Source: a virus (taxonomy: Duplodnaviria > Caudoviricetes). Taken from it: DNA of 64,000 nucleotides. Shown piece after piece: positions 1 through 64,000 of this stretch. Numbering within the stretch: position 1 is the first letter of the stretch; each line of letters starts with the position of its first letter. The stretch lies in the IMG/VR virus record IMGVR_UViG_3300021400_000134; one strand, 5' to 3'. The translations under genes were made by a program, and so were the position numbers. The notes under the pieces are model-generated. The model searched no databases, had not been told where the DNA came from, and saw only the letters and a program-made list of their open reading frames with translations.

Positions 1-230
1 CAATAACTAAAACACGATGTTTGACCATCTTGTGATACACAACATTCAGAACATTTCATCCAAGAATGTCCTAATGTATTTCCAAATATCCATTTTCCAT
101 GTCTGACTGGCTCTGCTTCAACTGTCGGGATTTCATCGATGTAACTAATTATTCCTTTATAATCGTCCCTTGGTATGTTAAGCAAATTCAAATAATCGAC
201 AAAATCTTTTTTCCATTCAGATATAGTCAT
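1..230 (-). CDS. Zn-ribbon phage hypothetical protein (3' end outside window; not in ORF track)
   Basis: Manual translation MTISEWKKDF...IPTVEAEPVRHGKW...KCSECC; paralogous to 854..1171; ATG overlaps the upstream TGA stop (ATGA). Confidence 0.7.
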   Translation of the reverse strand, partial: MTISEWKKDFVDYLNLLNIPRDDYKGIISYIDEIPTVEAEPVRHGKWIFGNTLGHSWMKCSECCVSQDGQTSCFSY

Positions 231-442
231 TTTTCTTCACCTTTTACCTCAACATATTCATTCAGATGGCACATAATCTTGTCTACTATACCGTGAGCAT
301 GGTTTATTGTTTCCATTGACAAGTCCATATCATCTATGCACTTGTGCATCTCATCAAGAATATACTCCCTCATGAACTCTTTCCATGACGGTGATTCATA
401 AAGGTCTTCGTCATCCCACGAAATAACTACTTTGTGTTTCAT
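227..442 (-). CDS. hypothetical protein
   Basis: ORF with TAATG coupling at the start and ATGA coupling at the stop. Confidence 0.65.
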   Translation of the reverse strand: MKHKVVISWDDEDLYESPSWKEFMREYILDEMHKCIDDMDLSMETINHAHGIVDKIMCHLNEYVEVKGEEK

Positions 443-675
443 TATTCTTTCCTTTCTCCGCTTCCGCAATGCCATTCATCTTTGACTGGTATTTCAACAA
501 GCCAATGGCTCATTTCCATTAATATCTCGCAACAATTATGAAGCGTTTCTCCTTCAAATCTGTGCTTGCAGTCTTTGCACCTTACCAGTTCTTCAATAGG
601 TTCTCCATAAAACGATGTGTATTCCTCAACCGCTGTGATTTTTGTTTTTGGTGCGTGGACTATATACTCTTTCAT
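442..675 (-). CDS. Cys-rich phage hypothetical protein
   Basis: ELVRCKDCKH...C..GERKE motif common in Firmicutes phages; translationally coupled. Confidence 0.7.
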   Translation of the reverse strand: MKEYIVHAPKTKITAVEEYTSFYGEPIEELVRCKDCKHRFEGETLHNCCEILMEMSHWLVEIPVKDEWHCGSGERKE

Positions 676-857
676 TCTTCTTTCCTCACTATGTCATAGT
701 TGCCGAAAACAAGTGCGGATATTATTATTTCTTCTGCTTCCTTAAATTGGTGCGCCATATTTTTATAATCATTGCTCCAATAGGATTCTTTTAGTTTTTG
801 TAATGCTACCTTTATATTATGGTCAATGTCTACCGGAATATATTTATTTTCCTTCAT
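672..857 (-). CDS. hypothetical protein
   Basis: MKENKYIPV start; ATGA overlaps at both ends. Confidence 0.65.
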   Translation of the reverse strand: MKENKYIPVDIDHNIKVALQKLKESYWSNDYKNMAHQFKEAEEIIISALVFGNYDIVRKEE

Positions 858-1171
858 TCTTCTTTCCTTTCTGCATCCATTTTGGCTCCACAATGTGGGC
901 AATAACCTGTTAATACAATTAAGCACATATTATTCATTAAAGCCTCATTTCCACAATCAGAACATCGGTATACCCATTCAATAAATCCACTGGTATCATC
1001 GCCACGATAAATCCCTTGTCTAATCCAATAAGCATGTCTAACTGGTTCTGCATCTATCGTTGGTTGCTGTTTGATTATTTTTTCTGCTTGTAAGCATTCT
1101 CTTACTGTATAATTCTCATTCCGTATATAACTTGCATAATCAATATCATATGCGTTAATTAATCTTATCAT
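854..1171 (-). CDS. Zn-ribbon phage hypothetical protein
   Basis: PTIDAEPVRHAYW...CSDCG...YCPHCGAKMD motif. Confidence 0.75.
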   Translation of the reverse strand: MIRLINAYDIDYASYIRNENYTVRECLQAEKIIKQQPTIDAEPVRHAYWIRQGIYRGDDTSGFIEWVYRCSDCGNEALMNNMCLIVLTGYCPHCGAKMDAERKEE

Positions 1172-1221
1172 TATTTTTCTATTATCTCCATATTTTTTGC
1201 ATCGCAACCAACGTTCTCATA

Positions 1222-1626
1222 TTATTCTTTTTCATGAATTATTTTAACAAATGTCTCTGGAAGCGCAGTTGCCACGCCAACTTTCCCATTCTCAAAAAAA
1301 GGAATCCAAACTTTATTATATGACTCAAATGCTTCTTTTGCTGTAGGCGCAGTTGCGCCAATATGACAATCTAAACATCTTAAAGATATACCATTTTCAC
1401 TAGAAGTCTCAAGTAATGTATTTCCGCACCGAAAGCATTTGAATACTGTTTTTTCTTTTTCTGGAACAAAAGGGCAATGGTCTTTATCACATATACCCCA
1501 GGAATGTCCTTGGGGTATCATATCAGGTTTGCGGCAGGTTTCATAAAACTCATGACTTCCCATTTGGTCGCAACCATATTGCATATATTTGCAAGTCTTT
1601 TGAAACTCTTCAAATGTCATTAACAT
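1222..1626 (-). CDS. Cys-rich protein with Lar-like Zn-ribbon C-terminal part
   Basis: CFRCG...CLDC...TAKEAFESYN pattern. Confidence 0.55.
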   Translation of the reverse strand: MLMTFEEFQKTCKYMQYGCDQMGSHEFYETCRKPDMIPQGHSWGICDKDHCPFVPEKEKTVFKCFRCGNTLLETSSENGISLRCLDCHIGATAPTAKEAFESYNKVWIPFFENGKVGVATALPETFVKIIHEKE

Positions 1627-1830
1627 TTATTCTCTCCCGCTATAGTATTTATCCATTACTCTTAATGCGGTCATTGCATCAACCCCATGCTGTAAGAAAT
1701 CTTCGAATTGCTCTTTAGTAAAGCCATATGCACTACAAAACTCATTTATATCATAATACCTGGCCCCGCATTCACTATATATTGCATATGCGATTTGACC
1801 TTCAATTTGCGTTAAATCGAAACTTATCAT
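1627..1830 (-). CDS. hypothetical protein
   Basis: AAGGAG SD and TGGTATAAT promoter upstream. Confidence 0.6.
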   Translation of the reverse strand: MISFDLTQIEGQIAYAIYSECGARYYDINEFCSAYGFTKEQFEDFLQHGVDAMTALRVMDKYYSGRE

Positions 1831-1915
1831 ATAGTTCTCCTTTTTAGTATTATACCATATTTTTTTATAAAAGAAAAAGGGAGAGGTATGCACCTCTCTC
1901 CCTTCCTTGTATGGA

Positions 1916-2254
1916 CTAGGCTACAGTCCAAGTAGCCTTGACCTTGCCCTTAGTTTCGGTAGCCTTGACGAACTTACCAGAACGGTTCAGGATTGCAGCA
2001 GCCTTCTGAGACGACAGGTTGAACTGAGCCATCACATCAGCGCAGGTAACCGGACCGGCTTCAGCGATGTATTCAGCGACCTTTTCGGCCAGCTCAGCAT
2101 TCTCAATCTGAGTCTTAGTCGGCTTACGCGGACCCTTGGAAGCAGGACGGACAGACTTCAGAGCACGTTCAACCAGGAACTGGAAGTCTTCCTCAGTCAG
2201 AGTTTCGTAGGAAATAGCGTTAACGCGAGCAGCAATAGTCATCTTTTCAGTCAT
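1916..2254 (-). CDS. small winged-helix DNA-binding protein, paralog 1 of 5
   Basis: C-terminal HTH plus wing (VTCADVMAQFNLSSQKAAAILNR...TKGKVKATW); shared AAAGGTAAAAAGGTGATT leader. Confidence 0.7.
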   Translation of the reverse strand: MTEKMTIAARVNAISYETLTEEDFQFLVERALKSVRPASKGPRKPTKTQIENAELAEKVAEYIAEAGPVTCADVMAQFNLSSQKAAAILNRSGKFVKATETKGKVKATWTVA

Positions 2255-2420
2255 GGTTTTAATCACCTTTTTACCTTTCACACTTATATTTTATAATAAT
2301 TTTTTAGGTTTTTCAACCTCTGCGGTTTATGTCAGGAAGGAAGGAAACCTCTCTTAGGACTTTTTACTCCTTTCCTTACCTTACATAATTATTATATTAC
2401 TTTTTTTGAAGTTTTTCAAC

Positions 2421-2798
2421 TTACCGATTTTTTTGCTTTCGGTAAGTTTCCCAGAAGTCAGACCTTATAACGAAGTCATTGAGGTCGGTATCTACATGTC
2501 GGCCACCAGCGAAGAAGCCAGAGTAGATAATGAAGTGAGGAGTAAACCAGTAGGCATAGTTTCTATCCGGTTGAGCCGCATCCCTAAATTCAATCAGGAA
2601 GTAGGCATCCCAGCCACTATGGTCGGAGTAAGGACGGATATCTTTGTCAAGAACCACGACAGAGAACCTATCCTTAAACACGTCTTCCCGCAAACCGCGG
2701 TTTATTTTCCGCACAACGCGATTAATCTTGCGGATTAACTTGCGCTTGCTCCTGACGGTATCCCGTCTAGGCCAATCATACATCATAATTCTTATCAC
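2421..2798 (-). CDS. hypothetical protein
   Basis: 125-aa ORF with its own promoter and SD. Confidence 0.6.
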   Translation of the reverse strand: MIRIMMYDWPRRDTVRSKRKLIRKINRVVRKINRGLREDVFKDRFSVVVLDKDIRPYSDHSGWDAYFLIEFRDAAQPDRNYAYWFTPHFIIYSGFFAGGRHVDTDLNDFVIRSDFWETYRKQKNR

Positions 2799-2849
2799 CT
2801 TTCCTTTCCTTACATATATATAATAACATTTATTTTTGAACTTTTCAAA

Positions 2850-3047
2850 TTACCGTTCGGCAACTTTGAATTTCATTGAATATTCATGGCGATGCTTTTG
2901 GTACCAAACCATGAAATCAGTTTTGCGGTCGGTGAGTTCCCAATCGGTGTAAGCCCGCAAAACCGCATCTCGGCCTGCGTTATACACGTCAGTCAGAACT
3001 CTTTCAACAACCTTGCTCTGAGGTTTTTCAAGCAACACTTTTTTCAC
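2850..3047 (-). CDS. hypothetical protein
   Basis: ORF with AAAGGAAAAGG SD and -10 box upstream. Confidence 0.6.
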   Translation of the reverse strand: MKKVLLEKPQSKVVERVLTDVYNAGRDAVLRAYTDWELTDRKTDFMVWYQKHRHEYSMKFKVAER

Positions 3048-3118
3048 CTTTCCTTTCTTTACATTATTATTATATAATAATTTTTATAAAAAATAAAAAG
3101 GCGATTTTTACATCGCCG

Positions 3119-3801
3119 TTAATTTAACCAAGAGGGGTCGGTTATTTTTTGTATTCTATATTTGGGCCAATGTCCATATAGTTTCTTAGCTTGTTTTGCA
3201 CTTTCTTCCGAAGAAAAGAAAATTGGAGTTTTTTTAGAATTTTCCATTATAGAATAGGGTTGATAAAAACGCCCATCCTCGCAAAGGATTTCTACAGTAT
3301 TTCCATCTAATATGTCAAATGAATATTCAACAATAATGTAGTATTCTTGTTCCATATTAGCTTAAATAACTTTTATCTCGAGTATTGAAATCATCTATAT
3401 CAATTTCTTCGGTAATATTTTCAAGCATCATTAAAAACAAATTAAGAGCATCTTCTCTATCACAGTCATAACTATCAGCAACATCGCATATATGACCGAA
3501 ACATTGAGCCGCATCCATCGCAAATTCACGAATTAGTTTTTTCTGTTTAATAAAGTTAAGCTCGGATAGCTTCGGCGTCTTCGAGCTCTTGGGTGAGTTT
3601 GGCATCAGCCTCCTCTTTTCTCTTCCTAAAGCCTTCTCGCTTTTGCTCTTCTGCGGCTAAGCAATCCGCGCACATAACCTTACCATAGATATTCCTGGTA
3701 ATATTGGTCATGGGTTGCTTGCACCGGGGGCAGGTGGGAATGCGCTCTTTATGCGGATGCTGGGCTTTAAATGTATCAAAATCTATATAACCTTTTGGCA
3801 T
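3119..3801 (-). CDS. three overlapping or coupled small hypothetical genes (3556-3801 Zn-finger, 3357-3605, 3119-3355)
   Basis: ORF track; CPRC...CADC in 3556-3801; AAGGAG SD. Confidence 0.55.
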
Positions 3802-3922
3802 TTGTTTTTCTCCTTATTACTACTTTTATATTATAACAAAAAAATTCCTAAAACCGCAAATGAAAATCTATATTGTATTTTTTATAAAAAAATGTTATAA
3901 TATATATGTAGAAAGGAATAGT

Positions 3923-4905
3923 ATGGAAAAGATAGAAGAAATTGGAATAGGCCTGATGGTATTCGGGATAATATTCCTATTAATAACGGTAGTATTTTGT
4001 ATCGGAAATTGTCTTCTAAAATGGATTATCTACAAACTACGAAAGTGGGAAGTAGATGAAGATATAATAGGATATTTATCTATATTTATTACTTTAACTC
4101 TTATATCTTCTGGTATGGGAGCGATATGTCTTTTAATTTCTCATTGAGGGTGATAGTGATGACGGCATTTGAAACAGCCAAAAGGAAATACAATCAGATT
4201 ATGGAAATAATCGGATATGAGCATTCTACTATTGGAACGGAATGGTCTGAAGGAACTGAAGACTGGAATCTCCGGGATATGGTTGCGGAAGCCGATTATT
4301 ATCTTTCTACTTATTACGAAAGCGGACATTGCAACGAAGAACTGAAAAGGGAAGACCGTAAAACCTGGGTTTCGCAGACGGGGCGTCTTAAAAGATTTAT
4401 TGCCCATTGGGAACCGTTTATTAAAGATATGAAGTGCGCTACTGGACATTGTAGTAAATATGATAACTAGGAGGTGTGTGTATGAACTATGTATTTTATG
4501 CTAAGGTAAAAGGGTGCTGCGGTGGTGATAATTATACGGATGAAATATTCACTGTTGCGAATAACTTTACAGAAGCCGCAAATCAGATTGAGGACAGATA
4601 CGGTACTGATCTGTTAGGATTCAGTCTGTATTGTTTTGATTCAGATGTGATTCATGTTCAGGATATTGAGGAATATTTAAAGGAAGCGAGAGAGACGGTA
4701 GGTTAATATGACGGTTAAAGATTTATTAAATAGTATCATTTTAGATACTCGGTTGGGAGACACGGTATTATTTTACGATATGGATGTTAAAGAGTTTAAA
4801 CAGCTTGAGGGTATTGAACGGATAGGCAATTCCTTATGTTTTAAACTGTCAGACCAGAAGAAAAATGATATGACTTTAAGGGAAGATTTTTTCAAAGACG
4901 CCTAA
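3923..4905 (+). CDS. four small coupled genes (membrane protein 3923-4147, then 4159-4470, 4482-4706, 4708-4905)
   Basis: Divergent TGTTATAAT promoter near 3890; SDs; two hydrophobic segments in the first gene; terminator hairpin near 4897-4920. Confidence 0.55.
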
Positions 4906-5099
4906 AAAGGCGTTTTTTATTTCTTTCATCCTAAAAATCGAAAAAATAAAAACCTAGAAAGACACGAAAAACACGTTGACACGAATTATTATTTATGATA
5001 TAATAATAATATATACGAGCTAGAAGCCCCGAAGGGGATTCTAAGCGAGTTAGCCCAGAAGCCGCAGGCGCACTGGGCGTCTTATTATAGGAGGGAATT

Positions 5100-5336
5100 A
5101 TGGCTTTAAGAGATGATATAAACTACGCTATGATGAGCGAAGTTCAAAGATTCAGAGAAGAATTGCTTACCGAGGAAGAACAACAAGAGATTATTGATGA
5201 TGTAATGGCGTTTTGTATTATAGAAATTAGAAAGTTTTGCGGGGAAGATATTTTTGAAGTAAAAGCGCAAGAACTTAAGGATAAAGGTATTGATAAAGCA
5301 AGACTAAAAGTTAATTTAAATAAGAAGATGAATTAA
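5100..5336 (+). CDS. hypothetical protein
   Basis: TTGACA-N17-TATAAT at 4976-5004, two-hairpin leader at 5020-5080, GGAG SD. Confidence 0.6.
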   Translation: MALRDDINYAMMSEVQRFREELLTEEEQQEIIDDVMAFCIIEIRKFCGEDIFEVKAQELKDKGIDKARLKVNLNKKMN

Positions 5337-5337
5337 T

Positions 5338-5619
5338 ATGAAAAGAGTAGTACAATATAATCGCCAAGGTAAAGCAATTGCGGTATATGATAGCGCCCAG
5401 GAAGCTGCTAAGGCTACTGGTATTGATATAAATAATATAGTTAAAAGTATTATGGGTTGGGGTAATAAATATATTTTTAACACTTATTTTGAATGGGAAG
5501 TTACTAATAAAGAGTTGCGCGAAGCCCGCTTAACCGAACGGAAGCAACGCCAAGCGCAGAAACTAAAGGAATTAGAGAAAAAGTTTCACTTTAATGACAA
5601 AGAAGATAGAGAAATGTAA
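5338..5619 (+). CDS. NUMOD1-like DNA-binding domain protein
   Basis: KRVVQYNRQGKAIAVYDSAQEAAKATGI matches the NUMOD1 pattern. Confidence 0.65.
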   Translation: MKRVVQYNRQGKAIAVYDSAQEAAKATGIDINNIVKSIMGWGNKYIFNTYFEWEVTNKELREARLTERKQRQAQKLKELEKKFHFNDKEDREM

Positions 5620-5782
5620 CTGCATTAGAAGTTGGCCAAGGCTGCAAATCCGCAAAGGCAGATATAGAGTAGTATGCGCTTATTGTGGAAGGCAAACCGC
5701 TTATGGTAAAACTTTAGAAGAAGCCATTCAAAATTGGGATAAAGAAACAGAAGAATTAGTAGCAATATGGGGGAGAAGGTAA
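5594..5782 (+). CDS. Lar-like (restriction-alleviation family) Zn-ribbon protein
   Basis: CNC...YRVVCAYCG...TLEEAIQNWD. Confidence 0.5.
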   Translation: MTKKIEKCNCIRSWPRLQIRKGRYRVVCAYCGRQTAYGKTLEEAIQNWDKETEELVAIWGRR

Positions 5783-5792
5783 AAATAGGTCA

Positions 5793-5906
5793 AACATGGA
5801 AAATCTCTCTTATGGAAAAAGTATTTAATTTAGGAAGTTTTTCCATACTCGATACAATCTATATAGTACTATAAAGGGTTGTATCCAACATGGAAAAAGT
5901 ATTTAA
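5793..5906. repeat. direct repeats ATGGAAAAAGTATTTAA (5812-5828, 5890-5906) plus partial and inverted copies
   Basis: Read directly; immediately upstream of the 5922 gene. Confidence 0.75.
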
Positions 5907-5921
5907 AAGGAGATATTTATT

Positions 5922-6677
5922 ATGCTAGAAATAGGTAAATCATATACCAGTGCTGAGATAGCTAGAGAAGTTTTTAATGTTTCACCTAAAACCTTTTCTA
6001 ATCAACGTGTTAAGTATTTAGAAAAAATGTCAAAATATTATGAGTGAACTGAAGAGAGAAGAAAATTTACTATAACCGGTATTAAAGAAACATATGAAAG
6101 CAATTCAATAGGAAGGGTCTCTAAAGTTCAAATTCAACAGGAAATTAGAGAACCAGTACATGATGTTGTAAATCAAAATAGTTTGCAGACATATACAAGT
6201 ATTGCTAGAACAATGGTTAATACAAATAATCATTTTGTTCGTCGCCATCCTCAGCAAGAAAATACTATGATACGTTATATTCGGGCGGTAATGGAAACAG
6301 ATTATGCGGTTAAAGAATGGGTTTGGGGGGATATAAATCAATTACCAATTCAACCTTTAACCCAAGACCAGCAAGAATATTTAATGGTTTTAATGGGAAA
6401 GAAAGATGGTTTAAGTTTAGACCAGTTAAGTTTTATGATTAAAGCCATGGAAGAGTCTGGTTATATTACTAAAGAAGAAGCCAAGGACTTATTATATGAC
6501 ACTGCGACCAAAGATTATGAAGATGTAATGAATGGGTTTAAGCAGAAATATCATTTTAGACCAAGACTTGTGGCGGATTGGCAAGAAGGCATTGCGTTTG
6601 ATGCGGATATTGTTATTCCTTATGGATTAAAAAATAAAGAGAAATTACTGGAGTATAAGAAAGAAGAGGATAGATAA
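5922..6677 (+). CDS. 251-aa protein with N-terminal HTH-like segment; one in-frame TGA (6045-6047)
   Basis: AAGGAG SD plus ATG at 5922, in frame with the 6183-6677 ORF; only one TGA interrupts (YYE-TGA-TEE). Confidence 0.7.
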
Positions 6678-6800
6678 ATGAATAAAGACTTTAAAGATTT
6701 GAAGATGATAATGGGAATGATACGATGATTGAGATATGGGATAGGAAATTAGTTAGGAAAGGTTTTGAAAATTGGTCTGAAAAAGATGAGGAGAATTAAA

Positions 6801-7254
6801 ATGGAAGAATTTTATAAAGATATGAGTGATTATTTTGCGAAAAATGGAATTAAAAGTATGGATGATTGGGGCTTCGATGAATTGGCTACTTTTGGATGGG
6901 GGCTGGAAGATTGGTTAAGGAAAGAGTTTCCATATCTTACTTATGAGGATGTTTTTGCGATTAGCGATGCGGTAGAAAAAGTAATAGTAGATAGGTATTT
7001 TCGAGATGGAAATAGTTAATTTTGTAAACAAGGTTATATATAAGGGGACTAGAGAAGAGTTTTATGAGGTATATGAATTATGCCATCAGTTGGAACAAAG
7101 GATACCTGGATTTTATGCGCAGGTAGTGGAAATTGATGATCGCTGCTATTTGGAAATTTCGTTTGAAAAAATTGGGGAGTTTTATAGAGTAGAAAGAGAA
7201 TTATCGGAAAGAGTTAAAGATTATTTTGGATCTTATTGGGAGGTAGAAGAATAG
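6801..7254 (+). CDS. two coupled hypothetical genes (6801-7019, 7006-7254)
   Basis: ORF track; GAGGAG SD. Confidence 0.55.
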
Positions 7255-7366
7255 TGGAGATATATATTAAGTTAAAGAGAAAAGAAGATGGAAGCTGGGA
7301 AGGGAAAACAATAATTGATTTGAAAAAATTGCGGTATTTGGAGATAAATAAAAGGTTGGGTTAAGT

Positions 7367-7632
7367 TTTTGGTGTAGGGGTGAACATGTTTTGGTGTAGG
7401 GGTGGTGCCCGATCGGCACGTGCTAAAACCAAATTTAATTCTAAAAACGAATTACTATCGTATTTCGAAAAATTCATTTGAAAATCCGGGGTACCCGCCC
7501 TTAAATCCCCGGCCGCATTAACCCGGGGTATTCTCATTTGAAAACCACCGAGGAACGAAATGAAAACTCATTTGAAAACCGCGAAATGGACCTATAGAAA
7601 ACCGATTTGAAATCCTCTATTGGTTTGAAATA
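7367..7632. repeat. TTTTGGTGTAGGGGTG x2 followed by CATTTGAAAA / TTTGAAA repeats and CCGGGGTA x2
   Basis: Read directly; non-coding. Confidence 0.7.
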
Positions 7633-7677
7633 TATAAAAAATTTTGTTATAATATATATAGTAAGTAAGAAAGAAGG

Positions 7678-8121
7678 TTGGCGAAGATGATAAATAAGTG
7701 CAAAGGAATTGAAGACATGCGCTATTCAATATTGGATATGCTGGATAATGGCATGAGTATTGCCGAGGTTAAGGAAAAATTTAATAAGATTTTAGAAGAG
7801 GAACAATGCCGTAAGGAATTTATTGATACTGTTGCGGCAGCTGTTGAAAAACTTATCAAAACCATGTATTCAGATGTAGCTGACCTATATGATGAAGAGA
7901 CATTCCAGATGTTTGCGGATGCTGATGTTCTTGGGAAAGTGGAGTATGATGCCCAGGAGTTGCGGAAGCTGAAGTCTGCCGGATATGAGAAGGCAGCGCC
8001 TTGGGAAGTCAATGATGACTTTGGCCCTGGTCCCACTCTAAAGGTGACTAAGGCACCTATTAAGTCTACGGCCGCAAAGGATGATGATGATATTCTTAAG
8101 GTGTGGTCAGCGTCCTTGTAA
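7678..8121 (+). CDS. hypothetical protein
   Basis: 147-aa ORF behind a TGTTATAAT promoter. Confidence 0.65.
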   Translation: MAKMINKCKGIEDMRYSILDMLDNGMSIAEVKEKFNKILEEEQCRKEFIDTVAAAVEKLIKTMYSDVADLYDEETFQMFADADVLGKVEYDAQELRKLKSAGYEKAAPWEVNDDFGPGPTLKVTKAPIKSTAAKDDDDILKVWSASL

Positions 8122-8302
8122 AAAATTACGGAAAAGATTTTTTACAAACATCATAAAGAACTGGGAAGAATTAAGTTTATATGCTATCTTGTTTCTCCTG
8201 GTTTTATACAAAGATATTCGAAAGATTCGTGAGAGGCGTACAAACTCATAAATTTTTTTCATATAACCTCCCTTTACACATACACACTTTTTACCTTTAT
8301 AG

Positions 8303-8344
8303 AAAACTGGACTCTGGCTGTACGCCCTGGAGTCCAGTTTTTTT
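8303..8344. terminator. bidirectional terminator-like hairpin
   Basis: AAAACTGGACTC...GAGTCCAGTTTT. Confidence 0.65.
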
Positions 8345-8990
8345 ATTATATAAGGCCATATGCGGTTGCGCCAAGGGGGCAAACTTTGTGAAAATTTTCA
8401 CAAGCGGCCGGCCAGGAGGGAAGGTGCTATTAATAGCGATATGGGGTGGCATATGCGGGATTGTCGTGCCGAACGGTTTAATCGGGTTGCCGCAATTATA
8501 GTAATAACTTTCCACTATTGGAGCAGCATATGCAGAAAAAGTTTCAAATGCCGTTCGGTATAGATATATACCCCATTTTATTATATCATATTTTTTATAA
8601 AAAATCAATAATTATGGCAAAAATTGCGGTTTTTGTGTTATTTTGTGAGAAAAATTGATATTTTTTTTTAAAATTATAGCAAATTTTTGTGATTTTTGTC
8701 AAATTTTTTATAGAAAATTGATGCTTTTTGCGAGAAATTTATAAAAAAATTGGCGTTTTTTTAATATTATACCAAAATTTTTAATAATTTTGCCAGAAAA
8801 ATGCGATTTTTGCAAAAAATTTTTCATAATATGCGATTTTTGGTGCGATTAAAAAAGATTTTTACGGAAAATTTGTGAAAATTTTCACAAACCGTGCCGA
8901 CCGGCCGCCGAACTTTAGGGAAATCCCGCGCGCCATATGCGGCCCCGAGTTGCGAAAAAAAAGTTGCCATATGGCGTGCCGGCCGGAAAA

Positions 8991-9158
8991 CCGACCGTAG
9001 TCGGAGTTAGTCTCAACTAACTGACCGATGGTCAGAGTTAGTTAGCCTAAACTAACTGTTGCGTTTCCAACTAATTTGTGAAAGTTCAAACTTTCACAAA
9101 CTTGACTCCCTGAAAATTTTTCATTTTTTTGAAAACAAATTTGTGAATTTTCTCACAA
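8991..9158. promoter_or_regulatory. tandem array of different palindromic operator-like sites
   Basis: CCGAC-N4-GTCGG, GTTAG-N6-CTAAC x2, CTGACC-N3-GGTCAG, GTTG-N6-CAAC, TTGTGAA-N10-TTCACAA, TTGTGAA-N4-CTCACAA; the first six abut. Confidence 0.7.
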
Positions 9159-9391
9159 TAACGGGAAAAGCAAAAAAATTTTAAAATTTTTGAATTTTTT
9201 TCTTGACTTTTGCGGTGGCGTGTGGTATAATGAAAACGGCCTGGTTCGCTAGTAAGCGGGCCGCCAATTATAGCACGACTGGGGGTGCTTGTCAAGCACT
9301 TTTTTTGACAATTTTTTGCCATTTTCTGTTTAGTATTACTAAACTACCGGCAGTTAGTCAAGCCTAACTCTGGCTCAAAAAAAGAAGGCTT

Positions 9392-9784
9392 CTAGCCCTC
9401 CTTTTTAGCCCTGTGAGCGGTTAATGTCAGCGTGTAGTGCACGCCATTATCACCCACAAAGTCCACCGCACGCTCGGCGTTTACAACGCTCACAGAAGCA
9501 ATTCCAGCAGTGGCGCCAAGCGCATCAGCGACCGCCTTAATGACTGCCTGTTTGAACAAGTCCGCTTTGCGCTCCCTCGGCTTGGCGTTTCCGCTCACCT
9601 TGCGAGTACCTGTATTAGCGAGTTTGCGAGCGTTGCGCATCTGTTCCTTGGTTAAGTCCCAAGGCTTGGCAATTCCGCGGTCGGTATCGCGGTCATCCGC
9701 AATTAACTGTATTGCTTCCTCGCGTGTGCATTTCAGCGTGCGCATGTGATGCTGAATTAACTTTTCATCCAATAGTATCACCAC
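9392..9784 (-). CDS. hypothetical protein, paralog of 12694..13095
   Basis: Shared HM.TLKCTREEAIQLI.DD...LT.EQ...RERK.D..K...Y.LTLT.HRAKK. Confidence 0.75.
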   Translation of the reverse strand: MVILLDEKLIQHHMRTLKCTREEAIQLIADDRDTDRGIAKPWDLTKEQMRNARKLANTGTRKVSGNAKPRERKADLFKQAVIKAVADALGATAGIASVSVVNAERAVDFVGDNGVHYTLTLTAHRAKKEG

Positions 9785-9826
9785 CTTTCACAACGGATGA
9801 GGGAGAAAGGGCTTGCGCCCTTTCCC

Positions 9827-10171
9827 TTAAATCTTGGTGAAATACGCTTTGCCTTTCACCACCTCGCGGGAGACAAGAACATTGTCGCGCATCTTTTTAA
9901 TCAGCGCAGACACTTTCTGCCCACTCGCTTCTGCGAGTTCAGGAACGAGCGCCTGAATCTCACTGACAGTGTAGGACTTTCCGCCCTCCATTGCCTCGTA
10001 AATACGCTCAATCAGTTCAGCGTTTGCCACCTGCTTGGCAGTGGGCTTGGTGGACTTGCGCTCGTTCTTTTTAGCGAGCAGTTCAAGTTCGTGCAGGAGG
10101 AATTCCTTGTCTTCCTCATGAGCGTAGCCGAGAATGCGGTTGAAATAGTCACGTTTCGTCATTTTTTCCAT
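9827..10171 (-). CDS. small winged-helix protein, paralog 2
   Basis: TKRD...HELELLAKKN...KPTAKQVANAEL...SGQKVSALIKKM...VVKGKAYF. Confidence 0.8.
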   Translation of the reverse strand: MEKMTKRDYFNRILGYAHEEDKEFLLHELELLAKKNERKSTKPTAKQVANAELIERIYEAMEGGKSYTVSEIQALVPELAEASGQKVSALIKKMRDNVLVSREVVKGKAYFTKI

Positions 10172-10511
10172 AGTTTAATCACCTTTACCTTTCTGTATAA
10201 ATATTACCATGGTTTTGAAGATAAGTCAAGCACTTTTTTTCATCTGCGGAAGATTTTTTTTGTGCCCTTCCCTTACCTTACAAATACATTATACAGAGTT
10301 GCCTGTACAAAAAACATGCCAACCCCGTGTGAAAAAATTCACAAGCGGCGGTTTAGTACCACTAAACTTTTGGGAGAAAAAAATTGGCAAAAAATTGTCA
10401 CACTTTTCTCTTGACAAATGCTGGCGGGTGTGCTATACTAAAATTTCGGCCCGCTGCACACGTTTGCGGGCCGGCCTGGTTAGTCAAGTATAACTTTCAA
10501 AAAATCGCAAT

Positions 10512-10560
10512 AAAAAACTGCCACCCCAAGGAGGAGGAGGGTGGACAGTTCGAGCGTCTT
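10512..10560 (-). ncRNA. terminator-like hairpin with anti-SD loop (U)CCUCCUCCUU, copy 1
   Basis: AACTGTCCACCC TCCTCCTCCTTG GGGTGGCAGTT followed by a U-run. Confidence 0.55.
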
Positions 10561-10783
10561 AAACTACAAATTCGGCATTAGTGAGAATACTGAGGACTGT
10601 TAAGGCGTTAAGGAGTTCGTCTCTCTGTGCGATGCGATAATCAGTTGCCTGCACAGCATTTAATTCCATTTCCCACATTTCATTATACAGAGAATTAACA
10701 ATTTCAATTGCTTTATCTAAAACTTCGCAATCTTCATCAGTAACATCAACGGGATAGCGGACAATCTTTTTAACAATTTCCAT
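10559..10783 (-). CDS. hypothetical protein (cassette)
   Basis: Own promoter and AGAGAGGTG SD. Confidence 0.7.
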   Translation of the reverse strand: MEIVKKIVRYPVDVTDEDCEVLDKAIEIVNSLYNEMWEMELNAVQATDYRIAQRDELLNALTVLSILTNAEFVV

Positions 10784-10846
10784 TTTATTCACCTCTCTTT
10801 ACATTATTAGTATAGCAGATTGGAAAGGGGTTGTCAACCCCTTTAT

Positions 10847-10981
10847 TTATTTTTTTTCTATCGAATTGATTACATCTGCTTTGTCTTTCATGATTTCCCA
10901 GAATTTTTCTTCTGCATCTTTTTTATTTTTTGCTTTAATTTTTATTACGCCCTCGTAAGTTACATAGAATTCTTTTTCCAT
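10847..10981 (-). CDS. 44-aa hypothetical protein (not in ORF track)
   Basis: MEKEFYVTYEGVIKIKAKNKKDAEEKFWE...; own promoter and SD. Confidence 0.65.
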   Translation of the reverse strand: MEKEFYVTYEGVIKIKAKNKKDAEEKFWEIMKDKADVINSIEKK

Positions 10982-11054
10982 TTTGTTTACCTCTCTCTTA
11001 CAGTATTAGTGTATCAGATTAGAGGGGATTTGTCAACCCCCTCATCTGATTTTT

Positions 11055-11294
11055 TTAGAAATCTTCGTTAGCGTAATTCTTGACGATTTTTGCAAACAGT
11101 TTCACTGTGTCAATGTAGGTTTCATGGTCGCTTGCCATGTCCTCGTAGTCTTCAAGTTCTGCGCCGTCGGGAACTCCGCACATGAGCCAAGGTTCCATTG
11201 CATCTTCATCATTCATGTAGCGAATTGCGTAGTCCATAGCCTGCAGGACTTCAACTCTGCGACCGATTACTTCTCTTTTAAACTGTTCTGTCAT
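11055..11294 (-). CDS. acidic hypothetical protein (cassette)
   Basis: Own promoter and SD; W...GVPDGA motif. Confidence 0.7.
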   Translation of the reverse strand: MTEQFKREVIGRRVEVLQAMDYAIRYMNDEDAMEPWLMCGVPDGAELEDYEDMASDHETYIDTVKLFAKIVKNYANEDF

Positions 11295-11328
11295 TTTTCT
11301 TACCTCTCTTTACACTATTATAGTATCA

Positions 11329-11493
11329 CTACTGGCACTCGTTGTCAAGTGCTTTTTTCATTTTTCTTCTAAAATCTTTGCGGGTCTTGCGCTTCCAAAA
11401 GTGCCAAGCCTTGCGATTATTTTCAACCCAACAGGCATACTTTCTATCAAACTTATCCTCAAAGGTCATCTTCTTGTGAATGTTGTTTTTCAT
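11329..11493 (-). CDS. 54-aa basic, Trp-containing peptide (not in ORF track)
   Basis: MKNNIHKKMTFEDKFDRKYACWVENNRKAWHFWKRKTRK...; AAGGAGG SD. Confidence 0.6.
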   Translation of the reverse strand: MKNNIHKKMTFEDKFDRKYACWVENNRKAWHFWKRKTRKDFRRKMKKALDNECQ

Positions 11494-11752
11494 GATAACC
11501 CTCCTTCATTATTATAATACATCTTATTTTTAAAAAAGTCAATAAAAATTTTTGCAAAAATTTTTGCGTCAAAAAAAATTTTTTGGTATAATAAAAATGT
11601 AAGGTGAAGAACCTTACATTCCATTCCATTTTAAACTTTTCTAGAAAGCCGGTGATGAGCCGGCTTTCGCCTTTCCCGGGGCGGCACTTGTGAATGTTTT
11701 ATTTTTCACAAAGTCGTATTCAAAAAAAATAGGGGATTTTATCCCCTATTTT

Positions 11753-12079
11753 TTACAGTGCCTTGAAGATGGTAGACTTGCCGTCCTTCACCTTTTCGAC
11801 AGCGCCTGCTTCAACCAACTGCTTAAGCAGAGCGGAAGCCTTCTGAACGCTGATGCCGACAGCCTTTCCTGCATCAGTAGCAGTCAGACCTTCACCGAGG
11901 GCTTCAAGCAGAGCGCCCTTGATGGTTTCATTTTCCTTCTGAGTCTTTGTCAGACCCTTTCTCGGAGAACCTTTGCGGACAGACTTGAGGGCTCTTTCAA
12001 CGAGGAAGTTGAACTGTTCTTCTGTCAGAGAATCGTAAGCAATAGCGTTAATCTGTTCTGTAATAGTTGTCTTTGTCAT
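11753..12079 (-). CDS. small winged-helix protein, paralog 3
   Basis: GLTATDAGKAVGISVQKASALLKQLVEAGAVEKVKDGKSTIF is a typical wHTH. Confidence 0.8.
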   Translation of the reverse strand: MTKTTITEQINAIAYDSLTEEQFNFLVERALKSVRKGSPRKGLTKTQKENETIKGALLEALGEGLTATDAGKAVGISVQKASALLKQLVEAGAVEKVKDGKSTIFKAL

Positions 12080-12693
12080 GTGTAATCACCTTTTACCTTT
12101 CTTTTTACACTTTTATTTTAGCATCTCTTGGATGCTTTGTCAAGAGTTTTTTTAACTTTTTTTAAGTTTTTTCTCTTGAGGAATCAGCCGAAGGTTTGTG
12201 GATGTGTTGTAAGTTTTTGGCACCCTCGCCCCTTACATTTTAAGTATAGCACCTTCGTTGTAGTTTGTCAAGGGATTTCTTTTAAATTGTTAAGAAATTT
12301 TTTCGGGGGTCTCTCTTGGTCTCTCTCCGTCCCTTGCAAGTATAGTATAGCAGATGGTAGAAGCCTTGTCAAGACTTTTTTTAACTTTTTTTCAAGTTTT
12401 TTAAGTGCTGACTTGGCGGGGCTTCCTTACCCTTGCTACACCCATAGTATAGCAGATGGAGCGGATGCTGTCAAGGGTTTTTGGGAAAATTTTTTAAGAA
12501 ATTTTTTTAAATTTTTCTCTTGACAAAAATTGCGCGGGGTGGTATAATGGAAAATTCCGGCCGTGCGGACAGTGCACGGCCGGCCCAGTTAGTCAAGCCT
12601 AATTTTAAAAATTTTTCGGCACGCCTGGCCCCGTGTGCAGTAGAGACAACGGGTTCAGGTGGGTCATTCCGCAAGCACAAAAAAGGCTTACTG

Positions 12694-13095
12694 TCAAGCC
12701 TTTTTTGCACGATGTTTTGTGAGTTTTACGGTGTAGTCATTTGCGTGATAGGTGAAACTGATTTCCGCTTCGTTTTTAAGAGTCAGATTTTCAATTTCGC
12801 CATTCAGATTGAAGCCTTCAAGGACAACCCGAAGCCAATCAAACACAACCTTTTTGTCTTCGTCGACCTTACGCTCACGATTTACAGAACGCTTTTCAGG
12901 AGGCTTGCGGTCGGCTTTTGTCAGACCTCTTACCATCTTTTTCTGCTCAGCAGTCAGAGCAAACAATTCAGTATTTCCATGGTCGATTTCATCATCACAA
13001 TTGATAAGGTCGATTGCTTCCTCTCTTGAGCATTTCAGAGATTTCATGTGCTTCTGAATGAGTTCTTCAAGTTCTTTTTCTGTACGTCTTGCCAT
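12694..13095 (-). CDS. hypothetical protein, paralog of 9392..9784; TGA stop
   Basis: Paralogy; own promoter; AGAGAGGTG SD. Confidence 0.75.
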   Translation of the reverse strand: MARRTEKELEELIQKHMKSLKCSREEAIDLINCDDEIDHGNTELFALTAEQKKMVRGLTKADRKPPEKRSVNRERKVDEDKKVVFDWLRVVLEGFNLNGEIENLTLKNEAEISFTYHANDYTVKLTKHRAKKA

Positions 13096-13168
13096 TGAGT
13101 ACACCTCTCTTTCTGTAATAATAATAGCATGGGGAAGGGGTTTTGTCAACCCCTTCCGCTATCTTTTT

Positions 13169-13516
13169 TTAAATCTTTGTGAAGTAAGCAGCTCCCTTCA
13201 CAACTTCTCTCGATACGAGAACATTATCACGCATCTTTTTAACGAGAGCGGAAACCTTCTGACCGCTTACATCGGCAAGTGCAGGAATCAGAGCCTGAAT
13301 TTCAGCGATACGATAGGACTTGCCTGTTTCCATCGCTTCATAGATTTCTTCAATCAGTTCAGCATTGGCAACCTGCTTTGCAGACGGCTTGTCAGAGCGT
13401 CTTTCATTCTTTTTTGCGAGCAACTCGAGTTCATGGTCGATGAATGCGATTTCCGCTTCATCAGTCAGATGGGTACGAATCTGTTCGAACATTTCACGCT
13501 TTGTAATCTTTGTCAT
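13169..13516 (-). CDS. small winged-helix protein, paralog 4
   Basis: Close paralog of 9827..10171. Confidence 0.8.
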   Translation of the reverse strand: MTKITKREMFEQIRTHLTDEAEIAFIDHELELLAKKNERRSDKPSAKQVANAELIEEIYEAMETGKSYRIAEIQALIPALADVSGQKVSALVKKMRDNVLVSREVVKGAAYFTKI

Positions 13517-14090
13517 AATTAATCACCTTTTACCTTTCTTACAATTTAAGTATACACCTTTTTGGTTATGTTGTCAAGAGGTTTTTTCAGATTTTTTTAA
13601 GGATTTCTTTTTTCTCATCCCCTCTTTACATTCTAATTATAGCAGACTTGCTATACTTTGTCAAGAGGTTTTTCTACATTTTTTTCTGAGGCTACGTATC
13701 TATCGCTTCTAGTTGCTCAATACGGTTCATCCTCTTGACATTATTAGTATAGCAGATGTTGGAAGATTTGTCAACACCTTTTTTAGAAATTTTTAAGAAA
13801 TTTTTTTCTATTTCTTTTTTATTTCTATAATAATTATAAACCTTTTTTATAAAAAAGTCAACAAAAATCTTTGCTAATTTTTTCACAAACGCCGCCCGGG
13901 ATTTCCGCAAAAATCACACAATTTCACATAATTTTCTTCTTGACTTTTGGTCGTGGGTGTGGTATAATTTTCGGTCGTTAGCGGCAACTAACTATGGCTT
14001 AAAAATTTTTTATTTTTGCACAAAAAGTGTTGACAATCTTTTTCTTTTGGTGTATTATAATCTTGTAAGTTAAAGGAAGGTAAAAACACT

Positions 14091-14804
14091 ATGAATTTCT
14101 ACATGACTATTGACACAGAAACAACCAACTCACTTGATGATGCTCTTGTTTACGATTTGGGGCTTGCCATCCATGATGCGGAAGGTAATGTGTATCATAC
14201 TGAAAGTTTTGTTATCGCTGACATTTTCTTCAATGAAGAACTCATGAAAGTTGCGATTTTTGCAAATAAGATTCCGCAGTATCGTGCAGACATTGAGAAT
14301 GGAATACGCACGCTGACTACATTCAGAAAGGCACGCACTGAAGTGCTGAAACTAATGAAGCGCTACAATGTTAAGGCGGTCATTGCGCACAATGCATTCT
14401 TTGACTTCAAGTCATTAAATACAACGCTCCGCTTTCTGACTAATTCAAAATATCGCTTCTTCTTTCCATGGGGTACTGTAATTTGGGACAGTCTGCGCAT
14501 GGCTAAAACTACTTTTGGAAAGGATGCCAATTACACAAAGTGGTGTGAAGAGCATGAATACCTTACCAACAAGTACCGCAAGCCGAAAATGACTGCCGAG
14601 GTTCTGTATCGCTACATCACCAAGAATGAAACCTTCATTGAAGAGCACGCAGGACTTGCAGATGTGCTGATTGAAAAGGATTTGACAGCCTACTTTCTCA
14701 AGCATGACCATGCAGGAATGAAGAAATGTCTCTTTAATCCGAAGAAGGAAGAAGATGTTAAAACCATGCTTGAATGGTGGACAGAAAGTTTGCTCTGTGA
14801 GTAA
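14091..14804 (+). CDS. DEDDh 3'-5' exonuclease
   Basis: IDTETT (ExoI), AHNAFFD (ExoII), EEHAGLADV (ExoIII); promoter TTGACA at 14030. Confidence 0.85.
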   Translation: MNFYMTIDTETTNSLDDALVYDLGLAIHDAEGNVYHTESFVIADIFFNEELMKVAIFANKIPQYRADIENGIRTLTTFRKARTEVLKLMKRYNVKAVIAHNAFFDFKSLNTTLRFLTNSKYRFFFPWGTVIWDSLRMAKTTFGKDANYTKWCEEHEYLTNKYRKPKMTAEVLYRYITKNETFIEEHAGLADVLIEKDLTAYFLKHDHAGMKKCLFNPKKEEDVKTMLEWWTESLLCE

Positions 14805-14947
14805 ACTTTTTATTTAGTCTGACTAAACTTTCGGGATAAAAAAATTTCTTAAAAAAATTGCAAAAAATGCTTGACAAAATGCCGGGAGTGTGTTCTAATG
14901 AAAAAACTGGTCGTTGCGCCCGGCGACGGCCAGCCCGAAAAGTCAAC

Positions 14948-15000
14948 AAAAAAAGCCAATAGGCAAGGAGGAGGAACCCATTGGCTTGGAGCGGTTTTTA
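14948..15000 (-). ncRNA. terminator-like hairpin with anti-SD loop UCCUCCUCCUU, copy 2
   Basis: AAGCCAATGGGT TCCTCCTCCTT GCCTATTGGCTT followed by a U-run; directly 3' of the tRNA-like gene. Confidence 0.55.
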
Positions 15001-15003
15001 AAT

Positions 15004-15091
15004 TGAGGGCGACGGGACTCGAACCCGCATTATAGCGCGCATATCACATTCGGCACACTGACCGACGGCACTACCATTGTGCTACGCCCTC
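15004..15091 (-). tRNA. tRNA-like gene with long variable arm and aberrant anticodon arm (most like degenerate tRNA-Leu CAG)
   Basis: Acceptor GAGGGCG/CGCCCTC + A73; D-arm GCAC-AATGGTA-GTGC; T-arm GCGGG-TTCGAGT-CCCGT; anticodon arm TCGG-TCAGTGTG-CCGA is non-canonical; no encoded CCA. Confidence 0.75.
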
Positions 15092-15123
15092 ACAAGGGGG
15101 GAGCCTTTCGGCTCCTCCTGCGC

Positions 15124-15456
15124 TTACTCGGCGATTCCGAAGGTTGCCTTTACCTTACCCTTGGCTTCAGTCACCTTGGTGAACTTGCCACTGCGGTTGA
15201 GGATTGCGCTTGCCTTCTGATTGGAGATGCCGAAGGCTTCTTCAACCTGTCCGCAAGTTACAGCGCCATTTTCAGCGATGTAAGCGACAATCTTATCAGC
15301 GAGTTCAGCGTTGGCAACCTGTGCCTTAGTCGGCTTATTGGACTTGTAGCCCTTGCGCTTGTCGAGCAGTTCGAGTTCATGTCCGCAGAAACCTACGATT
15401 TCAGCGTCATTGGAGCAGACTTCCATAATCTTGTTCAGCATTTCTCTCTTTGTCAT
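15124..15456 (-). CDS. small winged-helix protein, paralog 5
   Basis: N-terminus like paralogs 2 and 4, C-terminus like paralog 1. Confidence 0.8.
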   Translation of the reverse strand: MTKREMLNKIMEVCSNDAEIVGFCGHELELLDKRKGYKSNKPTKAQVANAELADKIVAYIAENGAVTCGQVEEAFGISNQKASAILNRSGKFTKVTEAKGKVKATFGIAE

Positions 15457-15554
15457 AATCATCACCTTTTACCTTTCTTATCTCTTTGTGATTTTAGTAT
15501 ACAACATTTCAGCCATGTTGTCAAGCCCTTTTTCAAGGTTTTTTTATTTTTTTA

Positions 15555-15633
15555 CTCCAATTCTTTTCACTCTTGGAAACCAAGCAGATTGACAGTCGCT
15601 ACACAGTAACAGTCGTCTTTCTTTCCTTTGGTA
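15555..15633 (-). ncRNA. candidate small RNA (promoter, no ORF)
   Basis: TTGACA-N16-TATAAT upstream; ACCAA/TTGGT and TCCAA/TTGGA stems. Confidence 0.4.
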
Positions 15634-15687
15634 ATTTTATTATAGCACTTTTCAGAAGATTGTCAAGTACTTTTTTTAAGAAATTTT

Positions 15688-15838
15688 TGAAACTTCCTCT
15701 TCAAGTTTCAGAGCGGGGTTGCGCACCCACCGCACAAGTCAACAGGGTTCATTTGATATTTTAGCAACTCCGAGCCTGCCCTGTAAGGCTTAACGCCACT
15801 GAGTGATGCGGGTTTGAAGGGTTTTCCTTCCCTTTACA
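15688..15838 (-). ncRNA. candidate structured ncRNA (about 150 nt)
   Basis: Own promoter; stems CCGCA/TGCGG, ACAGGG/CCCTGT, GGC-GTTAA-GCC, GGGT-GCGCA-ACCC, TGAAACTT/AAGTTTCA; no SD-led ORF. Confidence 0.55.
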
Positions 15839-15899
15839 CTTACATTATAGCATCTTTTAGCTATCTGTCAAGTGTTTTTTTAACTTTTTTTATTTTTTT

Positions 15900-16061
15900 T
15901 GTAAGGAGCAAACAGCGGTACTCACATGACCATTGATGCAGTAGGGACTACACTCACCACCTCACACCATGCGAGTTAACTAGTATTTACCATGGTTCTG
16001 TTGGTGTCTCTTGCTAGAGCGCTGACATGATACCATTGAGTACCCTTGTTTGCCTCTTACA
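15900..16061 (-). ncRNA. candidate structured ncRNA (162 nt) with long 5'/3' closing stem
   Basis: Promoter TTGACA(16095-16090)-N17-TATACT; TGTAAG..GCAAACA..GGTACTCA pairs with TGAGTACC..TGTTTGC..CTTACA; internal stems CTCT/AGAG, CACCA/TGGTG, ACCATG/CATGGT, GTAG/CTAC. Confidence 0.7.
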
Positions 16062-16115
16062 TCTTTAGTATAGCAGACTTTTGAGAGCCTGTCAATACTT
16101 TTTTTTAAATTTTTT

Positions 16116-16237
16116 CGGTCGCGCGACCTATCTTCTCGGTTCGATTATACTGCTGAACCTGCGGCGATTAACCGTTACTTTGAAGACAGCCTTTGCCAAG
16201 GAGCGGTTTTTTAACGAGGCCTGATGCCTTCCTCACA
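16116..16237 (-). ncRNA. candidate structured ncRNA with three-way junction
   Basis: Own promoter; CTGTCTTC/GAAGATAG encloses CGGT/GCCG and GGTTC/GAACC; contains TTAAAAAACCGCTCC. Confidence 0.55.
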
Positions 16238-16300
16238 CTCTTATTATAGCAGATACCGCTGTAATGTCAAGTGTTTTTTTATTTTTTTTAGCAGTTTTTT

Positions 16301-16349
16301 TAGTAAGTTTTCGGTTAACCCGCTTACCAAGAGTGCTTCATCTCTTACA
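16301..16349 (-). ncRNA. candidate two-hairpin small RNA
   Basis: Own promoter; AAGAG/CTCTT and GGTAAG-CGG/CCG-CTTACT stems. Confidence 0.4.
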
Positions 16350-16443
16350 AGTATAGTATAACAGATTTTAGAATAATGTCAACACTTTTTTTAAAAGTTT
16401 TTAAGTTATTTTTTTCACAAAGTTCGGCGCCCGGGCGGGAAAC

Positions 16444-17115
16444 TCACCGAGCAAAGGCGAGTTTCCGCATTTTCTTGTGCTGTGCCATACATTTCACAGT
16501 AATTGCAATTTCAATCAGCACATCGTCAAGACCCTGATGTTCTTCTGTAAAATCGTTATCTCCTGTAATGTAGCGGTAGAGAATTTCTGCTGTCTTGCGG
16601 ACTTTGCCGTTTTTGCAGAGATAGCCATTTTCTTCACAGAATTTAATGTATGTTTTCTGCTTGCAGATGGTATCTTCTGCCATAACCATTGAGTCATACA
16701 GCGGGATGCCATACGGCAGAAAATAACGGTATTTTGATTTTGTAGTGTAGCGCATTGTAGTAGTTAATGACCGATAGTCAAAGCGGGCATTATGTGCAAT
16801 GATTGCCTTTACATTGTATTTATCACAAAGTGCTTTCACGATTTTTTTAGCGGTGAATACGCTAATCATTTTACGCTCTCCGCTTTTCAGTGCCTGCTCA
16901 TACTTTGGTAACTTGCTTGCATAGTAGGCGGATTTCATCAGTGCTTTTTCTTTAGCGTAAATATCATAGATAACATAACTTGCTTTTTCGTAAACCTTCC
17001 CCCGCTTGTCATGGATTGCAAGACCGAGGTCATACGCAAGCGGGCAATCCAAGCCATTTGCAGTTTCAGTGTCAATTGTCATGTAATAAGTAATACGCTT
17101 GTCAATCTTTGTCAT
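16444..17115 (-). CDS. DEDDh 3'-5' exonuclease, paralog of 14091..14804; TGA stop
   Basis: IDTETA, AHNARFD, EEHQGLDDV. Confidence 0.85.
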   Translation of the reverse strand: MTKIDKRITYYMTIDTETANGLDCPLAYDLGLAIHDKRGKVYEKASYVIYDIYAKEKALMKSAYYASKLPKYEQALKSGERKMISVFTAKKIVKALCDKYNVKAIIAHNARFDYRSLTTTMRYTTKSKYRYFLPYGIPLYDSMVMAEDTICKQKTYIKFCEENGYLCKNGKVRKTAEILYRYITGDNDFTEEHQGLDDVLIEIAITVKCMAQHKKMRKLAFAR

Positions 17116-17325
17116 AGGGTTTCCTCTCTTTACAACTATTATTATACACCTATTGGAGATAATGTCAAGCGTCAGTTTCGGGATTTTTTAATTTTTTTCA
17201 AAAAATTTTTTTATTTTTCCTCTTGACATCGGCGGGCAAACGTGGTATAATTTTGGACCGTTAGCGGTGGCTAACTTTGCGGTTGCCGGTAAAACCGTCC
17301 GGCAGACCGCCGAGCGCAAAAAAAA

Positions 17326-17733
17326 TCAACCCCACAGTTCAGCAGGATTGAGTGCTACACCTTTCCAAGAGTTGCGGATTGGTTCAGAATCATCGACAAG
17401 AACCGCATTCACAGAGTTTTTGAGGTTCTTATTGTGACCGTAGGCTCTGTAAATTCTCTTTGTGAGAGAAGGGAAGAACCTGTCGAGCCAAGCGTTTTTC
17501 TGTTCTTCAACATTCTTGCAGTATTCAGCAGTTGCGCCGAGCGGTGTCATGCTGAGGATGCGGATTTCATACTTGTCAGTGGGGAAGAAATTCAGAAGTT
17601 CTTTTTCTGTAATCATTGGCTTGCATTCAAGGAAGATTGTTTCATCGGAGGCTCTCAGTCTCGGAAGCCAATTTTCAATGCCGTACAGGTCAGCGATTGT
17701 TCCATCCATGTCAAGGTAAACTGTCTTTTTCAT
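17326..17733 (-). CDS. HAD-superfamily phosphatase (5'-nucleotidase-like); TGA stop
   Basis: VYLDMDGTIAD motif I; ILS motif II; LVDD motif IV. Confidence 0.75.
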   Translation of the reverse strand: MKKTVYLDMDGTIADLYGIENWLPRLRASDETIFLECKPMITEKELLNFFPTDKYEIRILSMTPLGATAEYCKNVEEQKNAWLDRFFPSLTKRIYRAYGHNKNLKNSVNAVLVDDSEPIRNSWKGVALNPAELWG

Positions 17734-17820
17734 AATTCTTTATTCCTCTCTTTACACTATTATAATACACTGCTTGTTTCTGTTTGTCAATACCTTTTTG
17801 TAAAAAAAAGAAAAGATTTT

Positions 17821-17970
17821 TTAATCTTTTCTTTTAACTGTTATAATGTTTTCTTTGTTTTCAAAGATGATTTCTTCCAGTTCTTTAATCTTGTATTTAA
17901 GATTGCGGATTTCGTCGAGCGCATCTTCGTAATTCTGTCTGTAAAGTTCCGTGTAATTAATTTCTGCCAT
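17821..17970 (-). CDS. 49-aa coiled-coil peptide (not in ORF track)
   Basis: MAEINYTELYRQNYEDALDEIRNLKYKIKELEE...; GAGGTG SD. Confidence 0.6.
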   Translation of the reverse strand: MAEINYTELYRQNYEDALDEIRNLKYKIKELEEIIFENKENIITVKRKD

Positions 17971-18004
17971 ACTCTTCACCTCTCAATTTTATTTTACCAT
18001 TTTT

Positions 18005-18490
18005 TTAATAACTTGTCAATGATGTTTTTACATGATGCAGGTTTTCGTAATGTCTAACCGCACAGTTCAAGCGGTGGCACCATGCCCGCATGCTTTCCGC
18101 GTTTTCATTGTAAACATTTACCGCAAACTCTGTCGCTACTTTCTCTATTGGTTGATTGTAGTATGCTTGATACCTTGCGGAGCCTGTCAGACCTCTTAGC
18201 AGTTTTTCACTTGCTTGCTCTTCCCACTCATCTTCATTGAAGTAGTCAACCGTGTAGTGATGACCGAGTTCATGCAGTACAGACAAGGCAAACAGATTTT
18301 CTTTTGTCAGCGTAAAGTTGAAGGTATCTTTCAGATACTTTGCCCATTCTCTGTTGGCGTCATTATTTTCAAACAGAGTGATGCAGATTTCTTTTGTATC
18401 AGGTTCATAGCAGAAATAGTCATACATGCGCACAGTGCAATCATAACCGATGAACTTTTCAACTATCTTGGTCAAACTGTTCTTTTTCAT
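18005..18490 (-). CDS. HExxH metallopeptidase-like protein
   Basis: VLHELGHH...PIEKVATEFA. Confidence 0.65.
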   Translation of the reverse strand: MKKNSLTKIVEKFIGYDCTVRMYDYFCYEPDTKEICITLFENNDANREWAKYLKDTFNFTLTKENLFALSVLHELGHHYTVDYFNEDEWEEQASEKLLRGLTGSARYQAYYNQPIEKVATEFAVNVYNENAESMRAWCHRLNCAVRHYENLHHVKTSLTSY

Positions 18491-18675
18491 AGGACACCTC
18501 ACTTTTACATTATTATTATAACATAGATTTTTAAAAAGTCAACACTTACGGGAGAAAAATTGCGGTTAAATTTTTTTAATTTTTTGCTTGACAAATTGCT
18601 GGTTGTGTGTTATAGTGGAAAAACGTCGCGCCTGGGCCGTGGGCGCGACGCCGAAAAGTCAAGAAAAAAACCGCC

Positions 18676-18819
18676 TTAACCCAGCGGCGGCCAGGGGTGC
18701 GGATTGGTGGTGATGAACGTGTCATCCCAACCGAGGCTCTCCATCTCCTCGTAAGCGTCAGCGAATGTGGCGAATGTGCCCCAGTGGAAACCATCTTCAG
18801 TGAACAGGTAGTACTTCAT
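18676..18819 (-). CDS. 47-aa acidic/aromatic peptide (not in ORF track)
   Basis: MKYYLFTEDGFHWGTFATFADAYEEMESLGWDD...; AAGGAG SD; own promoter. Confidence 0.6.
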   Translation of the reverse strand: MKYYLFTEDGFHWGTFATFADAYEEMESLGWDDTFITTNPHPWPPLG

Positions 18820-18905
18820 TTTTTTATCTCCTTTTCTTTACACTCTTATTATAGCAGATTTAGTTTTTTTGTCAATACTTTTGAAAAAATTTTTTTAGCA
18901 GATTG

Positions 18906-19346
18906 TCAAGCCCTTTTTAACTTGGCAATCTGCTTTGTGTTCATCAGCGTGGCGTTCTCAAGTTTAATCTGAACTTCCCGACCGTCAATCTGAATGTCAC
19001 CCTGTACCCAGAAGGGAACGTTATCCTTTTCCCATGTCTGACCGTAGTATTCAGTAACCAGCTTTTCGAAGATTTCACCCTTGTTGTACTTGTCAGCAAT
19101 CAGCATGTCAGCGGAGCCAAGACAGACAGGATGTTTCTTCATCAACTGCTTTTTCAGTTTGAGTTTTGGACGGAAGCGAAGATTTTCACCCTGATTTCTG
19201 CTTGCCTGTTCTACTGACAAGAAGCGTGGCATGATTTCCGCAACCTCTACCATGTAGAGTTTCTTTTCAAGTGTGAAGCCGAGGATGTAAGAATCAGCGG
19301 CTGAATTGTTTCTGTAGTGCTTAATCATTGTTCTCTTGGTTGTCAT
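18906..19346 (-). CDS. hypothetical protein, possible PD-(D/E)XK-like fold; TGA stop
   Basis: NKGEIFE...GDIQIDGREVQIK. Confidence 0.6.
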   Translation of the reverse strand: MTTKRTMIKHYRNNSAADSYILGFTLEKKLYMVEVAEIMPRFLSVEQASRNQGENLRFRPKLKLKKQLMKKHPVCLGSADMLIADKYNKGEIFEKLVTEYYGQTWEKDNVPFWVQGDIQIDGREVQIKLENATLMNTKQIAKLKRA

Positions 19347-19593
19347 TTTGTTTCCCTCTTTTCTTTACACTCTTATTATAGCAGATTGCCGGATGAAGTC
19401 AACACCTTTTTTTAAACTTTTTTATTTTTTTGCTCTTGGTCGATGCATTACTGAAAAAATTTACATTTTGGGAGAAAAATTTTCATGCAATTTTCATCAT
19501 TTTTTGCTTGACAAAATCCGGGCCGGTGTAGTACAATAAATTTCGCGCCGGCTCGGTAGTGGGCGGCGCGCCAAAAGTCAATAAAAAAATGCC

Positions 19594-19770
19594 CTACTTA
19601 CCGCAGAGCATTTCCCACATCTCGCGGGTATCGCAGGAGTAGGAGACCCACCCTTCACCATCCTCGAGCACGTCGGCGTACTTGTAGCCACCGTCGACAT
19701 ACCAGATAGCGCGATTTTCGCAAGTAGCGAGAACATCGCAGTAAGTAGCAATCAGTTCCATGTGTTTCAT
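19594..19770 (-). CDS. 58-aa hypothetical protein (not in ORF track)
   Basis: MKHMELIATYCDVLATCENRAIWYVDGG...; GAGGAGGTG SD; own promoter. Confidence 0.6.
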   Translation of the reverse strand: MKHMELIATYCDVLATCENRAIWYVDGGYKYADVLEDGEGWVSYSCDTREMWEMLCGK

Positions 19771-19831
19771 TTGAACACCTCCTCTTTACAATTATAGTAT
19801 AACATGATTCTTTAGAATGTCAACACTTTTT

Positions 19832-20029
19832 TTAAAATTCTTCAAGCAAATAATACAGATTTTCTTCATTTATTTTTTTGGCAAATTGTGCGGTAAACCA
19901 AACATCGGTTTCTTCATCGTAATAAAAGTGAGGAATGTAGCAAATAGTATCTTTATCACCATACCATTCACAATTATTGAAAAAATCTTCAGAAATTGTG
20001 TAGAAGTCTTCGTTAATTTTTGTAATCAT
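19832..20029 (-). CDS. acidic/aromatic small protein
   Basis: Own promoter and SD; D/E/Y/F-rich. Confidence 0.65.
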   Translation of the reverse strand: MITKINEDFYTISEDFFNNCEWYGDKDTICYIPHFYYDEETDVWFTAQFAKKINEENLYYLLEEF

Positions 20030-20072
20030 TTTTTACACCTCTCTTTACATTATTATTATATCCTACTGGTTA

Positions 20073-21321
20073 TTATTTGTCAAGGGTTTCGGGATACTTT
20101 TTTACTTTTTCAAAGAATAATTCTCTCAGCAGATCGCAAATTTCTTCTTCGGTGACTCCTTTGGCGTGATACTTAGAAAAATAATAGCAAGTGAGTCCGC
20201 TCATGAGGATCTCATACTGTTTTGCTGTAAACTCCATTTTATCTGTTTCCTTTCACAATTTTATTTAATTCTAACAGGGTATTTTTATAGTATGCCATGC
20301 ACTTTTCATTAATACCCTTTTTAATTTCTTTTACAAGCAGTTTATCAATTAATTCATCGGCATTTTCTTTGTCTCTATTTTTCAGCAGATAATCAAGTTC
20401 TGTCATCTTTACCACCCCTTTCTGCAAGCATTTTTCTGTGCCTGCTTCTTTTTGTTTGGTACTACTTTATGTCCGAGTTTCCGCAGATTGCGGTTGAGTT
20501 CTTCATTGCGGAAATTGTAGAGTGTTTCTGTTCCATTAGCGTTTTTGTATTTCTTCATCTCTTGGTTCTCCTTACAATTATAGTATAACAGAAAAAAGGT
20601 ATTTGTCAATATCTTTTTTCTAATTTTTCTGTGTAAATGTCAGAATCAGGGAACCAATCAAGTCGTCTTGTAATGCTATCAATTTCATCTGCGGTGATGT
20701 GTCTAAAATCACGATCGCAATTTAACAGAAGGGCTTTATTTCCATCCGTACGCCGAAGTTCTTCTGAAATATTCTCAAGTACAGTGTTTACTGTAACGAA
20801 TGCTTCTTTTTCTTCTTCTGTTAATGAAAAGGTTATTTTCTTTGTTATTTCCATTTTATCACCTTTCTTACTCGTTGTCAAACATTAATTTAATACTGAA
20901 GAATGCAAGGCATCCGCTCAGCGCAAGAATGAAACTCATCATACTTTACCATACCTTTCTAACACATGGAGATTGAAACCTACAACCGCAACCGCAAGCA
21001 GAATAATTGGCAATGCTTCAATTGAGAAGTCATTAATTGAGACTAACATAATTGTTAATACCATTGTGATAATTTCAAGTGCCGTCTGAATGGCAGGTCT
21101 TAATGTTCTGTTCATTTTTTATACCTCTCTTTACATTATTATTATAACATAATTATTTTTATTGTCAACATTTAATTCTTAAGAATTGTGAGAAGTTCAT
21201 TCTTATTCACCTTAACCAAGCGGAACAGACCCCGCAAAGTCAAATTGTTAATAACCTGAGTTTCTCCAGTAGAGACATTAGTAATCTTTACTGTGTATAA
21301 CTGAATCTTTTTCTTTGCCAT
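20073..21321 (-). CDS. run of small cassette genes (20073-20237, 20239-20406, 20409-20558, 20606-20854, membrane peptide 20939-21115, 21172-21321)
   Basis: ORF track plus manual translation; each has an SD and several have their own promoter. Confidence 0.55.
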
Positions 21322-21549
21322 GTTCTGAACCTCCTTACATTATTATTATAACACAACGCCGGAAATTGTCAATAGTTTCGGGCAAAAAGTTTCAGGAAAT
21401 TTTAAAAAATTTTTAAAAAATTTCAATTTTCCTCTTGACTTCTGCGGCCCGGCATGCTATAATTTTTCGACCCGTTAGCGGTGACTAACCAAAGTCCGCA
21501 CTTGTGAAAGTTTAAACATTCACAAGTTTCTCCAAAAGAAAAGAGGTTC

Positions 21550-21777
21550 TCACCTCTCTCCGTACAGTGTCAGCACTGTTTCATCTCCGATGAAGTAGCA
21601 AGTTACTGCGTCGCCTTCTTCAAGGTCGTCTGCTTCAACCTCATACAATTCACCGTCAAGATTCACAATGTAATAATCATTGTATTCAGCGCCACCTTCA
21701 ATAGTTTTTTCAACTACATAACCGCTCTGTTTCTGCGCACCGAGAAGAGCAAGAACCGCAAGTATTACTTTAATCAT
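21550..21777 (-). CDS. small protein with N-terminal hydrophobic or signal segment; TGA stop
   Basis: MIKVILAVLALLGAQ followed by an acidic beta-rich domain. Confidence 0.65.
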   Translation of the reverse strand: MIKVILAVLALLGAQKQSGYVVEKTIEGGAEYNDYYIVNLDGELYEVEADDLEEGDAVTCYFIGDETVLTLYGER

Positions 21778-21909
21778 TGTATCACCTCTCTTTACAATTC
21801 TATTATAACATCTCTACTGGATTTGTCAACACTTTTTTAAACTTTTTTATTTTTTTAGAGTTTGTGAATGTTTTATTTTTCACAAGTTCCCCAAGAAAAA
21901 AACAGGTTT

Positions 21910-22125
21910 TTAAGCCTGCCATTCAGCGAGAGCCTGACGGTAGAGTTCAGCGGACTCTTCCATCTCTTCTTCTTCGTACCATTCGATTTCACGGGTAAGC
22001 CATTCTTCGAAGCCGAAGTCTTCATCTTCTTCATCAAACGCTCCCTCGTATCCTTCCATCCAGTATTCCATCCAGATGCTGAGCATTTTTTCTTCATGTT
22101 CGTTGAGTTTTGCGAAGTCTTTCAT
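21910..22125 (-). CDS. very acidic small protein (DNA-mimic candidate)
   Basis: 25 of 71 residues are D/E; 5 Trp. Confidence 0.7.
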   Translation of the reverse strand: MKDFAKLNEHEEKMLSIWMEYWMEGYEGAFDEEDEDFGFEEWLTREIEWYEEEEMEESAELYRQALAEWQA

Positions 22126-22269
22126 TTTTCTTTCCTCTTTCTTTTTACACTTTTATTATAGCATACTATTCCGGTCTGTCAATACTTTTTAATTAATTTT
22201 TTAATTAAATTTATTCCCGCAAAAACTTTGTGAAAGTTCAAACTTTCACAAGTTGCCCCTAAAAAAAAC

Positions 22270-22422
22270 TTAGCCAAGTTTGGCAAGTTCTTCGTTCAGA
22301 GCCTTGAGTTCTTTCTGAAGTTTTGCAACCTTAGCGAAGTTGTAGTGAAGGTCAGCCATTTCTTCATACCAGATTTCAGCCTTAACTTCATTGATTTTCT
22401 TTTCGAGTTCTGTTCTTGTCAT
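22270..22422 (-). CDS. 50-aa helical peptide (not in ORF track)
   Basis: MTRTELEKKINEVKAEIWYEEMAD...; GAGGT SD; own promoter. Confidence 0.6.
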   Translation of the reverse strand: MTRTELEKKINEVKAEIWYEEMADLHYNFAKVAKLQKELKALNEELAKLG

Positions 22423-22871
22423 TTTATTTACCTCTTTTCCTTATCTTCACCCTTATTATAGCCGGCGTTTGCGGTTTTGTCAAGGGGTTTTCTTAACTTT
22501 TTTTATTTTTTTCTCGGGGTTTTCTTTGTCCCTTCCCCTTCCTTCAATTATAGTATAACACACTTTCTGTCAATGTCAAGCCCTTTTAATAAAAAATTTT
22601 TTTTATTTTTTTATAAATTTTTCTTGACAAGTCGCAAGCTCTGTGGCATGCTGTGGCTGTGCTGGCAAGGCTCTGCATCGATGCAGTGCTAAGGTTTCAG
22701 GAAAAGGTGCTGGCTCTGACTTTGGTGCTGAAGCGCTTGCGAAAATGTGGTGAGTTCAGACAGTGCGAAAATTGCGTCGCCACACCCGCTGGCGGCGCAA
22801 GGCACGCTTACTAGTAGCACATTAGCCAAGACCGCAAACTCTTGCGCTGCATCGATGTGTTGTATTCTTTT

Positions 22872-23660
22872 AACTATTCTATCTACTCTTGGTTAGTCTA
22901 TACTAACTAACACTGTTAGTGTACACTTACTATACATGTGTAGTGTAGTGTAGTACACTGTTACTACTGTTGTTGTATAACATGCTGTGTGTGTACTACT
23001 TACTACTACTGTTACTGCTACTATTGTACTGTATGTAGTACACACATTGTCTGTCTACTGTTGTTGTGTGTATCTTATTATCTTACTACTAATGTATTAG
23101 TACTGTTGTGTTACCTCTTCATCATACTGTGTGAAGTCTCTGTATCCTGTCAGTACATACAACACATCACACATTGTCTGCGTGTTGTATCCATTGAGTG
23201 CTGTTGCTACCTGCATGGTCTGCTCCTGCACACCTACTACATCTACCAAGTAGTTATACATGTCTTCTGTTGTGTTATACATCATTGTCTCTCCTTGTTT
23301 ACACTATTATTATAACATGTTGTTGTGTTGTTGTCAACAGTTGTTGTTGTGTTGTTGTGTTACTCTCTTGGTTGGCTCTGGCTGGCTGGCCAAGCCTCTA
23401 GGCCTAGGCCCTGTAGCCGTAGAGCACTCTGTAGTCGTGTGTAGGCACCCAATAGCCATCAAATACATAAGCGATGTTCTCATTCTGTCTGAGTTCTCTA
23501 GCCTTAGCTACAGCCTCTTCTCTCAGAGTGTAGTGCTCTTCTACCTCTTTTACCACTGTGCCGAATGCTACAGTGTTTACTGTTGTGTTGTCTACTGTTC
23601 TATGTCTTAACATCTTGTGTACCTCTCTTATCCTCTTTACACTTGTATTATAGCAGTACA
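22872..23660. other. homopolymer-depleted segment containing two cassette genes (23097-23285, 23404-23613, minus strand)
   Basis: No AAA/TTT/GGG/CCC between 22872 and 23297; rich in TAC/TGT/ACA. Confidence 0.8.
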
Positions 23661-24060
23661 TGCCGGTTTTGTCAAGAGGTTTTGCGAAAGTTTTTTATTA
23701 TTTTTTTGCAGTGCATCGATGTATCGGGATTTTTTTGTAGGTAGAACTCACGCGAGTTTTTGCTTTGCATCGATGTGAAGCGTTTTTTTCAACAAAACAA
23801 GGCTCGCAGCGTGCGTCAGCGAGCCTGCGATTTTGGGGGAGGGCGGGGGCCCTCCTATAGTGTCTCTATCGCTCAGATTAGCAAGGACCCACGTCTACCT
23901 TGTGTAATTTTTATCATTTGAAAACCCCGGGGGTGGGTTTTGGGAAAAAATTTTTTTTAGAAGAGCAAAACGTTTCGCTCTCCACCACCCTCCCACTCAA
24001 AGTTACCCCCATCACCATTACGGGATTTTATAAAAAAAAGTGTCTTTCGACACTTTTCGA

Positions 24061-24217
24061 CTATATTAGTAAACAAACTCCTAAAGCGAACATAGCTCCA
24101 TATATTACCATTAAGGTAGCCTTGACCCACTTACGATACCGCAACCCAAATCCGTACCGATAGACATGAGCTACTCTAAACAAGCTCACTACCACCATGA
24201 TGATACCAAGCATCTCA
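24061..24217 (-). CDS. small two-TM membrane protein
   Basis: Hydrophobic ORF coupled to the upstream gene; exact start uncertain. Confidence 0.5.
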
Positions 24218-24715
24218 TTAATTTTCATCTTTCCACTCCTTAACCGCATTTTCTAACAGTGCAATTTTACTCAACTTATCAATAACTTCTTTCTCTAGCG
24301 TAATCCCTGCGCACATTACATTATAACCTTCTGCGGCAACTGCTATGGTCAAATTCCGCATTTGCGGGTCTACACCATTCGCGTCTAAATACACCTTGAT
24401 ACCGGTCGCCGCAAACTCTCCCATATCCAACGGATTACTATATCCTTCTGGAAGTGGCTCCTGGACATAAACCCCATCGGTATCAATATCTAGTACCTTC
24501 CAAAACAAATCTTTCTGCGAAATTTCTTCTGTTGGAACTTCATAGACTTCGCCAATAAAACCAACGTCCTTACAAGTCTTAATAAACTCTTCATCAGCTT
24601 TGCTATCTAAACAAATAATAGCAATAGTTGGTTTGCGCTTGCCCGCTTTTACGCCCGTATTTACCGAGCTCCGCAATTCATCTATCCAATTTTTAATAAA
24701 AACATTTACATCCAT
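24218..24715 (-). CDS. degenerate or truncated FolD-like protein (N-terminal THF dehydrogenase/cyclohydrolase domain)
   Basis: KPTIAII...KTCKDVG...EISQKDL...DTDGVYVQEPLPEG resembles FolD P.LAV...KAC..VG...D..V.GILVQLPLP. Confidence 0.55.
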   Translation of the reverse strand: MDVNVFIKNWIDELRSSVNTGVKAGKRKPTIAIICLDSKADEEFIKTCKDVGFIGEVYEVPTEEISQKDLFWKVLDIDTDGVYVQEPLPEGYSNPLDMGEFAATGIKVYLDANGVDPQMRNLTIAVAAEGYNVMCAGITLEKEVIDKLSKIALLENAVKEWKDEN

Positions 24716-24972
24716 GGTTTAAAACTATCCTCTGTTATTATCTCATAAAAATCATTATCGACCCAAGCCCAAGCCAACATAAGTCCGATATACCAATGCA
24801 ATAAAGGACAAAGTCCAACTAACCCTAATCCAATGCTACTCTTAAGTATACCCATACATGTTTTTGGAGTTTTTCTATATTCCTCCAATCGCTTATCTCG
24901 CATCATCTTCGTTGAAATCAAGATAATCCCAATAATATAAACTGCAATACCTAAATAATATATCTTCAACAT
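24706..24972 (-). CDS. membrane protein
   Basis: Two to three hydrophobic segments. Confidence 0.6.
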   Translation of the reverse strand: MLKIYYLGIAVYIIGIILISTKMMRDKRLEEYRKTPKTCMGILKSSIGLGLVGLCPLLHWYIGLMLAWAWVDNDFYEIITEDSFKPWM

Positions 24973-25017
24973 CTTTAATCACTTCCTTATAATTATTATA
25001 TCATAAATTTTAAATAT

Positions 25018-25047
25018 TTGACAAGTGTAGAAAAATTCTGGTATAAT
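25018..25047 (+). promoter_or_regulatory. sigmaA promoter at the strand switch, heading the morphogenesis block
   Basis: TTGACA-N18-TATAAT with extended TG. Confidence 0.7.
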
Positions 25048-25076
25048 TGTTGTATAAGCTTTGGAGGAAAGAATTA

Positions 25077-26129
25077 ATGACTAAACTCGATTACAGTTTA
25101 AATTCTCCAGAAGAACGTTTAGAAGTCGTCAAAAAGATATTAGAGGAAAATCCCAATCCTGATTCCTACTATCTTGAAATCCTAGCCGACTATCTAGTAT
25201 TCTGCATGGAGAAAGAGGAGAAAAAGGAGAAAAAAATTCTTACCGAAAATCGCTTGGCTACAGTAAATAAAAGAGAAACCTCTTATGAGGGCCTGGTATC
25301 TCAGTTTGAAAATGGAGAAGATGGCGTATACAATATAACAAATAATGATAAACATGTAATTTTTCAACCAAAGATAGCAATAACAGCAAAAGATAGAAAA
25401 GATATTCCTGAATTAAGTCAAACTGACGAGGCAATCGCAGCCTGGGATTACCGGGTGCGCCATTCCGAAGGTAGAGATGCGTTTATAGCAAAGAAGGCTC
25501 TTATCGAAACTCGTAAAGACCAATATGTTATAAAGCAAGCATTCAAGCCTCCAGTACAAGCCATGCATTTAGTGCATTCAGAACATCATATTGAATTGCC
25601 GGAAAGCGCGGAATTTGATGATGAAGGTTATCCAATTCCACATGGAGTATCTTTAATGAATCCTGTTATTTGCTCTACTATATTATGTAATTATGTAAAA
25701 TTAAAAGAGAACAGTTGAGGTGATTTTTTTGGAGATACTTGATATTTAATGGAAGAATTTGATAAAGTTTCTATGCGCGCGTTGGCCCCTTATCCACTCT
25801 ATTATCGCATTGTAGAATGCAAAATAGATGGGCTACAAAATGCGGAAATACGAGATATTATCCAAGAGGAGTTTGGTATTAAACATAGTCTTGAATATAT
25901 CTCATCATTATGGCGTAAAAAAATTCCTAATCTCATCGCATCTGCGGCCGAGGATGAATATTTAGATTATTATTATCTAAATGAGGAAAAAGGTAAGTAT
26001 AAAAGATGTTCTCGTTGCGGACAAATTAAATTGGCTCATAATAAATATTTTAGCAAGAATAAAACCAGTAAAGATGGTTGGTATTCTATTTGCAAGTGCT
26101 GCCGCAATAAAAAGGTCAAAAAACAATAA
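25077..26129 (+). CDS. 350-aa protein with HTH-like segment and C-terminal Zn finger (TGA=Trp x2)
   Basis: ORFs 25047-25718 and 25749-26129 are in frame, separated only by TGA 25716 and 25740; CSRC...CKCC. Confidence 0.75.
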
Positions 26130-26171
26130 TTTGCGGCGACAGCAAACTAAAATATATAAGGAGGTAATTTA

Positions 26172-27422
26172 ATGGATAGAGAAATTAGTAAAAAAGATTT
26201 AATCTATTGCGAAAAATGCCATAAAACATTAAAGCGTGGGGAATTTTATCAATCTAATAATTTAGAAAAATATCCAGACGGTGGCACTATTCCGATATGT
26301 AAGAAATGTTTAACGATGCATGTAGATAATTGAAATCCGGAAACATTTACCCCCATATTGAAAGAAGTAGATGTACCATACATTCCAGAAGAATGGAATA
26401 AACTTCTAGAAAGTTATGGGCAAGACCGAAGAAAAGTAACTGGTATGACTATTTTAGGTAGATACCTATCTAAAATGAAGTTAAAGCAGTTTAAAGATTA
26501 TCGTTGAAAAGACACTGATTTTTTACAAGATTTAGCTGAGAAACGTTTGCGCGAAACCATGGAACGTCAAGGTAAAGATATCCAAGAAATTACTTTGGCG
26601 ATTGAGGAGCAAAAAGCAGTTATTCCTGAAAAGAGTTTTGAGGATATAGTGTTTGCGCCGGCTGATGAACCGGTCGGTTTTACCTCGATGGAGCTTAACG
26701 AACCAGCGAAAACCGCAGATGACCTAGGCTTAACTGATGAAGATATAACTTACCTTAAACTTAAATGGGGTAAGAGTTATAAGCCAGAAGAATGGGTTCA
26801 ACTAGAACAATATTATAATGACTTTATGGAGTCTTATGATATTCAGACTGCAGGTCATAAAGATACTTTAAAAAAACTTGCGAAAACATCTCTAAAATTA
26901 GACCAACTAATTGACTTAGGAGATGTTGATGGCGCACAAAAAATGCAGAAAATGTATGACAGTTTAATGAAGAGTGGTAAGTTTACTGCTGCTCAGAATA
27001 AAGCCGAGAATGGCGAAATTGTTGACTCAATTTCTGAATTAGTTATGATGTGCGAAAAAGATGGATTTATTCCAAGATATTATGTAGATTCACCAAAAGA
27101 TAAGGTTGATAGAGTATTGCAGGATTTACAGGGATATACAAAATCACTTATCACAGAAGAAACAAACATTGGAAATCTTATTGAAAATGCGGTCAAGCAG
27201 ATTGAAGAAGACAAGCGTCGTGAAGCAGAAATGGATGCGGATGCGGCAAGTGATGAAGATATCCTTGAAGATGCACTTTTCAATGATGATATAAATTATA
27301 TTGCGGATGGTGAATTTCAGGAATTTGGCGAATTTGAAGACGAACTAGAGAAAGCCGATGAAGATTTCATGCAAAATCTTACTGATGAACAACTTTTAAA
27401 AGAGTTGAAACGAGGTAAGTAG
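26172..27422 (+). CDS. 416-aa Zn-finger protein upstream of terminase (terminase small subunit candidate; TGA=Trp x2)
   Basis: AAGGAGGT SD; CEKC...CKKC; TGA at 26331 and 26505; position directly before TerL. Confidence 0.7.
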
Positions 27423-27423
27423 T

Positions 27424-29196
27424 ATGGCACTTCAAGATTTATTAGAGCTTTCGCAAGACCGAAAGAAGATTGGCTTATCTGAAGAACGTATTCAAGTGAT
27501 TAAGCCATACTTAACACAGTATATTGCCTTTTGGAGAGAATACCCTGATATGTTTGTGGACTTTCTCCAAACTGGTAGAGATGGAGAGATACCTGAAAAT
27601 GGTTTAAAGTTTTTCTTCTATCAAAGAGTATTCTTGCGTGCGGCAATGCGTTATAAATATGTTTACATGGTATTTCCTCGTGCGTATTCAAAATCATTCT
27701 TATCAGTGCTCGTGTTAATGTGCCGATGTGTTTTATATCCAAGAGCGAAATTATTCGTTACTTCTGGTGGTAAAGAACAGGCAGCAGGTATTGTTAAAGA
27801 AAAGGTTAATGAAATATGTACTCTTGTTCCAGCATTTGACAGAGAATTAGACCGACGTCCTGGTAAAACAAGAGAAGGAAAAGACTATGTATGTTATATG
27901 TTCAAGAATGGTTCATTCTTTGATAACATTGCGGCAAGTGAGAAATCAAGAGGTAAACGTCGTCATGGTGGATTAGTAGAAGAGTGTGTCGGTGTTGATG
28001 GTACTATTCTATCAGAAGTTATTATCCCAACCATGAACGTTTCAAGATTATGTATGGATGGTACAATGCATCCAGAAGAAACCTTAAATAAATCTCAAAT
28101 TTTTGTAACCACTGCTGGTTATAAAAATACATTCGCCTATGATAAATTGATACAGTTCCTTGTTTGGATGGTTACCGAACCTGAGAAGGCTATTATCATG
28201 GGTGGCACCTTTCGCATTCCAGTATTAACTGGATTATTAGATAAAAACTTTATTCAAGACCTTAAACGAGATGGCACATTCAATGAAGCCTCATTTGAAC
28301 GTGAATATGAGTCAAGATGAAGTGGTACTGTTGCGGATGCTTTCTTTAATGGAGAAGCATTTGATAGAAATAGGTCTTTACAAAAACCAGAGTATGAACA
28401 TTCTGGTCGTTCGACTTTACAGAGTTATTATATATTATCAATGGACGTTGCGAGAAAAAATACTGGTAAAGATGGCTGCGATAGCGTCATTACCATTTTT
28501 AAAGTAACGCCGCAAAACTATGGAGAAGTATCAGTAAAATCTCTTGTTAATCTATACACTTTAACTAATATGCATTTTGAAGACCAGGCAATTTGAGCAA
28601 AACGTCTATTCTATAAATATAAAGCAAGACGTATTGTAATTGATGCCAACGGTCTTGGTATTGGTTTAGTAGATTATATGGTTAAACGTCAAACAGACCC
28701 AGTAACTGGGGACGAATATCCAGATTTTGGAGTTGAGAATGATGAAGATGGATATTATAAGAGATTTAAGACTGGGGAAACTGAACAAGAGGCCATGTAT
28801 TTAATTAAAGCAAATGCGCCAATTAATACGGAAGCGCACTCCAATGTTCAGACACAACTTACTTCTGGAAAGTTAAAATTCTTAATAGATGAACGTATTG
28901 CAAAAAATAAGTTATTAGGAACTCAAAAAGGTAAACAAATGACACCAGAAGAAAGGGCAGAATACTTAAAACCATACACCTTAACTTCTATATTAAAAGA
29001 GGAGATGTTAAATCTTCGTGAAGAAAATGAAGGTATTAACATTATCTTAAAGCAAGCTAATCGTGGAATAAGAAAAGATAAATTTTCAGCATTTGAATAT
29101 GGATTATATTATATCAAACAGGTAGAAGACAGTAAGAAGAGAAAACATAAGAAATTTAATGCTGCGGAATGACGATTTAGTTCACACATTGGATAA
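27424..29196 (+). CDS. terL: terminase large subunit, 590 aa (TGA=Trp x3)
   Basis: Walker A-like FPRAYSKS, RGKRR..GLVEE, VTTAG, FEREYESR-W-SG, nuclease motifs YILSMDVAR, IVIDANGLG, KDKFSA; TGA at 28318, 28594, 29170. Confidence 0.9.
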
Positions 29197-29207
29197 GGAG
29201 AATAATT

Positions 29208-29567
29208 ATGAGAGCAAGTAGAGGAGAAATTAAAATAGAAGAGATATTGACAGAAGCAGGACTAAATTTCAAAATGGAGTTATCTTTTGAAGGATTAAAT
29301 AGTTCAAATGGTAAGCCATTGCGTTTTGACTTTGCGGTTTTTGACGATGATGGCAACCTTGATTTTTTAATTGAGTATCAAGGTAGACAGCATTATGAAC
29401 CTAGTAGTAAGTTTGGTGGAAAGAAAGGTTTTTATCAACAGCAATTTAATGATGCGAAAAAACGTAGATTTTGCCAACTACATGATATAAAGTTAATAGA
29501 AATCCCATATACCGATGAAAATCTTATTGATTACGATTATATAATAAATAAAGCATACGGAAAATAA
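29208..29567 (+). CDS. Vsr/DUF559-like PD-(D/E)XK endonuclease
   Basis: LRFDFAV...LIEYQGRQHY...DAKKRRFC..HDIKLIEIPY. Confidence 0.75.
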   Translation: MRASRGEIKIEEILTEAGLNFKMELSFEGLNSSNGKPLRFDFAVFDDDGNLDFLIEYQGRQHYEPSSKFGGKKGFYQQQFNDAKKRRFCQLHDIKLIEIPYTDENLIDYDYIINKAYGK

Positions 29568-29579
29568 GGAGGTGGAGCT

Positions 29580-31172
29580 TTGGATAAACAAGAAAGACAA
29601 GAAGCCATTAGAGAAAAAGGCTTCGATATGAATGGCGCCGCTGACTATGGGAAAATAAAAGTAGGTATTAAAACTCTTGAAGATGCGATTATTGACCTAG
29701 GCTTTTATAAAAAAGTCGAAGGAAGACATTGCTTCGATAAAAGAATGATAATGCGTGCGATTATTGATAAAGATTATCGTGCTATTAAGATTATCTCTGA
29801 TTATTTTTATAGAACAAATGGTATATATCAAAGAATTGTAAACTATTATGCAACTATGTATCGTTGAGACTGGTACATTACTCCAAATATTTATGATGAA
29901 AAAATTTTAGAAAGTGATAAAGAGTGTTTAAAAATAACAAATGAGTTTTTTAAAGCACTGGATTATTTAGATAACACCCATATTAAAAAGTTATGCGGAG
30001 ATATCGCTTTAAAGGTTATTAAGTACGGTGTTTGTTATGGCTATATTATAGAAGGCGATAAAGGTATTTTATTCCAAGAGTTGCCATCAGAATATTGCCG
30101 CTGCCGCTACTATATTAATAATCTACCTGCCATAGAATTTAATATGGCATATTTTGATGAAAAGTTTAGGGATATTAATTACCGTATGCGTGTATTAAAG
30201 ATGTTCCCTAAAGATTTCCAAAAAGGCTATCTTTTATATAAAGAAAGAAAGCTTCAGCCTGATTTCCAAGGAGATATTGGATGTTGGTATTTATTAGACC
30301 CAGGATATGCGGTTAAATTTAGTTTAGCTGGTGCTGGTGATATGCCATTGTTTATTAATGTTATTCCATATCTACTTGACCTTGACGCAGCTCAAGACCT
30401 CGACCGCCGCAAGCAGATGCAGGATTTATTAAAGATTATCGTACAGAAGCTTCCAATAGATAAGAATGGTGATTTAATCTTTGATGTTGATGAAGCTAGA
30501 GATATTCATAATAATGCGGTTGCGATGTTACAACATTCTGTTGGAACAGATATTATTACAACATTTGCGGATATTGATTCTATTGATTTGTCTGACGCAA
30601 GAAATGTTGATAATGATGATTTGGAAAGAGTTGAACGTACAGTTTATAATGCAGCTGGTGTGCCGAAGAATTTATTTAATTCAGATGGTAATATTGCTTT
30701 AACTAGTTCAATTTTGCAGGATGAAGGCGTTATGAGAGACCTTAAGTTGCAATTCGAAATTTTATTTGATACAATAATTCAGAGAAGAGTCAAGAGTAAA
30801 AAGAAATTTAATTTTAGATATTATATTTTAGATACTACACAATATAATTATAAAGAATTATCAAAGATGTATAAAGAACAAATGCAGATTGGTTATGGTA
30901 AGATGTTTGCGCAGATTGCTCTTGGACATTCACAAAATTCTATTATGAGTACAGCGTACTTTGAAAATTCTGTATTAGGATTAAGTGAAATCATGGTACC
31001 ACCTATGATGTCATCTACTATTGGTAGTGAAGATATTCAAAACTTGGGCAAAAAGAATAAATCTGGTAATGGCAATCAGCAAACTAATACAGAAGGAGAA
31101 ACTGGAAGACCTCAAAAGGAAACTACAGAATTATCCGACAAGACAATTGCAAATAGAGAAAGTATGAAGTAG
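29580..31172 (+). CDS. portal protein, 530 aa (TGA=Trp x1)
   Basis: In-frame fusion across TGA 29865; size and position between TerL and protease. Confidence 0.75.
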
Positions 31173-31183
31173 GAGGAGTTAAA

Positions 31184-32458
31184 ATGCATGAAAGTATAGC
31201 AATAGATTCTCCTATTGAGATTGTTGATGTTTCGCCCACTTTAAATCCTCTTATTTCAAAATGTCAGATTAAGGTTTGCTATGTTGGCGATGAACCAAAC
31301 CGCAATGGTAGTGTTATTACAAAAGCTGTTGCGACAGAAATGGCAAAGAGCTTACCTGGATGCCCTATTGTTGGGTATTACAATGAAAATACAGAAGATT
31401 TTGAGGCTCATAATCAAAGCATCGATATCCGCAATGGAGAATGGAATTTTAAAGATACGACTCAGCCTTATGGATTCGTTGATTTAAATGCAAAAGTATG
31501 GTTTCAAAAATTCTCAGACGAGGGAGTTGAGCATGAATATCTAATGACTGAAGGATATTTATGAACAGAACAATTCCCTGAAGCAAAAAGAGTTATTTCC
31601 AAAGGCAATAACCAATCTATGGAATTATATGAACCTGCTTTAAAGGGATTTTGGTCAGAAAGTGATAATGAAGGATATAGTTTCTTTATTATAAATGAAG
31701 CAATAATCTCTAAACTTTGTATTCTTGGAGAGGATGTAGAGCCTTGCTTCGAGGGTTCTCAAATTACAAGAGTACAGTTCTCGTTTGAACCAAGTTTCCA
31801 GCAGAAGATTTTAAATATGATGGAGCAGGTTAAAGAGATGAAAGAAGAAGGAGGGACAGATTCTGTGGAAGAAGTAAAAGCACCTGAAATGGAAGAAGAA
31901 GTTTTAGATAACGAAGAAGAAAAACCAGAAGAAGAAGCTCCTGCAGAACCTGAAGTTGAAGAAACTCCAGAAGAAGAAGCAGAAGAAGCTCCAGCTGAAG
32001 CCGAAGAGGAAAAGCAGGAAGACGAGCAACCTGAAGAAGAATCTGAGGACGAAAGCGTTAAATATAATCTTGATGACATTCAAGAATATATAGAACTAAA
32101 GTCTCAATATGAAGAATTGAAGACACAGTTCGACAATATGAAAGCTGATTATGATAAACTTGTAGAGTTCAAGACAGTTACTGACCGCAAGGAAAAGCAG
32201 TCAATGATTGATAGCTTCTACATGTTATCAGAAGAAGATAAAAAAGATGTTATTGAAAACATTGACAAATATAGTGTTGATGAAATCGAAGCAAAGCTTT
32301 CTGTAATTTGTGTTCGTAACAAGGTTAGTTTTGATCTTGATGAAGATAAAGAAGTAGATGCACCAACAGTATTCAATCTAGAGAATGATGGCATTGAAGA
32401 CGATATGGTTCCTGCTTGGATCAAGGCTGCTATGGCTACGAAAAAAGAGATGGAATAA
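31184..32458 (+). CDS. prohead protease/scaffold, 424 aa (TGA=Trp x1)
   Basis: NRNGS, PIVGYY, H, GYL-W-T, QSMEL, LCILG.DVEPCF, then an acidic coiled-coil scaffold. Confidence 0.8.
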
Positions 32459-32475
32459 TAGGAGGAAGACAGTAA

Positions 32476-33201
32476 ATGGCTAGAACAAGATTAAGTGAAA
32501 AAGCCACATATGTCGCTCGCGGCTATGGTCAGGTTGAACCAAACCACCTTTCAGCTCAAAAAACTGCTCAAATCTATGCTCAATTACCAGCAGCTGCTGA
32601 TATTGACATTTTAGAAAATGGCCAGTTTGCAACATATAACTATGCTGCTGAAGATGGCGGAGCAGTAGACTTTGAAGGCAAAGGCGAGTGGATGATGGTC
32701 TTTAATGAGATCAAGCTATATCGTGACTTTGAACAGGATTGCGATTTCGCAATGAAGAAAGAAGATTATGTTGCTCGTGTATACAGCCCAATTGATGGAA
32801 CACAGCCACTAACAGAATGGCAGGCTCGTTTCTACGGAGCTAAGGATAGTGAAGGTAATGACAACGCTGAACGTGTTGCTAAGTCAGCTTCTCCTTATGA
32901 AGTAGATTCTACAGATGATCCATTCCATGTAGTAGAAAACTACAAAAAGCCAAAGTTTATGCCAGAAGGAACAAGAATGGTTCCTCGTCTTTTCAAGATT
33001 AATATTGGCGATATTTGGACAACAAATACAATTGCTGCTGAACCAGGTAGCCTAAAAGTTGGCGATATGTTAACACCAGGCGCTGATGGTTATCTTGCAC
33101 CAGGTGAAGGCGCAGATGAACTTCACCCAACAATGCAGGTTGTAAAGGTTTACACAATGCCTGATATGCAGCCTGGCGTAAAGGTTATGCGCGTTAAGTA
33201 A
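32476..33201 (+). CDS. capsid-associated (decoration/minor capsid) protein
   Basis: Between scaffold and MCP; GYGQVEPNHL, GDIWTTN; high-expression codon style; no TGA. Confidence 0.6.
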   Translation: MARTRLSEKATYVARGYGQVEPNHLSAQKTAQIYAQLPAAADIDILENGQFATYNYAAEDGGAVDFEGKGEWMMVFNEIKLYRDFEQDCDFAMKKEDYVARVYSPIDGTQPLTEWQARFYGAKDSEGNDNAERVAKSASPYEVDSTDDPFHVVENYKKPKFMPEGTRMVPRLFKINIGDIWTTNTIAAEPGSLKVGDMLTPGADGYLAPGEGADELHPTMQVVKVYTMPDMQPGVKVMRVK

Positions 33202-33219
33202 TAGGAAAGGAGTAAGGAA

Positions 33220-34341
33220 ATGTTAGATAAGAAAAATTTTATTGCATTAGCTAAGACTGTAGCTAAGGCTGATCCTAAAGCTCCTAAAGCGTATAGCTAT
33301 AATGGACAGGATTTCAGCTATGCTGAACTTAACGAAACACTTCGTAATGAGTTCAAAGAGATTGCTGGAACATACCAGTTATATCGTGAAAATAAGAATT
33401 TAGTATTCTCTATTATTGAAGAAACATTAAATGATGTTCTTCCTAAGAGAGTTGTACAGAACTATGGACAGTTCGCAGAAGTTAAGACTTTTGCTCAGGG
33501 CGATAAGCCAATGTTCCGTAGAAAGATTGATGGCACAAATCGTGCTAAGCAGTTCATTACAAGAGTAGGACTTGCAGGTAACTATGAAGTCTTCAAGCTT
33601 GCTAAGACTTCTGAAAGCTTCGAAGTTCCAACAAGTGCTATTGGCGGAGCTGCACAGATTGGATTCGAAGAATTCCTTGATGGTCGTGCTGATTTTGCTG
33701 AACTTACAAACATCGTAATGGAAGGTATGGATGACCTTGTTTACGAAGAAATTGGTAAGGCTCTTGAAGGTGCTATTAACCAGCTTCCTGCAATGAACCG
33801 TGTTGTTGCTAATGGATTTGATGCAGCTTCATTTGATGAACTAGTTCGTCTTGCTGAATCATATGGTAATGTAACAATTTACTGCACAAACGAATTCGCT
33901 GTTAAGATGATCCCTCAGGAAGCTTGGAGATACACAGAAGCTATGAAGGATGAACTCTATAGAACAGGTCGTTTAAGCGGATATAGAGATAAGAATGTTG
34001 TTATCCTTCCAAATGCTTACAAGGATATCATCGAAGGTAAAGAAAAGGTTATCGACCCATCATTCTGCTGGATTATTCCATCAGGTGCTGACATGAAACC
34101 TGTTAAGGTTGCTTTCGAAGGCGACACTCTTGTTGATGAAAGAGCAAATCGTGACTGGAGCCGTGAAATCCAGGTCTACAAGAAGGTTGGCGTAGTTTGC
34201 ATGATGAATAATGCAATGTGCGTTTATAAGGATACTTCATTATCTAAGGAAGGCTCATTCCAGCTTGCAGACACAGTTAAGAACGTTGTTGTTGTTGACG
34301 GCGGCGAAGGCTCAAGCGCACCAGAACCAGTAAATCCGTAA
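33220..34341 (+). CDS. major capsid protein
   Basis: 373 aa; position; biased codons; terminator hairpin 34371-34409; no TGA. Confidence 0.8.
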   Translation: MLDKKNFIALAKTVAKADPKAPKAYSYNGQDFSYAELNETLRNEFKEIAGTYQLYRENKNLVFSIIEETLNDVLPKRVVQNYGQFAEVKTFAQGDKPMFRRKIDGTNRAKQFITRVGLAGNYEVFKLAKTSESFEVPTSAIGGAAQIGFEEFLDGRADFAELTNIVMEGMDDLVYEEIGKALEGAINQLPAMNRVVANGFDAASFDELVRLAESYGNVTIYCTNEFAVKMIPQEAWRYTEAMKDELYRTGRLSGYRDKNVVILPNAYKDIIEGKEKVIDPSFCWIIPSGADMKPVKVAFEGDTLVDERANRDWSREIQVYKKVGVVCMMNNAMCVYKDTSLSKEGSFQLADTVKNVVVVDGGEGSSAPEPVNP

Positions 34342-34440
34342 TACTGGGAACTAATTATAATATAAAAGGATAAAGGGGAGTAGGGGTAAATCCCCTCTCC
34401 CCTTATTTTCATTAAATGGAGAAAAAGGAGATTGTTATAT

Positions 34441-35019
34441 ATGGCAGATTTAGTAGTAGTTGAAAATAGGGCCGCTGGTAAAATTGTATATCGAATTCCA
34501 GATAGAGGTATCCGTAGAGAACTTGCGCCAAGACAGGCTATTAGAGTTCCAAAGGAAGAGATTGAAGCATTATCCTATACTGAAGGCGGACTTGACTTAA
34601 TCAGAAACCACCTCTTGGTAAAAGATGAACAGATTTTAGATGATTTAAATATTCATAGAGAACCTGAGTATTATATGAATGCTGATAATGTCGCCAAACT
34701 TATTAAAGAGGGTAGCTTAAATGAATTTAAGGATGCTTTAGATTTTGCGCCAGATGGTGTTGTTGATATGATTAAAGATTTAAGCGTTCAAATTCCTTTA
34801 AATGATTTCTCAAAGAGACAGGCTCTTAAAGAAATGACTGGATTTGATGTAGATGCGGCAATTGCTCACGATAGAGAGAATAGAGCTGCGGACGGTGATG
34901 AAGCGGTTGCGGCACCAGCACCAAAGACACGTAGAGTCCAGACAACTGGCCGTAGAAGTGCTGGAGGAGTTGCAGCTGAAGCGGTCGCCGCAAACAAACC
35001 TAAGATTATTAAAAAGTAA
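34441..35019 (+). CDS. hypothetical virion-associated protein
   Basis: ORF directly after the MCP. Confidence 0.7.
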   Translation: MADLVVVENRAAGKIVYRIPDRGIRRELAPRQAIRVPKEEIEALSYTEGGLDLIRNHLLVKDEQILDDLNIHREPEYYMNADNVAKLIKEGSLNEFKDALDFAPDGVVDMIKDLSVQIPLNDFSKRQALKEMTGFDVDAAIAHDRENRAADGDEAVAAPAPKTRRVQTTGRRSAGGVAAEAVAANKPKIIKK

Positions 35020-35044
35020 TTTATAAGAGAAAGGAGAATATATT

Positions 35045-35641
35045 ATGGGAACTCAGTTCACAGATATATATAATCGCTTTCTTGGTAAAATCACAGATGA
35101 TATGTACATGGAATTAACTCCAGAAGACACAATGAGGGACTTAAGGTCCCTTTTAATTGATGCAATTCCAGGGTTTGAATTTCCTCGTAAGATACTAGAT
35201 GATTTTTCTATCGAAACTTTAGTTGTTAGAGAAGATGCGGTAGAAGAAGGGGATTTTGTTATTGGAGTTGTTTGAAATACTCCTGACGAAGAAGAGGATG
35301 ATGGAATTCCAGACGTATATATTGAACGCTCGCATTTTAATGTAGATTTAACGAGTGAAGAGATTAATATTCTTGCTTTACTAATGATGTGCGGTTGGCT
35401 TCAACGCCAAGTCACATCTATTGAAAATACTCGCATGAAATACAGCGGGTCAGATTTTAAATTTACCTCCCAAGCCAATCATCTTGCCAAACTATTAAAT
35501 TTATTGTCAGAATGCCAGAGACAATCATTCCATATGCAGCGTCTTTATAAGCGCAGACGCATCAACAGTGATGGATATATTGAATCCAACTGGGATGTTT
35601 TGAGAAATGGAATCTTTGGTGACTACGAAGTTAGGCATTAA
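35045..35641 (+). CDS. head-tail connector-like protein, 198 aa (TGA=Trp x1)
   Basis: In-frame fusion across TGA 35273; FTDIYNRFL.KITD, FNVDLT.EEI.ILA, DFKFTSQANHL. Confidence 0.7.
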
Positions 35642-35924
35642 TATTCCTGAGAGTTGTTTTAAGTCTGATATAAATAGACTTACAAATCAACTCTGGAAGT
35701 TAATTCCGATGAAAGAAAATGGAGAAAATTGATTAGAACAACTAAATACTGTTTTGATTGAAATTAGGGGATTATCAGAGATGTTTGCTTCAAATGATAA
35801 GTTTCTAATTCTTTTAAGTAAACTTGAGGGTTTACGAGTATCAGAGGATTTAGAATTTAGTACATATCGTAAAACAGTATTTGAATCAATTTCTTTATTA
35901 AGGGAGATGCTAAATGCCATATAG
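35619..35924 (+). CDS. 101-aa neck-region protein visible only with TGA=Trp
   Basis: GTG...RLTNQLWKLIPMKENGEN-W-LEQL...LLSKLEGL...YRKTVFESISLL; fills the gap exactly; TGA at 35730. Confidence 0.7.
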
Positions 35925-36906
35925 TACTGATAGGTCTCAATTTTCCGGAATAAATTTAATGGCAAATAGAATAAATTGGCATGGTGGGCAACCACAGCAA
36001 GACCGCATGATTCGAGATAAGCGATGGACATTAGATCATGCTACAAAATATTCTTATCAGGCTGCGAAGATAAAACATACCGATGCGGTTGACCAAGAAC
36101 AAGCGCCGGCATTAATTAATCCTGATAAGACAAAACAAAATTATGATGATAAAATTCTCTCTGTTGGTTATGAATATAGATACCAACCAGGAGATGTTTT
36201 TGATTGAATGAATACTGGTTCAAAATGAATAATTTATTTACAAGACTTAACAGAACTAGCCTATTTTAGAGGTGAGATTCGTCGTTGTAATTATACAGTA
36301 TCTTGGTTAGATGAAAATGGTGAGAAATATACTCAATATTTAGCTGTAAGAGGACCAGTAGAAACAAAGATTAATTTTATTCAAAAGAATGGTATTAGTG
36401 TAGACGAGCCTAACCATTCTCTTGATATTCTAATGACTAAGACTCCAGAAGCTCTGGAATATTTTAGACGTTATGCTAAATTCTATCTAAAAGGGATAGA
36501 CGAACATGATAAAAATACTTGTTGAAGAGTTGAAGCAACTGATAGTATTAGTATGCGCGGGGTGCTTCAAGTTGTTGCGGTAGAATATTATGCAAATGAA
36601 ACTAGAGATGATTTAGAGAACTCTCTTGTGGATGGATTAGTTATTGAGCCAGTTGATCCAAATATGATTGACGAGGATTTTGATAATTTGATTAAAGGTG
36701 AAACATTTATTAAACCGAGACAGGATTATAAGTATTTTTATAGAGGAAATGAGACTTCACAATGGAGTATTGATAAAAAAGTTCCTGTTAAACTAATTCC
36801 GCAAGGTAAGAAAGTTACATTGAAGTGGGATAGTGGTTATAGTGGACAATTTGTATTAAAGTATGGCTCGTCAGAAAAAACCATTGTGGTTGAGTCATTG
36901 TTTTAA
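35914..36906 (+). CDS. head-closure/neck protein, 330 aa (TGA=Trp x3)
   Basis: GDVFD-W-MNTGSK-W-IIY; C-W-RVEATD; TGA at 36205, 36226, 36523. Confidence 0.7.
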
Positions 36907-36924
36907 AGGAGAAAATGGAGTATT

Positions 36925-37545
36925 ATGATAATTAAGAACTATTCAATACCACATTCTTCTTTCATGTCGGTTGATAAAGATTTAGAACTTATTACAACCT
37001 GAATGATGAAGAATAAGAATTTGTGTAAAATTCTATATTACACAGACAGGGATGCTCTTAGTAGACCAGCATTGACTGATAAACAGCGTGCAGAATTGAT
37101 GGGTAAAAATATTAAAATTGTTCCTAAATTATATGTTGATGGTAGTGTTTTAGCATATGTTATCATTTCTATGGATAATTTTACACCAACTGCAAATCCA
37201 CAATTTAGAGATAATATTATTACTTTTGATATTATTTGTCATTTTGACCAATGACATTTACAAGATTTTCAATTGCGTCCTTATCGCATTGCTGCTGAAA
37301 TTGATTCAATGTTTGATAATCAGCATCTAACTGGAATTGGCGAGATGCATTTTATGGGAGCAAGCCAGATTATTCTTAATGACGAATTTGCTGGATTAAC
37401 ATTAATGTATCAAGCGATTCATGGTGGAGAGGATAAGAAAAATGCCCCAAATCCACAAGACAATAAGCAAATGGTTGATGATTTTAATGAACTCTATGAT
37501 CAAGATTTTACACCATTAACTATTTTTAAATCATCGGATGAATAA
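36925..37545 (+). CDS. tail completion/terminator-like protein, 206 aa (TGA=Trp x2)
   Basis: DIICHFDQ-W-HL...LRPYRIA; TGA at 37000 and 37252. Confidence 0.65.
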
Positions 37546-38267
37546 TGAAAGACATTGAACTTGCACTATTCACTGGAGTAGATATTCCTATTCCAGAGTG
37601 TCAGATAATAATTCATCAACCATCAATTAAAGAAATTTCTATGCTTGGTGAAAGATGGTTTTTAACAGGTGTTCAAGTTTTGTGTATAGATAAAGAGCAA
37701 TTTAAGAAGGACAATTCAGATTTATCTAATACTACTAATTTTCAAATATTTATGACAATAATGCATGAGAAAGAGGCTAGAGAAAGTAAAGAGAGCGTAA
37801 TAGAAGCTCTTTCTTTAATAGTTCCTAATTCAAAGGTCACTCTTACTCCAAGGTCATTATTGTTAAATTATAATGGCGCAAACATTATAATAGATGAAGG
37901 AAATTTTGATAGTTTTCAAGAAATCTTACGGCAAGTTTTTTGTTTAAAGAAAAAAGAGGATGATTTTAATCCAGCGAATGCGGCTGCTGCAAAAATCGCA
38001 GAAAAAATTAAAAAAGGTCGAGCTAAGGTAGCGCATTTAAAGGGTGAAGATGTGGGCAGCGTTTATGCACGCTATATATCAGCTTTATCTGTTGGATTAA
38101 AGATTCCAATCAAAGAATTAATAAATTATACAATTTATCAAATAAATGACCAATTAGAGCGTTTTGGATTATGAACTAATTGAGATTTAGATATTCGATC
38201 AAGACTTGCTGGGGCAAAAGGTGACGGCAAGCCTGAAGATTGAATGAGAAATATCCACAAGGATTAA
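37545..38267 (+). CDS. tail-assembly-region protein, 240 aa (TGA=Trp x3)
   Basis: Read-through to TAA 38265 closes the gap to the next SD; LAGAK...W. Confidence 0.65.
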
Positions 38268-38286
38268 AGAAGGAGGAAAAAGCCCA

Positions 38287-39357
38287 ATGAAATATGGTAT
38301 TCGTGACGTCGTTGACGTTGTACTTAGAGCCAAGGGTACAATGGATTTAGGAAACAAGCGTTTCTATAAGAATGAACCAGTATTATATTTTGATACACTT
38401 ACTACTTCAACATTAGAGGGCGCTTCTACCACTGTTTATGCACAGGGCGGTAAAGGTAATGCTCGTTTAATGGCTTGGGAAGGTGAACGTACAGTTACTT
38501 TCACAATGGAAGATGCATTGATTTCTCCAGAAAGTTTATCAGTTCTTACTGGTGCAGGATTAATTGAAGCTTCTGACGAAAAGCCTGTTTATCAGCATAT
38601 CGTTGAAACAACTGATGTTCTTCCAGAAAAAGATGGTAATAACTATGTTATTTATGTAGATAAAGAACCTTTCTTACCAGAACCAGATAGCGGTATTGTT
38701 GAAAATGAAAATTATGCTTGCGTAATGTTTACAAGAGATGGTGAAATTATTTCTGAACCATATATTGTTGATCAAAATGCAGAATCTAAGGCAGTAAAAG
38801 ATGAAGAAACTGGAAAATGGAAGATTATTGTTAATGAACATAAGTGCAATTTTGGTACAGCTAATTGCTTCCCAAAAAAGCCAGATAATTATATTCCATC
38901 AAATATTGAAGCAGACCAGCCATTGGCTAATGGTATTTTAATTGACTATTATCATCCAGTTAAGACTGGTGCAAAACAGATTGAAATTGATGCTGAAAAG
39001 TTTGCTGGTTCTTATTATCTTGAAGGTTCAACTCTTTGGAGAGATACAAATGGTGTAGACCATCCAGCAGAATTTATTATTCCTAACTGCAAGATTCAGT
39101 CTGCATTTACATTTACAATGGCTGCTACTGGTGATCCATCAACATTTACATTTACAATGGATGCATTCCCAGATTATACAAGATTCGATAAGAGTCATAA
39201 AGTCTTTGCCGTTGTTCAAATTATTGAATCTGAAACAACTGCTTCTGATGCTAATAATGACCTACACCGTGGTAAGACATGGCATGGTGGAAAGACTTAT
39301 GCTAGTGATTTAGCTGGTACAAGTGCTGATAACCATGATGACCCAAGTCAGGCATAA
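38287..39357 (+). CDS. major tail (tube) protein
   Basis: KYGIRDV, GGKGN.RL..W, F.MEDAL, FTMAATGDPSTFTFTMD; no TGA. Confidence 0.8.
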   Translation: MKYGIRDVVDVVLRAKGTMDLGNKRFYKNEPVLYFDTLTTSTLEGASTTVYAQGGKGNARLMAWEGERTVTFTMEDALISPESLSVLTGAGLIEASDEKPVYQHIVETTDVLPEKDGNNYVIYVDKEPFLPEPDSGIVENENYACVMFTRDGEIISEPYIVDQNAESKAVKDEETGKWKIIVNEHKCNFGTANCFPKKPDNYIPSNIEADQPLANGILIDYYHPVKTGAKQIEIDAEKFAGSYYLEGSTLWRDTNGVDHPAEFIIPNCKIQSAFTFTMAATGDPSTFTFTMDAFPDYTRFDKSHKVFAVVQIIESETTASDANNDLHRGKTWHGGKTYASDLAGTSADNHDDPSQA

Positions 39358-39370
39358 GAGGTAAGTAATC

Positions 39371-39559
39371 ATGTTTACTCGCTCTAAGAAAGTAAGTAGA
39401 AAGATGGTTGCAAAACCAGCTACTATTAAGATTATTAAACCAGAACAGAGCGAAAGAAAAGAAGAAGCTTTAGACTTATCTAAGGCTAAAATTACTATTA
39501 TTAAGCCTGAAGCTGGTTTAAAGATTATGGTTGAAGAAAATGAAGGGAAGGACGAATAG
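39371..39559 (+). CDS. small hypothetical protein with repeated KI.IIKPE
   Basis: GAGGT SD; terminator 39544-39574. Confidence 0.5.
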   Translation: MFTRSKKVSRKMVAKPATIKIIKPEQSERKEEALDLSKAKITIIKPEAGLKIMVEENEGKDE

Positions 39560-39598
39560 TCCTTCCCTTTTTTTGCTTAGGTAAGAGGTGATAAAAAT

Positions 39599-40726
39599 AT
39601 GGCGAGAGGACAACGAAATTTGACCTTTAAACCTAGTGATTTAGACAAAGTTTTGACAATTGAAGAGTTAACTCAGTATTGCGTAAATGTTATTAAAGAA
39701 ATTAGAACGAATGCTGGTTCTCAATACAGTGAATTAATAAATGATATAAAAAAATTAGAAAGTTTAGAATTAGAAGTAGAAAATTTAAAAATTGATAAAA
39801 ATAATAATGAAAATTATTTAATAAATATAGCAGATAAAATGTTAAAATTATATCATGAGGTTATTAATGTTAGTTTAAAACTCCAAAGATTGTTTCCCTC
39901 AACTTTAAATCTTGCTGAATATGATAAAATAGAATATGCCATTTATGTAAATGGAGAGCGATATTATATAGATTATGATGATATTAAAAATAGTGGAGCT
40001 TTTAGATATAGTGAAAGTAAAAATGCTTTAATGTTAAATTTAAATAAAGCAACAAAGTCTTTAAAAGAAAACATTTCTTTAAAACAAGGTCAATCTATTT
40101 TTAATATTATAAACAAACATTTTGATAAATTTTCAATAATGCTTGATAATACATATAAAGGTGGAGGAAAAATCAATAAAGGCCATAAAGCGGAAGCTTT
40201 TGAGGAACATCTCTCTTTACATCATAGTGGAGCTTATCAGTTTTTAAAAAACAAGGAATACTTGACAGAAATGATTGTTGATCATCGGCAAATGCTTGGA
40301 AATGAATTATTAACAGTTCCCTTTAATGAATGAGGTACTAAAGCACAAATGGCTAGTGGAGAACGACATGAGAGTATAACTGAAGCTTGACAACATATTA
40401 GATCAGCAAAAGGAACATTAAGAGGTACTGTAACGGGTGACGTAGGGAATGTTCAGGTAAAAGAAGGACAAGGTTCTTCTGCACAGGTAAAATTAACAAG
40501 TTTTACTAATTTAAAGTTAGGAGTTCAAATTTATTCTGCAATAATTGATCCAGAAAAAAACATTTATGAAATTGGATATAAATTAGCAAATTATATTTCT
40601 GAAACAGTTAAAAAGGATGCTGTAAAAGGATTAAATAGTAGCGCTCCTATTGAAGAATTAGACAATGATTTAATTGATTTTTTTGATAAACATAAAAAGT
40701 ATCATAAAATAGTTCATATTGGCTAA
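39599..40726 (+). CDS. 375-aa AT-rich hypothetical protein, possible PD-(D/E)XK-like fold (TGA=Trp x2)
   Basis: Read-through of TGA 40331 and 40388; NKGHKAEAFE...GDVGNVQVK. Confidence 0.6.
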
Positions 40727-40790
40727 AAACTTGCTTTTTGATAAAATTTTTTGTTATAATAAAATAGAACATAATAGGAGAAATTATATC

Positions 40791-41315
40791 ATGGCAAAAA
40801 TTTCATTAACTAAATTAAAATTAACTCCAAAAGAAAATGTTCATACAATAACTTGAAATGAACAAGAAATTGAAGTTAAGCAATATATCTCTATTGAAGA
40901 TAAGTTAAATATGATTTCTGAGGTTTTAAATGCAGCCGCAGATGAAAATAAATTTTATAATCCGGGTAAAATTGATATGTTTTTTGCTTTAAAAACAATT
41001 GATTATTATACTAATGTTTCAATCACTGATAAGCAAAGAGAAAATCCAATCAAGTTATATGATAATTTTATCTCTTCTGGATTTTATACAGATGTTTTTC
41101 ATGCTATTCCAGAAGACGAAATTGGATATGTTTATAAGGTAATGATGGAAACAGTCGAACAGATTTATAAATATAATAATTCTGCTTATGGAATTTTAGA
41201 CGCATTAGGAACAGATTATAAAGATTTAGATTTCGATATTCAGAAATTAATTGGCGATATTAGAGATAAAAAAGACGTTGAGTTTCTAAATGACGTTATG
41301 ACCAAACTTGGTTAA
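40791..41315 (+). CDS. tail assembly chaperone-like protein, 174 aa (TGA=Trp x1)
   Basis: AGGAG SD; TGA at 40854; directly precedes the tape measure. Confidence 0.6.
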
Positions 41316-41427
41316 TCCATCTATTTATTTTTTGAAATAATAAGAAGAATAGACATATTTAATACCCTTATGAGGATATTTTCTTCATAAGGGTATTTTT
41401 TTATATAGGAGAGAAAGGAGCGGAAAT

Positions 41428-44400
41428 ATGCCAAAACAGATAAATGTTAAGCTAGGTTTTGAGGCTGATACCTCGCAAGCGCGAAAACAAATAGCTGATT
41501 TGCAAAAATCGTTAGATGGTTTGTTATCTAGTTCTATTAAACAAGGTGCATTAACCGGTTTTGATAAAGAAGTATCTAATGCACAACAGTCAGTCTTAAA
41601 ACTAAAAACCGCAATTGATAATTCATTAAATGCGGATACGGGTAGATTAGATTTATCAAAGTTTAATACACAATTAAATAATTCTGGATTGACTCTTGGC
41701 CAATTATCTAAGGATATGAATAACTTAGGGGCTGATGGTCAGAAGGCATTTTTAAATTTGGCAAATAGTATTGTAACCGCCCAAAAGCCAATGGCAGAAT
41801 CTAATAAACTATTGGATAATATGTGAACTGCTTTAAAGAATACGGCAAGATGACAGTTGTCTAGTAGTTTATTACATGGATTTATGGGGGCGCTGCAAGG
41901 TGCATATGGATATGCCCAGGATTTAAATAAATCTTTAACTGATATTGCAATCGTTACTGGAAGGTCTACCGATCAAATGGCGGCGTTTGCAGAACAAGCG
42001 AATAAATCGGCGCAAGCATTAAGTGTCAGTACCACAGCTTATACTGATGCTGCTTTGATTTACTATCAACAAGGTTTGAGTGATGATGAGGTTAAAGCCA
42101 GAACTGACATTACAATGCAAATGTCGAACGTAACTGGAGAATCAGCTGAACATGTATCTAGTTATATGACAGCTATATGGAATAACTTTGCGGAAGGCAG
42201 TGAAAACCTTGACCATTTTGCAGATGTTATTACTGCGTTAGGTGCGAAAACTGCTTCTAGCTCAGAAGAAATCGCTAATGGTATGCAACAATTTGCGGCT
42301 GTAGCAGATACCGTAGGATTAAGTTATGAATATGCAGCAACCGCATTGGCAACTGTTGTAGCACAAACTCGTCAAAGTGAATCTACTGTTGGCAATTCAT
42401 TTAGAACAATTTTTTCAAGGTTACAGGGTTTGAAACTTGGCGAAACTCTTGAAGATGGCACCAGCTTAAATAAGTATTCTAAAGCTTTAGCTACTATTGG
42501 AGTTGATATTAAAGATCAAAATGGTGAACTTAAAGAAATGGATACTATTTTGAATGAAATTGGTGCTAAATGGCAAGCATTAACGAAAGATCAGCAGGTA
42601 GCATTGGCACAAACCGTTGGTGGCGTTAGACAATATACTAATTTAATTGCGTTATTTGATAATTGAGATGCTTTTCAAGAGAATTTACAAATTGCAAACA
42701 ATTCTGATGGTGCTTTACAGCAACAGGCTGATATATATGCTGAAAGTTGAGAAGCTGCTCAGAAAAGAGTTAGAGCAGCTTGGCAGGCTATTTATCAAGA
42801 TTTAATTAGTGATGATTTTTTTATTACTATTCTAAATGGTCTTGAAGCCATATTACATGGAGTTGATGGATTAATTGATTCTCTTGGTGGATTACCAGGA
42901 GTACTAAGTGGGATTGGTGTATTGGTAACAAGTGTTTTTAATAAACAGATTGTAGAGGGTTTAAAAAGCGCGCAGCAGCAATTAAAAGTATTTACAGGTA
43001 CAGCTCAAGCAGAAAATGATGCGATGGTTGCTTGAACAAATCAGTACTTACAAAATAATAGAATAAAAGATATCGCTGGAACCGGTGATATCCCATACGA
43101 AGATTTAGAAAACGGGTTATTAAAGCAAAAGCTTGCATTAACAATAGAGTTGCGTGAAGTATATGATGGTTTAAATGACATACAAAAGCAATACGCTAAT
43201 AGTCTATTAGAGTCTGTTGAAAACCAGCAGAGATTAACTTTAGAGGCTAAAAAAACAGAAGAAGCCACAAGAAGGTCTCAAGAAGATGCTATGAGATCTT
43301 TAAAAAATTCCGCCATACAGGGTGAGAATAATAAAATGATGAGCTTTTTAAATCAGTTTCGTTTAGATAATGGTCAGTTTGGTGGTGAACAAACAAAATT
43401 TGAACGAGGAATAGAAAAAATTGCATCTGCGGGAACTGTAAAACAACAAGAACAAGCTTATAATGAATTATATAAAGCAATGCTTAAAGTAAGTGATGGT
43501 TCTAAAGAAGAAGCAAAACTTATTGAAAATGTAATTAATAAAACTTTAGAACATGTTCAAGCTCAAAAAGAATTTACTAATCAAACCGAAGTTTTAGATA
43601 ATGAAACTGATCAATTTAATCAACGTTTACAAGAACTTGTTCAAAGCCATCATAATGGATATTTATCTACTCAAGAATTAATTCAGGCACTAGAAACCGA
43701 AAAAGCTAAATTTGATGAAACTTCAGAAGAAGCAAAAAAATTACAAATTCAAATAGATAAATTAGAAAATAGTAATAAAGGTGTTTTTGGTCCAGAATTT
43801 GCTCAATCATTTGTTAATACTACTAAAGGTATATCTCAATTGTCGATGGGATTCAATTCTTTAAAAACCGCCTGAGATACTATTCAAAATCCAGATGTAT
43901 CTGGATGACAAAAAGTAACTTCTGTTATTACTTCTTTAAGTTTTGGAATACCGGCAATTATAAATGGATTTAAAAGTTTAGGCGGGCTTAAATCCATTTT
44001 ATCTGGAATATCCAATGTTTTTACTGTTGGAACAAAAGCAAAAATAGAAGAAATTAATCAATTAGCTATTGCAAATGCAAAAGCAGCAATATCTCAAATA
44101 GAATTAACTAAGGCTCAAGCAGTCGGAAATTTAGTTCTTGAAGGATATGATATAAATACTGCTGAAAATATAGTAAATACTAAAATATTGGCACATGAAA
44201 AAGAAATATTAGCAGCAAAAGAAAAAATGGTTAAAGCTGGTCTAGAAGGTACTAATGCAGCAGCTTTAGCAAGTAAAGCGGCAATGTGAGAATTGTATCT
44301 TGTTATTGGTCTCGTTATTGCTGCCATTGCTTTATGGAATAAACAAGAAAAAGATAAAGAACAGGGATGAAAAGATCAAGATAAAGCTATTCAAGATACT

Positions 44401-47400
44401 ACGGAATCTGCAAAAAAATTAATTAATGCATATGATGAATTAAAAAATAAATTAGAAGAATTACAGGGGAAGAAAAAAGCTTTAAAAGATTTAGAGAAAG
44501 GCACTGAAGAGTATGAAGCTGCTGTTGCAGCTTTAAATGCTCAAATGCTTGAATTAATTAAAACATATGGACTTGTAGAGGGTAAAGATTTTGTTTTTAA
44601 GGATGGTGTTATTGATTTTACTTATGATGGCAATAAAGCCATGGAAACAAAGGCCAGGGAACAAAGACAAACTGGATATGCTAGGCAAATGGCAGCTCTC
44701 ACCACTTCAGATTCAAGCGGAGACAGAGCAAGAGACGATATTCAAAGAATAGTTTCTTCAAAAATTGAGGGCATTAATAGTAATAATCAAGAGGCTTTTT
44801 CAGAAGCATATTTAAAACTTTTAGATTCAAAAAGTATAAAAGCTTTAGCTCAAACTGATTTAACAGATAAAGGTTTAGTTGAAGATCTTTTGGGTCAGTT
44901 AGGAATTACTGGAGATGTTCAAGCTGCTTTTGTAGATTTAATTACTTCTAATGGAGATTTACGTGGAGCAATAGAACAACTTTCTGGTTCTATGCAAGAG
45001 AATACTGCAGCTCAAGCAGCAATTAAAGCAGGAATATATGATAGGTTCGGTAGTGATTTAGATAATCTTTCAGCAAATTATTTAACAGATAAAACCCAGG
45101 AACTTTATAATGAAAATTATGAAAAAATGGGAGATATAACAGAAGAAGACTATATCAGAGCGGGTTATAAGAAAAATTCTGATAATGAATGAGAAGATGA
45201 GAATGGCGTCGTTCAAACATTAAACGATGAAATGATTCGTTCTCAATTAGCCTATTTAGATGCGTTAAATCAATTAGATGCTCAATATAAAAATAATTTA
45301 GATACACTTACTGAAGAAGCTAGACAGCATGCTCAAGAAGAAGTTTCTAATAATTTTAATAAAGAATTTGGTTCAGATGCTTCAGATGAAATTGGTGCTT
45401 TAAATGACACTGAGCTTTCTGTAGCTTTGGATACAGATTTGAGTCAATTTCAAACTGTAAAAGAAGCTATTGATTATATCAAAAAAGCAAGTGAAGAAGA
45501 ACATAAAATTCCATTAGAAATTAGTACAGAGGGATTATCTCAATTTAAGGGAAAAGAAGAAGAATTAAATGCAGAAATAGAAGAATTTTCTGAGTTTTTA
45601 AAAAGAAATTATGAAGACTATGAAGGTCTAAGTGAACATATAGCAGAATGTGACGCAGCAGCAGATGCGGCTGCAGCTTCTTTTATCCGCTTTGATGATG
45701 CAATGCAAGACGTTTCAAAAAATTATAAAACATGAAAGAAAGCTCTAGATAGTAAAGATATAAAAGAAGTAAATGATGCAGTAAAAGATTTAAGAAAAAC
45801 TTATGCTAATTTATTAGATTTGGACGGTTCACAAATTTCAGAAGATTTTTTAAAAAGTTCTAAGAATTTAGATTTATTAAATACTGTTTTAAATGGTACT
45901 GAAGAAGAGGCAATTGCGGCTTATGAGCAACTAGAAAAAATACAAGCAATAGAATTTGCTAAAGATATAAGTCCAAATGTAGATATTGATGCTTTTTCTG
46001 CGGCTTATGATGAAGTTGCTTATTGAACGGATCAAATGCGACTTAAGATGGGAGATGACTTTGTTGCTGGAGATGTTAATTATCAAAATATTGTTGATGG
46101 TTTAAATGCAGCATTAGCGACAATGTCAATGACAAAAGAACAAGCTGATGCATTGATGAGGAGTATGAACTATTCCGGAGAACTGCAATTAATGCCAGTA
46201 AATACTACTGATGTTGATAGTAAAGAAGACGCTATTGCAAATGTAGAAGAAGTAGATGTTCCTGCTCAGTCAATTCATATTGAAACTTCTGATACAGACT
46301 ATACTCCAAGCTTAGGAGAAATGATACATGGAACAGTTTCTTCTGTAATGTGAAATAAAGGCGGACTTTTAAATACAGTAAAAAAAGTAGCTAATACGGT
46401 TCAGTCAATGCGTTGACAAGTTGCCGATGGTTCAACTGTTCATTATTTAGGTGGAGCTGCCCCAAAAATTAGTAATATGCCAGCTAGAAATATTAGCAAT
46501 GGCGGTGGAGGCGGCGGTTGTTTTGCCGCAGGCACTCAAATTATTTTAAAAAATTTTCAAAAAAATATTGAAGATATTAAACCAGGTGATTTAGTATTGT
46601 CCTATAATGAAAAAACTCATAGAAATGAATTTAGTAAAGTTATTCAGACTATGATTCATAATGTTTATGAAAAAATATATAATTTATTTGTTAAAAATGA
46701 TAAATTGGTAGTCACTGGTAATCATAGATTCTTAGTCATTCATAATAAAAAACAGCAATGGATGCCAGCAGAAGATATTAGAATTAATGATTTAGTACTT
46801 TTATCTTCTGGAGAATGATGTAAAATTTCCAATATTGACACTGAGAAAAAGTTCTTAACCGTATATAATTTTGAAGTTTCTAATACACATAACTATTATG
46901 TTGGCGAAAATCATATTTTAGCACATAATAAAGGTGGTGGAGGAGGCTCAAAACCTAAAAAGAAAAAAGTTGAGAAGAAAAAAGAGCCAACTAAAAATAT
47001 TAAAGAAGCTGACCGTTATCATAATATAAAAGAAAAAATTGAAGACCTTAATACAGAAATGAAACGCTTAAATGAAAATAAAGATCGAGCCTATGGTAAA
47101 GACCGTATTAAGTGAATGGATGAAGAAATAAAGAAAACTGAAGAACAAATTAAATTAACTGATGAATATATAGATGAAATAAAGAACTATGCTAAAATTG
47201 ATAAAGAAGACTTAAAAAATAAACTTGGTTCATTTATTTCTGATGCTGACTTTGATGAAAATGGCGTTTTAAAAGATTATGAAGGTCTGTTGGCTAAGAT
47301 TCAAGGTGCATTTGATAATAAAGTCACTGCTGCGTTAAATAAAGCAACAGATGAATATAACGCTGCGGTTGATAAATTTAATGCTAGTGATCAAGAAGAT

Positions 47401-49938
47401 GATGCTACTGAAGAATTTGAAAAAGCTAAAGAAGCTTGAGATAAAGCTAAAGAGACTTATGATAAAGAAAAAGAAGCTTATGATGAAAGATTAAAATCAT
47501 TAAAGCAGTATGAAGATACAATAAATCTTTTACAAGAAAAAGAACAAGAACGCATTGACCAATTAAATGAACTTTATGATAAATGATTGGCTAGAACAAC
47601 CTATAAAGTTGAAATTAGTTTAGAAATGAATGAAGATGATATGAATTATCTTCAGTGAGTTTATGATAATTTAGGTGATAGTGCTGATAAAGCTGCTGAT
47701 AGAATTAGTTTATTAAGCAAGCAGATGAAAACTACCCAAAAAGATATTGCTACCTATAAGAAAGGTATTGAGGAATTATTTGCTCAAAATGGCATGAATG
47801 TTGATTTGGGTGATGATTTAAATGGTACTCAATTAGGAGAGCGTTTAGACCAATTAATTCAAAAGATGCGTGAGCAAGGTGGAGAACCTAATATCCAAGA
47901 GGTTATTGACAAATTAAGCGAATATCGCGATGGCCTCATGGACACTTATGATACAATGCGCGACTTAGCGGATGCCGCAACTGAAAATGTGGTAAACGCA
48001 TATGATGAGTGGAATGAGCGTCTCCAAGAAAATCTTGACCTAATGGATCATTATGATTCTGTTATTGATACCATTAAAGAAATTGCGGATTTACTTGGTG
48101 AAGATCAATTAGGTTTAGGCGACGAACAAGCCAAGGCTTATGAACAAGCTAAGTTAGATAATCAACGCAATGCCGCAGCTATTGCTAAAGACAATTATGA
48201 TGCCATTGCTAAAGAACGCGAAAGGGTTCAGAAATTATTAGAAACTTCTGAAAGTGAAACCGAGAAAAAACACTGGGAAGAAGTTCTTAAAAATCTTCAA
48301 GAAGCTGAAAATGAAGCAATGGAAGAATATCTATCCAGATGGAGAGATGCGCTTCGTCAAGCAGAAGAAAATTACCAAGCCAGTTTAGCCCGTAACGAAA
48401 AAGCTTATCAAAAAGCCATGAGTGGCGGTATGGGAACTCTTGATATGCTTCAAGAGCAATTTGACCGCCAAAAAGAGTTAGATGATTTATATTTAGATGA
48501 TTATGAGAAATATAAGAAACTTGGTGATATTACCTCAAAGATTAACAAGAATCTTGTAAATAACCCAAGCCCAATGATTCAAGAAAAGATGAAAGACCTT
48601 CTTGATGATGTTAACGCTAAGATGGAAAATGGCGCTGATATATCAGAGGGTGAAGCCACAATTCTTGAAAAGAGATTGGCTTTATTAGAAGCAGAAGACC
48701 AGTTATTAGCAGCACGTAATGCCAAGAGCGCAGTTAGAATGACTCGTGATAATGAAGGTAATTTCAGCTATACTTATACAGCAGATACCTCAAAGATTGA
48801 GGAAGCTCAACAGAACTACGCTGATAAATTCTATGAACTTTTGGATTATGAGAAACAATATTCTGATGAAACTCAGGGCAATATGTTAAAGTCATGACAA
48901 GATTTTATTAACAAACGTAATGAAATTTTGGAAGACGATATGTTAAGCGAAGATGAGCGCAACAAAGCTATGGAGCGTTTGCAGGCTGATTATGATAAGA
49001 TGGTTGCATATTATAGCGATGAACTTAATATGGTCATGGAGGAAATGAGCCGATTAAAAACTGATGATTGAAAGGATATGGAAAATATTCTTGGTAGATT
49101 ATTAGCCGGCCCAGAAGACTTTGAAACTGATTTAAGTAAAACTACTTTAGGTCAATTAACTAATGCTTGAAATGACCCAGAAGGTATGGCTAAATCTTGG
49201 AGAGAAGCAGCTGATACATTGTATACTCAAGATGCTGATGCGCGAGCTGCTTGAGTTGCCGCAAATGAAGAAACCAATAGAAGGGTAGATACTTCTACAA
49301 AAGAGTTTGCGGAGAATTATAAATCCACTCTTGGAGATATTGTTGAAGCTAGTGATGAGGTTGCAGAATCAGCCGAAAAGATGGCTGAAGAAATGCCAAA
49401 GGCTATGACCGAAGTTTTGAATGAAGCTGAAAACTTCTTTAACGAATTTGGTAACTATATTGACACATTATTTACAAATATTCAAAATATTGTTAAAGCA
49501 ATTAATGAGTTAAAAGATGTGTTGGCTGGAGTTGATCCTGAATATAGAACAAGTATTTTAGGAGACAAAGTTTCAAAAACTGCTGATTATGAATTACCGG
49601 TTAAACCTGTATCCGGTGCTACTGGAATGTACACTGGTGAATGAGGTGCTGGTGGTAAGTTAGCAATTCTTCATGAGAAAGAATTATTGTTAAATGAGGC
49701 TGATACTCAAAACATTTTGAAGGCAGTAGATTTTGTTAGAAATATGCCACAATTTGGTGGAGTGTTGAATATTAATAATAATGTAGATTATTCTAAACTT
49801 GCGGCCGTCGGTGCAACCGATCTACAACAGCAAGTTCATATTGATGCTTCATTCCCGAATGTGGAATCACATACAGAAATTGAGTTAGCTCTTAATAATT
49901 TAATTAATTCAGCTAGTCAATATGTTAATAGAAAATAA
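41428..49938 (+). CDS. tape measure protein, 2,836 aa, with at least 24 in-frame TGA and an internal Hint domain
   Basis: Twelve ORF-track fragments all in one frame, separated only by TGA; TP901-type TMP core (TASSSEEIA, VGNSFRTIFSRL); C-terminal ATGMYTGE-W-G..GKLAILHEKE. Confidence 0.9.
46519..46929 (+). other. Hint (intein-like/BIL) domain, 137 aa, inside the tape measure protein
   Basis: CFAAGTQI...IEDIKPGDLVLSY, VTGNHRF, VYNFEV.NTHNYYV....LAHN followed by Lys; no endonuclease domain. Confidence 0.9.
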
Positions 49939-50052
49939 TTTTTAAAGGAAGGCAGAAATGCCTTCCTTTATTTTTTTGGCCGGATAATGATAATATACTT
50001 TATTAGATTTTTTAATTATTAAAGAGATATAAGAGAAAAAGGAGGAAAGGAT

Positions 50053-53000
50053 ATGGCAGATTTAAATGCGAATAAAGTTGATGATATGCTTGATGCGTTA
50101 AATGAAGCTATGGAAATTCATGCTCAAAATGCAATTAAGAATTTATCATTTAATAAAACTGAATTAGCTGAAGTCGTTGATATCACTCGCCGCAATGAGG
50201 GTTGATATATTGTATGAAATGGCTCAACTAGATATATGGCATTTTCTGAAAATACTTCATACAAAATGGGGATGAAAGTATATGTCAATATCCCAAACAA
50301 TGATTTTAGTAGTCAAAAAACTATTATCGGTCAATATAAAGAAGATAGTGAGCAGGCTGTTTTCTTTAGGTCTCCATTAGACGGGTTTTTACCATTGACA
50401 GATAATATTTTGGAGAATAGCTCTACTGCTACTGGAGAATTCTGTTTATTGGCTAACTGTAATAAAGAAACACAAGCTTTTGGAAAGCAGTCTCTTGAAA
50501 TTTATCGAAATAATAGTATGACTTATACCGAAGGAGAAGGCGCCAATGAAAAGGTAGTATCTCCATATAGTGGATATAAATATATTGGTATTTCAGCAGA
50601 AGTTAAAACCTTGTTAAAGCAATTTGATACAGTGCAAGGAGATTATGGTATTAGAATTGTTTTAGAGGGTATTCAAAAGCTTGACGTTACTGAAAATGCG
50701 GAAACAGTAAAAAGAGTTTATTATTTAGATTCTAAAAATATGATTGGTGATATTTATAATTTTCCAGTATATTTTAAGCAAGAAGCTCTTTTTAATATAG
50801 AAGAATTCGATACCTTAAGCAGAATTATTGTTGGTATTTATCAAGGCGGAAATTTTAAAGATATTGGTAATGAAAATATTCCTTATAATAATAATGGATT
50901 GGTTTCTGATGGAACTGGTGTACAGTTAATTGGTGATGATTCTAATAATTTGTTGCCAGACAATATCTTTATAAAAAATATTTCCATAAGATTTGGCGAT
51001 GATGATACATCAAGAAAAGATGTAGTTAAATTATCGACATTAACTGGTAAAACCTATGATAGTGCGCAGACAGATTTGTTGAATAGAAAAACTATTGATT
51101 TAGAATGGCTACACACTGACCCAAATACAGAGAAGAAAATTAAGATTACTTCTCCAAGTGATGTAAGTGCGGATATAGGTATTGCTAGATATGTGATACA
51201 TTGATATCAAGATTCAATACATTCAGCAACTGATTATAACGCTATTTTAAAAGCAGGTGAAGAAGACAGAAATTTAAAGTTAAATCTTTATGACAAATGA
51301 AAGAATTCCCGTCCTACTGATCCAGACGAGTTAGCGCAATTAAAGAATGAATTAACAGCTAGTTTTAATTTAACCTCAAAGAATGATTGACAAACTAGTG
51401 GTGAATTAACTGAAACTGGGGTTAATAAAATTAAATCTGCGCTAAGTGCGGCAAGTCGAACTTCAGTCGCCGTAGACACATTAGCTGGTGCCTTTTGGCA
51501 ACCTATAAACAATGGCACTAATCGATTTGAGTTGAAAAGTTTCTTGCCAGATTATACAAGAGCTTATTCAAAGATTAAAGTTGTTATAGAGTATTGAGAA
51601 GAAGCTGGTAACGATGACACTTATAATAAAGTTGAGAGTAATGAGCTTCAATTTGATAATTTAAGAGAAGTGTTATCAGTTGATAAAAATTCGGGATTAA
51701 AGATTGGGTTTGATGATAAAACAGGTGGTAATTATCCAATTTATGATGGAATTACAGGACATTTGTTAAGCAGATTAGAAGAATCAAAAACCAGAGGATT
51801 AACTGCTACTTTTTTAGATGAAAAAGGTAGAGATTATTTTAATGGGAATGAAACTATAATTTGAAAGATTCCTATTGGTGGGACAATGATATTATTGGGA
51901 GACAGTTTTTATTCTAATAGTGAAAAAATGTCTGCCAATGATACTGTTTTCAGTGATTATGATATAGATTACGAAAATGGTTATATATATATTAAGCGAG
52001 AAGCCATTAATAGCACCGTTCCAGTTAATTCAAAACAATCTTATCAAATAGCACCATATTATAATATAGGATTTACTTCCAATACAGTATGATGTTATGT
52101 TATAAAAAATAATCAGTTATATTCAACTAGCGCAACCATGACATTTAATCAACATGGTACATGCGGAACTGATTATACATTTACACTAGGACTAGGTCCA
52201 AAGATAATTGATGAAACTCCTGACGAAACTGGAGCAGAGCAGATATGAACTGTAGTAGGGCCATCAGATACAGCTCTTACTATTGGAGATACATATGATG
52301 GAAAACCTGCTTACCATGAAATTTTATTTAACTTATATAATGCGAAAAATGAGCCAATTGAGTTGACAAGAGAGCAAAAAAATGTTATAATAACATCATG
52401 GAATAATCATACAAGTAATGGTTATTACACAGGTCAAACAAATGCTCGTCATTTACAATTTATACTAGGAACTGGAGACAATGCTGGACGAATTATTGTA
52501 AGAGCGCCAGATAGAGATATTGAAGATTTCCAATATATTGTATTTCAAGCGTTTGTTACAAGCGATGTATTAGATGAAAATGATGAAAAGCTCTTGGATA
52601 AAGTCAACTTTGTTCAGTATTATCCGCTACATATTCGTGAAAAGAATAGTGATTGAGAATTAAATGGTTCTGATTATATTGTTTATGATGATAAGGGCGC
52701 AAATCCTACTTGTTATAACGATAAATTTGAATTAATATCTAAAGCGGATGGTACACAACCAGAAGAGTTATTATTTAAAATAATTACAGATGATGTTGAG
52801 ACACCAGGAAGTACCGATAATAGTCCAGAAACTTATTATCCAAGAATTGTAAACGGGAAAATACAGCCAACTCCATTGTATATAGGTAGTATTTCTAAAA
52901 ATGTTGCCTTAATTGGAACAGTTGCAACTGGAGATAATTTAAGAATTGCTTACACATGTCCAATTGTTATTATAGAAAATAAATATCAAATTCCAGCAGT

Positions 53001-54360
53001 GAATAACTGGAATGGTGATTTGCAAATTGATACTCAGGGCAATAAAATTTTAGCTTCTATGGTTGGTGCAGGACATAAAGATGAGCATAATACTTTTAGT
53101 GGAGTGCTCATGGGAGATGTCCAATATAAGGATGACTATAGTGGCGAAGATATTATTACTACTGGATTATTTGGTTATGACAAGAGTGAACAAACTTTTG
53201 GGTTTAATATAAATGGGCAAGCATTTATTGGTAAGTCTGATGTTGGTAGAATTTATGTTGATGGTAATACTGGACGTATTACAAGTGCTGCAAGAGAAAG
53301 TTATGATATTAATAAGGCTAAGGGGGTAACAGATAATGACCCTCGTGGTACTGAAATTAATTTAAAAGAAAATTATATTGATATTCAAGGCGAAAGTACT
53401 AGTGTTGCTGAAGATACTAATAAGTCTAGAATTCATATTGATACTGCAATTAGACCCAATAATCAAGGTGGTACTAATGCATATTTTTCAATAGATAGTA
53501 ATAATGGCAAGCGATTAATTCATATTGCTAATGATGAATATTATTTACAAACAGAGGATTACCCTTCTAGTCAAATAGAAGTAATGACTCAAGATGGGGG
53601 AACAACTACTGTTACAAGACCGTCAGGACTAAAGATAGATTTAAAAAATGGTAGCTTTGATTCTAAAGGTAAATTAACCATTACCGGTAATAGTGAATCT
53701 AGTATAAATTTTGGTAATGGCACATTTAAAGTCGATGGAACTGGAGAAACTACTTTATCAAGTTTAACTTTTAAAAATCCTAACACTGGAGTTGTTCAAG
53801 CAACTGGAATCAAACCACATTGAATGACTTTTGTTTCTGACATAAGTGGAAGTGTTACTTTGCAAAAAGTTACTGTTACTATGGACAATATTCCTGTACC
53901 ACATACAACAGTAACAAATAATTATAACACATATACCACTTACAATACTGCTGAAGGGACAACAACATTTAAATATGTAAATAACACTACTGCTGGCATT
54001 ATATCAAATTATGTTGATGATGTAGTAACTGGAGATGTTACAGGACAAATAACGGGAGATTTTTCTCCTAGTGCAAGTCCAAGATTTTATAATCATAGCG
54101 CTACAGTGCATTATAGTTATACTGTTGAAACCCCAGTGGTAGAAGGCCCATATAAAACTACGACTACAGATACCGTTTATGTAGATGGCAAAGGTTCTAC
54201 AGATGTACCAGTTGTTACTGCGATTAATTTTACGATAAAAAAAGTCTCAATGTGGGCTTTAACAAATGATACCGCACAAACAAAAACTTATTCTATTAAT
54301 GCAAAAGGAGATGCTAGCTATACTGGCGAAGCCATTGTCCGTACTATGACGGAGGTTTAA
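50053..54360 (+). CDS. large tail/baseplate protein, 1,435 aa (11 in-frame TGA)
   Basis: Six fragments in one frame; AGGAGG SD; beta-rich C-terminus. Confidence 0.75.
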
Positions 54361-54361
54361 T

Positions 54362-54761
54362 ATGAATATAAAAGAAACAATACAATTTGAAAATAATTTA
54401 TATGAATTAATTAACACTTGTGGTTTACCAGTAGATACAGCATTTTATGTATTAAAAAGTGTTTATTTAGATTTTCAAAAAACACTTTATGAATGCGCAA
54501 ACAATGAAGGTGAAACATATACTACAGAAGAACAGGTATATAAGTTATATAATGAGGAAAAGGAGAATGAAGATGAACAATCAATCAGTACAGATGCTTC
54601 AGAATATTCTGGAAGCGTTAATGACGATTAATACAAAGGGTAATGATACAATTACAATGAGCAATGTTTTACAAGCATTACAAAATGTAATTGATGTGGA
54701 ATCTAGAACTGGGGCTGTCGCACCTAAGACTCCAGAAATAGAACCTATTACAGAAGAGTAA
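54362..54761 (+). CDS. two small overlapping genes (54362-54631, 54573-54761)
   Basis: ORF track; SDs. Confidence 0.6.
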
Positions 54762-54776
54762 AAGGGGGTAAAAAAT

Positions 54777-57700
54777 ATGGCAAAATTATATCCTCCATAT
54801 ATTGAAGGAACATTGCCAGCGTTTTACTTAAATAAGAATGGGGATGGCGAATTAGTCATCCCCTTTGCTCATAATCGTGCCTTAGTAAGTAAAGAAGAAA
54901 TATCTTCTTTTGCTATAAAAATTAAGTCGGTACAAAATGATGTGTTGTATGGCGATGTAGAAGTTGGTGCGAATTGAGAAGGTAATGAAGTAAAGTTTGA
55001 AGTTAATAAATTTAAAATTGCGGAATTAGAAGATTTAACTTTTAAAATTGGACAGTATTACAAAATTCAAATGGCATATATTGATAGAACTGGTATTGTT
55101 GGATACTATTCAACTGTTGGTGTTGTTAAATGCACATCAGAACCAGAAGTTAGTATAATGAATTTTGACGAGAATAAAGTTAATAATAATGCCGCAGAAT
55201 TTATAGGACTTTTTAAACAAGCTGAAGATGGTGATGTTAGTGAAAAAGTTTATTCTAGTAAGTTTATAATAACTGATTTAGAAGGTAATGAAGTTTTCAG
55301 TTCTGGAGATATATTACATTCAATAGAAAACAACCCAAATTCTTACGAGTCTCAAGATAGTGTTTATTTTAACAGAGATTTGGAATATGGTGAAATATAT
55401 AGAATACAATATATAGTTACTACAACTAATGGTTTAGTTATATCTAGCCCAAAATATCTTTTAACTCAGCAAAAATCTATTTATATGGAATTAAAGGGTA
55501 AATTAGTAGCAGATTTAAACTATGATGAAGGATTTGTTGATTTAAAGATTGAGGGCGCTAAAAATGAAAATGGTGCTGAAGAAATTATAGATGGCTTGTT
55601 TATTGTATCAAGAGCTGATACTTTGAACCCAAATGTTTGAGAAGAATTAACTAGATTTAGTTTAAAACATGAATATCCATCTAGAACAATCTTTAGAGAT
55701 TTTACTATTGAACAAGGTAAAACTTATACCTATTCATTACAGCAATATAATGCTAATGGAATTTATTCAGATAGAAAAAAATCCAATGAGATATTTGCGG
55801 ATTTTGAAGATATGTTTTTGTATGATGGTGAACGTCAGTTAAAGCTGCGTTTTAATCCGCAAGTAAGTAGTTTTAAAACCCAGTTAGCAGAAACTAAAAC
55901 AGATACTATTGGTAGTAAATATCCATTCTTTTTTAGAAATGCGCGAGTTGGTTATAAGACATTCCCAATTTCTGGATTGGTGTCAATGTTAAGTGATGAC
56001 AATCAATTTTTTACATCATATAAAGAGATTTTAAGAGAAGATACTAAGGCTGATAGAGAATCTACAGCCGCAGAATATACTAAAAAATTATGACCACCAA
56101 TTATGGATAAAAATACTGACTTGGTTTCTGATAATTTTGTATCAGAAAGATTGTTTAAACTAAAGGTTTTAGATTGGCTAAATGATGGCCATGTAAAATT
56201 ATTTAAATCTCCAGGAGAGGGAAATTATTTAGTTAGATTAATGGACAATTCTTTAACTCCAAATACACAAGTTGGTAGAATGCTACACACAGTAAATGCT
56301 ACAGCCTATGAATGTGCGGAATTAAATTATAAGAATCTAATAGATAATAGAATTGTTAGGGAAGTCCAATTGCGCGATGAGGACACTTATGTCCCAAGCT
56401 GGAGAGATTTTACTTTAGACAATGAATGATTAAATGAAAATACTTTAAAACCTGTTACCGCAGCCAAAAAGGGCAGTAATATGATTTTAGGTGCGTATGT
56501 AAGTTCACCACAACTATTAAGTGATATTAACTTGCTTGATACAGAAGATGCGCCGGGTGCATCAACAACAATGCTAAGGTTTTTAGACTGCTTACCAGGA
56601 GACAGAATTAGATTAGTATTTGATACTTCTGGAGCAAAAGAGGCCAAAGATCATGTTGACATTACTATTGGTGCAACTGGTAATTACATGGCAGATGATT
56701 TAAGACCAGTTTATGGTATTTATTTCTTATCTGATATTGGTTATGGTTCAGATAGTAACTATAATCGTAGTGGCTTTCCATCAATTAGTTATCAATATAA
56801 TATACCTAATAGAACTGCTTTTAGGTCTATTGAAAAAATTCAAGCTGATATTGGTGGATATAATCAATTTGTTGGTGAAGTTCCAAATTTAGTTAAGCAT
56901 TTAAGTTATACTAGAGAAGTTCCTACTAAATTATGCTTTTCAAGATATTTTAAAAGACCTGTTGAGTATTTATATTACGCAACAGATGAAATACCAAATG
57001 TTATAAGTGGAGAAGATATATTTGATGGGACTTATGACTATTGGGGATATAGAAATTTAACAGAAAAGTATGCTTATCGTTTATCTTGGGATGTATCTAC
57101 AAAACATCTTTCTCAAGAAGAAAGAGAAGAAAAAATGAGAAAGTATACATTCCAAAAGACAAAAAACACAAATGGTTTAAATGAAGACTGGTGAGAAGTA
57201 CAGGATTGAGCTAGATATTATGCTCAGGTACAAGCTTTCTTAAACGGAGTAAATCCAGAAGATTTATCTCCAGAAGAATTAGAAGATCTTTATTATCCAA
57301 AACAGTGATTAATGTATTATAAATCAGTTGATAACGATAATTTATTACCGACTTATGCTGATGTTTCTGCTCAAATAGGAGGTGGAAATAATTCAGATAG
57401 ACATATTCAAATGATAATACAAAAATCAGATGGGTCTTGAACCTCTCATGGATCGAGTTGTTCTCATGCATATAATTGATTTTTAGATAGTTTAGAGCCG
57501 GGAGAGGTGGCTTATGTTTGGAAACCTACTCTTGGAGATGAAGAAGTCGCATATCACACAGACCAAGATGGAAATACTATCATTGACATGTCTGCCTATA
57601 AAGGAAGAGAAGAAAGTCCAGAGTGGTTTGATGACCAAGAAAGTTTACAGTATTCTCCATTCTCTTTATATGTTTTAAGAAATCAATATATTACAACACT

Positions 57701-58310
57701 TGATGGTGTTAGACAAAATATATTTAATCATTTACCGACATCTTTACCAATAGAAGAAAAAACCCATGTTGTTAACCATGCTTTTGAAAGATACTATATT
57801 GATAGATATATAAATGCGCAGACACCTGAAGAGATGCTTGAAGAGCGTACTTTACTTGCGCAGCAACTTGCCGCAGATGGAAATAATGAAGAAACTGCTG
57901 CGGTAGATGCAGCAACTGCTTTATATGTACTAGATGCTTGATACGGAAAAGTATATGAAGTAGGTAAAGATTTTATGTATGATCCATCTATTACATATAA
58001 TAATGAAAATATTGATTTGCGTGAAATTGATAGATATGAGTTAGAAGCTCTAGAGCCAGATGAAACAACTATTAAAGTTGGTAATGGGGTTTATGGGGAT
58101 GTATATTACCAGAAGGTAGAGCAAACATTCTCTTATGAACCAGAAGAGTATAAAAACGCTTGAGAGTCTGCGGTGGCCGCTGCAAAGATCGCTTCACCGG
58201 GATATAAAGAAGAAGCTGCAGAGCGAGCTGCATATAAACTATTAAATGATGGTATTGATGCTGAAAGAGAAGCATGACAAAAATTAAGAGGCGAGGAAGA
58301 GGAGGTATAA
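54777..58310 (+). CDS. distal-tail/baseplate-like protein, 1,177 aa (multiple in-frame TGA)
   Basis: Seven fragments in one frame ending at TAA 58308; DTIGSKYPF..RN..VGYKTFPISG motif. Confidence 0.75.
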
Positions 58311-58313
58311 TTT

Positions 58314-60746
58314 ATGAAAAACCCAATGTTAGATGAAGTGTTTTTACATGAATTAGACCAGTTTCAGCACAAGTTTATCTGAGCTAAAATTATCGCCTTA
58401 AATTGAGATGAATATCCATTAGAAGAGATTACAGGGCGTATTACAAGTGGAAGTATTAATATTGATGGTGCTTCTGCGGTAAGACGTACCTGTAGTCTTA
58501 CTCTCGCCGCAAATGAAGTCAATATAAATAATTTTTATTGAAGTCTTAATACTAAGTTTAGAGTAGAGATAGGATTGGAGAATTGAATAAATCCAGATTA
58601 TCCTGATATTATTTGGTTTAAGCAGGGAACATTTATAATATCCACATTTAGATGCTCTGCTGGAGTTAATAATTATACAATTAATATTCAGGGTAAGGAT
58701 AAGATGGTGCTATTAAATGGAGAAGTTGGTGGTGTTGTTCCAGCTTCATGAGATTTTGGCACAGAAGATGTAACTATGGAAGATGGAACCATTCAAAATA
58801 ACCCAATTCCTATTAAAGATATTGTTTTGCAAGCCGTTCATGAATATGCGCAAGAGGGTTGACAGAATATTATTGTTAATGATTTAGACGATTATGGCAT
58901 TGAGCTTTTGGAGTATGAAGGTGGAACGCCGTTATATTATATAATTCAGTATGATGGAGGCGCCAATGATTCGAGAGAAGTTGTTAATATGACTTTAAAA
59001 GGTGATATGCCTTGTTGGGTGCGTCAAGATACTTGGAATAATGGTAGACAGATTGGCGACAGATGAATTGCAACAACAATTTCGGAGCTGGAAAATGCTG
59101 GGGGAACGGGAGGCACATCCAGTGCCGGGCGGCTCTGTTATGAGAAGTTGATGGAGCAGCTTGATCCTAGCGGCGCAGTCACGGAAACTGCAAATTATTT
59201 GCGCGCAGTGGTAACACTAAAAGATCCAAATAGTGGTATAACGGACGAGGATTTATATACTATTGCGAAAATAACAAAAGATAATGGATTGCAAGTTTGC
59301 GGTTATCGCATTTGTGATATTATATATCCTTATGATTTGATTGCTTCTCCTGGCGAAGCATTAACATCAGTTTTAGATAAATTAGTAAAGATGCTTGGTA
59401 ATTTTGAGTATTTTTATGATGTTGATGGAAGATTTATTTTCCAGAAAAAAAAGACTTATTTGGATGTTTCTTATAATAATATTTTAAATGAGCATTCTAT
59501 AAGTGAAGAAGTTTGAGCAGATAATAGCGAGTTTAGTTCAAAATATTCTTATACATTTGATAAGGATACTCTCGTATCTTCTTTTCAGAATAATCCTAAT
59601 TTAAGCAATTTAAAAAATGACTATTCTCTATGAGGACAAAGAAAGCAGGGCGATATTGAAGTTCCTATTCATATGCGCTATGCAATAGATCATAAACCTG
59701 TTTACTATAAAACTTGAGATGGTATAGTCTATATTTCAGAACAGGGTATGCAAAAATATGGAGAAATTGGTGATGTAGTTGATTGACGTGAATTAATTTA
59801 TCAAATGGCAAATGACTATCGTCGTCATTACAGAGATGAAGATTTCTTAATTACCTTAAGAGATAATAATAAAATAGGTACAGAATATTTATATCCAAAA
59901 GGTTATACTGGATATGAGAAATATTATATTGATTTTGAAATGAATCTATCTCAGGGTATTGTAGCCTATTGGAGAGAATTATATAATCCAGATGTTAGAA
60001 ATAGTGAATTAAGAGATGAAAAAGTTCATTACCAGCAAGTAAAAGACAAAGTTGAGATGATAAAAGAGTCTGAGTTAGAGGATTGAACTCCTTCTAAAAT
60101 ATATTCTAAATCTGATTTAGTTAGATATAAAGATACTTATTATCGTTCAATAGCAGACAATAATCAAACAGAGCCGCAATCAAAAGAGGCTAAATGAGTA
60201 AGTGACTATTATGTAGTATATAACTCAGACGGTTGGAATCTTGATATTTTAAATAACCCAGAAATGTTAAATTTTTGATTTGATTTTTTAGATACTGATG
60301 GATTTTTAAATAGATATAGCGTTTGTAATATTGGGCAAAGGTCAAAAGCCGCTAATGATGATAAGATAAAAGCCATATATTTTAGAGAAACGCCAAATGT
60401 AATTTTTGAATTGGCTGATGATATTAGTCAAGCAAATTGACGTAAACCTGGGTATGCGCATATTCGTATTCCAAAGGGTTTAGATAATATGTTTTCGATT
60501 AGCTCAAGAGGTAAAAATGCAATGGATGTAGTACAAGAATATCTTTATACTTATACTTATCCAGTTAGCGCAGTTACTTTGAATGTAGTTCCTATCTACT
60601 ATTTATCACCAAATACCTTGATTTATGTAGATGATGAGGCTACTGGAGTTGTTGGCGAATATATTATGCAAAAATTTTCATTCCAGTTTGGCGTAACAGC
60701 ACAGATGACAATAAATGCTGTTGAAACAGCGAAGCGTATATATTAA
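58314..60746 (+). CDS. tail hub/tip-like protein, 810 aa (multiple in-frame TGA)
   Basis: GRITSGSINIDGASAVRRTCSLT; FEYFYDVDGRFIFQ; VPIYYL.PN.LIYV. Confidence 0.75.
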
Positions 60747-60761
60747 GGAGGAATTGGAGTA

Positions 60762-61097
60762 ATGGCAAAGAAACTGCTACAATTTCGCTACAAGGTAAAA
60801 GGTGATGAATATAATTATCCTAAGACAGCTGATGGAGAAGGCTTTATTAGCGGAGATGTTTTTTCTAGCGTTATGCCAATTTCTCAGCTGGGTATTCAAG
60901 CATTACCTGGTACGAAATTTTATTTAAATGGCGCAGTAAATCCAATAGTAATAGGTGTTTCAGGAATTTATGATTTGGATATACGAAATGGTGCTAGAAT
61001 TACTAATTTAAGATTCTCAAAGGAGTCAATAGAGAGAATAGAAGGAAGCATTGGCGGTTATTTGATCGTTGATGTATTATATGGAGAGGAGGATTAA
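60762..61097 (+). CDS. small tail-associated protein
   Basis: LGIQALPGTKFYLN...G.SGIYDLD. Confidence 0.7.
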   Translation: MAKKLLQFRYKVKGDEYNYPKTADGEGFISGDVFSSVMPISQLGIQALPGTKFYLNGAVNPIVIGVSGIYDLDIRNGARITNLRFSKESIERIEGSIGGYLIVDVLYGEED

Positions 61098-61100
61098 GAT

Positions 61101-64000
61101 ATGGGCTTTTATGGTAATATAACTAATATTAATAAAACTACTTTCCAGTTTGATAAAATTTATCCAAATCGTAAAGAAATGGACGATGCTTGCGCCGGTG
61201 ATGGAGTTTTTATTGGTAGATATGTTTTAGTCGATTATAACGAAGATTCTATTCTAGGATATGTTCATGCGCAAATTGCCGATGAAAATTTAAAAAATAA
61301 GCCGGTTGTTGTTGGATATCAGGAAAAAAGAGAAGATGAAAATGGGAATGTTGAAATATTGGCTGATAGATTTTATAGTGGCATTCCAGAAGTTACAGAA
61401 GATGGCACCGCTATTAAAACTGATAGGTTATATAAAATTGGGGAAGAGACCAGTGGTTCAACTGTTGCTCCAGATACTTTACTATTAAGTTTAGGCTATA
61501 TTTCAACAAAAGTCGAAATAAAAAGAGAAGGCGGTACAGAAGAAGAACCAATAGAGTCAATTCATTATATTATTAATGGTATTGAAAATAATAATTTTAA
61601 TCCTCAAATTTTTGTGGCTAGAGCTCCTGCTGAAGAGGGCGAAAGTGCAGATTTCCTTCTTTTAAGAGATATTGACAGTATTTGGGATTGGAATAAAGGA
61701 AGGTTCTTTATAAATCATCAAATTGATGCTACCTCTTATGGAGAAAGTAATATTGGTAGGGGTTGAGATTCTACTGTATGACAAAAGGTCTATAAAGATG
61801 GTACACCTAGTTATGTAATGGTAGCAGAGTTAAATTCTGTTGTACCTACATTTGACGTTGTATCGGATGCGCCAACTGTAATTCCGCAAAAGCCATATTA
61901 TGATGCAGATTCTTCAAATGTATATTATAGATTACATATGCAGCCATCTTGAGGATTACGTGTAAAAGCAGATGAGGACAAAGATTATTCTGATGGAGTT
62001 GTATTGCCATCAGATGTAAAGGGCCCTTATGAAAAACGCTATAATTATACGGAAGATGAAGATTTGGCTATTTATTGATTTAAAGATGGTTTTAATAAAT
62101 ATATTGAAAGCGTTTCTGAATATAATGAAGATATTGTTAAAATGTCGCCCACTGGAAAAAGTGGTAATACTTATTACGAAAATGGCACATTTGGGCAAGA
62201 AAAAATCGATACTTATGAATTAAGTATGATGTTACCTTCAATTGGTCAAGCAGTTTCTAATTTATGGGATATTGTATATGGTAAAGGTACTTATACAGAT
62301 ATTTTAGGAAATACGCTATGAGATAAGAGTAGAACAGATTATGATTTTGTCTATTCTAAAAAGCCAGTAGAAGGTGATGAAGATTCAGAAGATATTAAAA
62401 TTAGAAATACTGCATTAGAATGAAATACTCGCAATGGCGCAAGAGCATATTGAGAATATGATTCTGAAGAAGAACGTAAAATTACATATAATAAAGAAGC
62501 GTTAAATACATTAGCTGGTACAATTAACTCAGCGCATGATTTAATGGGAATGATTATTATAGAAAATGATAATTTATTAAGCAGCGATAGTAGCCTAAAA
62601 GCTAAAAACGCAGACCCAAGTAATATTTATTATGATAAAACAACTAAAAAATATTACAGAAAAGGAAAGAAATATTCATTTTCAGGTAGCGCGCCTATTG
62701 GTATTAGTGGTTCTAATATGTTTAATCCAGCAGATGGAAATCATTATAAGTTAGAGTCTTATGCTTATGATAACTATGATAACATTTATGCAGAAGATAA
62801 GGAATCTGATACACCTAAATATGAGCAAGTTGTTAATAATTATTATAAAGTAAAAAATACCGATATTCTTTTTGAGAACGAGGTTTATGGAACTTTAACT
62901 TCAAGTAAAATAAATAATTTTAGTCCAAAAAATTATGATCCATCTGGGGAAGAAGAAACAGATTTCTTATGGTGGCGTTGTACTGATCATGCTTTACCAC
63001 ATTATGTGCACGAAGTTGCGGAAACTCCAGCGCATGGTTCTTATTATAAGATAACCGCAGAACTTACTGCAGAAAGGCCAACATTCTATACCCCTAAAGT
63101 TTATTATTTAATGAAAAATAGTGAGCTTGCAACAGTGCAGGAGAGAGAGGATTGGGAAAATCCAGATAAAACCAATTTTAAACAAGCAGATTTTAATTAT
63201 TTGGGGATAATGAATGATGCTACACTAACGTCAGCTTTGGTTAACAATGGGATTAACCTAAATGATGAAAATAGAACCGTTGGTTATAGAATATTAAAGG
63301 GTGTTAGTGTAGACCCATCTCGTTCTGATTATATCTTAGTAGATATTAATAGACGTAAAAATGAAGAAACATTAACAACTGACTCTAATATTACACAAAA
63401 TGAAGATGGTGCTTTTGTTTATCAGTGAAATAATTTAGAAGCAACTCTTCAAAGCGTGGATACTATTGTTGAAGAAGTAACTGTAGAAGATGAGGTTCAA
63501 TATATTGAAAAATATCAATATGATATTACAGTTTTTAGAAGTCCAAGTCATACAGCTTTAGGTTCAAAGACTTTAAAAGAGTGGAAAGAGTATATTGAAA
63601 ATCTAGATAATCATGTTACAATAGAGAATTTCAGTGATTTAATTCCAGACATGAATTTTGAAAGAAGAATTACTGACCCATTCTATACACTTGACCGTGC
63701 TACAGATGTTACCAAGATAATTAAAGACCTTGTTCAAGAGAACGGCATTGCAACAACAGGATACTATTTCTTGTATGATGAAACAGCTGCGGCTAGAGAA
63801 GATATTCACGATGATAATGGTCAACGTTATTACGAACCAATTATTAATCCTAATAGCACTCAAGCAGAGAGTTCATCTTGATACAAATTAACAATTACTC
63901 CAGTACCAATTTATTATAGTCTAGATGGGCAATACTATATTAAAAATAATAATAATTTCTTAAGAGAAACTGCTTCAATTCTATTCTTAGAAGAATTGGA
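61101..64000 (+). CDS. tail fibre / receptor-binding-like protein, runs off the window (multiple in-frame TGA)
   Basis: MGFYGNI...FDKIYPNR..MD....DGVFIGRYVLV; GRG-W-DSTV-W-QKVY; fragments in one frame. Confidence 0.7.

Follow-up and report, generated by a model that had tools for sequence, protein, structure and literature searches.

Phages take over their hosts by means of proteins, and in a few cases they obey one host regulator. A cluster of high-affinity sites reduces the amount of free protein, as with datA, the DnaA sink of E. coli, and multicopy operators derepress their regulon; that such operators titrate repressors is physically established by the Fur titration assay. We know of no natural phage example of a titration locus. 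In T4-type phages, PeSL cassettes carry early genes, each with its own sigma-70 promoter and an intergenic palindrome, and the units are shuffled between relatives. Host Spo0A sites repress the early promoters of phi29 (PMC2731898). The phage-borne tox operator of Corynebacterium diphtheriae is a box for the host iron repressor (PMC13001254), and host motifs that read host physiology are found as CtrA sites in phages of Alphaproteobacteria, where they bring about 'lytic deferment' (PMC9437464), and as Pho boxes in cyanophages (PMC10976474). The preliminary description of the locus studied here knew of no account of a phage DNA array that titrates several host repressors. Literature searches agree, since no paper was found on stacked multi-repressor host sites on phage DNA or on a phage DNA sponge; yet host-factor sites on lytic phages are known, as phi29 demonstrates (PMC2731898).

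The window, by which we mean the whole 64,000-nt stretch that was analysed, is part of a large TGA-recoded phage of gut or rumen with relatives of ~170 kb. Its late genes lie on the '+' strand at 25-64 kb and include the portal and virion proteins; their ORFs of 2861, 1445, 1182 and 811 aa appear only when TGA is taken as Trp. Across 25047-64000 ('+'), ORFs of up to 2861 aa were seen under code 4 only, and the early region uses the standard code. At 9.4-24.7 kb no genetic code, alternative codes included, gave long ORFs. This region consists of small '-' strand genes in array with one near-consensus sigma-70-type promoter apiece, and ~45 such promoters were counted in 8.6-25 kb. It also houses a tRNA-Leu (CAG) at 15003-15092 on the '-' strand. 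The nearest relative found is a 176,419-bp IMG/VR contig with 66% identity across a neighbouring 130-aa protein; blastn found nothing in the GenBank phage collection, and a search of metagenomes with the conserved block returned only three further loci.

The palindrome array occupies part of a non-coding gap of ~830 bp (8560-9390) where the early region ends downstream. A '+' module borders this gap on one side and the last '-' early gene (9784->9392) on the other, and relatives keep the gap as DNA. The flanking ORF at 8181-8501 ('+') has zero relatives in the viral collection and is probably spurious rather than a gene. A 51-aa ORF at 8109-8262 ('-') with a strong GGGAGG ribosome-binding site converges on the gene at 7678-8121; its protein is not kept in L001. 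Positions 8300-8590 of the '-' strand hold a candidate non-coding RNA of ~270 nt, running from a conserved extended -10 promoter (TGATATAAT, ~8585) to a terminator-like hairpin at ~8303-8340, the stem of which is kept among relatives with varying sequence. This candidate RNA includes the perfect Rex-type box at 8386.

Seven palindromes had been reported at 8991-9158, and all seven were present, as written, in their places:

8991..9004, no strand: H1, CCGACCGTAGTCGG, the palindrome CCGAC-N4-GTCGG; kept in all five homologous loci
9005..9022, no strand: single iron-repressor (DtxR-family type) box AGTTAGTCTCAACTAACT, AGTTAG-N6-CTAACT; arms and spacing are those of bacterial feoAB operators
9021..9035, no strand: H3, CTGACCGATGGTCAG, CTGACC-N3-GGTCAG; has 2 nt in common with the preceding box 9005-9022
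9036..9057, no strand: double iron-repressor box AGTTAGTTAGCCTAAACTAACT; holds the exact 18-mer of bacterial feoAB, ZIP and dtxR promoters
9058..9071, no strand: H5, GTTGCGTTTCCAAC, (TA)GTTG-N6-CAAC(TA); recurs in L001, L003 and L009
9075..9100, no strand: long-class palindrome TTGTGAA-N10-TTCACAA, TTTGTGAAAGTTCAAACTTTCACAAA; identical copy at 22228
9141..9158, no strand: Rex-type box with one mismatch, TTGTGAATTTTCTCACAA; centre ~88 bp upstream of the '+' promoter start

The first six palindromes had been described as abutting. The first five do abut or overlap, but the sixth follows only after a 3-nt gap. It is also true that no gene is directly attached, the DNA being non-coding, but '+' and '-' promoters lie 45-140 bp to the right. 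The density of the array is exceptional: inverted repeats (arm >=5, spacer <=8) take up 93 of the 110 bp at 8991-9100, compared to a mean of 17 and a maximum of 82 in the other 110-bp tiles of the window, and to a mean of 11.5 and a maximum of 55 in 2000 shuffles. Two of the families are over-represented across the window. AGTTAG-N(2-12)-CTAACT occurs four times against an expectation of 0.02, and TTGTGA-N(2-16)-TCACAA nine times against 0.09, all nine within 8.4-22.3 kb.

The array is flanked by further boxes and by two facing promoters:

8386..8403, no strand: second perfect Rex-consensus box; non-coding, left of the AT-rich region, kept in L001
8872..8891, no strand: perfect Rex-consensus box TTGTGAAAATTTTCACAA; kept in all six homologous loci
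8893..8990, no strand: conserved GC-rich block containing CCGGCCGG and two CCATATGG palindromes; defined from alignments
9203..9231, + strand: conserved counter-oriented promoter TTGACT-17-TGgTATAAT, A/T-rich upstream; kept in all homologous loci
9267..9295, - strand: perfect sigma-70-type promoter facing the '+' promoter 9203-9231; predicted starts ~20 nt apart
9328..9344, no strand: palindrome GTTTAGT-N3-ACTAAAC; kept in L001, L003 and L333, family also at 10351 and 14812
9352..9369, no strand: third iron-repressor box AGTTAGTCAAGCCTAACT; identical 18-mer in L001 and L003

The conserved parts of the AT-rich region at 8560-8870 are -10 boxes, extended, on the '-' strand. Gene-less '+' promoters directed against the '-' early genes are found not only at 9203 but also at 10411, 12520, 13940, 14871, 17223, 18588, 19508 and 21435, and each one transcribes across either an iron box or a GC hairpin. 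Several of these GC hairpins are terminator-like on the '-' strand, with a hairpin followed by a T-run. Such promoters could serve iron-dependent antisense transcription or transcriptional interference. Further right, positions 22600-24050 are GC-rich and non-coding and hold four TGCATCGATG-type palindromes and one iron box (22892).

The alignment covered six homologous loci, namely the window, L332, L001, L003, L331 and L333. The '+' promoter, H1, the GC-rich block, the Rex-type box at 8873 and the AT-rich stretch are kept in all six, and the box content between them differs. The window and L332 carry a Rex-like box, the N10 palindrome, H5, the double iron box, H3, the single iron box and H1; L003 carries a Rex box, H5, CTTTAGCGCGCTAAAG, an iron box and H1; L001 is as L003, but with CTTTAACGCGTTAAAG replacing CTTTAGCGCGCTAAAG and without the Rex box; and L331 and L333 carry a Rex-like box, CTTTAACGCGTTAAAG and H1 without an iron box. 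The single iron box (9005..9022) and H3 (9021..9035) are confined to the window and L332, and the double iron box (9036..9057) has identical counterparts in L001, L003 and L332 and none in L331 and L333. At the position of the box at 9141..9158, L003 has a perfect copy and L001 none. Since the flanks are fixed and the boxes are swapped among homologous loci, the array is modular. The arms of H1 co-change to CCGAT/ATCGG in L001 and L003, and CCGGCCGG becomes CCGATCGG in relatives with both central bases changing together. In H5 the asymmetric centre has opposite orientations in the window and in L001 and L003. Such modularity, with orientation being immaterial, is in keeping with protein sites on duplex DNA and less so with a structured RNA or a precise machine.

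At other loci, relatives carry different boxes. Perfect CIRCE elements are present in L005 and L008 and perfect parS sites in L007 and L011, with iron and Rex-type boxes adjoining. Perfect or near-perfect parS sites (TGTTTCACGTGAAACA) lie beside iron boxes at L007:7104 and 7787 and at L011:3356 and 7639, both being phage contigs that bear the 18-mer described below. In G001, ~2 kb of non-coding DNA is given over to ten or more perfect Rex-type boxes, two perfect CIRCE elements and 7 iron boxes. This Rex/CIRCE/iron-box array (L005:3300-5250) is syntenic with 21.1-25 kb of the window, where the window sequence differs, so that the arrays turn over quickly.

The iron boxes at 9005-9022 and 9036-9057 show GTTAG/CTAAC arms separated by N6, as in bacterial operators, and the 22-mer at 9036-9057 includes TTAGGCTAA, the core of the actinobacterial IdeR consensus (PMC4598388). 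The 18-mer AGTTAGTTTAGGCTAACT, the reverse complement of 9040-9057, was found in 12 viral-contig stretches and in 63 bacterial genome contigs, the latter compared to a chance estimate of ~17. The 63 contigs were mostly from Clostridia (Lachnospiraceae, Oscillospiraceae and rumen Ruminococcus), with some from Gastranaerophilales, Treponema and others. In bacteria the 18-mer is located immediately upstream of start codons, and Pfam assigned the downstream genes to FeoA, FeoB, ZIP transporters, NrdI and short DtxR-family repressors (Fe_dep_repress plus Fe_dep_repr_C), several of the repressor genes being divergent from feoA. A FeoA, FeoB, ZIP, NrdI or DtxR-family gene was present within 2.5 kb of the 18-mer at 24 of the 63 loci. 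The same loci contain 94 GTTAG-N6-CTAAC sites compared to 2 for a control pattern, which indicates that the host operator has the form of the phage box, with fixed arms and a free 6-nt spacer. The claim of a DtxR/IdeR-type box was therefore borne out by the exact 18-mer upstream of feoA, feoB, ZIP, nrdI and DtxR-family genes. Gene context shows that the boxes at 9005-9022 and 9036-9057 belong to the predicted iron-repressor operator family of gut and rumen Firmicutes, which serves feoAB, ZIP and the repressors' own genes.

Members of the phage lineage have the box in 1-18 copies per genome. The window contains 7 iron boxes compared to 0.055 in shuffles, and the whole genomes of four relatives contain 12, 18, 5 and 1, compared to 0 for a reversed control, clustering in the early regions. 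No true DtxR or Rex was found in the phage genomes of the lineage when profile searches were judged against the cut-offs; the sole match was a generic winged-helix protein of 118-122 aa in a DNA-metabolism module, below both cut-offs. The window encodes on its '-' strand five paralogous proteins of 108-121 aa (1916-2281, 9827-10171, 11753-12079, 13169-13516 and 15124-15465), whose N-terminal parts are shuffled and whose C-terminal parts fall into three winged-helix-like types. The paralog at 9827 adjoins the array locus, only one of the five comes near the Pfam HTH cut-off, and none is DtxR-like. G002, however, has 18 iron boxes, no such paralog and no DtxR match above the cut-off, so the iron boxes need a binder other than the paralogs. 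The simplest candidate is the host repressor whose operator the box appears to copy.

The TTGTGAA family is less uniform. It had been equated with the Firmicutes Rex consensus, and TTGTGAA-W4-TTCACAA is indeed the Rex site that experiments defined in Staphylococcus aureus (PMC2883068), with perfect copies at 8873 and 8386; but of the two copies within the array one has a mismatch and the other has N10 spacing. The N10 class comprises the element at 9076 and those at 11688, 21502, 21862 and 22228. It was ruled out as a Rex site, since the spacing does not fit, and as a set of terminators, since proper terminators precede the palindromes on the '-' strand. Perfect Rex boxes were detected in 16 of 401 sampled Clostridia genomes compared to 15 for a control, and they were not enriched in ten further genomes bearing iron boxes. 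Six of 12 inspected perfect Rex sites lay in the promoter of a gene whose N-terminus was read as that of a malic enzyme. The Rex reading therefore rests on consensus identity; a Rex-type repressor would probably bind the N4 boxes. A phage-encoded binder of the TTGTGAA family, especially of the N10 class, is a live alternative. The paralogs and TTGTGAA-N(4-10)-TTCACAA, the N10 class included, are both present in the window, G001 and G003 and both missing from G002 and G004; these five genomes are related and not independent, so that the co-occurrence is a lead only.

The remaining palindromes had been likened to TetR/MarR-type operators, and nothing was found that ties H1, H3 or H5 to TetR or MarR proteins. 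In the viral collection H3 (as a 15-mer) gave chance-level matches, and the degenerate H5 gave unrelated phage families or chance-level matches, so that these scans are uninformative on the binders. At the bacterial loci with the 18-mer, H1, H3, H5 and TTTAGT-N3-ACTAAA were all un-enriched.

To see how the iron boxes are positioned, 81 of them from the window and its relatives were placed relative to the nearest consensus promoter, and three classes were distinguished. In the first class the centres are at +9.5 to +11.5; there are eight cases, five in L005, L008 and L009 and three in the window:

13977..13992, no strand: iron box over the start of the '+' promoter 13940-13968; begins 9-11 bp after the -10
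17260-17275, no strand: sister iron box behind the '+' promoter 17223; begins 9-11 bp after the -10
21474-21489, no strand: sister iron box behind the '+' promoter 21435; begins 9-11 bp after the -10

Boxes of the second class are at about -90, those in G002 directly after intrinsic terminators and beside a GGCCGGCC palindrome, and the remaining boxes form a third class in promoter-less arrays. None of the 81 lies between -60 and 0. In L002 (G002:152-158 kb) an intergenic unit is repeated in which a gene stop is followed by an intrinsic terminator, an iron box and a CTGGCCGGCCAG palindrome, with the nearest promoter call ~90-100 bp from the box. Relative to the predicted starts, the +10 class is in a classical operator position. 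In L001 and L003 an iron box overlaps the -10 of the equivalent of the '-' promoter 9267-9295. Since the iron box occurs at +10 and over this -10, the lineage appears to use it as a true operator.

The iron boxes within the array are placed differently. Both are orphans: measured from the start of promoter 9203, their centres lie ~190 and ~225 bp upstream, with transcription converging from both sides. No recognisable promoter was found within 130 bp of these boxes (9006 and 9041) on either strand, or inside the array. Sister copies thus sit on phage promoters where binding would block them, as in phi29, but the array itself does not, and the array is, as expected of a decoy, a cluster of predicted high-affinity sites unattached to a regulated promoter. 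Because its iron boxes have no promoter within 130 bp, we infer the cis role of the array from the other copies. The regular operator positions favour cis regulation at least as strongly as titration.

Collectively, these results make it probable that the array serves the phage either to read host regulators or to soak them up. Our tentative preference, held at somewhat less than even confidence, is for a modular cis docking pad for dimeric DNA-binding proteins that couples the iron and redox state of the host to control of the early region, with titration as a by-product. The holo form of a DtxR-type host repressor would sit on the iron boxes and, probably, a Rex-type repressor on the N4 TTGTGAA boxes, and the N10 box, H1, H3 and H5 would be bound by other factors, possibly the five winged-helix paralogs. 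Occupancy that depends on iron and redox would set a protein barrier or auxiliary operator beside the convergent promoters (9203-9231 '+' and 9295-9267 '-'), and this barrier between converging transcription would feed the host state into early-region control. The iron boxes over the starts of promoters 13940, 17223 and 21435 would act likewise, as Spo0A boxes do on phi29. Some titration of host repressors would follow automatically on genome replication and might serve as a further role. That sites for unrelated factors abut one another is awkward for such a pad under classical operator logic, candidate binders can be named by sequence for three of the seven palindromes only, and the lack of Rex-box enrichment in the 401 Clostridia genomes and in the further genomes also counts against it. 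Perfect arms, abutting sites and the absence of a promoter agree better with a repressor sponge, in which the array and the other consensus-grade boxes would titrate host repressors during genome amplification and derepress iron uptake, redox and, in relatives, chaperone regulons to the advantage of the phage, and for which placement with respect to phage promoters would not matter. We regard this as possible but rather doubtful. Box turnover in close relatives looks as though only number and affinity counted, G001 spends ~2 kb of non-coding DNA on Rex-type, iron and CIRCE boxes, and every identified site belongs to a supply-pathway repressor. The 64-kb window, however, has no more than 7 iron boxes and two perfect boxes of the Rex type, and many boxes of the lineage are in a fixed promoter register (~+10, or ~-90 after terminators) that a pure sponge would not need. 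The lineage-wide form of the idea, a multi-target sponge with DtxR-type and Rex-type sites and, in relatives, heat-shock (CIRCE/HrcA) and ParB (parS) sites that would derepress host supply regulons and evolve its repertoire rapidly through cassette exchange, is likewise conceivable though somewhat unlikely.

The palindromes might instead be operators of the phage winged-helix paralogs (1916, 9827, 11753, 13169 and 15124), their likeness to host sites reflecting mimicry, competition or, for TTGTGAA, coincidence. The three C-terminal winged-helix types approximate the number of recurrent palindrome families, the TTGTGAA family co-occurs with the paralogs and includes an N10 class that is not Rex, and gene 9827 adjoins the locus; but the co-occurrence comes from five related genomes, G002 has 18 iron boxes without a paralog, and one paralog is near the Pfam HTH cut-off with none like DtxR, which makes this explanation unlikely. 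A structural DNA element, such as an origin or terminus, a packaging or recombination site or cruciform hairpins on which proteins are merely architectural, is more improbable still. As at transcription-activated origins, a 300-bp AT-rich stretch with several promoters adjoins GC-rich palindromes, gene orientation and cumulative GC skew turn at the locus, and the co-changes in the H1 arms and the central bases of CCGGCCGG would be expected if pairing or symmetry matters. However, the AT-rich region present at 8560-8870 is conserved as -10 boxes, neither a single family of iterons nor an initiator or terminase gene was recognised at or beside the locus, the turn in gene orientation is convergent rather than divergent, and box content varies among close relatives, unlike in a precise machine. 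That the hairpins form part of a non-coding RNA made from the '-' promoter 9295-9267 we consider very improbable. The perfect promoter aims into the array and the fold is stable (z = -5.7 for '-' and -6.4 for '+'), but both strands fold equally well, as is inevitable for palindromes, a hairpin then GTTTTC directly follows the promoter, two of the 'hairpins' are exact bacterial DNA operators and H5 is flipped between relatives. At gathering scores Rfam returned only the tRNA-Leu (15004-15091), and in 8400-9500 permissive thresholds gave no family either. An intrinsic terminator or PeSL-type stem-loop was rejected on a consensus scan, which found no terminator-like site in 8300-9900, and the abutting hairpins are without T-tracts. 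With no Rfam family and no terminator, the RNA or terminator reading is weak, and under it the operator identity would be a coincidence.

In this phage, plain non-coding DNA thus carries exact host-operator copies, predicted to serve several global repressors, which are stacked one against the next and traded between relatives like cassettes. If the phage reads the boxes, infection would be timed by the iron and redox state of the host; if the boxes soak up repressors, host metabolism would be reprogrammed without a gene product, a new mode of takeover. Since the host must use such operators, the boxes also provide a handle on host range from sequence alone. What is added here is the proof from bacterial gene context that the AGTTAG family has the form of a feoAB/DtxR-type operator, together with the operator placement of the sister copies, the cassette swapping at one homologous locus and the co-occurrence of TTGTGAA with the paralogs.

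The arrangement resembles PeSL cassettes in its small early genes with their own sigma-70 promoters, conserved palindromes and shuffled units, but PeSL stem-loops are not copies of host operators. datA and the Fur titration assay differ in being chromosomal or artificial and in concerning one protein. As in phi29 and Nf (PMC2731898), a lytic-type phage carries sites for host global regulators, which would tie its development to the state of the host, here as judged from sequence. However, those phages use one factor, at promoters and origins, whereas the array combines sites for at least two host-type repressors and others that abut, lack a promoter and are swapped. The CtrA and Pho examples (PMC9437464, PMC10976474), in which host motifs likewise read host physiology, are promoter-linked and single-factor, and dense multi-factor arrays are not described there. 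The C. diphtheriae tox operator (PMC13001254) is similar in placing a box for a host DtxR-family iron repressor on phage DNA, but it is a single operator for one cargo gene of a temperate phage; in contrast, the window has 7 boxes and its relatives 1-18 per genome, located in early regions and in the Firmicutes form GTTAG-N6-CTAAC.

Follow-up and report, generated by a model that had tools for sequence, protein, structure and literature searches.

What does a phage do with near-consensus promoters that point against its early genes and open onto no gene of their own? The question arises in a 64,000-nucleotide stretch of DNA (the window) from a virus of the Caudoviricetes (Duplodnaviria; IMG/VR record IMGVR_UViG_3300021400_000134), in which a 16-kb early region holds around 40 small minus-strand genes and RNAs, each under a consensus promoter of its own. 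Between positions 8000 and 24000 we found 95 promoter-like sites, compared with 33.6 ± 6.0 in shuffled sequences. Among them are nine near-consensus promoters on the plus strand, at 9203, 10411, 12520, 13940, 14871, 17223, 18588, 19508 and 21435. All nine had been reported in the initial annotation, with the sixth placed at 17224, which we correct to 17223. As had also been proposed, each is followed by a hairpin or a palindrome: six copies (class A) carry a GC hairpin of exactly 27 bases beginning 6–8 bases past the −10, and in three (class B; 13940, 17223 and 21435) the hairpin is replaced by a sequence-conserved palindrome, with 5-base arms and a 6-base gap, at the predicted start. The modules and their immediate surroundings are as follows.

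9151–9306, plus strand: module 1, class A; A/T tract, −35 at 9203–9208, −10 at 9226–9231, 27-base hairpin at 9237–9263
9285–9306, plus strand: terminator of module 1, its hairpin containing the −35 of the facing promoter
9267–9295, minus strand: full-consensus promoter facing module 1 across the hairpin at 9237–9263
10359–10548, plus strand: module 2, class A; −35 at 10411–10416, −10 at 10434–10439, hairpin at 10447–10473, palindrome at 10479–10494; then meets the minus-strand terminator (10518–10548) of gene 10559–10783
12468–12706, plus strand: module 3, class A; −35 at 12520–12525, −10 at 12543–12548, hairpin at 12557–12583, palindrome at 12588–12602; its bidirectional terminator (12679–12706) is common to gene 12694–13095
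13888–13992, plus strand: module 4, class B; −35 at 13940–13945, −10 at 13963–13968, palindrome at 13977–13992; in tandem, upstream of an ordinary promoter (14030–14058) and plus-strand gene 14091–14804
14819–14985, plus strand: module 5, class A; −35 at 14871–14876, weaker −10 at 14894–14899, hairpin at 14907–14933; faces the terminator (14955–14985) that ends a minus-strand unit whose last member is tRNA-Leu (15003–15092)
17171–17351, plus strand: module 6, class B; −35 at 17223–17228, −10 at 17246–17251, palindrome at 17260–17275, second GC hairpin at 17281–17308; faces the terminator (17326–17351) of gene 17326–17733
18536–18688, plus strand: module 7, class A; −35 at 18588–18593, −10 at 18611–18616, hairpin at 18624–18650; faces the terminator (18670–18688) of gene 18676–18819
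19456–19616, plus strand: module 8, class A; −35 at 19508–19513, 18-base spacer, −10 at 19532–19537, hairpin at 19544–19570; faces the terminator (19584–19616) of gene 19594–19770
21383–21525, plus strand: module 9, class B; −35 at 21435–21440, −10 at 21458–21463, palindrome at 21474–21489, longer second palindrome at 21502–21525; faces the 3′ end of gene 21550–21777
22624–22652, plus strand: non-member site with a good −35 and upstream tract and a poor −10

The modules form a distinct family, separate from the minus-strand gene promoters. Their spacers are GC-rich, as first noted (61% GC, compared with 38% for 40 minus-strand gene promoters; p = 7 × 10−5), and on the module strand G outnumbers C by 68 to 26. 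Upstream of the −35 lie an A/T-rich tract and, around 48 bases before it, a conserved G-rich motif. A profile of the upstream-plus-promoter part gave one weak match among the approximately 40 minus-strand consensus promoters of the window and many copies in relatives, with relative orientation unchanged. We left the site at 22624, originally listed as a tenth member, out of the family because the profile does not detect it. A ribosome site followed by a start codon is absent directly downstream of all nine modules. The description of the modules as gene-less holds to that extent, with the qualification that module 4 stands in tandem upstream of a gene promoter. The reported regular spacing of 1–2 kb is loosely borne out, neighbouring modules (n = 9) being 920–2,352 bases apart; the regularity is rough and comes in part from repeated larger units.

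The hairpins vary in sequence and persist in structure. In a first set, 32 of 33 hairpin sequences differed. In the covariation analysis, 94.4% of cells were paired, compared with 70.8% in shuffles and 32–47% in slid controls. Double-sided changes numbered 45, against 15.3 ± 3.2 in shuffles, a value reached by none of 500. Wobble pairs extending the helix were enriched in the module's own RNA (30, compared with 10.5 ± 3.2 for loop shuffles, none of 2,000 reaching that value) but not on the opposite strand (6, compared with 8.7 expected), although neither these counts nor those of covariation are fully independent events because the copies share ancestry. As G–U enrichment is confined to the strand that would be transcribed from the module's promoter, selection acts on the hairpin as an RNA of that strand. 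This supports the earlier suggestion of tiny RNAs, and some copies end at a nearby terminator. The hairpin flanks are also conserved (an A/T leader, then CC and an A-rich tract), and many loops carry a common motif on the 3′ side.

Placement relative to the opposing genes is just as systematic. All eight window modules opposed to a minus-strand unit have that unit's intrinsic terminator 82–182 bases beyond the module −35, and around 8 of 18 minus-strand terminators lie at modules even though module neighbourhoods make up only around 13% of the region. Roughly half of the minus-strand terminators have no module, and the device is therefore not needed at every boundary. As an independent sample we used a promoter-only pattern query, which returned 134 matches; a GC hairpin began 5–9 bases past the −10 in 50 of them (49 at 6–9). 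Among 47 distinct copies, 28 face an opposing terminator (bidirectional in 12 cases) and 12 face a promoter, such that 40 of 47 would fire within approximately 50 bases into the oncoming unit's terminator or a facing promoter. The linker from hairpin to opposing terminator varies from around 8 to 35 bases, so no tight geometry backs a bumper model. Two of the 9 window copies and 13 of the 47 in the independent sample have a predicted intrinsic terminator of their own, and hence a predicted discrete short RNA, of 60–150 bases. With a plus-strand terminator near only two of the nine window modules, most backward transcripts could continue antisense for hundreds of bases within the preceding gene, a pattern as compatible with an antisense regulator as with a boundary.

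Uncultured phages of the gut and rumen carry the family widely, and the host is of Firmicute type. Across related phage contigs the family is always restricted to the early block and always opposes the genes: in a 176-kb relative, 11 distinct strong matches share one strand within around 17 kb, and in a 140-kb relative 6 do so within 10.5 kb. Relatives at approximately 43% marker-protein identity retain blocks of 3–5 small genes followed by a counter-oriented module, with 59–69 bases from the module to the next promoter, and a cultured Enterococcus phage (H1) carries a recognizable copy. Retention of orientation, placement, covariation and RNA-strand wobble bias to this distance and in the Enterococcus phage argues for a function.

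The reading that we favour, at a little short of an even chance, is that the modules are cis-acting boundary elements working through convergent transcription. Host RNA polymerase with its primary sigma factor would read the gene-less units from a very strong promoter aimed against the early genes, producing from each a short non-coding RNA whose first bases would fold into the GC hairpin, usually of 27 bases. The module sits at the downstream end of an early-gene block, right past its terminator, and stands back-to-back with the promoter that opens the following block. A polymerase at or leaving the backward promoter would meet one that has read through, or one from a facing promoter, and the oncoming polymerase would be stopped by roadblock or head-on collision, ending the block cleanly and preventing spill into the next. 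The nascent 5′ hairpin may keep the backward polymerase from sliding back and fix the position of the encounter, and in the variants with a start-site palindrome a DNA-binding protein would control the same device. The polymerase trap or insulator suggested in the initial annotation thus survives as the best fit, on the strength of the positions right past block terminators and the 40 of 47 copies facing a terminator or promoter. Module 4 counts against this model, pointing at a plus-strand gene and not at a terminator, and neither the G-rich spacer nor the conserved motif 48 bases upstream is explained by it.

A precedent for such a mechanism exists in E. coli: when RNA polymerases from convergent units collide head-on, read-through is prevented, and the site of collision is set by a nascent stem-loop (Wang, Watters, Ju and Liu; bioRxiv 10.1101/2022.10.23.513370). 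There, convergent units meet at an intergenic stem-loop, as do the 28 of 47 copies that face an opposing terminator, but both partners are ordinary genes, whereas one partner here would be a dedicated gene-less promoter that is repeated at least nine times per genome and has its own 5′ hairpin besides the terminator. The stronger proposal, that phages of this group carry a dedicated transcriptional insulator, with a consensus promoter and start-site RNA hairpin following each early-gene block for the sole purpose of launching host polymerase against read-through, and with a regulated version bearing a start-site operator, is one we consider possible but rather doubtful.

It may instead be the product and not the act of transcription that matters. 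The RNA would then pair with the early mRNA converging on it, at the 3′ end, and alter that mRNA's stability or processing, for example as an RNase III substrate, with the 5′ hairpin stabilizing the module RNA against 5′-end-dependent decay. Lambda OOP RNA (pO-oop-tO), a short antisense RNA convergent with the cII 3′ end (PMC5869508), is the precedent: it is non-coding, has its own strong promoter opposing an early gene, and has a 5′ stem-loop and a terminator stem-loop. The RNA-selected hairpin at the extreme 5′ end fits this reading, every class A RNA would contain the complement of its neighbour's terminator, and most window copies, having no terminator of their own, would reach into the neighbour's coding region. 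However, OOP is a single-copy element with one target, cII, and a 55-base overlap with its coding region, whereas the modules are many and 12 of 47 are opposed by a promoter instead of the 3′ end of an mRNA; with a bidirectional terminator, only its hairpin would overlap. Seven of nine window modules converge with a protein-coding gene, one faces the tRNA unit and one points at a plus-strand gene. The faced genes are unrelated, the tRNA unit among them, and so no common regulatory logic is visible; early and antisense promoters would also be active simultaneously. We regard this alternative as unlikely, though worth weighing. A type I toxin–antitoxin arrangement was rejected, the 13 faced proteins being unrelated, mostly soluble and acidic, with one resembling a membrane peptide.

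Trans-acting or protein-binding small RNAs, acting for example as sponges or decoys that occupy a Cas protein (compare RNA anti-CRISPRs), a host RNase or an RNA-sensing defence, would account for the many copies per genome, the very strong promoters, the RNA-level selection on a hairpin of fixed size with conserved flanks and a shared loop motif, and the discrete RNAs predicted for terminator-bearing copies. Strict placement and orientation at terminators is not required of a trans RNA, however, and stems that differ between copies and between orthologues, with compensatory changes, are unexpected for a mimic of a single host repeat or a protein site. No Rfam family matched the hairpins, CRISPR repeat families included, even at permissive thresholds (E up to 5). 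We consider this reading improbable, and its special case of an RNA anti-CRISPR (a solitary repeat unit) was rejected because the stems differ and no CRISPR repeat family matched, the comparison covering Rfam families.

Devices acting at the DNA level, such as polymerase-driven DNA entry, supercoiling control of a divergent promoter or replication priming, are very improbable. The single orientation, which is also that of the late genes at 26–64 kb, the roughly regular spacing and the back-to-back arrangement with another promoter would suit them. Yet the modules are not spread from a genome end, and the DNA-entry ratchet proposed earlier is not supported, given their confinement to one internal block of 10–17 kb; in a relative with direct repeats at its contig ends, that block lies at 53–64 kb of 140 kb. 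The suggested supercoiling coupling fares no better: little supercoiling arises from short transcripts, the distance to the divergent promoter ranges from 46 to 182 bases and many products would be of only 60–150 bases. The wobble asymmetry indicates selection on RNA and not on a DNA cruciform.

The closest described cassettes are the promoter-early stem-loops (PeSLs) of the T4-type phages RB49 and phi1 (Arbiol et al. 2010, PMC2839356). Like the modules, these are short cassettes that recur through a plastic early region rich in small unknown genes and are associated with mosaicism, with a consensus host-type (sigma-70-type) promoter, an A/T-rich upstream tract and a stable stem-loop within or beside the promoter, in one subclass just before the transcription start. 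PeSLs follow the gene direction and finish with a ribosome site and a start codon, a pattern followed by the minus-strand gene cassettes of the window, whose terminator hairpins carry the next −35; the modules, by contrast, oppose the genes, are gene-less and have an RNA-selected hairpin fixed in size and position, and their host is Firmicute-type where that of PeSLs is a proteobacterium. A further reading takes the modules mainly as by-products of cassette shuffling, either PeSL-like substrates for recombination or inverted promoter cassettes that have no boundary role themselves; it is as improbable as the DNA-level devices. In its favour, shuffling of this kind is a known activity of PeSLs (PMC2839356), relatives differ in a highly mosaic way across the region, with several homology blocks ending at or beside a module (for example at 17256, and between 14828–14862 and 19424–19464), and a few hairpins are retained beside a truncated or degenerate promoter. 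Against it, breakpoints are equally frequent at ordinary gene junctions, and the conservation of orientation, placement, covariation and wobble bias described above points to a function.

Our literature searches found no published description of the module family, in agreement with its having been called undescribed. Antisense promoters, convergent transcription and promoter–terminator cassettes are known already; new, as far as these searches show, is a gene-less promoter, conserved and present in many copies, that has a fixed RNA hairpin at its start site and is positioned systematically at the ends of early-gene blocks. If the backward polymerase does enforce termination, it would show how a virus entirely dependent on host polymerase separates units amid dozens of consensus promoters in 16 kb, with repeated, purpose-built polymerase collision as a genome-organizing element, and would provide a compact natural insulator part portable for synthetic biology. 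The recognizable copy in a cultured Enterococcus phage makes the idea directly testable.

Module 1 shows the face-to-face variant. As originally described, two promoters, 9203 on the plus strand and 9295–9267 on the minus strand, converge on one hairpin. This pair and the 12 of 47 family members that face a promoter resemble pR/pL of coliphage 186, a face-to-face pair with transcriptional interference (reviewed in PMC6593788), in being strong promoters opposed at very short range, which must therefore interfere. The 186 pair is a single lysis–lysogeny switch with a repressor, whereas here a conserved hairpin lies between the promoters, each promoter would give a tiny product and the arrangement is one recurring variant of a repeated module. 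The promoter at 9295–9267 is also the sole minus-strand promoter with a module-like GC-rich spacer (71% GC).

Promoter-like sites are enriched in the 8–24 kb part of the window (95 versus 33.6 ± 6.0 in shuffles); they are of host type and the majority lie on the minus strand, the strand of the region's early genes. Nearly all small minus-strand reading frames, along with several gene-less stretches, have a consensus promoter to themselves, after which comes a conserved leader that includes a ribosome site. Nine plus-strand promoters are set apart from this background, with 920–2352 bases between consecutive members, confirming the plus-strand promoters at roughly regular spacing reported in the initial annotation. 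The tenth site proposed there, at 22624, did not hold up: its −10 is poor and the family profile does not recognize it.

Plus-strand modules of the window, by position of the −35
9203, plus strand, module 1, class A (hairpin)
10411, plus strand, module 2, class A (hairpin)
12520, plus strand, module 3, class A (hairpin)
13940, plus strand, module 4, class B (palindrome)
14871, plus strand, module 5, class A (hairpin)
17223, plus strand, module 6, class B (palindrome)
18588, plus strand, module 7, class A (hairpin)
19508, plus strand, module 8, class A (hairpin)
21435, plus strand, module 9, class B (palindrome)

In all nine modules the promoter has an extended −10 and is preceded by an A/T-rich tract. 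Its spacer is GC-rich (61% GC versus 38% for gene promoters, p = 7e-5), with G predominating on the module strand, and a G-rich motif around 48 bases before the −35 is nearly invariant. A profile restricted to the upstream and promoter part gave one weak match among the window's minus-strand consensus promoters, which number about 40; in related contigs it recovered dozens of copies, and almost every one was oriented relative to the genes as in the window. In each of the six class A copies the GC hairpin measures exactly 27 bases, regardless of how these are split between stem and loop; it starts 36–37 bases past the first −35 base, at the predicted transcription start, and is followed by CC and an A-rich tract. 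At the same position, the three class B copies have a palindrome of conserved sequence, its 5-base arms separated by 6 bases. A ribosome site with start codon does not directly follow any of the copies, and a small reading frame spanning the module was rejected for want of a conserved start or ribosome site. More distant members, such as those in the compared records L098 and L017 (about 9800–9850), have the G-rich −48 motif enclosed by an A/T-rich inverted repeat of 9 bases, which is absent in the window's lineage; this arrangement may be the binding site of a regulator acting on the module or on the divergent promoter.

Selection acts on the hairpin, and on the RNA form transcribed from the module's own promoter. 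In a first set, 32 of 33 hairpins differed in sequence. A gap-free alignment of 20 copies nevertheless had 94.4% of cells paired, compared to 70.8% when shuffled and 32–47% with slid partners, with compensatory change in six of nine pairs and 45 double-sided changes (15.3 ± 3.2 in shuffles, 0 of 500 reaching the observed count). As an independent sample, a promoter-only pattern holding no hairpin information was run over the viral collection; 50 of its 134 matches had a GC hairpin beginning 5–9 bases past the −10 (49 at 6–9), with a length of 22–29 and a mode of 27. Among 56 non-redundant hairpins, G–U wobbles extended the helix 30 times in the module-strand RNA (loop shuffles averaged 10.5 ± 3.2, and none of 2000 got this far) and six times on the opposite strand (8.7 ± 2.8), although neither these counts nor the covarying changes are fully independent events because the copies have common ancestry. 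An earlier strand test based on whole-fold energies and wobble counts gave 30 versus 23 (p = 0.17); it took a fixed register, the larger independent sample and loop shuffles to make the asymmetry clear. Neither a DNA cruciform nor a gene-strand terminator would produce such asymmetry. Two promoter-less hairpins in one relative had the reverse wobble bias. We conclude with high confidence that the modules form a genuine and conserved family, with selection at the RNA level.

Several other identities for the hairpin were rejected. A minus-strand back-up terminator would require a T-run that is missing in a distant relative, and the wobble bias lies on the other strand. The short −35-like hexamer that follows several hairpins has no −10 at a workable distance and decays in orthologues, which argues against a functional minus-strand promoter. 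A tRNA-like minihelix, suggested by a frequent CCA after the stem, was dismissed: of 20 aligned copies only 7 have CCA there, CC being commoner, and tRNA detectors did not respond. Identification with an RNA anti-CRISPR, or with any RNA family already described, was likewise set aside because the module had no match in Rfam.

All eight window modules that face a minus-strand unit have its intrinsic terminator 82–182 bases past their −35. About 8 of the 18 minus-strand terminators lie at modules, whose neighbourhoods make up around 13% of the region. We then classified the facing context of 47 distinct copies in a wider sample.

Context faced by 47 distinct module copies
Facing terminator acting on the oncoming strand only, 16 copies
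Facing bidirectional terminator, 12 copies
Second promoter across the hairpin, as at 9203/9295 in the window, 12 copies
Own terminator only, 1 copy
Other contexts, 6 copies

Oncoming transcription is opposed within about 50 bases in 40 of these 47 copies. The faced genes are mutually unrelated, one unit ending in tRNA-Leu, and a type I toxin–antitoxin reading was discarded for this reason; a tight bumper geometry was discarded because linker length is too variable. Within the window, a plus-strand terminator lies close by in modules 1 and 3 alone, with predicted RNAs of about 60 and 145 bases; transcripts of the remaining window modules could continue antisense. The terminator hairpins at 10518–10548 and 14955–14985 (as well as in the records L001, L002, L003 and L021) have different stems and a common 12-base purine loop, which in plus-strand sense strongly mimics a ribosome-binding site and in minus-strand sense is the complement of one. 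Modules 2 and 5 point straight at these two terminators, so the mimic would be exposed in a loop of the module RNA.

The constant features are a very strong backward promoter, a start-site RNA hairpin and placement squarely in the way of oncoming transcription, be it behind a terminator or opposite a promoter. Their simplest common denominator, and the most likely working of the module, is transcriptional interference, with the module as a putative cis-acting boundary element between gene blocks. A polymerase at or departing the module would block, or collide with, a polymerase that had escaped the block's terminator. A direct mechanistic precedent comes from convergent genes of E. coli, at which head-on collision is needed against read-through and a nascent stem-loop positions the collision (bioRxiv 10.1101/2022.10.23.513370). 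The main rival has the RNA itself as the agent, in the manner of lambda OOP; it fits RNA-level selection equally well, but is a poorer fit to the variants that face a promoter and to overlaps with a terminator only. Ranked below these two are decoy RNAs acting in trans, devices working at the level of DNA, and modules as nothing more than by-products of recombination.

Among known systems, the promoter-early stem-loop (PeSL) cassettes of T4-type phages resemble the modules in having a promoter, an A/T tract and a stem-loop within a plastic early region marked by mosaicism, but differ in being co-oriented with genes and ending in a ribosome site and start codon (PMC2839356). PeSL-like co-orientation with ribosome site and start codon is present in the window's minus-strand gene cassettes, whereas the modules lack it. 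A review of Herelleviridae transcriptomes mentions short non-coding RNAs without explanation and nothing resembling the module. Minus-strand gene-end hairpins at 10824–10844, 11030–11050, 11334–11353, 12125–12146 and 13133–13157 contain the next promoter's −35 hexamer in their loop or stem, so that terminator and next promoter overlap much as in PeSLs; L017 and Enterococcus phage H1 show this overlap too.

Searching whole related records with a sequence-only model of the promoter part gave 11 distinct strong matches in a 176-kb record, all on one strand and spanning about 17 kb, and six in a 140-kb record with terminal repeats, all on one strand at 53–64 kb; three further records had one match or none each. 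This clustering on one strand in a limited stretch indicates that the module is specific to the early small-gene block, rather than distributed over the whole genome or starting from one of its ends. The 140-kb relative (marker protein about 43% identical) has the same architecture, with blocks of three to five small genes, a promoter for each gene and a counter-oriented module after each block, every 1.1–1.6 kb and 59–69 bases from the next block's first promoter.

Window proteins had almost no matches in Pfam or PHROG, and no close DNA relatives were found among deposited phages. Enterococcus phages of 134–142 kb each encode two homologues of the region's exonuclease-like protein, at about 40% identity. 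One of these cultured phages, H1 (OP534061.1; host Enterococcus faecium), has the layout of the window, with small genes arrayed on one strand and a consensus promoter for each. Two H1 promoters oppose the early genes, with −10 elements at record positions 96876–96881 and 100066–100071. One counter-oriented H1 promoter is aimed at the terminator that closes the gene before it; a second, with the upstream G-rich motif of the family, has a 16-base GC hairpin 2 bases past its −10 and an A-rich tail of the kind seen in modules, and is the sole promoter-plus-start-site-hairpin unit in the 40 kb examined. Phage H1 thus offers a cultured handle on the module family.

The class B palindrome lies just 3′ of the start site, and a position just after the start site is the usual operator location. 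Related copies follow the hairpins of modules 2 and 3, and others occur at 9353–9368 and in a palindrome cluster near 9006–9056. Four paralogous proteins of about 110 residues in the region have a sub-threshold winged-helix signature (HTH_20, 25.9 bits versus a cut-off of 27).

Winged-helix-like paralogues (25–29% identity to the first)
9827–10171, minus strand, winged-helix-like protein
11753–12079, minus strand, winged-helix-like protein
13169–13516, minus strand, winged-helix-like protein
15124–15465, minus strand, winged-helix-like protein

Three of the four head or sit in blocks adjoining palindrome-bearing modules, and these proteins are putative palindrome binders. Palindromes of the form TGTGA ... 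TCACA, like the boxes of redox or catabolite regulators, also lie beside modules, at 10328–10343, 21502–21525 and 22228–22251 in the window and at about 17840–17860 and 18190–18205 of phage H1 (L142). A further palindrome type, in which 3 bases separate arms of 7, occurs at 9330–9346 and 10351–10367.

Past 26 kb, genes are exclusively on the plus strand. A T5-like tRNA array was ruled out as the cause of the gene-poor region, which holds a single tRNA (Leu). Candidate small-RNA gene arrays lie on the minus strand at 12115–12474, 13549–13861 and 15639–16382, each with three to six consensus promoters spaced about 100–220 bases apart without an intervening reading frame; their predicted products are small RNAs of about 70–160 bases that begin with the short leader also found at gene promoters. 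The exonuclease-like proteins (phrog_20187) form a paralogue pair in opposite orientation 1.6 kb apart, at 14091–14804 (plus) and 16444–17115 (minus). A promoter at 23337 sits within a run of short CAA/CAACA-type repeats (23290–23380), which lie upstream of it and inside its spacer.

Follow-up and report, generated by a model that had tools for sequence, protein, structure and literature searches.

A portable terminator hairpin with a conserved anti-Shine-Dalgarno loop closes early transcription units in a TGA-recoded rumen phage lineage

Results

Organization of the locus

The window, which here means the entire 64-kb stretch of DNA from an uncultured rumen phage that was analyzed, carries two minus-strand hairpins, H1 (10512-10556) and H2 (14948-14993), each of which lies at the end of an array of strong early promoters of the sigma-70 type (Table 1). 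H1 follows a short early ORF, while H2 follows a tRNA-like gene that is co-transcribed with an early ORF belonging to a small paralog family. In the latter array five more promoters are stacked upstream of the one listed for this ORF, extending as far as 16382 and uninterrupted by any terminator. Both hairpins are the first terminator encountered past their multi-promoter arrays, with none located between the promoter stacks and H1 or H2. Because the arrays that they close consist of consensus promoters, the RNAs containing the hairpins are expected to be abundant. Downstream of each there is a second GC-rich hairpin and a consensus promoter of opposite orientation that faces back into the hairpin.

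Table 1. Features at and around the H1 and H2 hairpins
Feature	Coordinates	Strand	Remarks
Counter-oriented promoter TTGACA-17-TATACT with TG	10411-10439	+	Faces back through GC hairpin and H1
Second GC-rich hairpin downstream of H1	10448-10472	-	Conserved downstream module; at 5' end of counter-transcript
H1 U-tail T6	10512-10517	-	Intrinsic terminator tail
H1 hairpin	10518-10548	-	5' arm 10548-10539 (one bulged U), loop UCCUCCUCCUUG 10538-10527, 3' arm 10526-10518
H1 5' flank CGCTCGAA	10549-10556	-	Cassette motif CGCT(C/T)(G/C)A(A/G); 6 nt past stop codon of upstream ORF
Last early ORF (74 aa) of H1-ending array	10559-10783	-	Own promoter 10837-10809
Counter-oriented promoter TTGACA-17-TCTAAT with TG	14871-14899	+	Faces H2; antisense to tRNA-like gene; same module as that of H1
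Second GC-rich hairpin downstream of H2	14905-14935	-	
H2 U-tail T7	14948-14954	-	
H2 hairpin	14955-14985	-	5' arm 14985-14976, loop UCCUCCUCCUU 14975-14965, 3' arm 14964-14955; two G.U pairs
H2 5' flank CGCTCCAA	14986-14993	-	10 nt past tRNA-like gene
tRNA-like gene directly upstream of H2	15003-15092	-	ARAGORN Leu(CAG); Rfam tRNA 46.3 bits; aberrant anticodon arm
Early ORF (110 aa), small paralog family	15124-15456	-	Co-transcribed with tRNA-like gene and H2; promoter 15524-15496
Flank-like CGCTCCTT	16198-16205	-	Follows A-run inside another early RNA; no anti-SD hairpin

Structure of the two hairpins

A first-pass annotation of this DNA had described two 3' hairpins on the minus strand that have a loop in common and stems that differ, and both are confirmed at the positions it gave. 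Their common layout is CGCTC(G/C)AA, a 10-nt arm, the loop UCCUCCUCCUU(G), the second arm and a U-tail, with a spacing of exactly 10 nt between flank and loop in both; read along the minus strand, the letters of the H1 loop at 10538-10527 are TCCTCCTCCTTG. The two stems bear no relation to each other (CTG-T-CCACCC/GGGTGG-CAG in H1 versus GCCAATGGGT/GCCTATTGGC in H2) and have 9-10 pairs each, so that the length of about 12 bp originally assigned to them is reached (12-13 pairs) only if the A.U extension into the tail is counted. Folding with RNAfold gives -20.1 kcal/mol (z -2.3) for H1 and -17.1 kcal/mol (z -3.3) for H2, and the covariance model R1 scores them at 78.3 and 68.1 bits, respectively. 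The only two occurrences of the 11-mer TCCTCCTCCTT in the window lie in the loops of H1 and H2, against an expectation of 0.01, and none of 100 shuffles reached two.

H1 and H2 are certainly terminators as well, as each is a stable GC-containing hairpin followed by a U-tract (T6 and T7) at the end of a transcription unit. Analysis of ~50 predicted terminators in positions 1-26000 of the window indicated that only these two have a pyrimidine loop (at least 8 nt, at least 80%), with the remainder having either short loops or longer ones that are not pyrimidine-rich. The flank had also been said to recur in an RNA at 16116-16237. A similar sequence does occur there, preceded by an A-run as in H2 (~14 of 15 nt alike), but the hairpin does not follow it, and the covariance model gives this site 9.4 bits (E = 3).

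Conservation of the cassette in relatives

We identified 21 distinct copies of the cassette in four related IMG/VR phage contigs and in ~20 rumen metagenome contigs. These bear out the conservation of the loop in relatives, with the core CUCCUCCU invariant in all 21 copies and surrounded by at least 15 stem variants. The first covariation alignment comprised nine copies, taken from the window and the four IMG/VR relatives, and none of 500 shuffles was as good; the same picture of a conserved loop and a covarying stem is seen in 19 distinct copies that include those from the rumen metagenome contigs. Compensatory (double) changes are present in 8 of the 11 stem pairs, with 94.9% of cells paired in the nine-copy alignment (94.7-94.9% overall). 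Matches to the covariance model that have altered loops (UACUCCUCCUUG, UUCUCCUCCUUG and UCCUCCUCCUG) retain CUCCUCCU, and when IMG/VR was scanned for flank and tail irrespective of the loop, the true hairpins always had the canonical loop. These comparisons support selection on the loop that is independent of the stem. They further suggest that the loop may regulate translation, because relatives keep the loop while the stem changes freely.

The folded molecule is the early-strand RNA. In all 19 aligned copies the terminator-strand RNA, which bears 39 G.U pairs, is more stable than the opposite strand and ends in a U-tail of T5-T8. The contexts of the cassette vary and include ORFs, tRNAs and tRNA-like RNAs, with about half of the copies directly following one of the latter two. 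For example, one copy (L264) follows tRNA-Ala, and H2, together with about half of the relatives' copies, lies 1-18 nt past a tRNA or tRNA-like 3' end. A counter-oriented consensus promoter and GC hairpin are conserved beside nearly every copy. No copy is present in 24 phage relatives that are more distant, and none was found in bacterial genomes; as the cassette is missing from all of the more distant relatives, it is dispensable for this phage type. H1 and H2 are described here as two instances of a portable 3'-end cassette that belongs to a SPO1-like, TGA-recoded rumen phage lineage.

A different situation is found in one close relative, G004, which has a single copy within the first 20 kb and last 16 kb of its contig. 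Its stem is homologous to that of H2, yet both the canonical flank and the canonical loop are lost, and in their place are a private flank and the different loop UUACCUCUCUU, a swap that is represented by this one sequence. The complement of the G004 loop matches 10-12 nt of many early-gene ribosome sites of the family.

Complementarity to ribosome-binding sites

CCUCCUU is the anti-Shine-Dalgarno (anti-SD) core of 16S rRNA. The loop, an exposed C/U tract of 11-12 nt that is under selection, is the perfect complement of a double Shine-Dalgarno, AGGAGGAG. Early and late genes were previously noted to differ in their SD sequences, and the split holds in our counts, with GGAGG preceding 4 of 32 early versus 9 of 21 late genes and GAGAGG preceding 10 of 32 versus none of 21. 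GGTGA is likewise seen at 7 of 32 early versus 1 of 21 late genes by our own rough gene calls, and the early genes mostly avoid GGAGG. TGA is recoded in the late genes of this phage. The best complements of the loop in the window, perfect over at least 8 nt, are late-gene ribosome sites at 31171, 38270, 50039, 60745 and 61086. Predicted loop-leader duplexes are modestly stronger for late than for early genes (-10.4 versus -8.5 kcal/mol, p = 0.025, with rough gene calls). The loop has no unique target, as any strong SD fits, and SD pairing does not account for the conserved flank CGCUC(G/C)AA.

Discussion

A possible role in translation

We tentatively propose, as a reading that is quite plausible but still short of probable, that the terminator hairpins double as anti-ribosome-site seeds akin to the C-rich loops of RNAIII and the Rsa RNAs or to the "cuckoo" RNAs. 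Early transcripts ending at H1 or H2 would each carry the loop, as would a 3' trailer of ~55-60 nt that RNase P/Z processing of the tRNA-like RNA would free from the H2 transcript. The loop would pair with purine-rich ribosome-binding sites and block 30S binding, and the resulting duplex with the mRNA may become exposed to RNase III. The best phage targets would be the GGAGG-type leaders of late structural genes, and mRNAs of a Firmicute host would qualify as well. The stem would be a scaffold for a loop that can be exchanged like cargo, for which G004 may be an example. Additionally, the counter-oriented promoter would yield a perfectly complementary antisense RNA that neutralizes the hairpin RNA or sets its timing. 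An RNA-based translational takeover had been suggested in the first-pass annotation. Those elements of it that concern a selected loop, an early-strand RNA and complements at late sites agree with our findings, while a global takeover of the host is unsupported and purely conjectural.

The G004 loop complicates this proposal. As it complements early sites, it is a misfit with a simple scheme in which early messages are spared and late or host messages are blocked. Furthermore, the early sites are unchanged and yet the loops of the window clade and of G004 fit different target classes, so there is no covariation between loop and target. An extended version, in which the AGGAGG loop holds back late or host translation during early infection, the G004 loop shuts off early genes and the counter-oriented promoters supply antisense antidotes that time the release, is one we regard as doubtful.

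Several other explanations of the conserved loop have to be weighed against pairing with ribosome sites. A binding site for a protein, composed of loop and flank, is unlikely in our estimation, though it would accommodate the flank, which plays no part in SD pairing and is both conserved and, in G004, lost jointly with the loop as expected of one composite site. The loops of the window clade and G004 are also both pyrimidine-rich despite their different sequences, as might suit an RNA-binding protein of host or phage with a preference for C/U-rich single strands (cold-shock, KH or S1-type), a phage RNA chaperone or a termination or RNA-stability factor. However, the letter-for-letter 8-nt core, together with the 10-12-nt complement of early sites in G004, resembles nucleic-acid pairing more than degenerate recognition of pyrimidines. 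It is quite unlikely that the hairpins are strong terminators only, with a loop and flank that are themselves functionless and are held in common through recent spread of the cassette by recombination within one lineage. The GC stem and U-tail are those of a textbook terminator, the cassette shifts between contexts and its distribution is narrow, but at least 15 compensated stem variants surround an unchanged loop core, and drift or gene conversion that homogenized the loops should have homogenized the stems too. A 12-nt loop is, moreover, poor terminator design, and the other predicted terminators of the region lack long pyrimidine-rich loops.

The counter-oriented consensus promoter and GC hairpin after nearly every copy suggest that loop and flank might serve in sense-antisense pairing among the copies, with the counter-transcript loop AAGGAGGAGGA "kissing" the terminator loop of any one of them in the manner of plasmid antisense control, and the decay or termination of early arrays thereby being coupled. 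The predicted counter-transcripts are the only RNAs complementary to flank and loop together, and G004, with one copy in the stretches examined, has a private version of both. We nevertheless judge this explanation very unlikely; a cis-antisense pair is complementary with any loop sequence, which leaves the SD-complementarity of two independent versions unexplained. Mimicry of the 16S rRNA 3' tail, with the loop acting as a decoy for an anti-SD-recognizing factor such as a host toxin, defense nuclease or maturation factor, would make sense of the anti-SD core CCUCCUU and of a G004 loop that loosely resembles the 16S tail. In a variant of this idea the loop soaks up SD-like regulatory elements, for example the internal SD behind the RF2 frameshift; this would be relevant to a phage whose late genes read UGA as sense. 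The decoy is entirely speculative, has no known target and is highly improbable. Finally, we consider it extremely improbable that the opposite strand is the functional one, with the loop being a true ribosome-binding site, perhaps of a tiny ORF, or a ribosome decoy on the counter-transcript. The plus-strand loops do read AAGGAGGAGGA, that of G004 is an exact early-type site, and those of stem types A and B are followed 4-7 nt downstream by GTG or TTG. Against this, a start codon within 3-12 nt is lacking in 7 of 19 copies, the length of the ORF is not conserved, every G.U pair favors the strand that carries the U-tail and in all 19 copies the opposite strand gives the poorer fold.

Comparison with known systems

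The proposed anti-ribosome-site pairing has a close parallel in the cuckoo RNAs of Alphaproteobacteria (CcsR/RSs0680 and alpha-r14/NfeR1), in which exposed C-rich loops with the motif CCUCCUCCC are established to pair with the SD (PMC4615179). As in those RNAs, several copies per genome have compensated, variable stems around one fixed anti-SD-like loop motif; the phage loop UCCUCCUCCUU(G) has 8 of the 9 motif letters, and the 8-mer CCUCCUCC is common to both loops (PMC4615179). The cuckoo RNAs, however, are stand-alone sRNAs with 2-4 adjacent anti-SD hairpins and a separate terminator, whereas the single phage hairpin is itself the terminator of an mRNA or tRNA-like transcript, its motif ends in UU rather than C and the host of the phage is of Firmicute type. 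Membership in the cuckoo family was rejected, as there is one anti-SD hairpin per unit and the loop of the second GC-rich hairpin is unrelated. The closest Rfam family is ar14 (RF02344), which had no match in the window and gave sub-threshold scores of 32.2 and 24.7 bits in the relatives' loci; these fall far short of the gathering score (58.8), and homology is therefore rejected. In Staphylococcus aureus, unpaired C-rich loops of RNAIII and the Rsa RNAs pair with the SD and block formation of the initiation complex (PMC2790875). The phage loop, predicted to be unpaired and C-rich, recalls these Firmicute hairpin loops (RNAIII and the RsaE/RoxS class), but has UCCU repeats in place of UCCC, is phage-encoded, is located where early transcripts end (3') and has targets that are only proposed.

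The position of H2 also recalls tRNA trailers. The E. coli 3'ETS-leuZ, an Hfq-dependent sRNA sponge, comprises a tRNA trailer and operon terminator that is freed by tRNA processing. H2 is similarly placed 3' of a tRNA-like gene (15003-15092), with its flank starting at 14993 and the terminator included. Unlike the phage element, 3'ETS-leuZ, which is named in 10.1101/2021.04.25.441314, has no anti-SD loop, and H1 and other copies follow ORFs instead of tRNAs. The PeSL cassettes of T4-like phages are likewise modular, shuffling regulatory cassettes of early regions, but are promoter and stem-loop junctions thought to promote recombination and lack a conserved anti-SD loop. In phage T4 the nuclease RegB and the repressor protein RegA target Shine-Dalgarno regions and silence a temporal class of messages. 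The complementarity of the G004 loop to early-gene ribosome sites is reminiscent of these, with the phage agent proposed here being an RNA loop and not a protein. In a lambda nut site a small hairpin that recruits an antiterminator is preceded by a boxA-like CGCUCUUA. The flank CGCUC(G/C)AA agrees with boxA in 5-6 of 8 letters. We discarded a nut-type site, as the hairpin abuts the flank and the U-tract follows directly, and a nut site is not itself a terminator.

Significance

Anti-SD-loop base-pairing RNAs are already known from bacteria. Our literature search on the motif and on phage small RNAs with an anti-SD found neither a phage-encoded anti-SD-loop RNA nor a seed within the loop of a terminator that ends early transcripts. 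Should the regulatory idea fail, there is still a clean case of a terminator cassette, with a conserved loop and variable stem, that moves from one early transcription unit to another. Reporters offer a direct test of the idea, given that the loop has been swapped naturally in G004 and that early and late genes use two dialects of ribosome site. If exchangeable seeds do exist, they would be an RNA-only counterpart of T4 RegB and RegA, and in a TGA-recoded phage late messages might stay silent until suppressor tRNA is available. If true, a virulent phage would control classes of messages by the type of their ribosome sites via an RNA module of ~55 nt, a simple and portable translational switch that would constitute a new layer of phage temporal control.

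Two terminator hairpins display one loop on unrelated stems

The minus-strand terminator hairpins H1 and H2 share a common architecture in which an A-rich run is followed by the flank CGCTC(G/C)AA, a 10-nt arm, the loop TCCTCCTCCTT(G), a second arm of 9-10 nt and a tail of T6 or T7, with a flank-to-loop spacing of 10 nt in both. RNAfold predicts a single hairpin with an unpaired loop for H1 (-20.1 kcal/mol, z -2.3) and for H2 (-17.1 kcal/mol, z -3.3). The first-pass annotation had described an identical loop on different stems, and this description holds throughout the 64-kb window: the arms are unrelated, with a bulged U in H1 and two G.U pairs and no bulge in H2, and the loop 11-mer occurs twice, only in these two hairpins, where 0.01 occurrences are expected. 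A census of window positions 1-26000 found a long pyrimidine loop in only 2 of ~50 predicted terminators, namely H1 and H2. A longer helix, in which CGC of the flank would pair with GCG further downstream, was rejected: it is present in H1 but not conserved among copies, and the GCG partner would lie beyond the termination point.

Genomic setting of the hairpins

The window derives from an uncultured phage. Its early region (8-24 kb, minus strand) contains dozens of perfect TTGACA-N16/17-TATAAT promoters. Late genes occupy the plus strand from 25 kb and are open only when TGA is read through, with ORFs of up to ~2860 aa; the early gene 13095-12694 has TGA as its stop. The capsid-region protein is 50% identical to that of Phage Phass-1 and 38% identical to those of large Enterococcus phages. 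No match in the phage collection was obtained for the window at the nucleotide level or by tblastn with one late ORF, and Pfam gave no matches to ten neighbouring proteins.

H2 ends a unit of promoter, 110-aa ORF and tRNA-like gene, upstream of which five more consensus promoters are stacked as far as 16382; no terminator is predicted among them. A 74-aa ORF has its stop codon 6 nt before H1, the first terminator downstream of promoters at 11542, 11348, 11036 and 10837. Transcription from several strong promoters therefore runs into each of H1 and H2. Both are followed by a GC-rich second hairpin and an opposite-strand consensus promoter (the counter-promoter) directed back through the terminator. 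Past H1 there is a regulatory stretch and then a minus-strand early-family paralog; a plus-strand ORF (9797-10414, 205 aa) was rejected as a convergent gene at this place, where the true gene is the minus-strand paralog and the ORF is spurious. Past H2 there is a real plus-strand gene (14091-14804), which has a promoter, a ribosome site and a terminator of its own and a homologue of 77% identity in the related phage contig G001.

Several early promoters carry their -35 TTGACA in a hairpin loop built from the end of the preceding unit (10824-10844, 11334-11353, 12125-12146 and 13133-13157), so that terminator-like stems overlap the next promoter. Additionally, a plus-strand promoter, GC hairpin and terminator at 12520-12720 constitute a candidate stand-alone small RNA, which shares the counter-promoter module type of H1 and H2 but lacks the anti-Shine-Dalgarno (aSD) hairpin.

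Features of the aSD cassette and its surroundings (window coordinates unless a locus, L, on a relative or metagenome contig is given)
Feature	Coordinates	Strand	Remarks
H1	10512-10556	minus	terminator hairpin
H2	14948-14993	minus	terminator hairpin
H2 unit	promoter 15524-15496; 110-aa ORF 15456-15124; tRNA-like gene 15092-15003	minus	
tRNA-like gene	15003-15092	minus	only tRNA call in window; Rfam tRNA 46.3 bits
AGGAGGAG	15112-15119	minus	H2's own transcript, between 110-aa ORF and tRNA-like gene
Early-family paralog gene	10171-9827	minus	TTGACT-17-TAATAT promoter; family-type AAAGGTAAAGGTGATTA ribosome site; small early protein family
Candidate small RNA	perfect promoter 12520-12548; GC hairpin 12557-12583; two-way terminator ~12693-12720	+	terminator ~165 nt on
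Late ORF (example)	41428-49938	+	2836 aa; 24 in-frame TGA
~150-nt tRNA-like RNA, G001	L016:~1540-1690	minus	directly upstream of aSD hairpin
~150-nt tRNA-like RNA, G002	L012:~1330-1480	+	directly upstream of aSD hairpin
~150-nt tRNA-like RNA, G004	L223:~1330-1480	minus	directly upstream of hairpin at orthologous site
Tandem aSD terminator cassettes	L282:118-178 and 2154-2212		relative contig
Tandem aSD terminator cassettes	L266:797-857 and 1609-1667		relative contig
Tandem aSD terminator cassettes	L236:15117-15177 and 15515-15574		relative contig

Conservation and limits of the cassette

A scan of IMG/VR for the flank-plus-loop pattern recovered the element in the related phage contigs G001 (176 kb) and G002 (178 kb), in the fragment G003 and in a further fragment. 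Copies with the exact loop number exactly two in each of G001, G002 and G003, on one strand and 5.0-6.2 kb apart; the two copies in the window are 4.4 kb apart. In an alignment of 9 copies 12 loop columns are invariant, and the stem shows double changes in 8 of 11 pairs with 94.9% of cells paired, a level that shuffles and slid registers all fell well short of. When IMG/VR was scanned with flank and tail and the loop left unspecified, true hairpins appeared only with the canonical loop. One metagenome scan added ~20 more copies on rumen-type contigs. The first-pass annotation had proposed a covariance search in phages, and our model of the cassette (R1) does find added copies, comprising a third G002 copy with loop UACUCCUCCUUG and two copies of a new stem type with loop UCCUCCUCCUG on rumen-type metagenome contigs. 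The total is 21 distinct copies with at least 15 stem variants, throughout which the loop core CUCCUCCU is unchanged. All 19 aligned copies fold better as terminator-strand RNA than as the complement, and their stems contain 39 G.U pairs for which the opposite strand would have mismatches; it is therefore the RNA of the early strand that folds and is under selection. Three relative contigs have tandem cassettes 0.4-2 kb apart, each closing a single small ORF and each with its own counter-promoter.

About half of the copies lie 1-18 nt past a tRNA, a ~150-nt tRNA-like RNA or a tRNA minihelix, and the remaining half 0-6 nt past a stop codon. The tRNA-linked copies resemble 3'ETS-type trailer RNAs. 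The tRNA-like gene of the window combines good acceptor, D and T arms with an aberrant anticodon arm: 34 nt stand where anticodon arm and variable region normally take up 18 nt, and the best anticodon stem encloses a loop of 6 or 8 nt, UCAGUGUG. The ~150-nt RNAs of G001, G002 and G004 have tRNA-like ends (acceptor GGGAGA…/…TCTCCC; T-arm GGTTCGACTCC) without a normal anticodon arm and receive no ARAGORN call; at the equivalent place in G003 there is just an acceptor/T-arm minihelix. In Rfam, tRNA is the sole family reaching its gathering score, and membership of the aSD element in a known Rfam family was rejected.

The distribution of the element is restricted. Neither the exact loop nor an R1 match occurs in 24 further relatives with 50-93% identity in the capsid-region protein, and a C-rich pyrimidine loop is found in 0 of 561 terminators predicted for the early regions in a subset of eleven. 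A host or prophage origin was rejected: six matches in a scan of bacterial-genome contigs are all chance and lack a hairpin, and the element was not found in bacterial genomes of the species collection.

The closest relative without the canonical loop is G004 (93% identity in the capsid-region protein). At its orthologous site the stem is still of the H2 type and both tail and downstream module are retained, with a different loop, CCCCUUACCUCUCUU, and the CGCTC flank gone. The complement of this loop matches, over 10-12 nt, many early-gene ribosome sites (…AAGAGAGGTAAG…) in both G004 and the window. The G004 loop is a single sequence found only in G004 itself. Even so, that the loop was exchanged while the stem was kept, and is again complementary to ribosome sites, is hard to attribute to chance.

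Ribosome-site dialects and complements of the loop

A difference between early and late Shine-Dalgarno sequences had also been noted in the first-pass annotation, and the window leaders bear this out. There are two ribosome-site dialects: the sites of early genes (8000-24500, minus strand) are of the GAGAGG(T) or AAAGGTGA type, and those of late genes (24500-64000, plus strand) of the GGAGG (AAGGAGG) type. Early leaders are ~20 nt long (GTAAAGAGAGGT… or AAAGGTAAAAGGTGA…) and begin right at the transcription start. The perfect complements of the loop of at least 8 nt in the window are the late-gene ribosome sites at 31171, 38270, 50039, 60745 and 61086, plus AGGAGGAG in the H2 transcript. The duplexes predicted between loop and leader have a mean energy of -10.4 kcal/mol in late genes and of -8.5 kcal/mol in early ones (p = 0.025), a difference that is real and modest. 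AGGAGGAG, the sole such complement on the early strand of the window, lies partly within a GGAGCC-GAAA-GGCUCC hairpin; cis pairing with the loop was rejected because the complement is absent from the homologous G003 transcript.

Interpretation

It is firmly established that the element is a terminator with, in addition, sequence-specific selection on its loop, and we regard it as quite unlikely that it has no function beyond termination. Base pairing with ribosome-binding sites is the most economical account of an invariant, exposed double anti-SD, and to such pairing we tentatively assign somewhat less than an even chance. This reading is strengthened by G004, whose independent loop version is complementary to the second dialect of ribosome sites in these phages. 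Pairing does not explain the conserved flank, the differing target classes of the two loops or the specificity of a generic anti-SD. Loop and flank could together form a protein-binding site, which we consider unlikely. A GC hairpin and counter-promoter are kept beside nearly all copies, and that the loop serves as a recognition loop for counter-transcripts is improbable; more doubtful is a role as a decoy resembling the 16S tail. A small ORF or ribosome site on the opposite strand was rejected as the start codon is missing in 7 of 19 copies, ORF lengths are variable, and the G.U pairs and U-tail point to the terminator strand. Nothing beyond complementarity speaks for the RNA-based takeover of host translation put forward in the first-pass annotation.

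Pairing with ribosome-binding sites has precedents in bacteria. The C-rich loops of RNAIII and Rsa RNAs in Firmicutes act in this manner (PMC2790875), and the same mechanism has been proposed for cuckoo RNAs, whose differing stems carry a constant CCUCCUCCC loop (PMC4615179). The phage cassette is like the cuckoo RNAs in that stems vary and the loop is fixed, and the cuckoo-type ar14 is its nearest Rfam family, far below threshold, which indicates analogy and not membership. Our literature searches, covering the motif and phage small RNAs with anti-SD sequences, found no report of a phage-encoded anti-SD RNA. Judged from sequence, the element is a phage terminator cassette that displays a putative anti-ribosome-site loop.

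Follow-up and report, generated by a model that had tools for sequence, protein, structure and literature searches.

What purpose is served by a run of six consensus promoters when none of the five intervals that separate them holds a gene? The question is raised by the minus strand of a 64,000-nt stretch of DNA from an uncultured Caudoviricetes phage (IMG/VR record IMGVR_UViG_3300021400_000134; the whole stretch is referred to here as the window), in which an earlier note, made from the letters alone, had recognized five consecutive promoter-ncRNA cassettes and interpreted them as an early-expressed RNA toolkit. In this work we analyze the coding content, folding, conservation and exchange of these intervals, or slots, and weigh several explanations for them. 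The reading that we favor, with a probability of roughly one half, is that the locus is a promoter stack akin to the promoter-early stem-loop (PeSL) cassettes of T4-type phages, adding transcription to an early operon, and that the slot bodies are nested untranslated leaders, among which slot E would be selected, slot C a closed hairpin, and slots B, D and probably A filler.

Data and methods

Related loci were recovered through the 223-aa protein encoded upstream of the array, yielding 20 IMG/VR and 80 metagenome loci from phages of approximately 130-176 kb, some of them with terminal repeats; to judge by sample names, these loci apparently come mostly from the rumen. Five close relatives retain both genes that flank the array or at least the upstream one, with L025 ending inside slot E. 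Approximately 120 chance loci (L112 onward), retrieved with a 15-mer of slot E that was too short, were disregarded. Folding was scored as a z-value against dinucleotide-preserving shuffles, using 300 shuffles. For class-level analyses, one representative for each of 67 gene-less slot families was compared with length-matched 5′ parts of coding cassettes.

Results

Layout of the promoter array

The array extends from the stop codon of the 223-aa gene (17115-16444, minus strand), the product of which is a PHROG of unknown function, to the start codon of a 110-aa gene (15456-15124, minus strand). Within it, six consensus sigma-70/sigma-A promoters occupy 16382-15496 of the minus strand, about 890 nt in total, at a spacing of 110-225 nt. 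Every one of them agrees with the consensus at 11 or all 12 positions and is preceded by an A-rich tract, and five of the six carry the TG of an extended -10 element. The mean column identity of the aligned promoter modules is 72%. Perfect TTGACA-N16-18-TATAAT sequences occur 21 times in the window against 0.14 expected, and the promoters are therefore not chance hits.

P1, 16355..16412, minus strand: A-rich tract, -35 at 16382-16377, TG-extended -10 at 16360-16355
P2, 16243..16300, minus strand: -35/-10 at 16270/16243, 12 of 12 consensus positions plus TG
P3, 16067..16125, minus strand: -35/-10 at 16095/16067
P4, 15844..15901, minus strand: -35/-10 at 15871/15844, 12 of 12 plus TG
P5, 15639..15696, minus strand: -35/-10 at 15666/15639, 12 of 12 plus TG
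P6, 15496..15554, minus strand: -35/-10 at 15524/15496, the weakest of the six and the one that has no TG

The five slots that lie between these promoters are the following:

Slot A, 16296..16349, minus strand: 54 nt, gene-less, two short hairpins, no homologue
Slot B, 16110..16237, minus strand: 128 nt, gene-less, with a predicted three-way junction and a terminal GC hairpin in the window copy
Slot C, 15895..16061, minus strand: 167 nt, gene-less, with a predicted 22-bp closing stem around a multi-branch core
Slot D, 15688..15838, minus strand: 151 nt, gene-less, with a short leader hairpin at the start and an otherwise unique sequence
Slot E, 15545..15633, minus strand: 89 nt, gene-less, conserved, two hairpins

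No hairpin followed by a T run is present on either strand between 15500 and 16400, so that, as far as sequence can tell, there is no terminator within the array. The hairpins at slot ends are followed by A runs and not by U runs; those at the ends of slots B, D and E adjoin the next A-rich tract, and next to the -35 box of P6 there is a short hairpin.

The predicted downstream operon and its paralogues

Downstream of P6 comes a leader that is conserved among a set of paralogues, and after it the following features:

110-aa gene, 15124..15456, minus strand: winged-helix-like, the first coding gene downstream of all six promoters
tRNA-like gene, 15003..15092, minus strand: good acceptor, D and T arms, aberrant anticodon arm, 46 bits with the Rfam tRNA model
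Intrinsic terminator, 14948..14987, minus strand: 8-bp stem, CU-rich loop and T run, the first terminator downstream of the array

The earlier note had placed the array next to the tRNA-like gene and an anti-SD hairpin; in the sequence, this gene (15092-15003) and a terminator with a CU-rich loop (14987-14948) come after the 110-aa gene. The loop of the terminator resembles the 16S anti-Shine-Dalgarno sequence. The anticodon arm of the tRNA-like gene can be drawn either as a mismatched stem with a loop that reads CAG or as a 5-bp stem with a 6-nt loop, and the extra arm is long. The corresponding site is occupied in L002 by a normal tRNA-Lys(CTT) and in L024 by another tRNA-like sequence, which ARAGORN fails to recognize; the more distant relative L005 has a tRNA with the anticodon CTA, of the amber-suppressor type.

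Together with four paralogues, the 110-aa gene forms a family that has a leader in common and the products of which are probably winged-helix proteins, as hinted by a similar Atlas cluster in which 32% of members carry HTH_24. Gene-less slots are associated with this family. Of the 12 in the window, 9 stand before genes that have the winged-helix leader, and over all loci 20 of 119 gene-less slots do so against 13 of 770 others (odds ratio 11.8). Two further stacks on the minus strand, at 12.1-12.5 kb (12100-12500) and 13.5-13.9 kb (13540-13880), consist of three to four consensus promoters each, separated by very short gene-less slots (40-75 nt), and each ends at a paralogue of the 110-aa gene that has this leader too. 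A gene-less slot also precedes the paralogues at 10171 and 2281.

Genetic code and coding content of the slots

In the late structural genes (25000-64000, plus strand), TGA is read as sense. Reading through TGA merges 29 ORFs of at least 150 aa, the largest of 434 aa, into 19, with lengths of up to 2861, 1445 and 1182 aa; it also raises the portal match from 193 to 267 bits and extends it to profile positions 56-495 instead of 162-495. The 223-aa gene, which lies in the promoter-rich and presumably early region, ends at a TGA that is conserved in L024. Phages with standard-code early genes and recoded late genes have been discussed previously (PMC11210395), and the conjunction of a late sense TGA with an early TGA stop fits that published picture. 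No TGA-reading tRNA was found in the window.

Because the late genes read TGA as sense, the slots were rechecked with TGA as tryptophan, and they are still gene-less: under neither code 11 nor TGA=W does any slot from A to E contain an ORF of at least 25 aa with a ribosome-binding site. The possibility that the slots code under the late code was rejected, since the only long frames obtained in this way begin at the transcript start or cross promoters. A tblastx comparison of the slots with all loci returned no similarity as protein; decayed genes in A, C and D were discarded as candidates on the same grounds, no protein-level remnant being detected.

Known RNA families account for none of the slots either. 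Searching 14800-16600 with Rfam 15 at gathering and at permissive thresholds, only the tRNA model matches (15004-15091), all remaining hits reaching at most 18 bits with E >1, and in the arrays of the relatives nothing other than tRNA was matched either. Self-cleaving ribozymes, riboswitches and other Rfam families were thus set aside for want of any covariance-model match, in line with the earlier note, which had failed to match a ribozyme core by eye. The slots were also considered as tRNAs, and this was rejected: ARAGORN and Rfam RF00005 locate a single tRNA-like gene in the window, and it lies in none of the five slots. Neither program lends support to a hidden suppressor tRNA, and the CTTCAAA strings in B and D occur with no flanking stem. 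Complementarity of at least 13 nt at 90% identity or more between the slots and the rest of the window is limited to one chance-level 14-mer, and a distant-mode search of GenBank phage records with 14800-17200 produced no match.

Folding and conservation of the slot RNAs

According to the earlier note, every slot holds a foldable RNA, and this did not stand up to comparison with dinucleotide-preserving shuffles. Slot C has a z-value of -4.0, with 0 of 300 shuffles as low, and of -4.8 in a second run; slot A is marginal, at -2.1 and, in the second run, -2.3; slot E scores -1.0, slot D +0.1 and slot B +0.2. The two RNAs that had been singled out are thus the two that fold least well: the nested-stem RNA of about 150 nt (15688-15838, slot D) folds no better than chance, and the three-way-junction RNA (16116-16237, slot B) has its predicted junction, but neither a fold score beyond shuffles nor a divergence much different from neutral.

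Slot E presents a different picture, being detected in L001, L002, L003, L024 and L025 at 74-91% identity (9-26% divergence). The four-fold sites of the adjacent 110-aa gene differ by 36-46% in relatives, and slot E is hence 2-4 times more conserved than adjacent synonymous sites, taken here as a local neutral proxy. In a set of only five sequences, none of the 22 predicted pairs is lost and five carry double changes, which none of 500 shuffles equals; in slid controls the pairing falls to 22-48%. The second hairpin, just upstream of P6, combines a conserved A-rich loop of 12-13 nt with three different stems. In the region of the first hairpin, direct repeats have changed in concert in a manner for which RNA pairing does not account, and the constraint on slot E could partly act on DNA. 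A covariance-model search for further copies recovered only those already known, together with AT-rich matches at E 0.02-0.8. A hairpin at about 13600-13630 (minus strand), immediately before the promoter that belongs to the paralogue at 13516, displays the A-rich 12-nt loop of slot E on another stem.

In slot C, the closing stem is formed by a purine-rich, ribosome-binding-like 5′ leader paired with a complementary 3′ end. The computed energy of this leader/anti-leader duplex is -20.1 kcal/mol, with a z-value of -5.6 against shuffled bodies. The opposite strand folds equally well (z -4.2), so the strand of this RNA is assigned from its promoter alone.

The remaining slots offer little comparable evidence. 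Slot B has a single homologue, L001:6965-7090, which is 77% identical, and this divergence is about neutral, the four-fold sites of the two flanking genes differing by 20% and 38% between the window and L001. A hand-built six-helix model of slot B keeps 96% of its pairs, with two compensatory and two broken; 124 of 500 shuffles do as well, and the result is not significant. A pattern search for slot B retrieved only L001's own contig and an unrelated chance match in L233. A stretch of about 14 nt from the 5′ flank of the terminator (14948-15000, minus strand) recurs within slot B (16195-16212, minus strand), and the same flank is also present after the tRNA-like sequence of L024, with a different stem.

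In slot D, only nucleotides 4-29 recur, in L003 and L018/L019. They form a 26-nt leader element (15835-15810 in the window), namely a transcript-start hairpin with a purine-rich loop and a GGG...CCC stem. Hairpins of this type precede many ordinary coding genes in the distant relatives L018 and L019 (e.g. L019:4765, 5301, 6835 and 9147), and one is found at L003:10781, so that the element is probably a shared 5′ leader or stabilizer module. Otherwise, blastn over 103 loci gave no homologue of slots A, C and D, the matches in five complete genomes of related phages were confined to promoter parts, and exact IMG/VR searches with an 18-20-mer of C and of D found no match.

There are consequently real signs of a selected fold in only two of the five slot RNAs, C and E, and B, D and probably A look like recent filler under weak or no constraint. 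The earlier idea of five consecutive promoter-ncRNA cassettes is upheld as regards six promoters and five gene-less slots, but not as regards five RNAs. If folding beyond shuffles and conservation are taken together, as the earlier note had proposed, D shows neither of them and B almost neither, while C shows the former and E the latter.

Exchange of slot contents among relatives

Four relatives (L001, L002, L003 and L024) have a stack of four to five promoters, and hence three to four slots, between the same two genes. The slots contain, in order:

Window: A, B, C, D, E
L001: X, B, 31-aa ORF, E
L003 and L024: X, Z, E
L002: X, ORF of about 62 aa, Y, E

Taking the window and relatives together, genes are absent from 17 of the 19 slots at this locus and, when each distinct family is counted once, from 8 of 10 slot families. 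By way of background, 138 of the 908 promoter slots surveyed in the window and related loci are gene-less (15%), the other 770 having small ORFs.

Turnover of the contents is rapid. In L024, the upstream protein is 99.6% identical to that of the window, with 12.6% four-fold differences, and yet the set of slots is different. Aligned with L001, the window loses homology where slot C begins, immediately beyond the -10 element of P3, and recovers it in the A-rich tract of P5. Even within slot E, hairpin 1 is common to L024 and the window and hairpin 2 to L001 and L003, from which it follows that exchange is fine-grained. The architecture of the stack is conserved, its slot contents are swapped, and the breakpoints lie within promoter modules. 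L002 and L024 have a GGGG...CCCC hairpin that extends across the -35 box of P6.

The first slot of the relatives is occupied by X, a non-coding RNA of about 97 nt, where the window has the unrelated slot A. Its copies are as follows:

L001:6816-6912, RNA X
L003:6838-6934, RNA X
L024:2887-2983, RNA X
L002:6774-6871, RNA X
L025:1629-1726, RNA X

RNA X is predicted to adopt a closed multi-helix fold (z -3.9) and has three compensatory pairs, a score reached by 6 of 500 shuffles; it has no match in Rfam.

Gene-less slots as a class

Over the 67 families, gene-less slots fold better than the matched parts of coding cassettes (mean z -1.23 against 0.06, with 28% against 6% below -2; p 1e-6). Their ribosome-binding-like leader is also more often paired, its mean unpaired probability being 0.43 against 0.58 (p 3e-4), and 17 of the 52 longer gene-less slots show leader/anti-leader closure. 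As a general rule, however, leader/anti-leader pairing was rejected: measured against shuffled bodies, it reaches significance in no more than 13-21% of gene-less slots, and in the window in slot C alone. Tracts complementary to the leader are likewise richer in gene-less bodies than in matched coding cassettes when base composition is not controlled for, the excess over shuffled bodies being weak. Structure is enriched in the gene-less class without being universal, which matches the mixed result obtained in the window.

Discussion

A proposed stack of promoters with untranslated leaders

The favored reading takes as its unit a module made up of an A-rich tract, a consensus host promoter and a common purine-rich leader. 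Recombination between repeated copies of this module would insert, delete and swap slot bodies, which at this locus happen to be non-coding. Since no slot has a terminator, read-through from all six promoters is most likely; we infer that the promoters fire early, read into the 110-aa and tRNA-like genes and stop at 14987-14948. Early expression had been proposed in the earlier note as well, and it is a fair inference from host-type consensus promoters. The product would be a nested set of transcripts with the slot RNAs as their 5′ parts, and the stack would sum promoter strength for the operon. Slot E would then be a selected stem-loop module beside the 110-aa gene's own promoter, the weakest of the six, and slot C a long closed hairpin that buries a ribosome-binding-like leader, making it a candidate for a double-strand RNase site or a stabilizer. 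Should the stack indeed sum transcription, it would represent a simple natural device for tuning early gene dosage.

Several observations sit uneasily with this proposal, among them the equal folding of both strands of slot C and the constraint on slot E that could partly act on DNA. If addition were the only purpose, short bodies such as those at 12.1-12.5 kb would do, and the unique bodies of 128-167 nt suggest some cargo. PeSL stem-loops, moreover, terminate transcription, whereas the hairpins of this array, as they read in the sequence, are not followed by a U run.

Alternative explanations

Cargo is the essence of the first alternative, to which we assign about half the weight of the promoter-stack reading: each slot would be a separate small-RNA gene, its transcript released by processing or by non-canonical termination and acting early in trans as a decoy, sponge or antisense RNA. 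Each slot does have a near-perfect promoter of its own, and non-coding families prevail at this locus well beyond the background. The greater structure of the gene-less class relative to matched coding leaders points in the same direction, as do the 5′-3′ pairing that closes slot C and 17 of the 52 longer gene-less slots, in the manner of stable RNAs, and the compensatory changes by which E and X keep their helices. Without terminators, however, the array can just as well be read as a single operon with nested untranslated leaders; B and D carry no signal of fold or constraint, A, C and D have no homologue even where the neighboring gene is nearly identical, and the searches for complementarity in the window and for Rfam families returned nothing beyond the chance-level 14-mer. 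The RNA toolkit of the earlier note can be retained to the extent that gene-less slots cluster here in relatives and fold better as a class; the part of it that implies separate small RNAs is not favored by slots with no terminators between them. If C and E are working RNAs, they would constitute new phage RNA elements that belong to no family.

Slightly less probable still is the view that any function lies in the DNA. The stack would be a by-product of recombination or a sink for host RNA polymerase, its bodies scars or captured fragments, and its RNAs by-products. This accords with a turnover of slot contents much faster than the accumulation of point substitutions, with the nearly empty, very short slots at 12.1-12.5 kb, and with slots B and D, the one evolving at an approximately neutral rate and the other indistinguishable from shuffled sequence; B also holds a copy of the flank of the terminator on the tRNA side, as would be expected of a captured fragment. 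It sits poorly with slot E, with its conservation and covarying stems, and with the 22-bp leader/anti-leader stem of slot C, which is far beyond chance. Nor does it explain the excess of structure across the gene-less class or the non-random placement of gene-less slots before one gene family.

It is improbable that the gene-less slots are one half of a translation control exerted at the RNA level, in which leader-complementary bodies and CU-rich terminator loops would bind ribosomes or early mRNA leaders in trans, timing the shut-off of early, standard-code genes ahead of the late TGA-sense ones, with slot C and the E-loop hairpin as its working parts.

Comparison with known systems

The closest counterpart of the promoter-stack reading is provided by PeSLs, the promoter-early stem-loop cassettes of the T4-type phages RB49 and phi1 (Arbiol et al. 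2010, PMC2839356; Comeau et al. 2014, PMC4122927). These combine strong sigma-70 promoters, an AT-rich tract and a stem-loop, and mediate modular shuffling through crossovers located between the -10 element and the ATG or in the AT-rich region (PMC2839356). The array resembles them in its repeated AT-rich tract, strong sigma-70-type early promoter and nearby stem-loops, set in an accessory early region, and in contents that differ between close relatives through crossovers inside the promoter module; the G4/C4 hairpin over the -35 box of P6 in L002 and L024 is a motif of the type described for PeSLs. It differs from them, beyond the matter of termination, in that PeSLs flank small protein genes (ORFans), whereas here five consecutive slots are gene-less, and in that the array belongs to an unrelated TGA-recoded rumen phage, the promoter and ribosome-binding signals of which appear Firmicutes-like. 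In this way, the PeSL idea of promoter modules as recombination handles is carried beyond T4-type coliphages to an uncultured rumen phage that is unrelated to them and recoded at a stop codon, and in which such cassettes can carry non-coding bodies and be stacked before one regulator family.

Tandem promoters are familiar from coliphage T7, in which the early promoters A1, A2 and A3 are followed by the RNase III site R0.3. In both systems, strong promoters for the host RNA polymerase, about 100-130 bp apart in T7, stand in series, uninterrupted by genes, before the first early genes, and the leader contains a long double-stranded RNA element (R0.3 in T7, predicted for slot C here). T7 has three promoters at the end of its genome and a proven processing site; the present array has six, with spacers that differ from one another and are swapped, and slot C is only a candidate for cleavage.

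The small stable RNAs C and D of phage T4, of 100-140 nt, are encoded in the tRNA cluster and co-transcribed with tRNA genes, and their function is still unknown. They share with the slots the condition of phage-encoded, structured non-coding RNAs of similar length in the company of tRNA genes. Those of T4 are conserved, stable and processed with tRNAs; here, three of the five slots are orphans, and stability and processing are putative.

The early mRNA of phage SP82 has been reported to contain Bs-RNase III sites (Panganiban and Whiteley 1983, cited in PMC4838370), and a 5′ stabilizer rich in purines has been reported as well (Hue et al. 1995, cited in PMC7509114). Going by these secondary citations, the early, host-takeover regions of SPO1 and SP82 would resemble the array in the density of sigma-A consensus early promoters before small genes, and in early RNAs that begin with purine-rich, ribosome-binding-like sequence and contain processing sites of double-stranded RNA. 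The search of GenBank phage records revealed no relationship in sequence. To our knowledge, gene-less multi-slot stacks have not been described in the early regions of SPO1 or SP82.

As a worked case in distinguishing selected RNA from filler in phage intergenic DNA, the array has two of its five candidates passing and two clearly failing. Elsewhere in the window, counter-oriented consensus promoters are found on the plus strand at 14871 and 17223, the former of which (at about 14871) points toward the array and would give transcripts antisense to the tRNA-like and 110-aa genes, and a gene-less, palindrome-rich block lies near 9.0-9.2 kb (9000-9160).

Follow-up and report, generated by a model that had tools for sequence, protein, structure and literature searches.

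The window, as we call the whole 64,000-nt stretch of DNA analysed here (IMG/VR record IMGVR_UViG_3300021400_000134), is a portion of the genome of a large uncultured rumen phage of about 170 kb, with portal and virion proteins encoded at 30-39 kb. Related IMG/VR records measure 130-176 kb, and the phage is probably a large, virulent-type virus of rumen/gut Bacillota; the bins point to Acutalibacteraceae/Bacillota as hosts, plus one Treponema bin, and this assignment is weak. The element described below is located among the early genes, in an early-type region that extends on the minus strand from about 9 to 24 kb and in which nearly every small gene has its own near-consensus promoter. Matches to TTGACA-16/17-TATAAT indeed number 61 in the window against 19 expected, and 45 of them are on the minus strand between 9 and 24 kb. 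Near-consensus promoters with GC-rich spacers are also found on the plus strand, opposing the minus-strand early genes, at 9203, 10411, 12520, 13940, 14871, 17223, 18588 and 21435; downstream of each lies a GC hairpin and no ORF, and the promoter at 14871 could drive antisense transcription across the tRNA, the winged-helix gene and the array presented in the next paragraph.

This array is an ORF-free stretch of 978 bp (15466-16443, minus strand) that comprises six tandem promoters and five payloads, the element being its third cassette. It is flanked upstream by an exonuclease-like gene (phrog_20187, 16444-17115, minus strand) and downstream by a 110-aa winged-helix gene (15124-15456), followed by a tRNA-Leu(CAG) gene. 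Nine promoter-like sites, all on the minus strand, are present between 15400 and 16500, where 1.5 would be expected, while terminator-like sites are absent from either strand of the same interval. The four payloads other than the element do not form unusually stable folds. Of note, the upstream flanking gene has a paralog (14091-14804, plus strand), also of phrog_20187, so that the two copies bracket the winged-helix gene, the tRNA-Leu gene and the array; a DnaQ-like DTET...H..FD motif was recognized by eye in both. In addition, a winged-helix homologue on a Logan contig (L033:1371-1823) is recorded as a 150-aa product that matches only when TAG is read as Gln; an alternative code has probably misled the gene calling in this case.

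The element is preceded by a promoter that is close to the sigma-70/sigma-A consensus (TTGACA-17-TATACT with a TG extension, 16095-16067, minus strand). It consists of a TTGACA -35 hexamer (16090..16095) and an extended -10, TGc TATACT (16067..16075), where the TG stands before the second hexamer; 11 of the 12 hexamer positions match the consensus and the spacer is 17 nt long. Upstream of the -35, an A/T-rich tract resembling an UP element can be read directly on the same strand (16099..16115), and an A-rich equivalent precedes every cassette promoter of the array. The initial annotation had proposed that the RNA has its own promoter; this promoter is real, and its strand is now fixed as minus, so that the RNA is the reverse complement of the plus-strand reading. 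In 10/10 full-length copies, exactly 6 nt separate the -10 from GTAAGAGG, despite the use of at least three promoter types. The likely 5' end of the RNA is G16060, six nt past the -10, where the closing helix begins. The predicted transcript starts with GUAAGAGG, an SD-like leader common to the neighbouring ORF cassettes, and ends with ...CUCCUUAC at 15901, where the helix ends and an A-rich tract directly follows. The predicted non-coding RNA body is 161 nt long (15900..16060, minus strand). It is followed by an A-rich single-stranded linker (15872..15899, minus strand) that doubles as the UP tract for the promoter of the cassette that follows (15844-15871) and contains no U-tract terminator, and a discrete 3' end would therefore need processing.

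Folding of 15900-16061 confirmed the structured RNA initially described there. The minimum free energy (MFE) of the minus strand is -56.9 kcal/mol (z -3.5), a value reached by 2/200 dinucleotide shuffles, and the MFE and centroid structures agree; the plus strand has an MFE of -54.4 kcal/mol (z -4.1). Relative to native sequence, the stability of the whole fold ranks 85 among 6384 windows of the same size after GC correction, i.e., in the top ~1.3%. The dominant feature is a closing helix of 21 bp (5+8+8), in line with the interrupted helix of more than 20 bp announced by the initial annotation; it pairs nt 1-24 (5' arm, 16037..16060, minus strand, which contains the SD-like leader) with nt 137-160 (3' arm, or 'anti-leader', 15901..15924, minus strand) and is interrupted by 1x1 and 2x2 internal loops. 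The duplex formed by the two terminal 25-mers (-32.2 kcal/mol) ranks first among the 212,800 placements sampled across the window over five spans and both strands. Owing to its interruptions and a G-U pair, the helix escaped a search for repeats, which reported neither arm. Of the TGTAAG/CTTACA ends originally pointed out, the pairing itself holds, while the outermost pair, T16061/A15900, is confined to some of the alleles and is not part of the likely transcript. The runner-up among the long-range end pairings of the window is located elsewhere, at 22672-22862, in a non-coding segment whose arms contain CATCGATGCAG/CTGCATCGATG, 138 nt apart, and which adjoins a low-complexity ACA/GTA-rich region (~22880-23100).

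The element was recovered as nine distinct alleles, 93-99% identical, from about 15 rumen/gut metagenome records, and the variation among them bears on both the helix and the strand. Of 16 variable sites, five fall within the closing helix, and still all helix cells are paired across the nine alleles (189/189). Pair 19-142 is U-A, U-G or C-G depending on the allele, pair 20-141 is A-U, G-U or G-C (nt 19/20, at 16042/16041, thus co-vary with nt 142/141), and pair 7-154 is G-U or G-C. These series fit a minus-strand RNA, as the intermediates are G-U pairs in the minus-strand sense and A-C mismatches in DNA or in a plus-strand RNA; similarly, 5/6 one-sided changes are wobble-compatible only as minus-strand RNA. 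If the five variable sites were placed at random in the 42 helix positions, they would cover two whole pairs with p = 0.009. Pair-preserving changes therefore exist, but covariation is not statistically significant with nine near-identical alleles, since 48-52/500 shuffles reach the observed score. Moreover, the four compensatory transitions are not fully independent, because they are clustered in a single GTAC/GTAC palindrome.

Inside the closing helix, a 6-bp inner helix leads to a multibranch core, for which three hairpins had been predicted. Two of these recur and are reasonably robust as modelled. The first and longer one (nt 55-103, 15958..16006, minus strand) consists of 4+2+6 bp in the RNAalifold consensus of nine alleles and carries a 19-nt apical loop with the palindromes ACUAGU and GUUAAC; the changes C57U and C61U convert pairs to U-G wobbles, and its register differs from that of the single-sequence MFE. 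The second (nt 105-127, 15934..15956, minus strand), present in both the MFE and the nine-allele consensus, has a CCCU, CCCA or CCCG loop and two constant G-U pairs that would be A-C mismatches on the plus strand; a C-A mismatch occurs at pair 109-124 in one allele (L063). The third is a weak hairpin, and alleles and models disagree on the interior: the single-sequence MFE and the six-allele and nine-allele consensus structures differ in register while their energies fall within ~3 kcal/mol of one another. The nine-allele interior model has only one broken cell, but the interior is almost invariant and, with alleles 1-7% apart, uninformative.

No known RNA family accounts for this element, which had not been assigned to one at the outset either. 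Rfam 15 detected only the tRNA-Leu in the whole window at gathering score, nothing overlapping the element between 15400 and 16500 at E<=10, and only tRNAs in 16 related loci. ARAGORN likewise reported only the tRNA-Leu in the window, and none in the element. A resemblance of nt 136-148 to the T-box core, noticed by eye, was treated as chance because the T-box model gave no match. As for coding capacity, the lack of an SD-led ORF was borne out: the only micro-ORF on the minus strand spans 18 codons with a poorly spaced SD, and it is disrupted by a stop and a frameshift in one allele (L026), so that it was rejected as a gene.

Homologue searches returned only near-identical alleles. blastn of 15000-17500 against GenBank phages gave no match, and four exact 18-20-mers of the element, including invariant 20-mers, had no matches in IMG/VR or GTDB species genomes. 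In JGI metagenomes, a 19-mer found one real copy (L029) and two chance matches (L028, L030). The element was absent, by blastn, nhmmer and the covariance model R1, from 20 IMG/VR relatives chosen via the exonuclease-like protein (43-94% aa identity). R1 scores the nine alleles at 177-203 bits and the opposite strand at 32-42 bits. Exact-protein look-ups of the flanking genes provided ~45 further contigs, mostly from sheep/cattle rumen assemblies. No diverged homologue was detected by the same three methods in the 20 IMG/VR relatives, the whole records G001-G005 and ~40 further loci, nor by R1 in four MAGs with relatives of the flanking gene together with 151 genomes of the family of one such MAG (155 genomes of candidate host families in total). 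Finally, a search for antisense targets revealed no complementarity of at least 12 nt to the rest of the window, with 11-mers at or below chance.

Comparison of related loci indicates that about ten payload families, each with its own promoter, make up the mosaic region between the flanking genes. The element occurs behind at least three promoter types with constant 6-nt spacing, the swap point being the -10/leader junction, and it neighbours at least three different upstream and at least three different downstream cassettes. The same allele is present, without any difference, in two backgrounds in which the winged-helix gene has 99% and 83% identity, respectively, to that of the window, and the element is 93-97% identical where the winged-helix gene is only 82-84% identical. 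This contrast in identity points to recent horizontal exchange, strong constraint, or both. The element is missing from most relatives, many of them near-identical, and from all of the more distant ones searched; in particular, two contigs (L023 and L024) have a complete array and an identical winged-helix protein without it, so that it is dispensable. Outside the array, no copy was found in the window, in more than 60 loci, in IMG/VR or in GTDB genomes, and its orientation is always the same. As judged from these comparisons, the predicted RNA is an optional, horizontally exchanged accessory module.

Other payloads of the mosaic share its design. In the unrelated payloads H, I and A', the 5' leader GUAAGrG pairs either with CyCUUAC at the 3' end or with a complement close by. 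Cassettes H (170 nt, z -2.7; L003:6989-7158, also in L037 and L040) and I (73 nt, z -3.1; L023:2054-2126) both combine a GUAAGG leader with a CCCUUAC or CUCUUAC 3' end, which suggests a general 'closed-end RNA' cassette design. Cassette A' (~91 nt, z -3.6 to -4.2; L001:6821-6911, L002:6780-6870, L035:1107-1197, L038:1125-1215 and six more) is usually first after the exonuclease-like gene in relatives, and its closing helix displays compensatory double changes at three pairs (UA/AU, AU/GC, GC/AU) among 10 alleles; it is a novel predicted phage sRNA that is better supported than the element itself. This leader-to-3'-end design in several unrelated payloads makes structured RNAs a recurrent payload type of the array. 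The mosaic also includes cassette E (L024:3251-3447, L026:57-253, L029:124-323 and from L042:1154), which is G-rich, ORF-free, ~185 nt long with a z of about 0, and often directly upstream of the element. Cassette F (L031:3180-3278, L029:589-687, L001:~7156-7254) codes for a basic peptide of 32 aa (MIKRIKKFLFLKKMG...), has a promoter and an SD of its own, and sits in the same variable slots as the RNA cassettes; the exact peptide is found in 43 blocks of the contig collection, from which 24 contigs were read. By comparison, payloads G (15550-15632) and B (16116-16237), both on the minus strand, are conserved in nearly all relatives. Payload G is always the last cassette before the promoter of the winged-helix gene and contains a small hairpin with compensatory substitutions (GUUAC-UGU-GUAGC versus GCUGA-A-UCAGC); these two payloads may be cis-regulatory leaders rather than accessory cassettes.

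Taken together, these data lead us to propose, with a probability of about 0.55, that the element represents a true gene for a non-coding RNA, transcribed independently on the minus strand, in the form of a self-contained cassette composed of an UP tract, a sigma-A promoter and a 161-nt RNA. That it is a functional structured RNA gene seems to us at least as probable, and perhaps slightly more so, and there is reasonable, though not conclusive, support for reading it as a stand-alone structured ncRNA. Host sigma-A RNA polymerase would start at G16060 early in infection, as suggested by the consensus promoter always lying 6 nt before G1, and, since no terminator follows, transcription would continue through the following cassettes in the direction of the winged-helix gene and the tRNA-Leu. 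Once emerged, nt 137-160 would pair with the SD-like leader (nt 1-24) to form the 21-bp interrupted helix, which would hide this ribosome-binding-like sequence and define the mature ends. These ends could be set by the helix blocking exonucleases that enter via the A-rich linkers after cleavage there or, alternatively, by a host RNase III site, as in SP82 and T7 early RNAs; by either route, a discrete RNA of ~160 nt would accumulate.

The RNA might then act in trans on a host factor, in takeover or counter-defence, for instance as a decoy or sponge; the stable RNA, protein sponge and anti-defence RNA put forward in the initial annotation are likewise speculative. A trans role on a host factor is most plausibly the use of an optional RNA with closed ends and presumably high expression, and we would suggest that of a trans-acting decoy only tentatively. 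A broader and rather doubtful extension is that rumen Bacillota phages possess, in a hypervariable early array, an RNA-based accessory arsenal that has not been described before, in which unrelated closed-end sRNAs are swapped through recombination at the shared promoter/leader, in a manner reminiscent of anti-CRISPR or other counter-defence genes, with the element serving as an abundant decoy for a host defence or RNA-metabolism protein. The 3' end of such RNAs would be the complement of the shared SD-like leader and each would have its own consensus promoter.

Among other explanations, the element could be a cis-acting module of a long multi-promoter early transcript, such as an RNase III site, a 5'/3' stabiliser or an inter-promoter insulator, with an interior devoid of function; the tandem promoters would then feed the winged-helix gene and the tRNA-Leu. 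The lack of terminators in an array with six tandem promoters is in favour of this possibility, as is the fact that the sequestered leader is an SD-like sequence also used by neighbouring ORF cassettes. In addition, a helix of at least 20 bp with internal loops resembles the interrupted stems of the early RNAs of Bacillus phage SP82 and coliphage T7, which are RNase III sites as cited in two reports (PMC1935012, PMC4838370). However, a 60-nt hairpin would suffice for processing, whereas the interior of the element measures 112 nt, and neither the presence of its own promoter everywhere nor its optional character ahead of an identical downstream gene, as in L023 and L024, is readily explained by a role in cis. 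The ordinary folds of the other array cassettes of the window also argue against such a role, which we regard as unlikely.

The lack of significant covariation in the shuffle control, the narrow distribution, the close relatedness of the alleles and the dispensability of the element would all be expected from a non-functional filler, that is, a young spacer spread by recombination whose paired ends are a by-product, e.g., of a duplicated inverted leader; only the promoter would matter, as an RNA polymerase sink or for dosage, and not the RNA. The other array cassettes, as short payloads without structure, fit this picture as well. It is nonetheless difficult to reconcile with a closing helix in which 0/189 cells are unpaired despite five variable sites and in which intermediates are G-U and not A-C, and with a terminal duplex that is the strongest in the window. 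Since closed ends and compensatory changes also recur in the unrelated cassette A', we consider a mere filler to be quite improbable.

It is very improbable that the element functions at the DNA level, whether as an inverted repeat forming a cruciform, as a site for a protein or for recombination, or as a MITE-like mobile element bounded by terminal inverted repeats of 24 bp. The arms are indeed inverted repeats, and the element displays presence/absence polymorphism in varied contexts, but its left 'repeat' is the leader common to all cassettes and not an inserted end, target-site duplications are lacking, and it never occurs outside the array or in the other orientation; furthermore, several alleles are A-C mismatched in DNA or plus-strand RNA where the minus-strand RNA has G-U. 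Lastly, a retron-like msr-msd RNA, or a template/guide RNA working with a phage enzyme, can be practically set aside: the 21-bp terminal pairing recalls a1/a2 repeats, but the next feature is another promoter and no ORF, and no reverse transcriptase (PF00078) was detected in five records of related phages, of which four have a completeness of at least 94%, with control genomes positive.

The favoured reading, that of a stand-alone structured RNA gene, has implications beyond this locus. The early 'hyperplastic' regions of phages are known for shuffling small orphan proteins, and the present locus suggests that the same logic applies to structured RNAs, in the form of a promoter followed by an RNA that folds back onto its leader. 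If expression and an action on the host were established for these RNAs, the phages of an important uncultured ecosystem would prove to have accessory factors of a new class. More of them could be sought with a simple signature, namely a consensus promoter, 6 nt, GUAAGrG ... CyCUUAC and an A-tract.

Several known systems share some features with the element. The interrupted stems of the SP82 and T7 early RNAs mentioned above are comparable in that a helix of ~20 bp separates the units of an early transcript that is poor in terminators and starts from strong host-type promoters, and the same two reports also describe maturation of the B. subtilis scRNA at a stem formed by its flanks (PMC1935012, PMC4838370). 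The phage stems are short hairpins between protein genes, in contrast to the helix of the element, which encloses a 112-nt core, follows its own promoter and is optional.

Another possible parallel is the phi29 pRNA (RF00044), a phage RNA of ~170 nt that is expressed from a strong early host-type promoter and has paired ends under a multi-helix junction. Paired ends and promoter are present in the element, and a three-way junction topology is ambiguous between models. A phi29-type pRNA was rejected since RF00044 gave no match and the relatives of the phage measure 130-176 kb, compared with ~20 kb for a phi29-like podovirus; moreover, pRNA is essential for packaging, whereas the element is dispensable among near-identical phages. 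Phage T4 also produces two stable structured non-coding RNAs of ~140-160 nt, RNA C and RNA D ('species 1 and 2'), encoded, like the element, near co-oriented tRNA genes. These are released by tRNA-type processing and are not known to have individual promoters or to share any sequence or model similarity with the element.

The initial annotation had drawn an analogy with 6S RNA and Y RNA, which are abundant, nuclease-resistant, protein-binding RNAs with paired termini. The 6S analogy was not retained, as the 6S model gave no match and the MFE, centroid and consensus structures all consist of a closing helix with a multibranch core and not of a rod with a central bubble. That of a Y-RNA-like mimic was not supported either: Rfam yielded no match to Y RNA/YrlA, ARAGORN detected no tRNA-like module, and the Ro/TROVE protein (PF05731) was absent from five related phage genomes, with positive controls. 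Since 6S, Y RNA, pRNA and retron RNA resemble the element in their paired ends alone and each fail on a tested feature, it is best filed as an orphan small RNA that a phage carries in an array of promoter cassettes subject to shuffling.

The closest analogy at the level of organization is provided by the PeSL (promoter-early stem-loop) cassettes of the hyperplastic regions of T4-type phages (Arbiol et al. 2010, PMC2839356; Comeau et al. 2014, PMC4122927). In both cases, a strong sigma-70-like early promoter is repeated before each small unit, and non-essential units are gained, lost or replaced among near-identical phages, with breakpoints at a conserved regulatory motif. PeSLs differ in that their promoter is coupled to a terminator formed by a stem-loop and that they border protein-coding ORFans, in Gram-negative myoviruses, whereas the element has no terminator, its helix being followed by an A-tract and not a U-tract; this helix spans the payload, the payload is itself an RNA, and the hosts are probably of the Bacillota type. 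Even if the cassettes described here turned out to be only processing or stuffer modules, the array would still be a clear Gram-positive-type analogue of T4 PeSL shuffling.

Follow-up and report, generated by a model that had tools for sequence, protein, structure and literature searches.

Gene content and in-frame stops of the late block

The window, which is the whole 64,000-nt stretch of DNA analysed here, is the early-to-late part of a ruminant-gut phage of siphovirus type with a genome of roughly 140 to 180 kb, related to SPbeta, the Enterococcus phages EF1 and VRE9_4, Geobacillus phage E3, and phAss-1. Searches of the window against cultured phages with megablast and blastn yielded nothing useful at the DNA level, exact 53-mers of the window's end found no match in viral or metagenome contig sets, and an exact-protein match was obtained with one 3-kb Logan contig only. 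The late genes form an SPbeta/EF1-like module that is collinear from terminase, HNH endonuclease, portal, scaffold, and capsid through to tape measure and tail genes and that shares PHROG families. The terminase shows 47 to 49% identity, and the gene order is that of VRE9_4.

All late genes lie on the plus strand. The first, which encodes a sigma-factor-like protein (phrog_5767; positions 25077 to 26129), has its ATG at 25077 and contains two in-frame TGA codons, at columns that hold TGG, TGA, or Tyr in relatives. It is followed by a phrog_3314 gene (26172 to 27422) with two TGAs and by the large terminase gene (27424 to 29196) with three, at codons 299, 391, and 583; at codon 299, 71 of 80 loci have TGG and the other 9 have TGA. 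An HNH homing endonuclease gene without TGA or any Trp (29208 to 29567) occupies the terminase-portal interval, the same position as in Enterococcus phage VRE9_4. The genes for the portal protein (29580 to 31172) and a scaffold-position protein (phrog_3313; 31184 to 32458) carry one in-frame TGA each, the latter at a column with TGG at 61 loci and TGA at 5. Two genes placed at the major-capsid position by synteny only (32476 to 33201 and 33220 to 34341, the second belonging to phrog_4088) have six TGG codons and no TGA. Nine TGAs are distributed over the head-tail joining and virion structural genes (35045 to 35641, 35914 to 36906, 36925 to 37545, and 37545 to 38267), none is present in a virion structural gene at the tail-tube position, again assigned by synteny only (phrog_2729; 38287 to 39357), and three occur in the two genes upstream of the tape measure (39599 to 40726 and 40791 to 41315). 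The tape measure gene (41428 to 49938; 2,836 amino acids [aa]) has 24 TGA and 9 TGG codons, and the tail and fibre genes that fill the remainder of the window to position 64000 (50053 to 54360, 54777 to 58310, 58314 to 60746, 60762 to 61097, and 61101 to the window end) have 47 TGA and 24 TGG codons.

Over the 12,473 codons of these 22 genes (25077 to 64000), the coding frame contains 92 TGA, 0 TAA, and 0 TAG codons. The +1 frame holds 444 TAA, 321 TAG, and 130 TGA (895 stops in total) and the +2 frame 742, 245, and 832, respectively (1,819 stops). Terminal stops of the 21 complete genes are TAA (19 genes) or TAG (2 genes) and never TGA; a GGAGG-type Shine-Dalgarno (SD) sequence lies upstream of nearly all starts, and most intergenic gaps measure 1 to 25 nt. 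A sequence-only reading of this DNA had described late-gene fragments that share one frame with only TGA between them, and packed genes, restored by read-through, that end in TAA or TAG beside the next SD. Both descriptions hold, and the four peptide contexts it quoted for Trp are all present. Gene calling with table 11 left the late genes in fragments, while table 4, a check that had also been proposed, fused them into long open reading frames (ORFs), among them the tape measure gene with all of its TGAs and a 1,435-aa ORF at 50053 to 54360. The claim that recoding runs throughout the operon stands for 16 of the 22 genes; it does not extend to the other 6, which have no TGA and include those at the capsid and tube positions.

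If TGA is read as Trp, this residue makes up 1.26% of late-gene residues (92 TGA plus 66 TGG codons), which is a normal value. The +4 base after sense TGAs showed no bias relative to all codons. Substitutions compared to relatives concentrate at codon position 3 (35, 15, and 201 at positions 1, 2, and 3 of the terminase gene, which has in-frame TGAs), and this third-position bias points to purifying selection in the TGA-containing late frames. All four near-complete relatives (G001 to G004) carry between 64 and 95 in-frame TGAs in aligned late codons, and frames interrupted by TGA only recur in 28 independent contigs and in runs from 13 studies.

TGA as a sense codon and as a stop

Codons at the window's TGA columns were tabulated over 80 related loci. 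In about 1,150 cases, TGG was found 680 times, TGA 183 times, Tyr codons 113 times (TAT, 107), and Phe codons 39 times (TTT, 36). At loci without sense TGA, TGG was found in 478 of 681 cases and Tyr or Phe in about 110; the counts listed include no Gly or Cys codon. The sequence-only reading had asked for such an alignment and had named Gly or mixed residues beforehand as the outcome that would speak against recoding to Trp. The cultured Enterococcus phage VRE9_4, which is on the standard code, has TGG at 8 of 32 columns, compared with a Trp background of about 1%. These alignments support the assignment of TGA to tryptophan in the late genes.

Early minus-strand genes use the standard code and are often TGA terminated. 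Among the 34 confident early genes, 8 (24%) end in TGA, all of them on the minus strand, compared with 0 of 21 late genes. These stops are followed by promoters or terminators or overlap the next start (ATGA), and past them both conservation and codon periodicity are lost, in agreement with the earlier claim that recoding is concentrated in late genes. In a phrog_20187 gene (16444 to 17115, minus strand), homology to an 89%-identical ortholog stops two codons before the TGA, and a paralog at 14091 to 14804 is TAA terminated and similar in length (237 aa versus 223 aa). Four further TGA-terminated genes lie in a minus-strand block at 17326 to 21777 (17326 to 17733, 18906 to 19346, 20606 to 20854, and 21550 to 21777). 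A TTGACA...TATAAT-type promoter is found 3′ of those at 18906 and 20606, and a T-run or other noncoding sequence is found 3′ of those at 17326 and 21550; codon periodicity is absent past the TGA at 17326 and 18906, the two sites where it was measurable. At 672 to 1171 (minus strand), the TGA stops of two early genes overlap the next start (ATGA), with an SD in front.

One plus-strand gene upstream of the late operon departs from this pattern. A 251-aa gene of unassigned function (5922 to 6677) has one in-frame TGA, at 6045 to 6047, that is kept as TGA in three relatives. The late operon and this gene use TGA as a tryptophan codon, and since 5922 to 6677 lies outside the operon, the recoding boundary is not the operon boundary. 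The range of 25077 to 64000 originally given for the recoding does begin at the first late gene's ATG, but it misses this gene. A further unusual code in positions 1 to 25000, suspected because no long ORF appears there under any single reassignment, was rejected; coding potential, SD sites, and conservation indicate that the region consists of many small standard-code genes.

A Trp-like tRNA(UCA) in relatives and its putative intron

Neither ARAGORN nor Rfam found a tRNA(UCA) in the window, and no release factor or tryptophanyl-tRNA synthetase (TrpRS) was found there, in line with what had been read from the sequence for tRNA(UCA) and release factors. The window does contain a tRNA-like element (15003 to 15092, minus strand; Rfam tRNA, 46 bits; called tRNA-Leu[CAG]), which is syntenic to a tRNA-Lys(CUU) in relative G002. 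It was rejected as a hidden suppressor because its anticodon arm is noncanonical and gives no UCA reading.

A Trp-like tRNA(UCA) is present in each of the four near-complete relatives, at a shared syntenic position past the window's right end; in G002, it maps to the far end of the late block. The sequence-only reading had placed the switch outside the window or among unknown early products. The G004 and G001 copies are intronless; the former has A1-U72 and G73, and the latter has a long variable arm. The gene is split in the two closest relatives (G002 and G003) and in further contigs; in those two, the insert measures 196 to 211 nt and separates anticodon position 34 from position 35. In silico removal of the intron produced a tRNA(UCA) of 73 to 75 nt at five of five loci. 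The intronless and in silico-spliced tRNAs are about 72 to 75 nt long and similar to the phage tRNA-Trp(CCA); they have G73 and, except for one copy with G1-U72, an A1-U72 pair. Other tRNA-model matches in G002 have UCC-like and CAU anticodons and were rejected as suppressors. No match to the RF-1 domain (PF00472) or the class Ib aminoacyl-tRNA synthetase domain (PF00579) was obtained in G001 to G004.

The insert matches the Rfam Intron_gpI model (RF00028) over its full length at 22.7 bits (E = 0.0014); the cutoff is 50 bits, and a search at the Rfam gathering thresholds leaves the insert undetected. Its boundaries fit a group I intron, with U at the 5′ splice site and a terminal G. Group I introns interrupt the anticodon loop of some bacterial tRNA genes, such as those for cyanobacterial tRNA-Leu(UAA) and Azoarcus tRNA-Ile. 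The insert shares its position between anticodon positions 34 and 35 with the tRNA-Leu(UAA) intron, and it shares with bacterial tRNA group I introns in general a compact size of about 200 nt, a 5′ exon that ends in U34, and a terminal intron G. It differs from them in that the gene is a phage opal-suppressor tRNA, present in relatives, in that its Rfam score is below the gathering cutoff, and in that its splicing is predicted. When contigs from two DNA and two RNA-library runs with this phage were aligned to the G002 tRNA-intron locus, no intron-skipping joint was seen in them; they did contain divergent intron-bearing copies, including loose ends that read ...GGTCTTCAACCGCG....

Explanations for the two codes and comparison with known systems

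The observations are very probably explained by a tRNA-switched code, in which the late module reads TGA as Trp and the early genes follow the standard code. Early in infection, host ribosomes would stop at TGA and leave late proteins incomplete; once the phage's Trp-like tRNA with anticodon UCA became available, TGA would be decoded as Trp, and full-length tail, tape-measure, terminase, and portal proteins would follow. An intron-split suppressor, as in the two closest relatives, would need splicing before acting. Because neither a release factor nor a TrpRS is encoded by the relatives, this scheme assumes that host TrpRS charges the tRNA and that the tRNA competes with host RF2. Identity elements and alignments suggest that the suppressor is charged with Trp, and the TGA stops of early genes, with Bacillota-type SD sites and promoters, suggest a host on the standard code. 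One finding counts against the tRNA-switched code and bears on the order of events: the sigma-like first late gene itself needs two TGA read-throughs.

If the host itself used table 4, as Mycoplasma-like hosts do, the whole phage would be in the host's code and no switch would be needed. The low GC content (31 to 42%), the Bacillota hosts of relatives, and the sense TGA in a plus-strand gene outside the late operon agree with this, but it is very improbable given that TGA ends 8 of the 34 confident early genes and is followed there by promoters, terminators, or ATGA overlaps, and that homology and codon periodicity end at these TGAs. Large minus-strand genes of G002, its presumed replication module, have no in-frame TGA, the relatives have a tRNA(UCA) of their own, and sister lineages are on TAG recoding or the standard code. 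Still less probable is a different residue at TGA, namely Gly (table 25), Cys, or selenocysteine. The dominance of TGG at TGA columns, with no Gly or Cys codon among the counts listed, the location of 92 sites in ordinary structural proteins, and the size of the tRNAs, their end bases (A1-U72 or G1-U72, and G73), and their resemblance to phage tRNA-Trp(CCA) all oppose it, and what favors it is the long variable arm of the G001 copy and an ARAGORN "SeC" label on the relatives' tRNA(UCA) that derives purely from the anticodon.

UGA is the leakiest stop codon in Bacillota, and in-frame TGAs might reflect leaky read-through without a dedicated tRNA or, alternatively, damage or artefact in a decaying prophage or a misassembly. 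We give such explanations the least credence: the frames are broken by TGA only and never by TAA or TAG, the pattern is the same in 28 independent contigs and in runs from 13 studies, the frames show purifying selection and a strong third-position bias, and 24 TGAs in one 2,836-aa protein are beyond low-level leakiness.

Use of TGA among late genes is uneven across the code-4 clade. In capsid-position genes it accounts for 1 of 124 Trp codons (123 are TGG) and in the tube-position gene for 0 of 33; its share in tape measure and tail genes is about 0.65 to 0.72. The clade-wide scarcity of TGA in genes for the most abundant virion proteins fits suppression below full efficiency, a hint of limited suppression efficiency that can be tested. 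It is possible, though we hold this only tentatively, that the code switch is gated by RNA self-splicing of the intron-split opal-suppressor tRNA-Trp(UCA) and that limited suppressor capacity leads to TGA avoidance. If such a gate operates, TGA-containing late genes would be translatable only after splicing, and split genes would explain why standard tRNA finders miss the suppressor in most code-4 phage genomes.

Late-biased TGA recoding in phages has been described before, and the present case, though real, is not a new one. Borges et al. (bioRxiv 10.1101/2021.08.26.457843; 2022) reported code-4 gut phages with late-gene-biased recoding, including an "Agate" clade from cattle and pigs. As in Agate-type phages, TGA aligns with Trp here, in-frame TGAs accumulate in the genes for structure, tail, and lysis, the remaining modules keep the standard code, and members on the standard code are close relatives of TAG-recoded and TGA-recoded ones. 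The same study predicted a standard-code host, found the suppressor tRNA to be the sole code-change gene in most genomes, and detected suppressor tRNAs in only 35% of code-4 genomes (10.1101/2021.08.26.457843). Group I introns that hide suppressor tRNAs could explain part of the "missing" suppressors, which can be tested; for the group I intron that interrupts the suppressor of the closest relatives here, no description was found in Borges et al. or the literature searched. The relatives here are also larger (138 to 178 kb versus about 127 kb, Agate being compared by description), and TGA terminates 24% of confident early genes here versus 2.7% of genes in a standard-code Agate relative (10.1101/2021.08.26.457843). 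One genome holds two codes, with early genes that truly stop at TGA beside an operon with 92 sense TGAs. This layout supports the view of recoding as a lock that times late and lytic functions, and because table 11 gene callers shatter the late genes, annotation needs module-aware two-code calling.

The "Jade" code-4 phages (Borges et al.) are likewise phages of Firmicutes whose late and lysis genes decode TGA as Trp. They carry a code-change operon of TrpRS, RF1, and tRNA(UCA), whereas G001 to G004 lack RF-1 and class Ib synthetase domains and the window's early region has no gene of that size. The human-gut phAss-1 or "Phassvirus" phages (PMC10607447; OQ749652) share the terminase lineage (44.6% identity) and, as this phage lineage does, combine a large genome with late-gene recoding and genes for suppressor tRNAs (PMC10607447). 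In phAss-1, however, the recoded stop is TAG (code 15), with 64 in-frame TAG and 0 TGA in aligned codons.

Late genes and the residue read at TGA

With standard (table 11) calling, the plus strand from ~25 kb to the window end appeared as a series of short ORFs. Table 4 calling, in which TGA is Trp, joined these into 22 close-packed genes, as a sequence-only reading had anticipated. Module identity was assigned from PHROG profiles and gene order. All on the plus strand, the genes run from a sigma-factor-like protein (start 25077) and a phrog_3314 protein through the large terminase (start 27424), a free-standing HNH homing endonuclease (29208-29567), the portal (start 29580), a scaffold-position protein, two capsid-position genes (starts 32476 and 33220, spanning 32476-34341), head-tail and virion structural proteins, and a tail-tube-position gene (38287-39357) to the tape measure (2836 amino acids; 41428-49938), which is followed by four large genes for tail or fibre proteins. 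Capsid and tube roles were assigned by position only. The order matches that of VRE9_4, a cultured Enterococcus phage that uses the standard code. Terminases of Enterococcus and Geobacillus phages share 47 to 49% identity with the window terminase; that of phAss-1, a TAG-recoded phage of the human gut, shares 45%. An HNH homing endonuclease occupies the same terminase-portal slot in VRE9_4; in EF1 and EF5, the terminase match falls into three pieces, and the features annotated under it include an HNH homing endonuclease.

The fragments of each late gene had been described as sharing one frame split only by TGA, and read-through as restoring packed genes that end in TAA or TAG near a ribosome-binding site. 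Both descriptions held. The late coding frame contains 92 TGA codons and no TAA or TAG in 12,473 codons; all three stop codons occur in the two noncoding frames, which hold 895 and 1,819 stops. Of the 21 complete genes, 19 terminate at TAA, 2 at TAG, and none at TGA; intergenic gaps are mostly 1 to 25 nt, and nearly all starts lie behind a GGAGG-type ribosome-binding site. Counting TGA as Trp (92 TGA and 66 TGG) gives a Trp content of 1.26%, which is normal.

The four peptide contexts quoted for Trp were all present, and the homolog columns, named beforehand as the refuting test, were also examined. An X was placed at each TGA, and the late proteins were aligned to 80 IMG/VR loci found with the terminase. 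TGG dominated at the window TGA columns (680 codons, followed by TGA at 183, TAT/TAC at 113, and TTT/TTC at 39), with no Gly or Cys codons among the listed counts. Loci lacking sense TGA had TGG at 478 of 681 such columns, and VRE9_4 had it in 8 of 32 alignable columns versus a Trp background of ~1%. Differences from relatives fell overwhelmingly at third codon positions (35/15/201 at positions 1/2/3 in the terminase gene, which carries in-frame TGAs), indicating that the late frames are under purifying selection. On these alignments, the predicted reading of late-gene TGA as Trp is well supported.

The claim that recoding extends throughout the operon at 25077-64000 is too broad in one respect and too narrow in another: six late genes have no TGA, and one recoded gene lies outside that range. 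This gene (5922-6677, plus strand, 251 amino acids, function unassigned) belongs to a separate plus-strand block and carries one in-frame TGA (6045-6047), which is conserved as TGA in three near-complete relatives (G001, G002, and G003) with periodicity kept on both sides; recoding therefore reaches beyond the morphogenesis operon. TGA use across the late genes is graded. Of the Trp codons in the code 4 clade (at least 20 relatives), TGA supplies ~65 to 72% in the tape measure gene and in most of the tail genes, 1 of 124 in the capsid-position genes, and 0 of 33 in the tube-position gene (1 of 157 combined); the window's own capsid- and tube-position genes have none.

TGA as a stop in the early module

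Coding potential, ribosome-binding sites, and conservation resolve the early 25 kb into numerous small genes, the majority of them minus-strand. The 34 early genes called with confidence terminate at TAA (22), TAG (4), or TGA (8); all those with TGA are on the minus strand. TTGACA-17-TATAAT-type promoters lie downstream of the TGAs at 18906 and 20606, the latter TGA itself falling inside the -35 box; an intrinsic-terminator-like hairpin follows the TGA at 12694, and the TGAs at 672 and 854 overlap the next start (ATGA) with its ribosome-binding site. Third-position periodicity is lost past the early TGAs where relatives align (e.g., 17/16/18 after 17326). For the gene at 16444-17115, homology with an 89%-identical ortholog stops two codons short of the TGA, and a paralog of similar length (237 versus 223 amino acids) ends in TAA. 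Because these signals follow the TGAs and both periodicity and homology end there, TGA functions as a stop codon in the early module. Two codes thus coexist in the genome, with TGA a stop in early genes and Trp in late ones; two-code genomes in gut phages were described by Borges et al. (bioRxiv 10.1101/2021.08.26.457843).

No single codon reassignment yields a long ORF in the early 25 kb; a further unusual code there was considered and rejected in favor of many small standard-code genes. Five early stretches (1900-2800, 4100-4500, 7700-8100, 9800-10200, and 11700-12100) are open on both strands simultaneously, as opposed paired ORFs of 100 to 130 codons with coding conservation on one strand only; composition or codon bias is a possible cause.

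A putative intron-split suppressor tRNA among the closest relatives

The window's 64 kb contain no tRNA(UCA), as the sequence-only reading had stated, and no group I core motif or exon-like match to the relatives' suppressor. Its sole tRNA-like element (15003-15092, minus strand, 90 nt; Rfam tRNA, 46 bits) has normal acceptor, D, and T arms, a noncanonical anticodon arm (6- or 8-nt loop), and a long, unpaired variable region. It may be a pseudo-tRNA or tRNA-derived element; at the syntenic site, the collinear relative G002 encodes a normal tRNA-Lys(CUU).

Four near-complete relatives (G001 to G004; 138 to 178 kb, CheckV completeness 79 to 95%) each carry 64 to 95 in-frame TGAs in aligned late codons and 22 to 30 tRNA genes. 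ARAGORN called tRNA(UCA) only in G001 and G004, at syntenic positions. The G004 gene (72 nt) resembles the phage's own tRNA-Trp(CCA) and has A1-U72 and G73, which are bacterial tRNA-Trp identity elements. At the same locus, G002 and G003 have two tRNA halves ~200 nt apart (G002 96748-97015, equivalent to L152:9038-9310; G003 101637-101910, in L150), as do loci L146 to L149 and L151. The insert follows U34, at the anticodon 34/35 boundary, ends in G, and contains the conserved elements GAAGATATAGTC and AGACTAGA; its match to Rfam Intron_gpI spans the whole model but is below cutoff (22.7 bits, E = 0.0014). In silico removal of the insert (196 to 211 nt) gave a tRNA(UCA) call in 5 of 5 complete loci tested. 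The opal-suppressor gene of the closest relatives thus appears to be split by a group I-like intron whose excision would restore a Trp-like tRNA and might time the code switch; standard tRNA finders miss the split form. Among contigs of sequencing runs that contain DNA nearly identical to the window, those matching the G002 locus included divergent intron-bearing copies, and no spliced joint was seen.

The G002 gene is encoded on the plus strand at the distal end of the ~80-kb recoded late block; the minus-strand block that it faces consists of large genes lacking in-frame TGA. Collinearity would put the equivalent position some 40 kb past the window's right end, and we infer that the window phage itself probably has a suppressor tRNA. 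Jade phages change code with an operon that includes RF1 and TrpRS; in contrast, G001 to G004 contain no RF-1 or class Ib aminoacyl-tRNA synthetase domain and therefore do not have a Jade-type operon.

The syntenic tRNA(UCA) of G001 (c58412-58506, L114) is intronless, 95 nt long, and G1-C72; its variable arm is long and paired, giving a type II shape. The G001 tRNA array has tRNA-Trp(CCA) after tRNA-Leu(CAA); the matching place in G002 (143983-144165, L128) gave only a weak Trp(CCA) call with a poorly pairing 5′ half and may be degenerate or interrupted.

Code switching and distribution

Ivanova 2014 and Yutin 2021 reportedly established stop-codon recoding in phages already. Together with the work of Borges et al., this means that the window's recoding adds one more case. 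Three findings go beyond the literature searched: the closest relatives have a suppressor tRNA split by an intron, capsid- and tube-position genes avoid TGA throughout the clade, and a high share of early genes still depends on TGA termination.

Among 80 related loci of the terminase family, 28 recode TGA, 42 recode TAG, 6 recode neither (standard code), and 4 are ambiguous. On the terminase tree, the window falls inside a code 4 clade whose neighbors are code 15 and other code 4 lineages; this interleaving indicates repeated code switches among close relatives, the picture published by Borges et al. (bioRxiv 10.1101/2021.08.26.457843). Gut metagenomes (bovine, sheep, and other) from 13 studies contain DNA that is nearly identical to the window, as do RNA-seq libraries of one sample.
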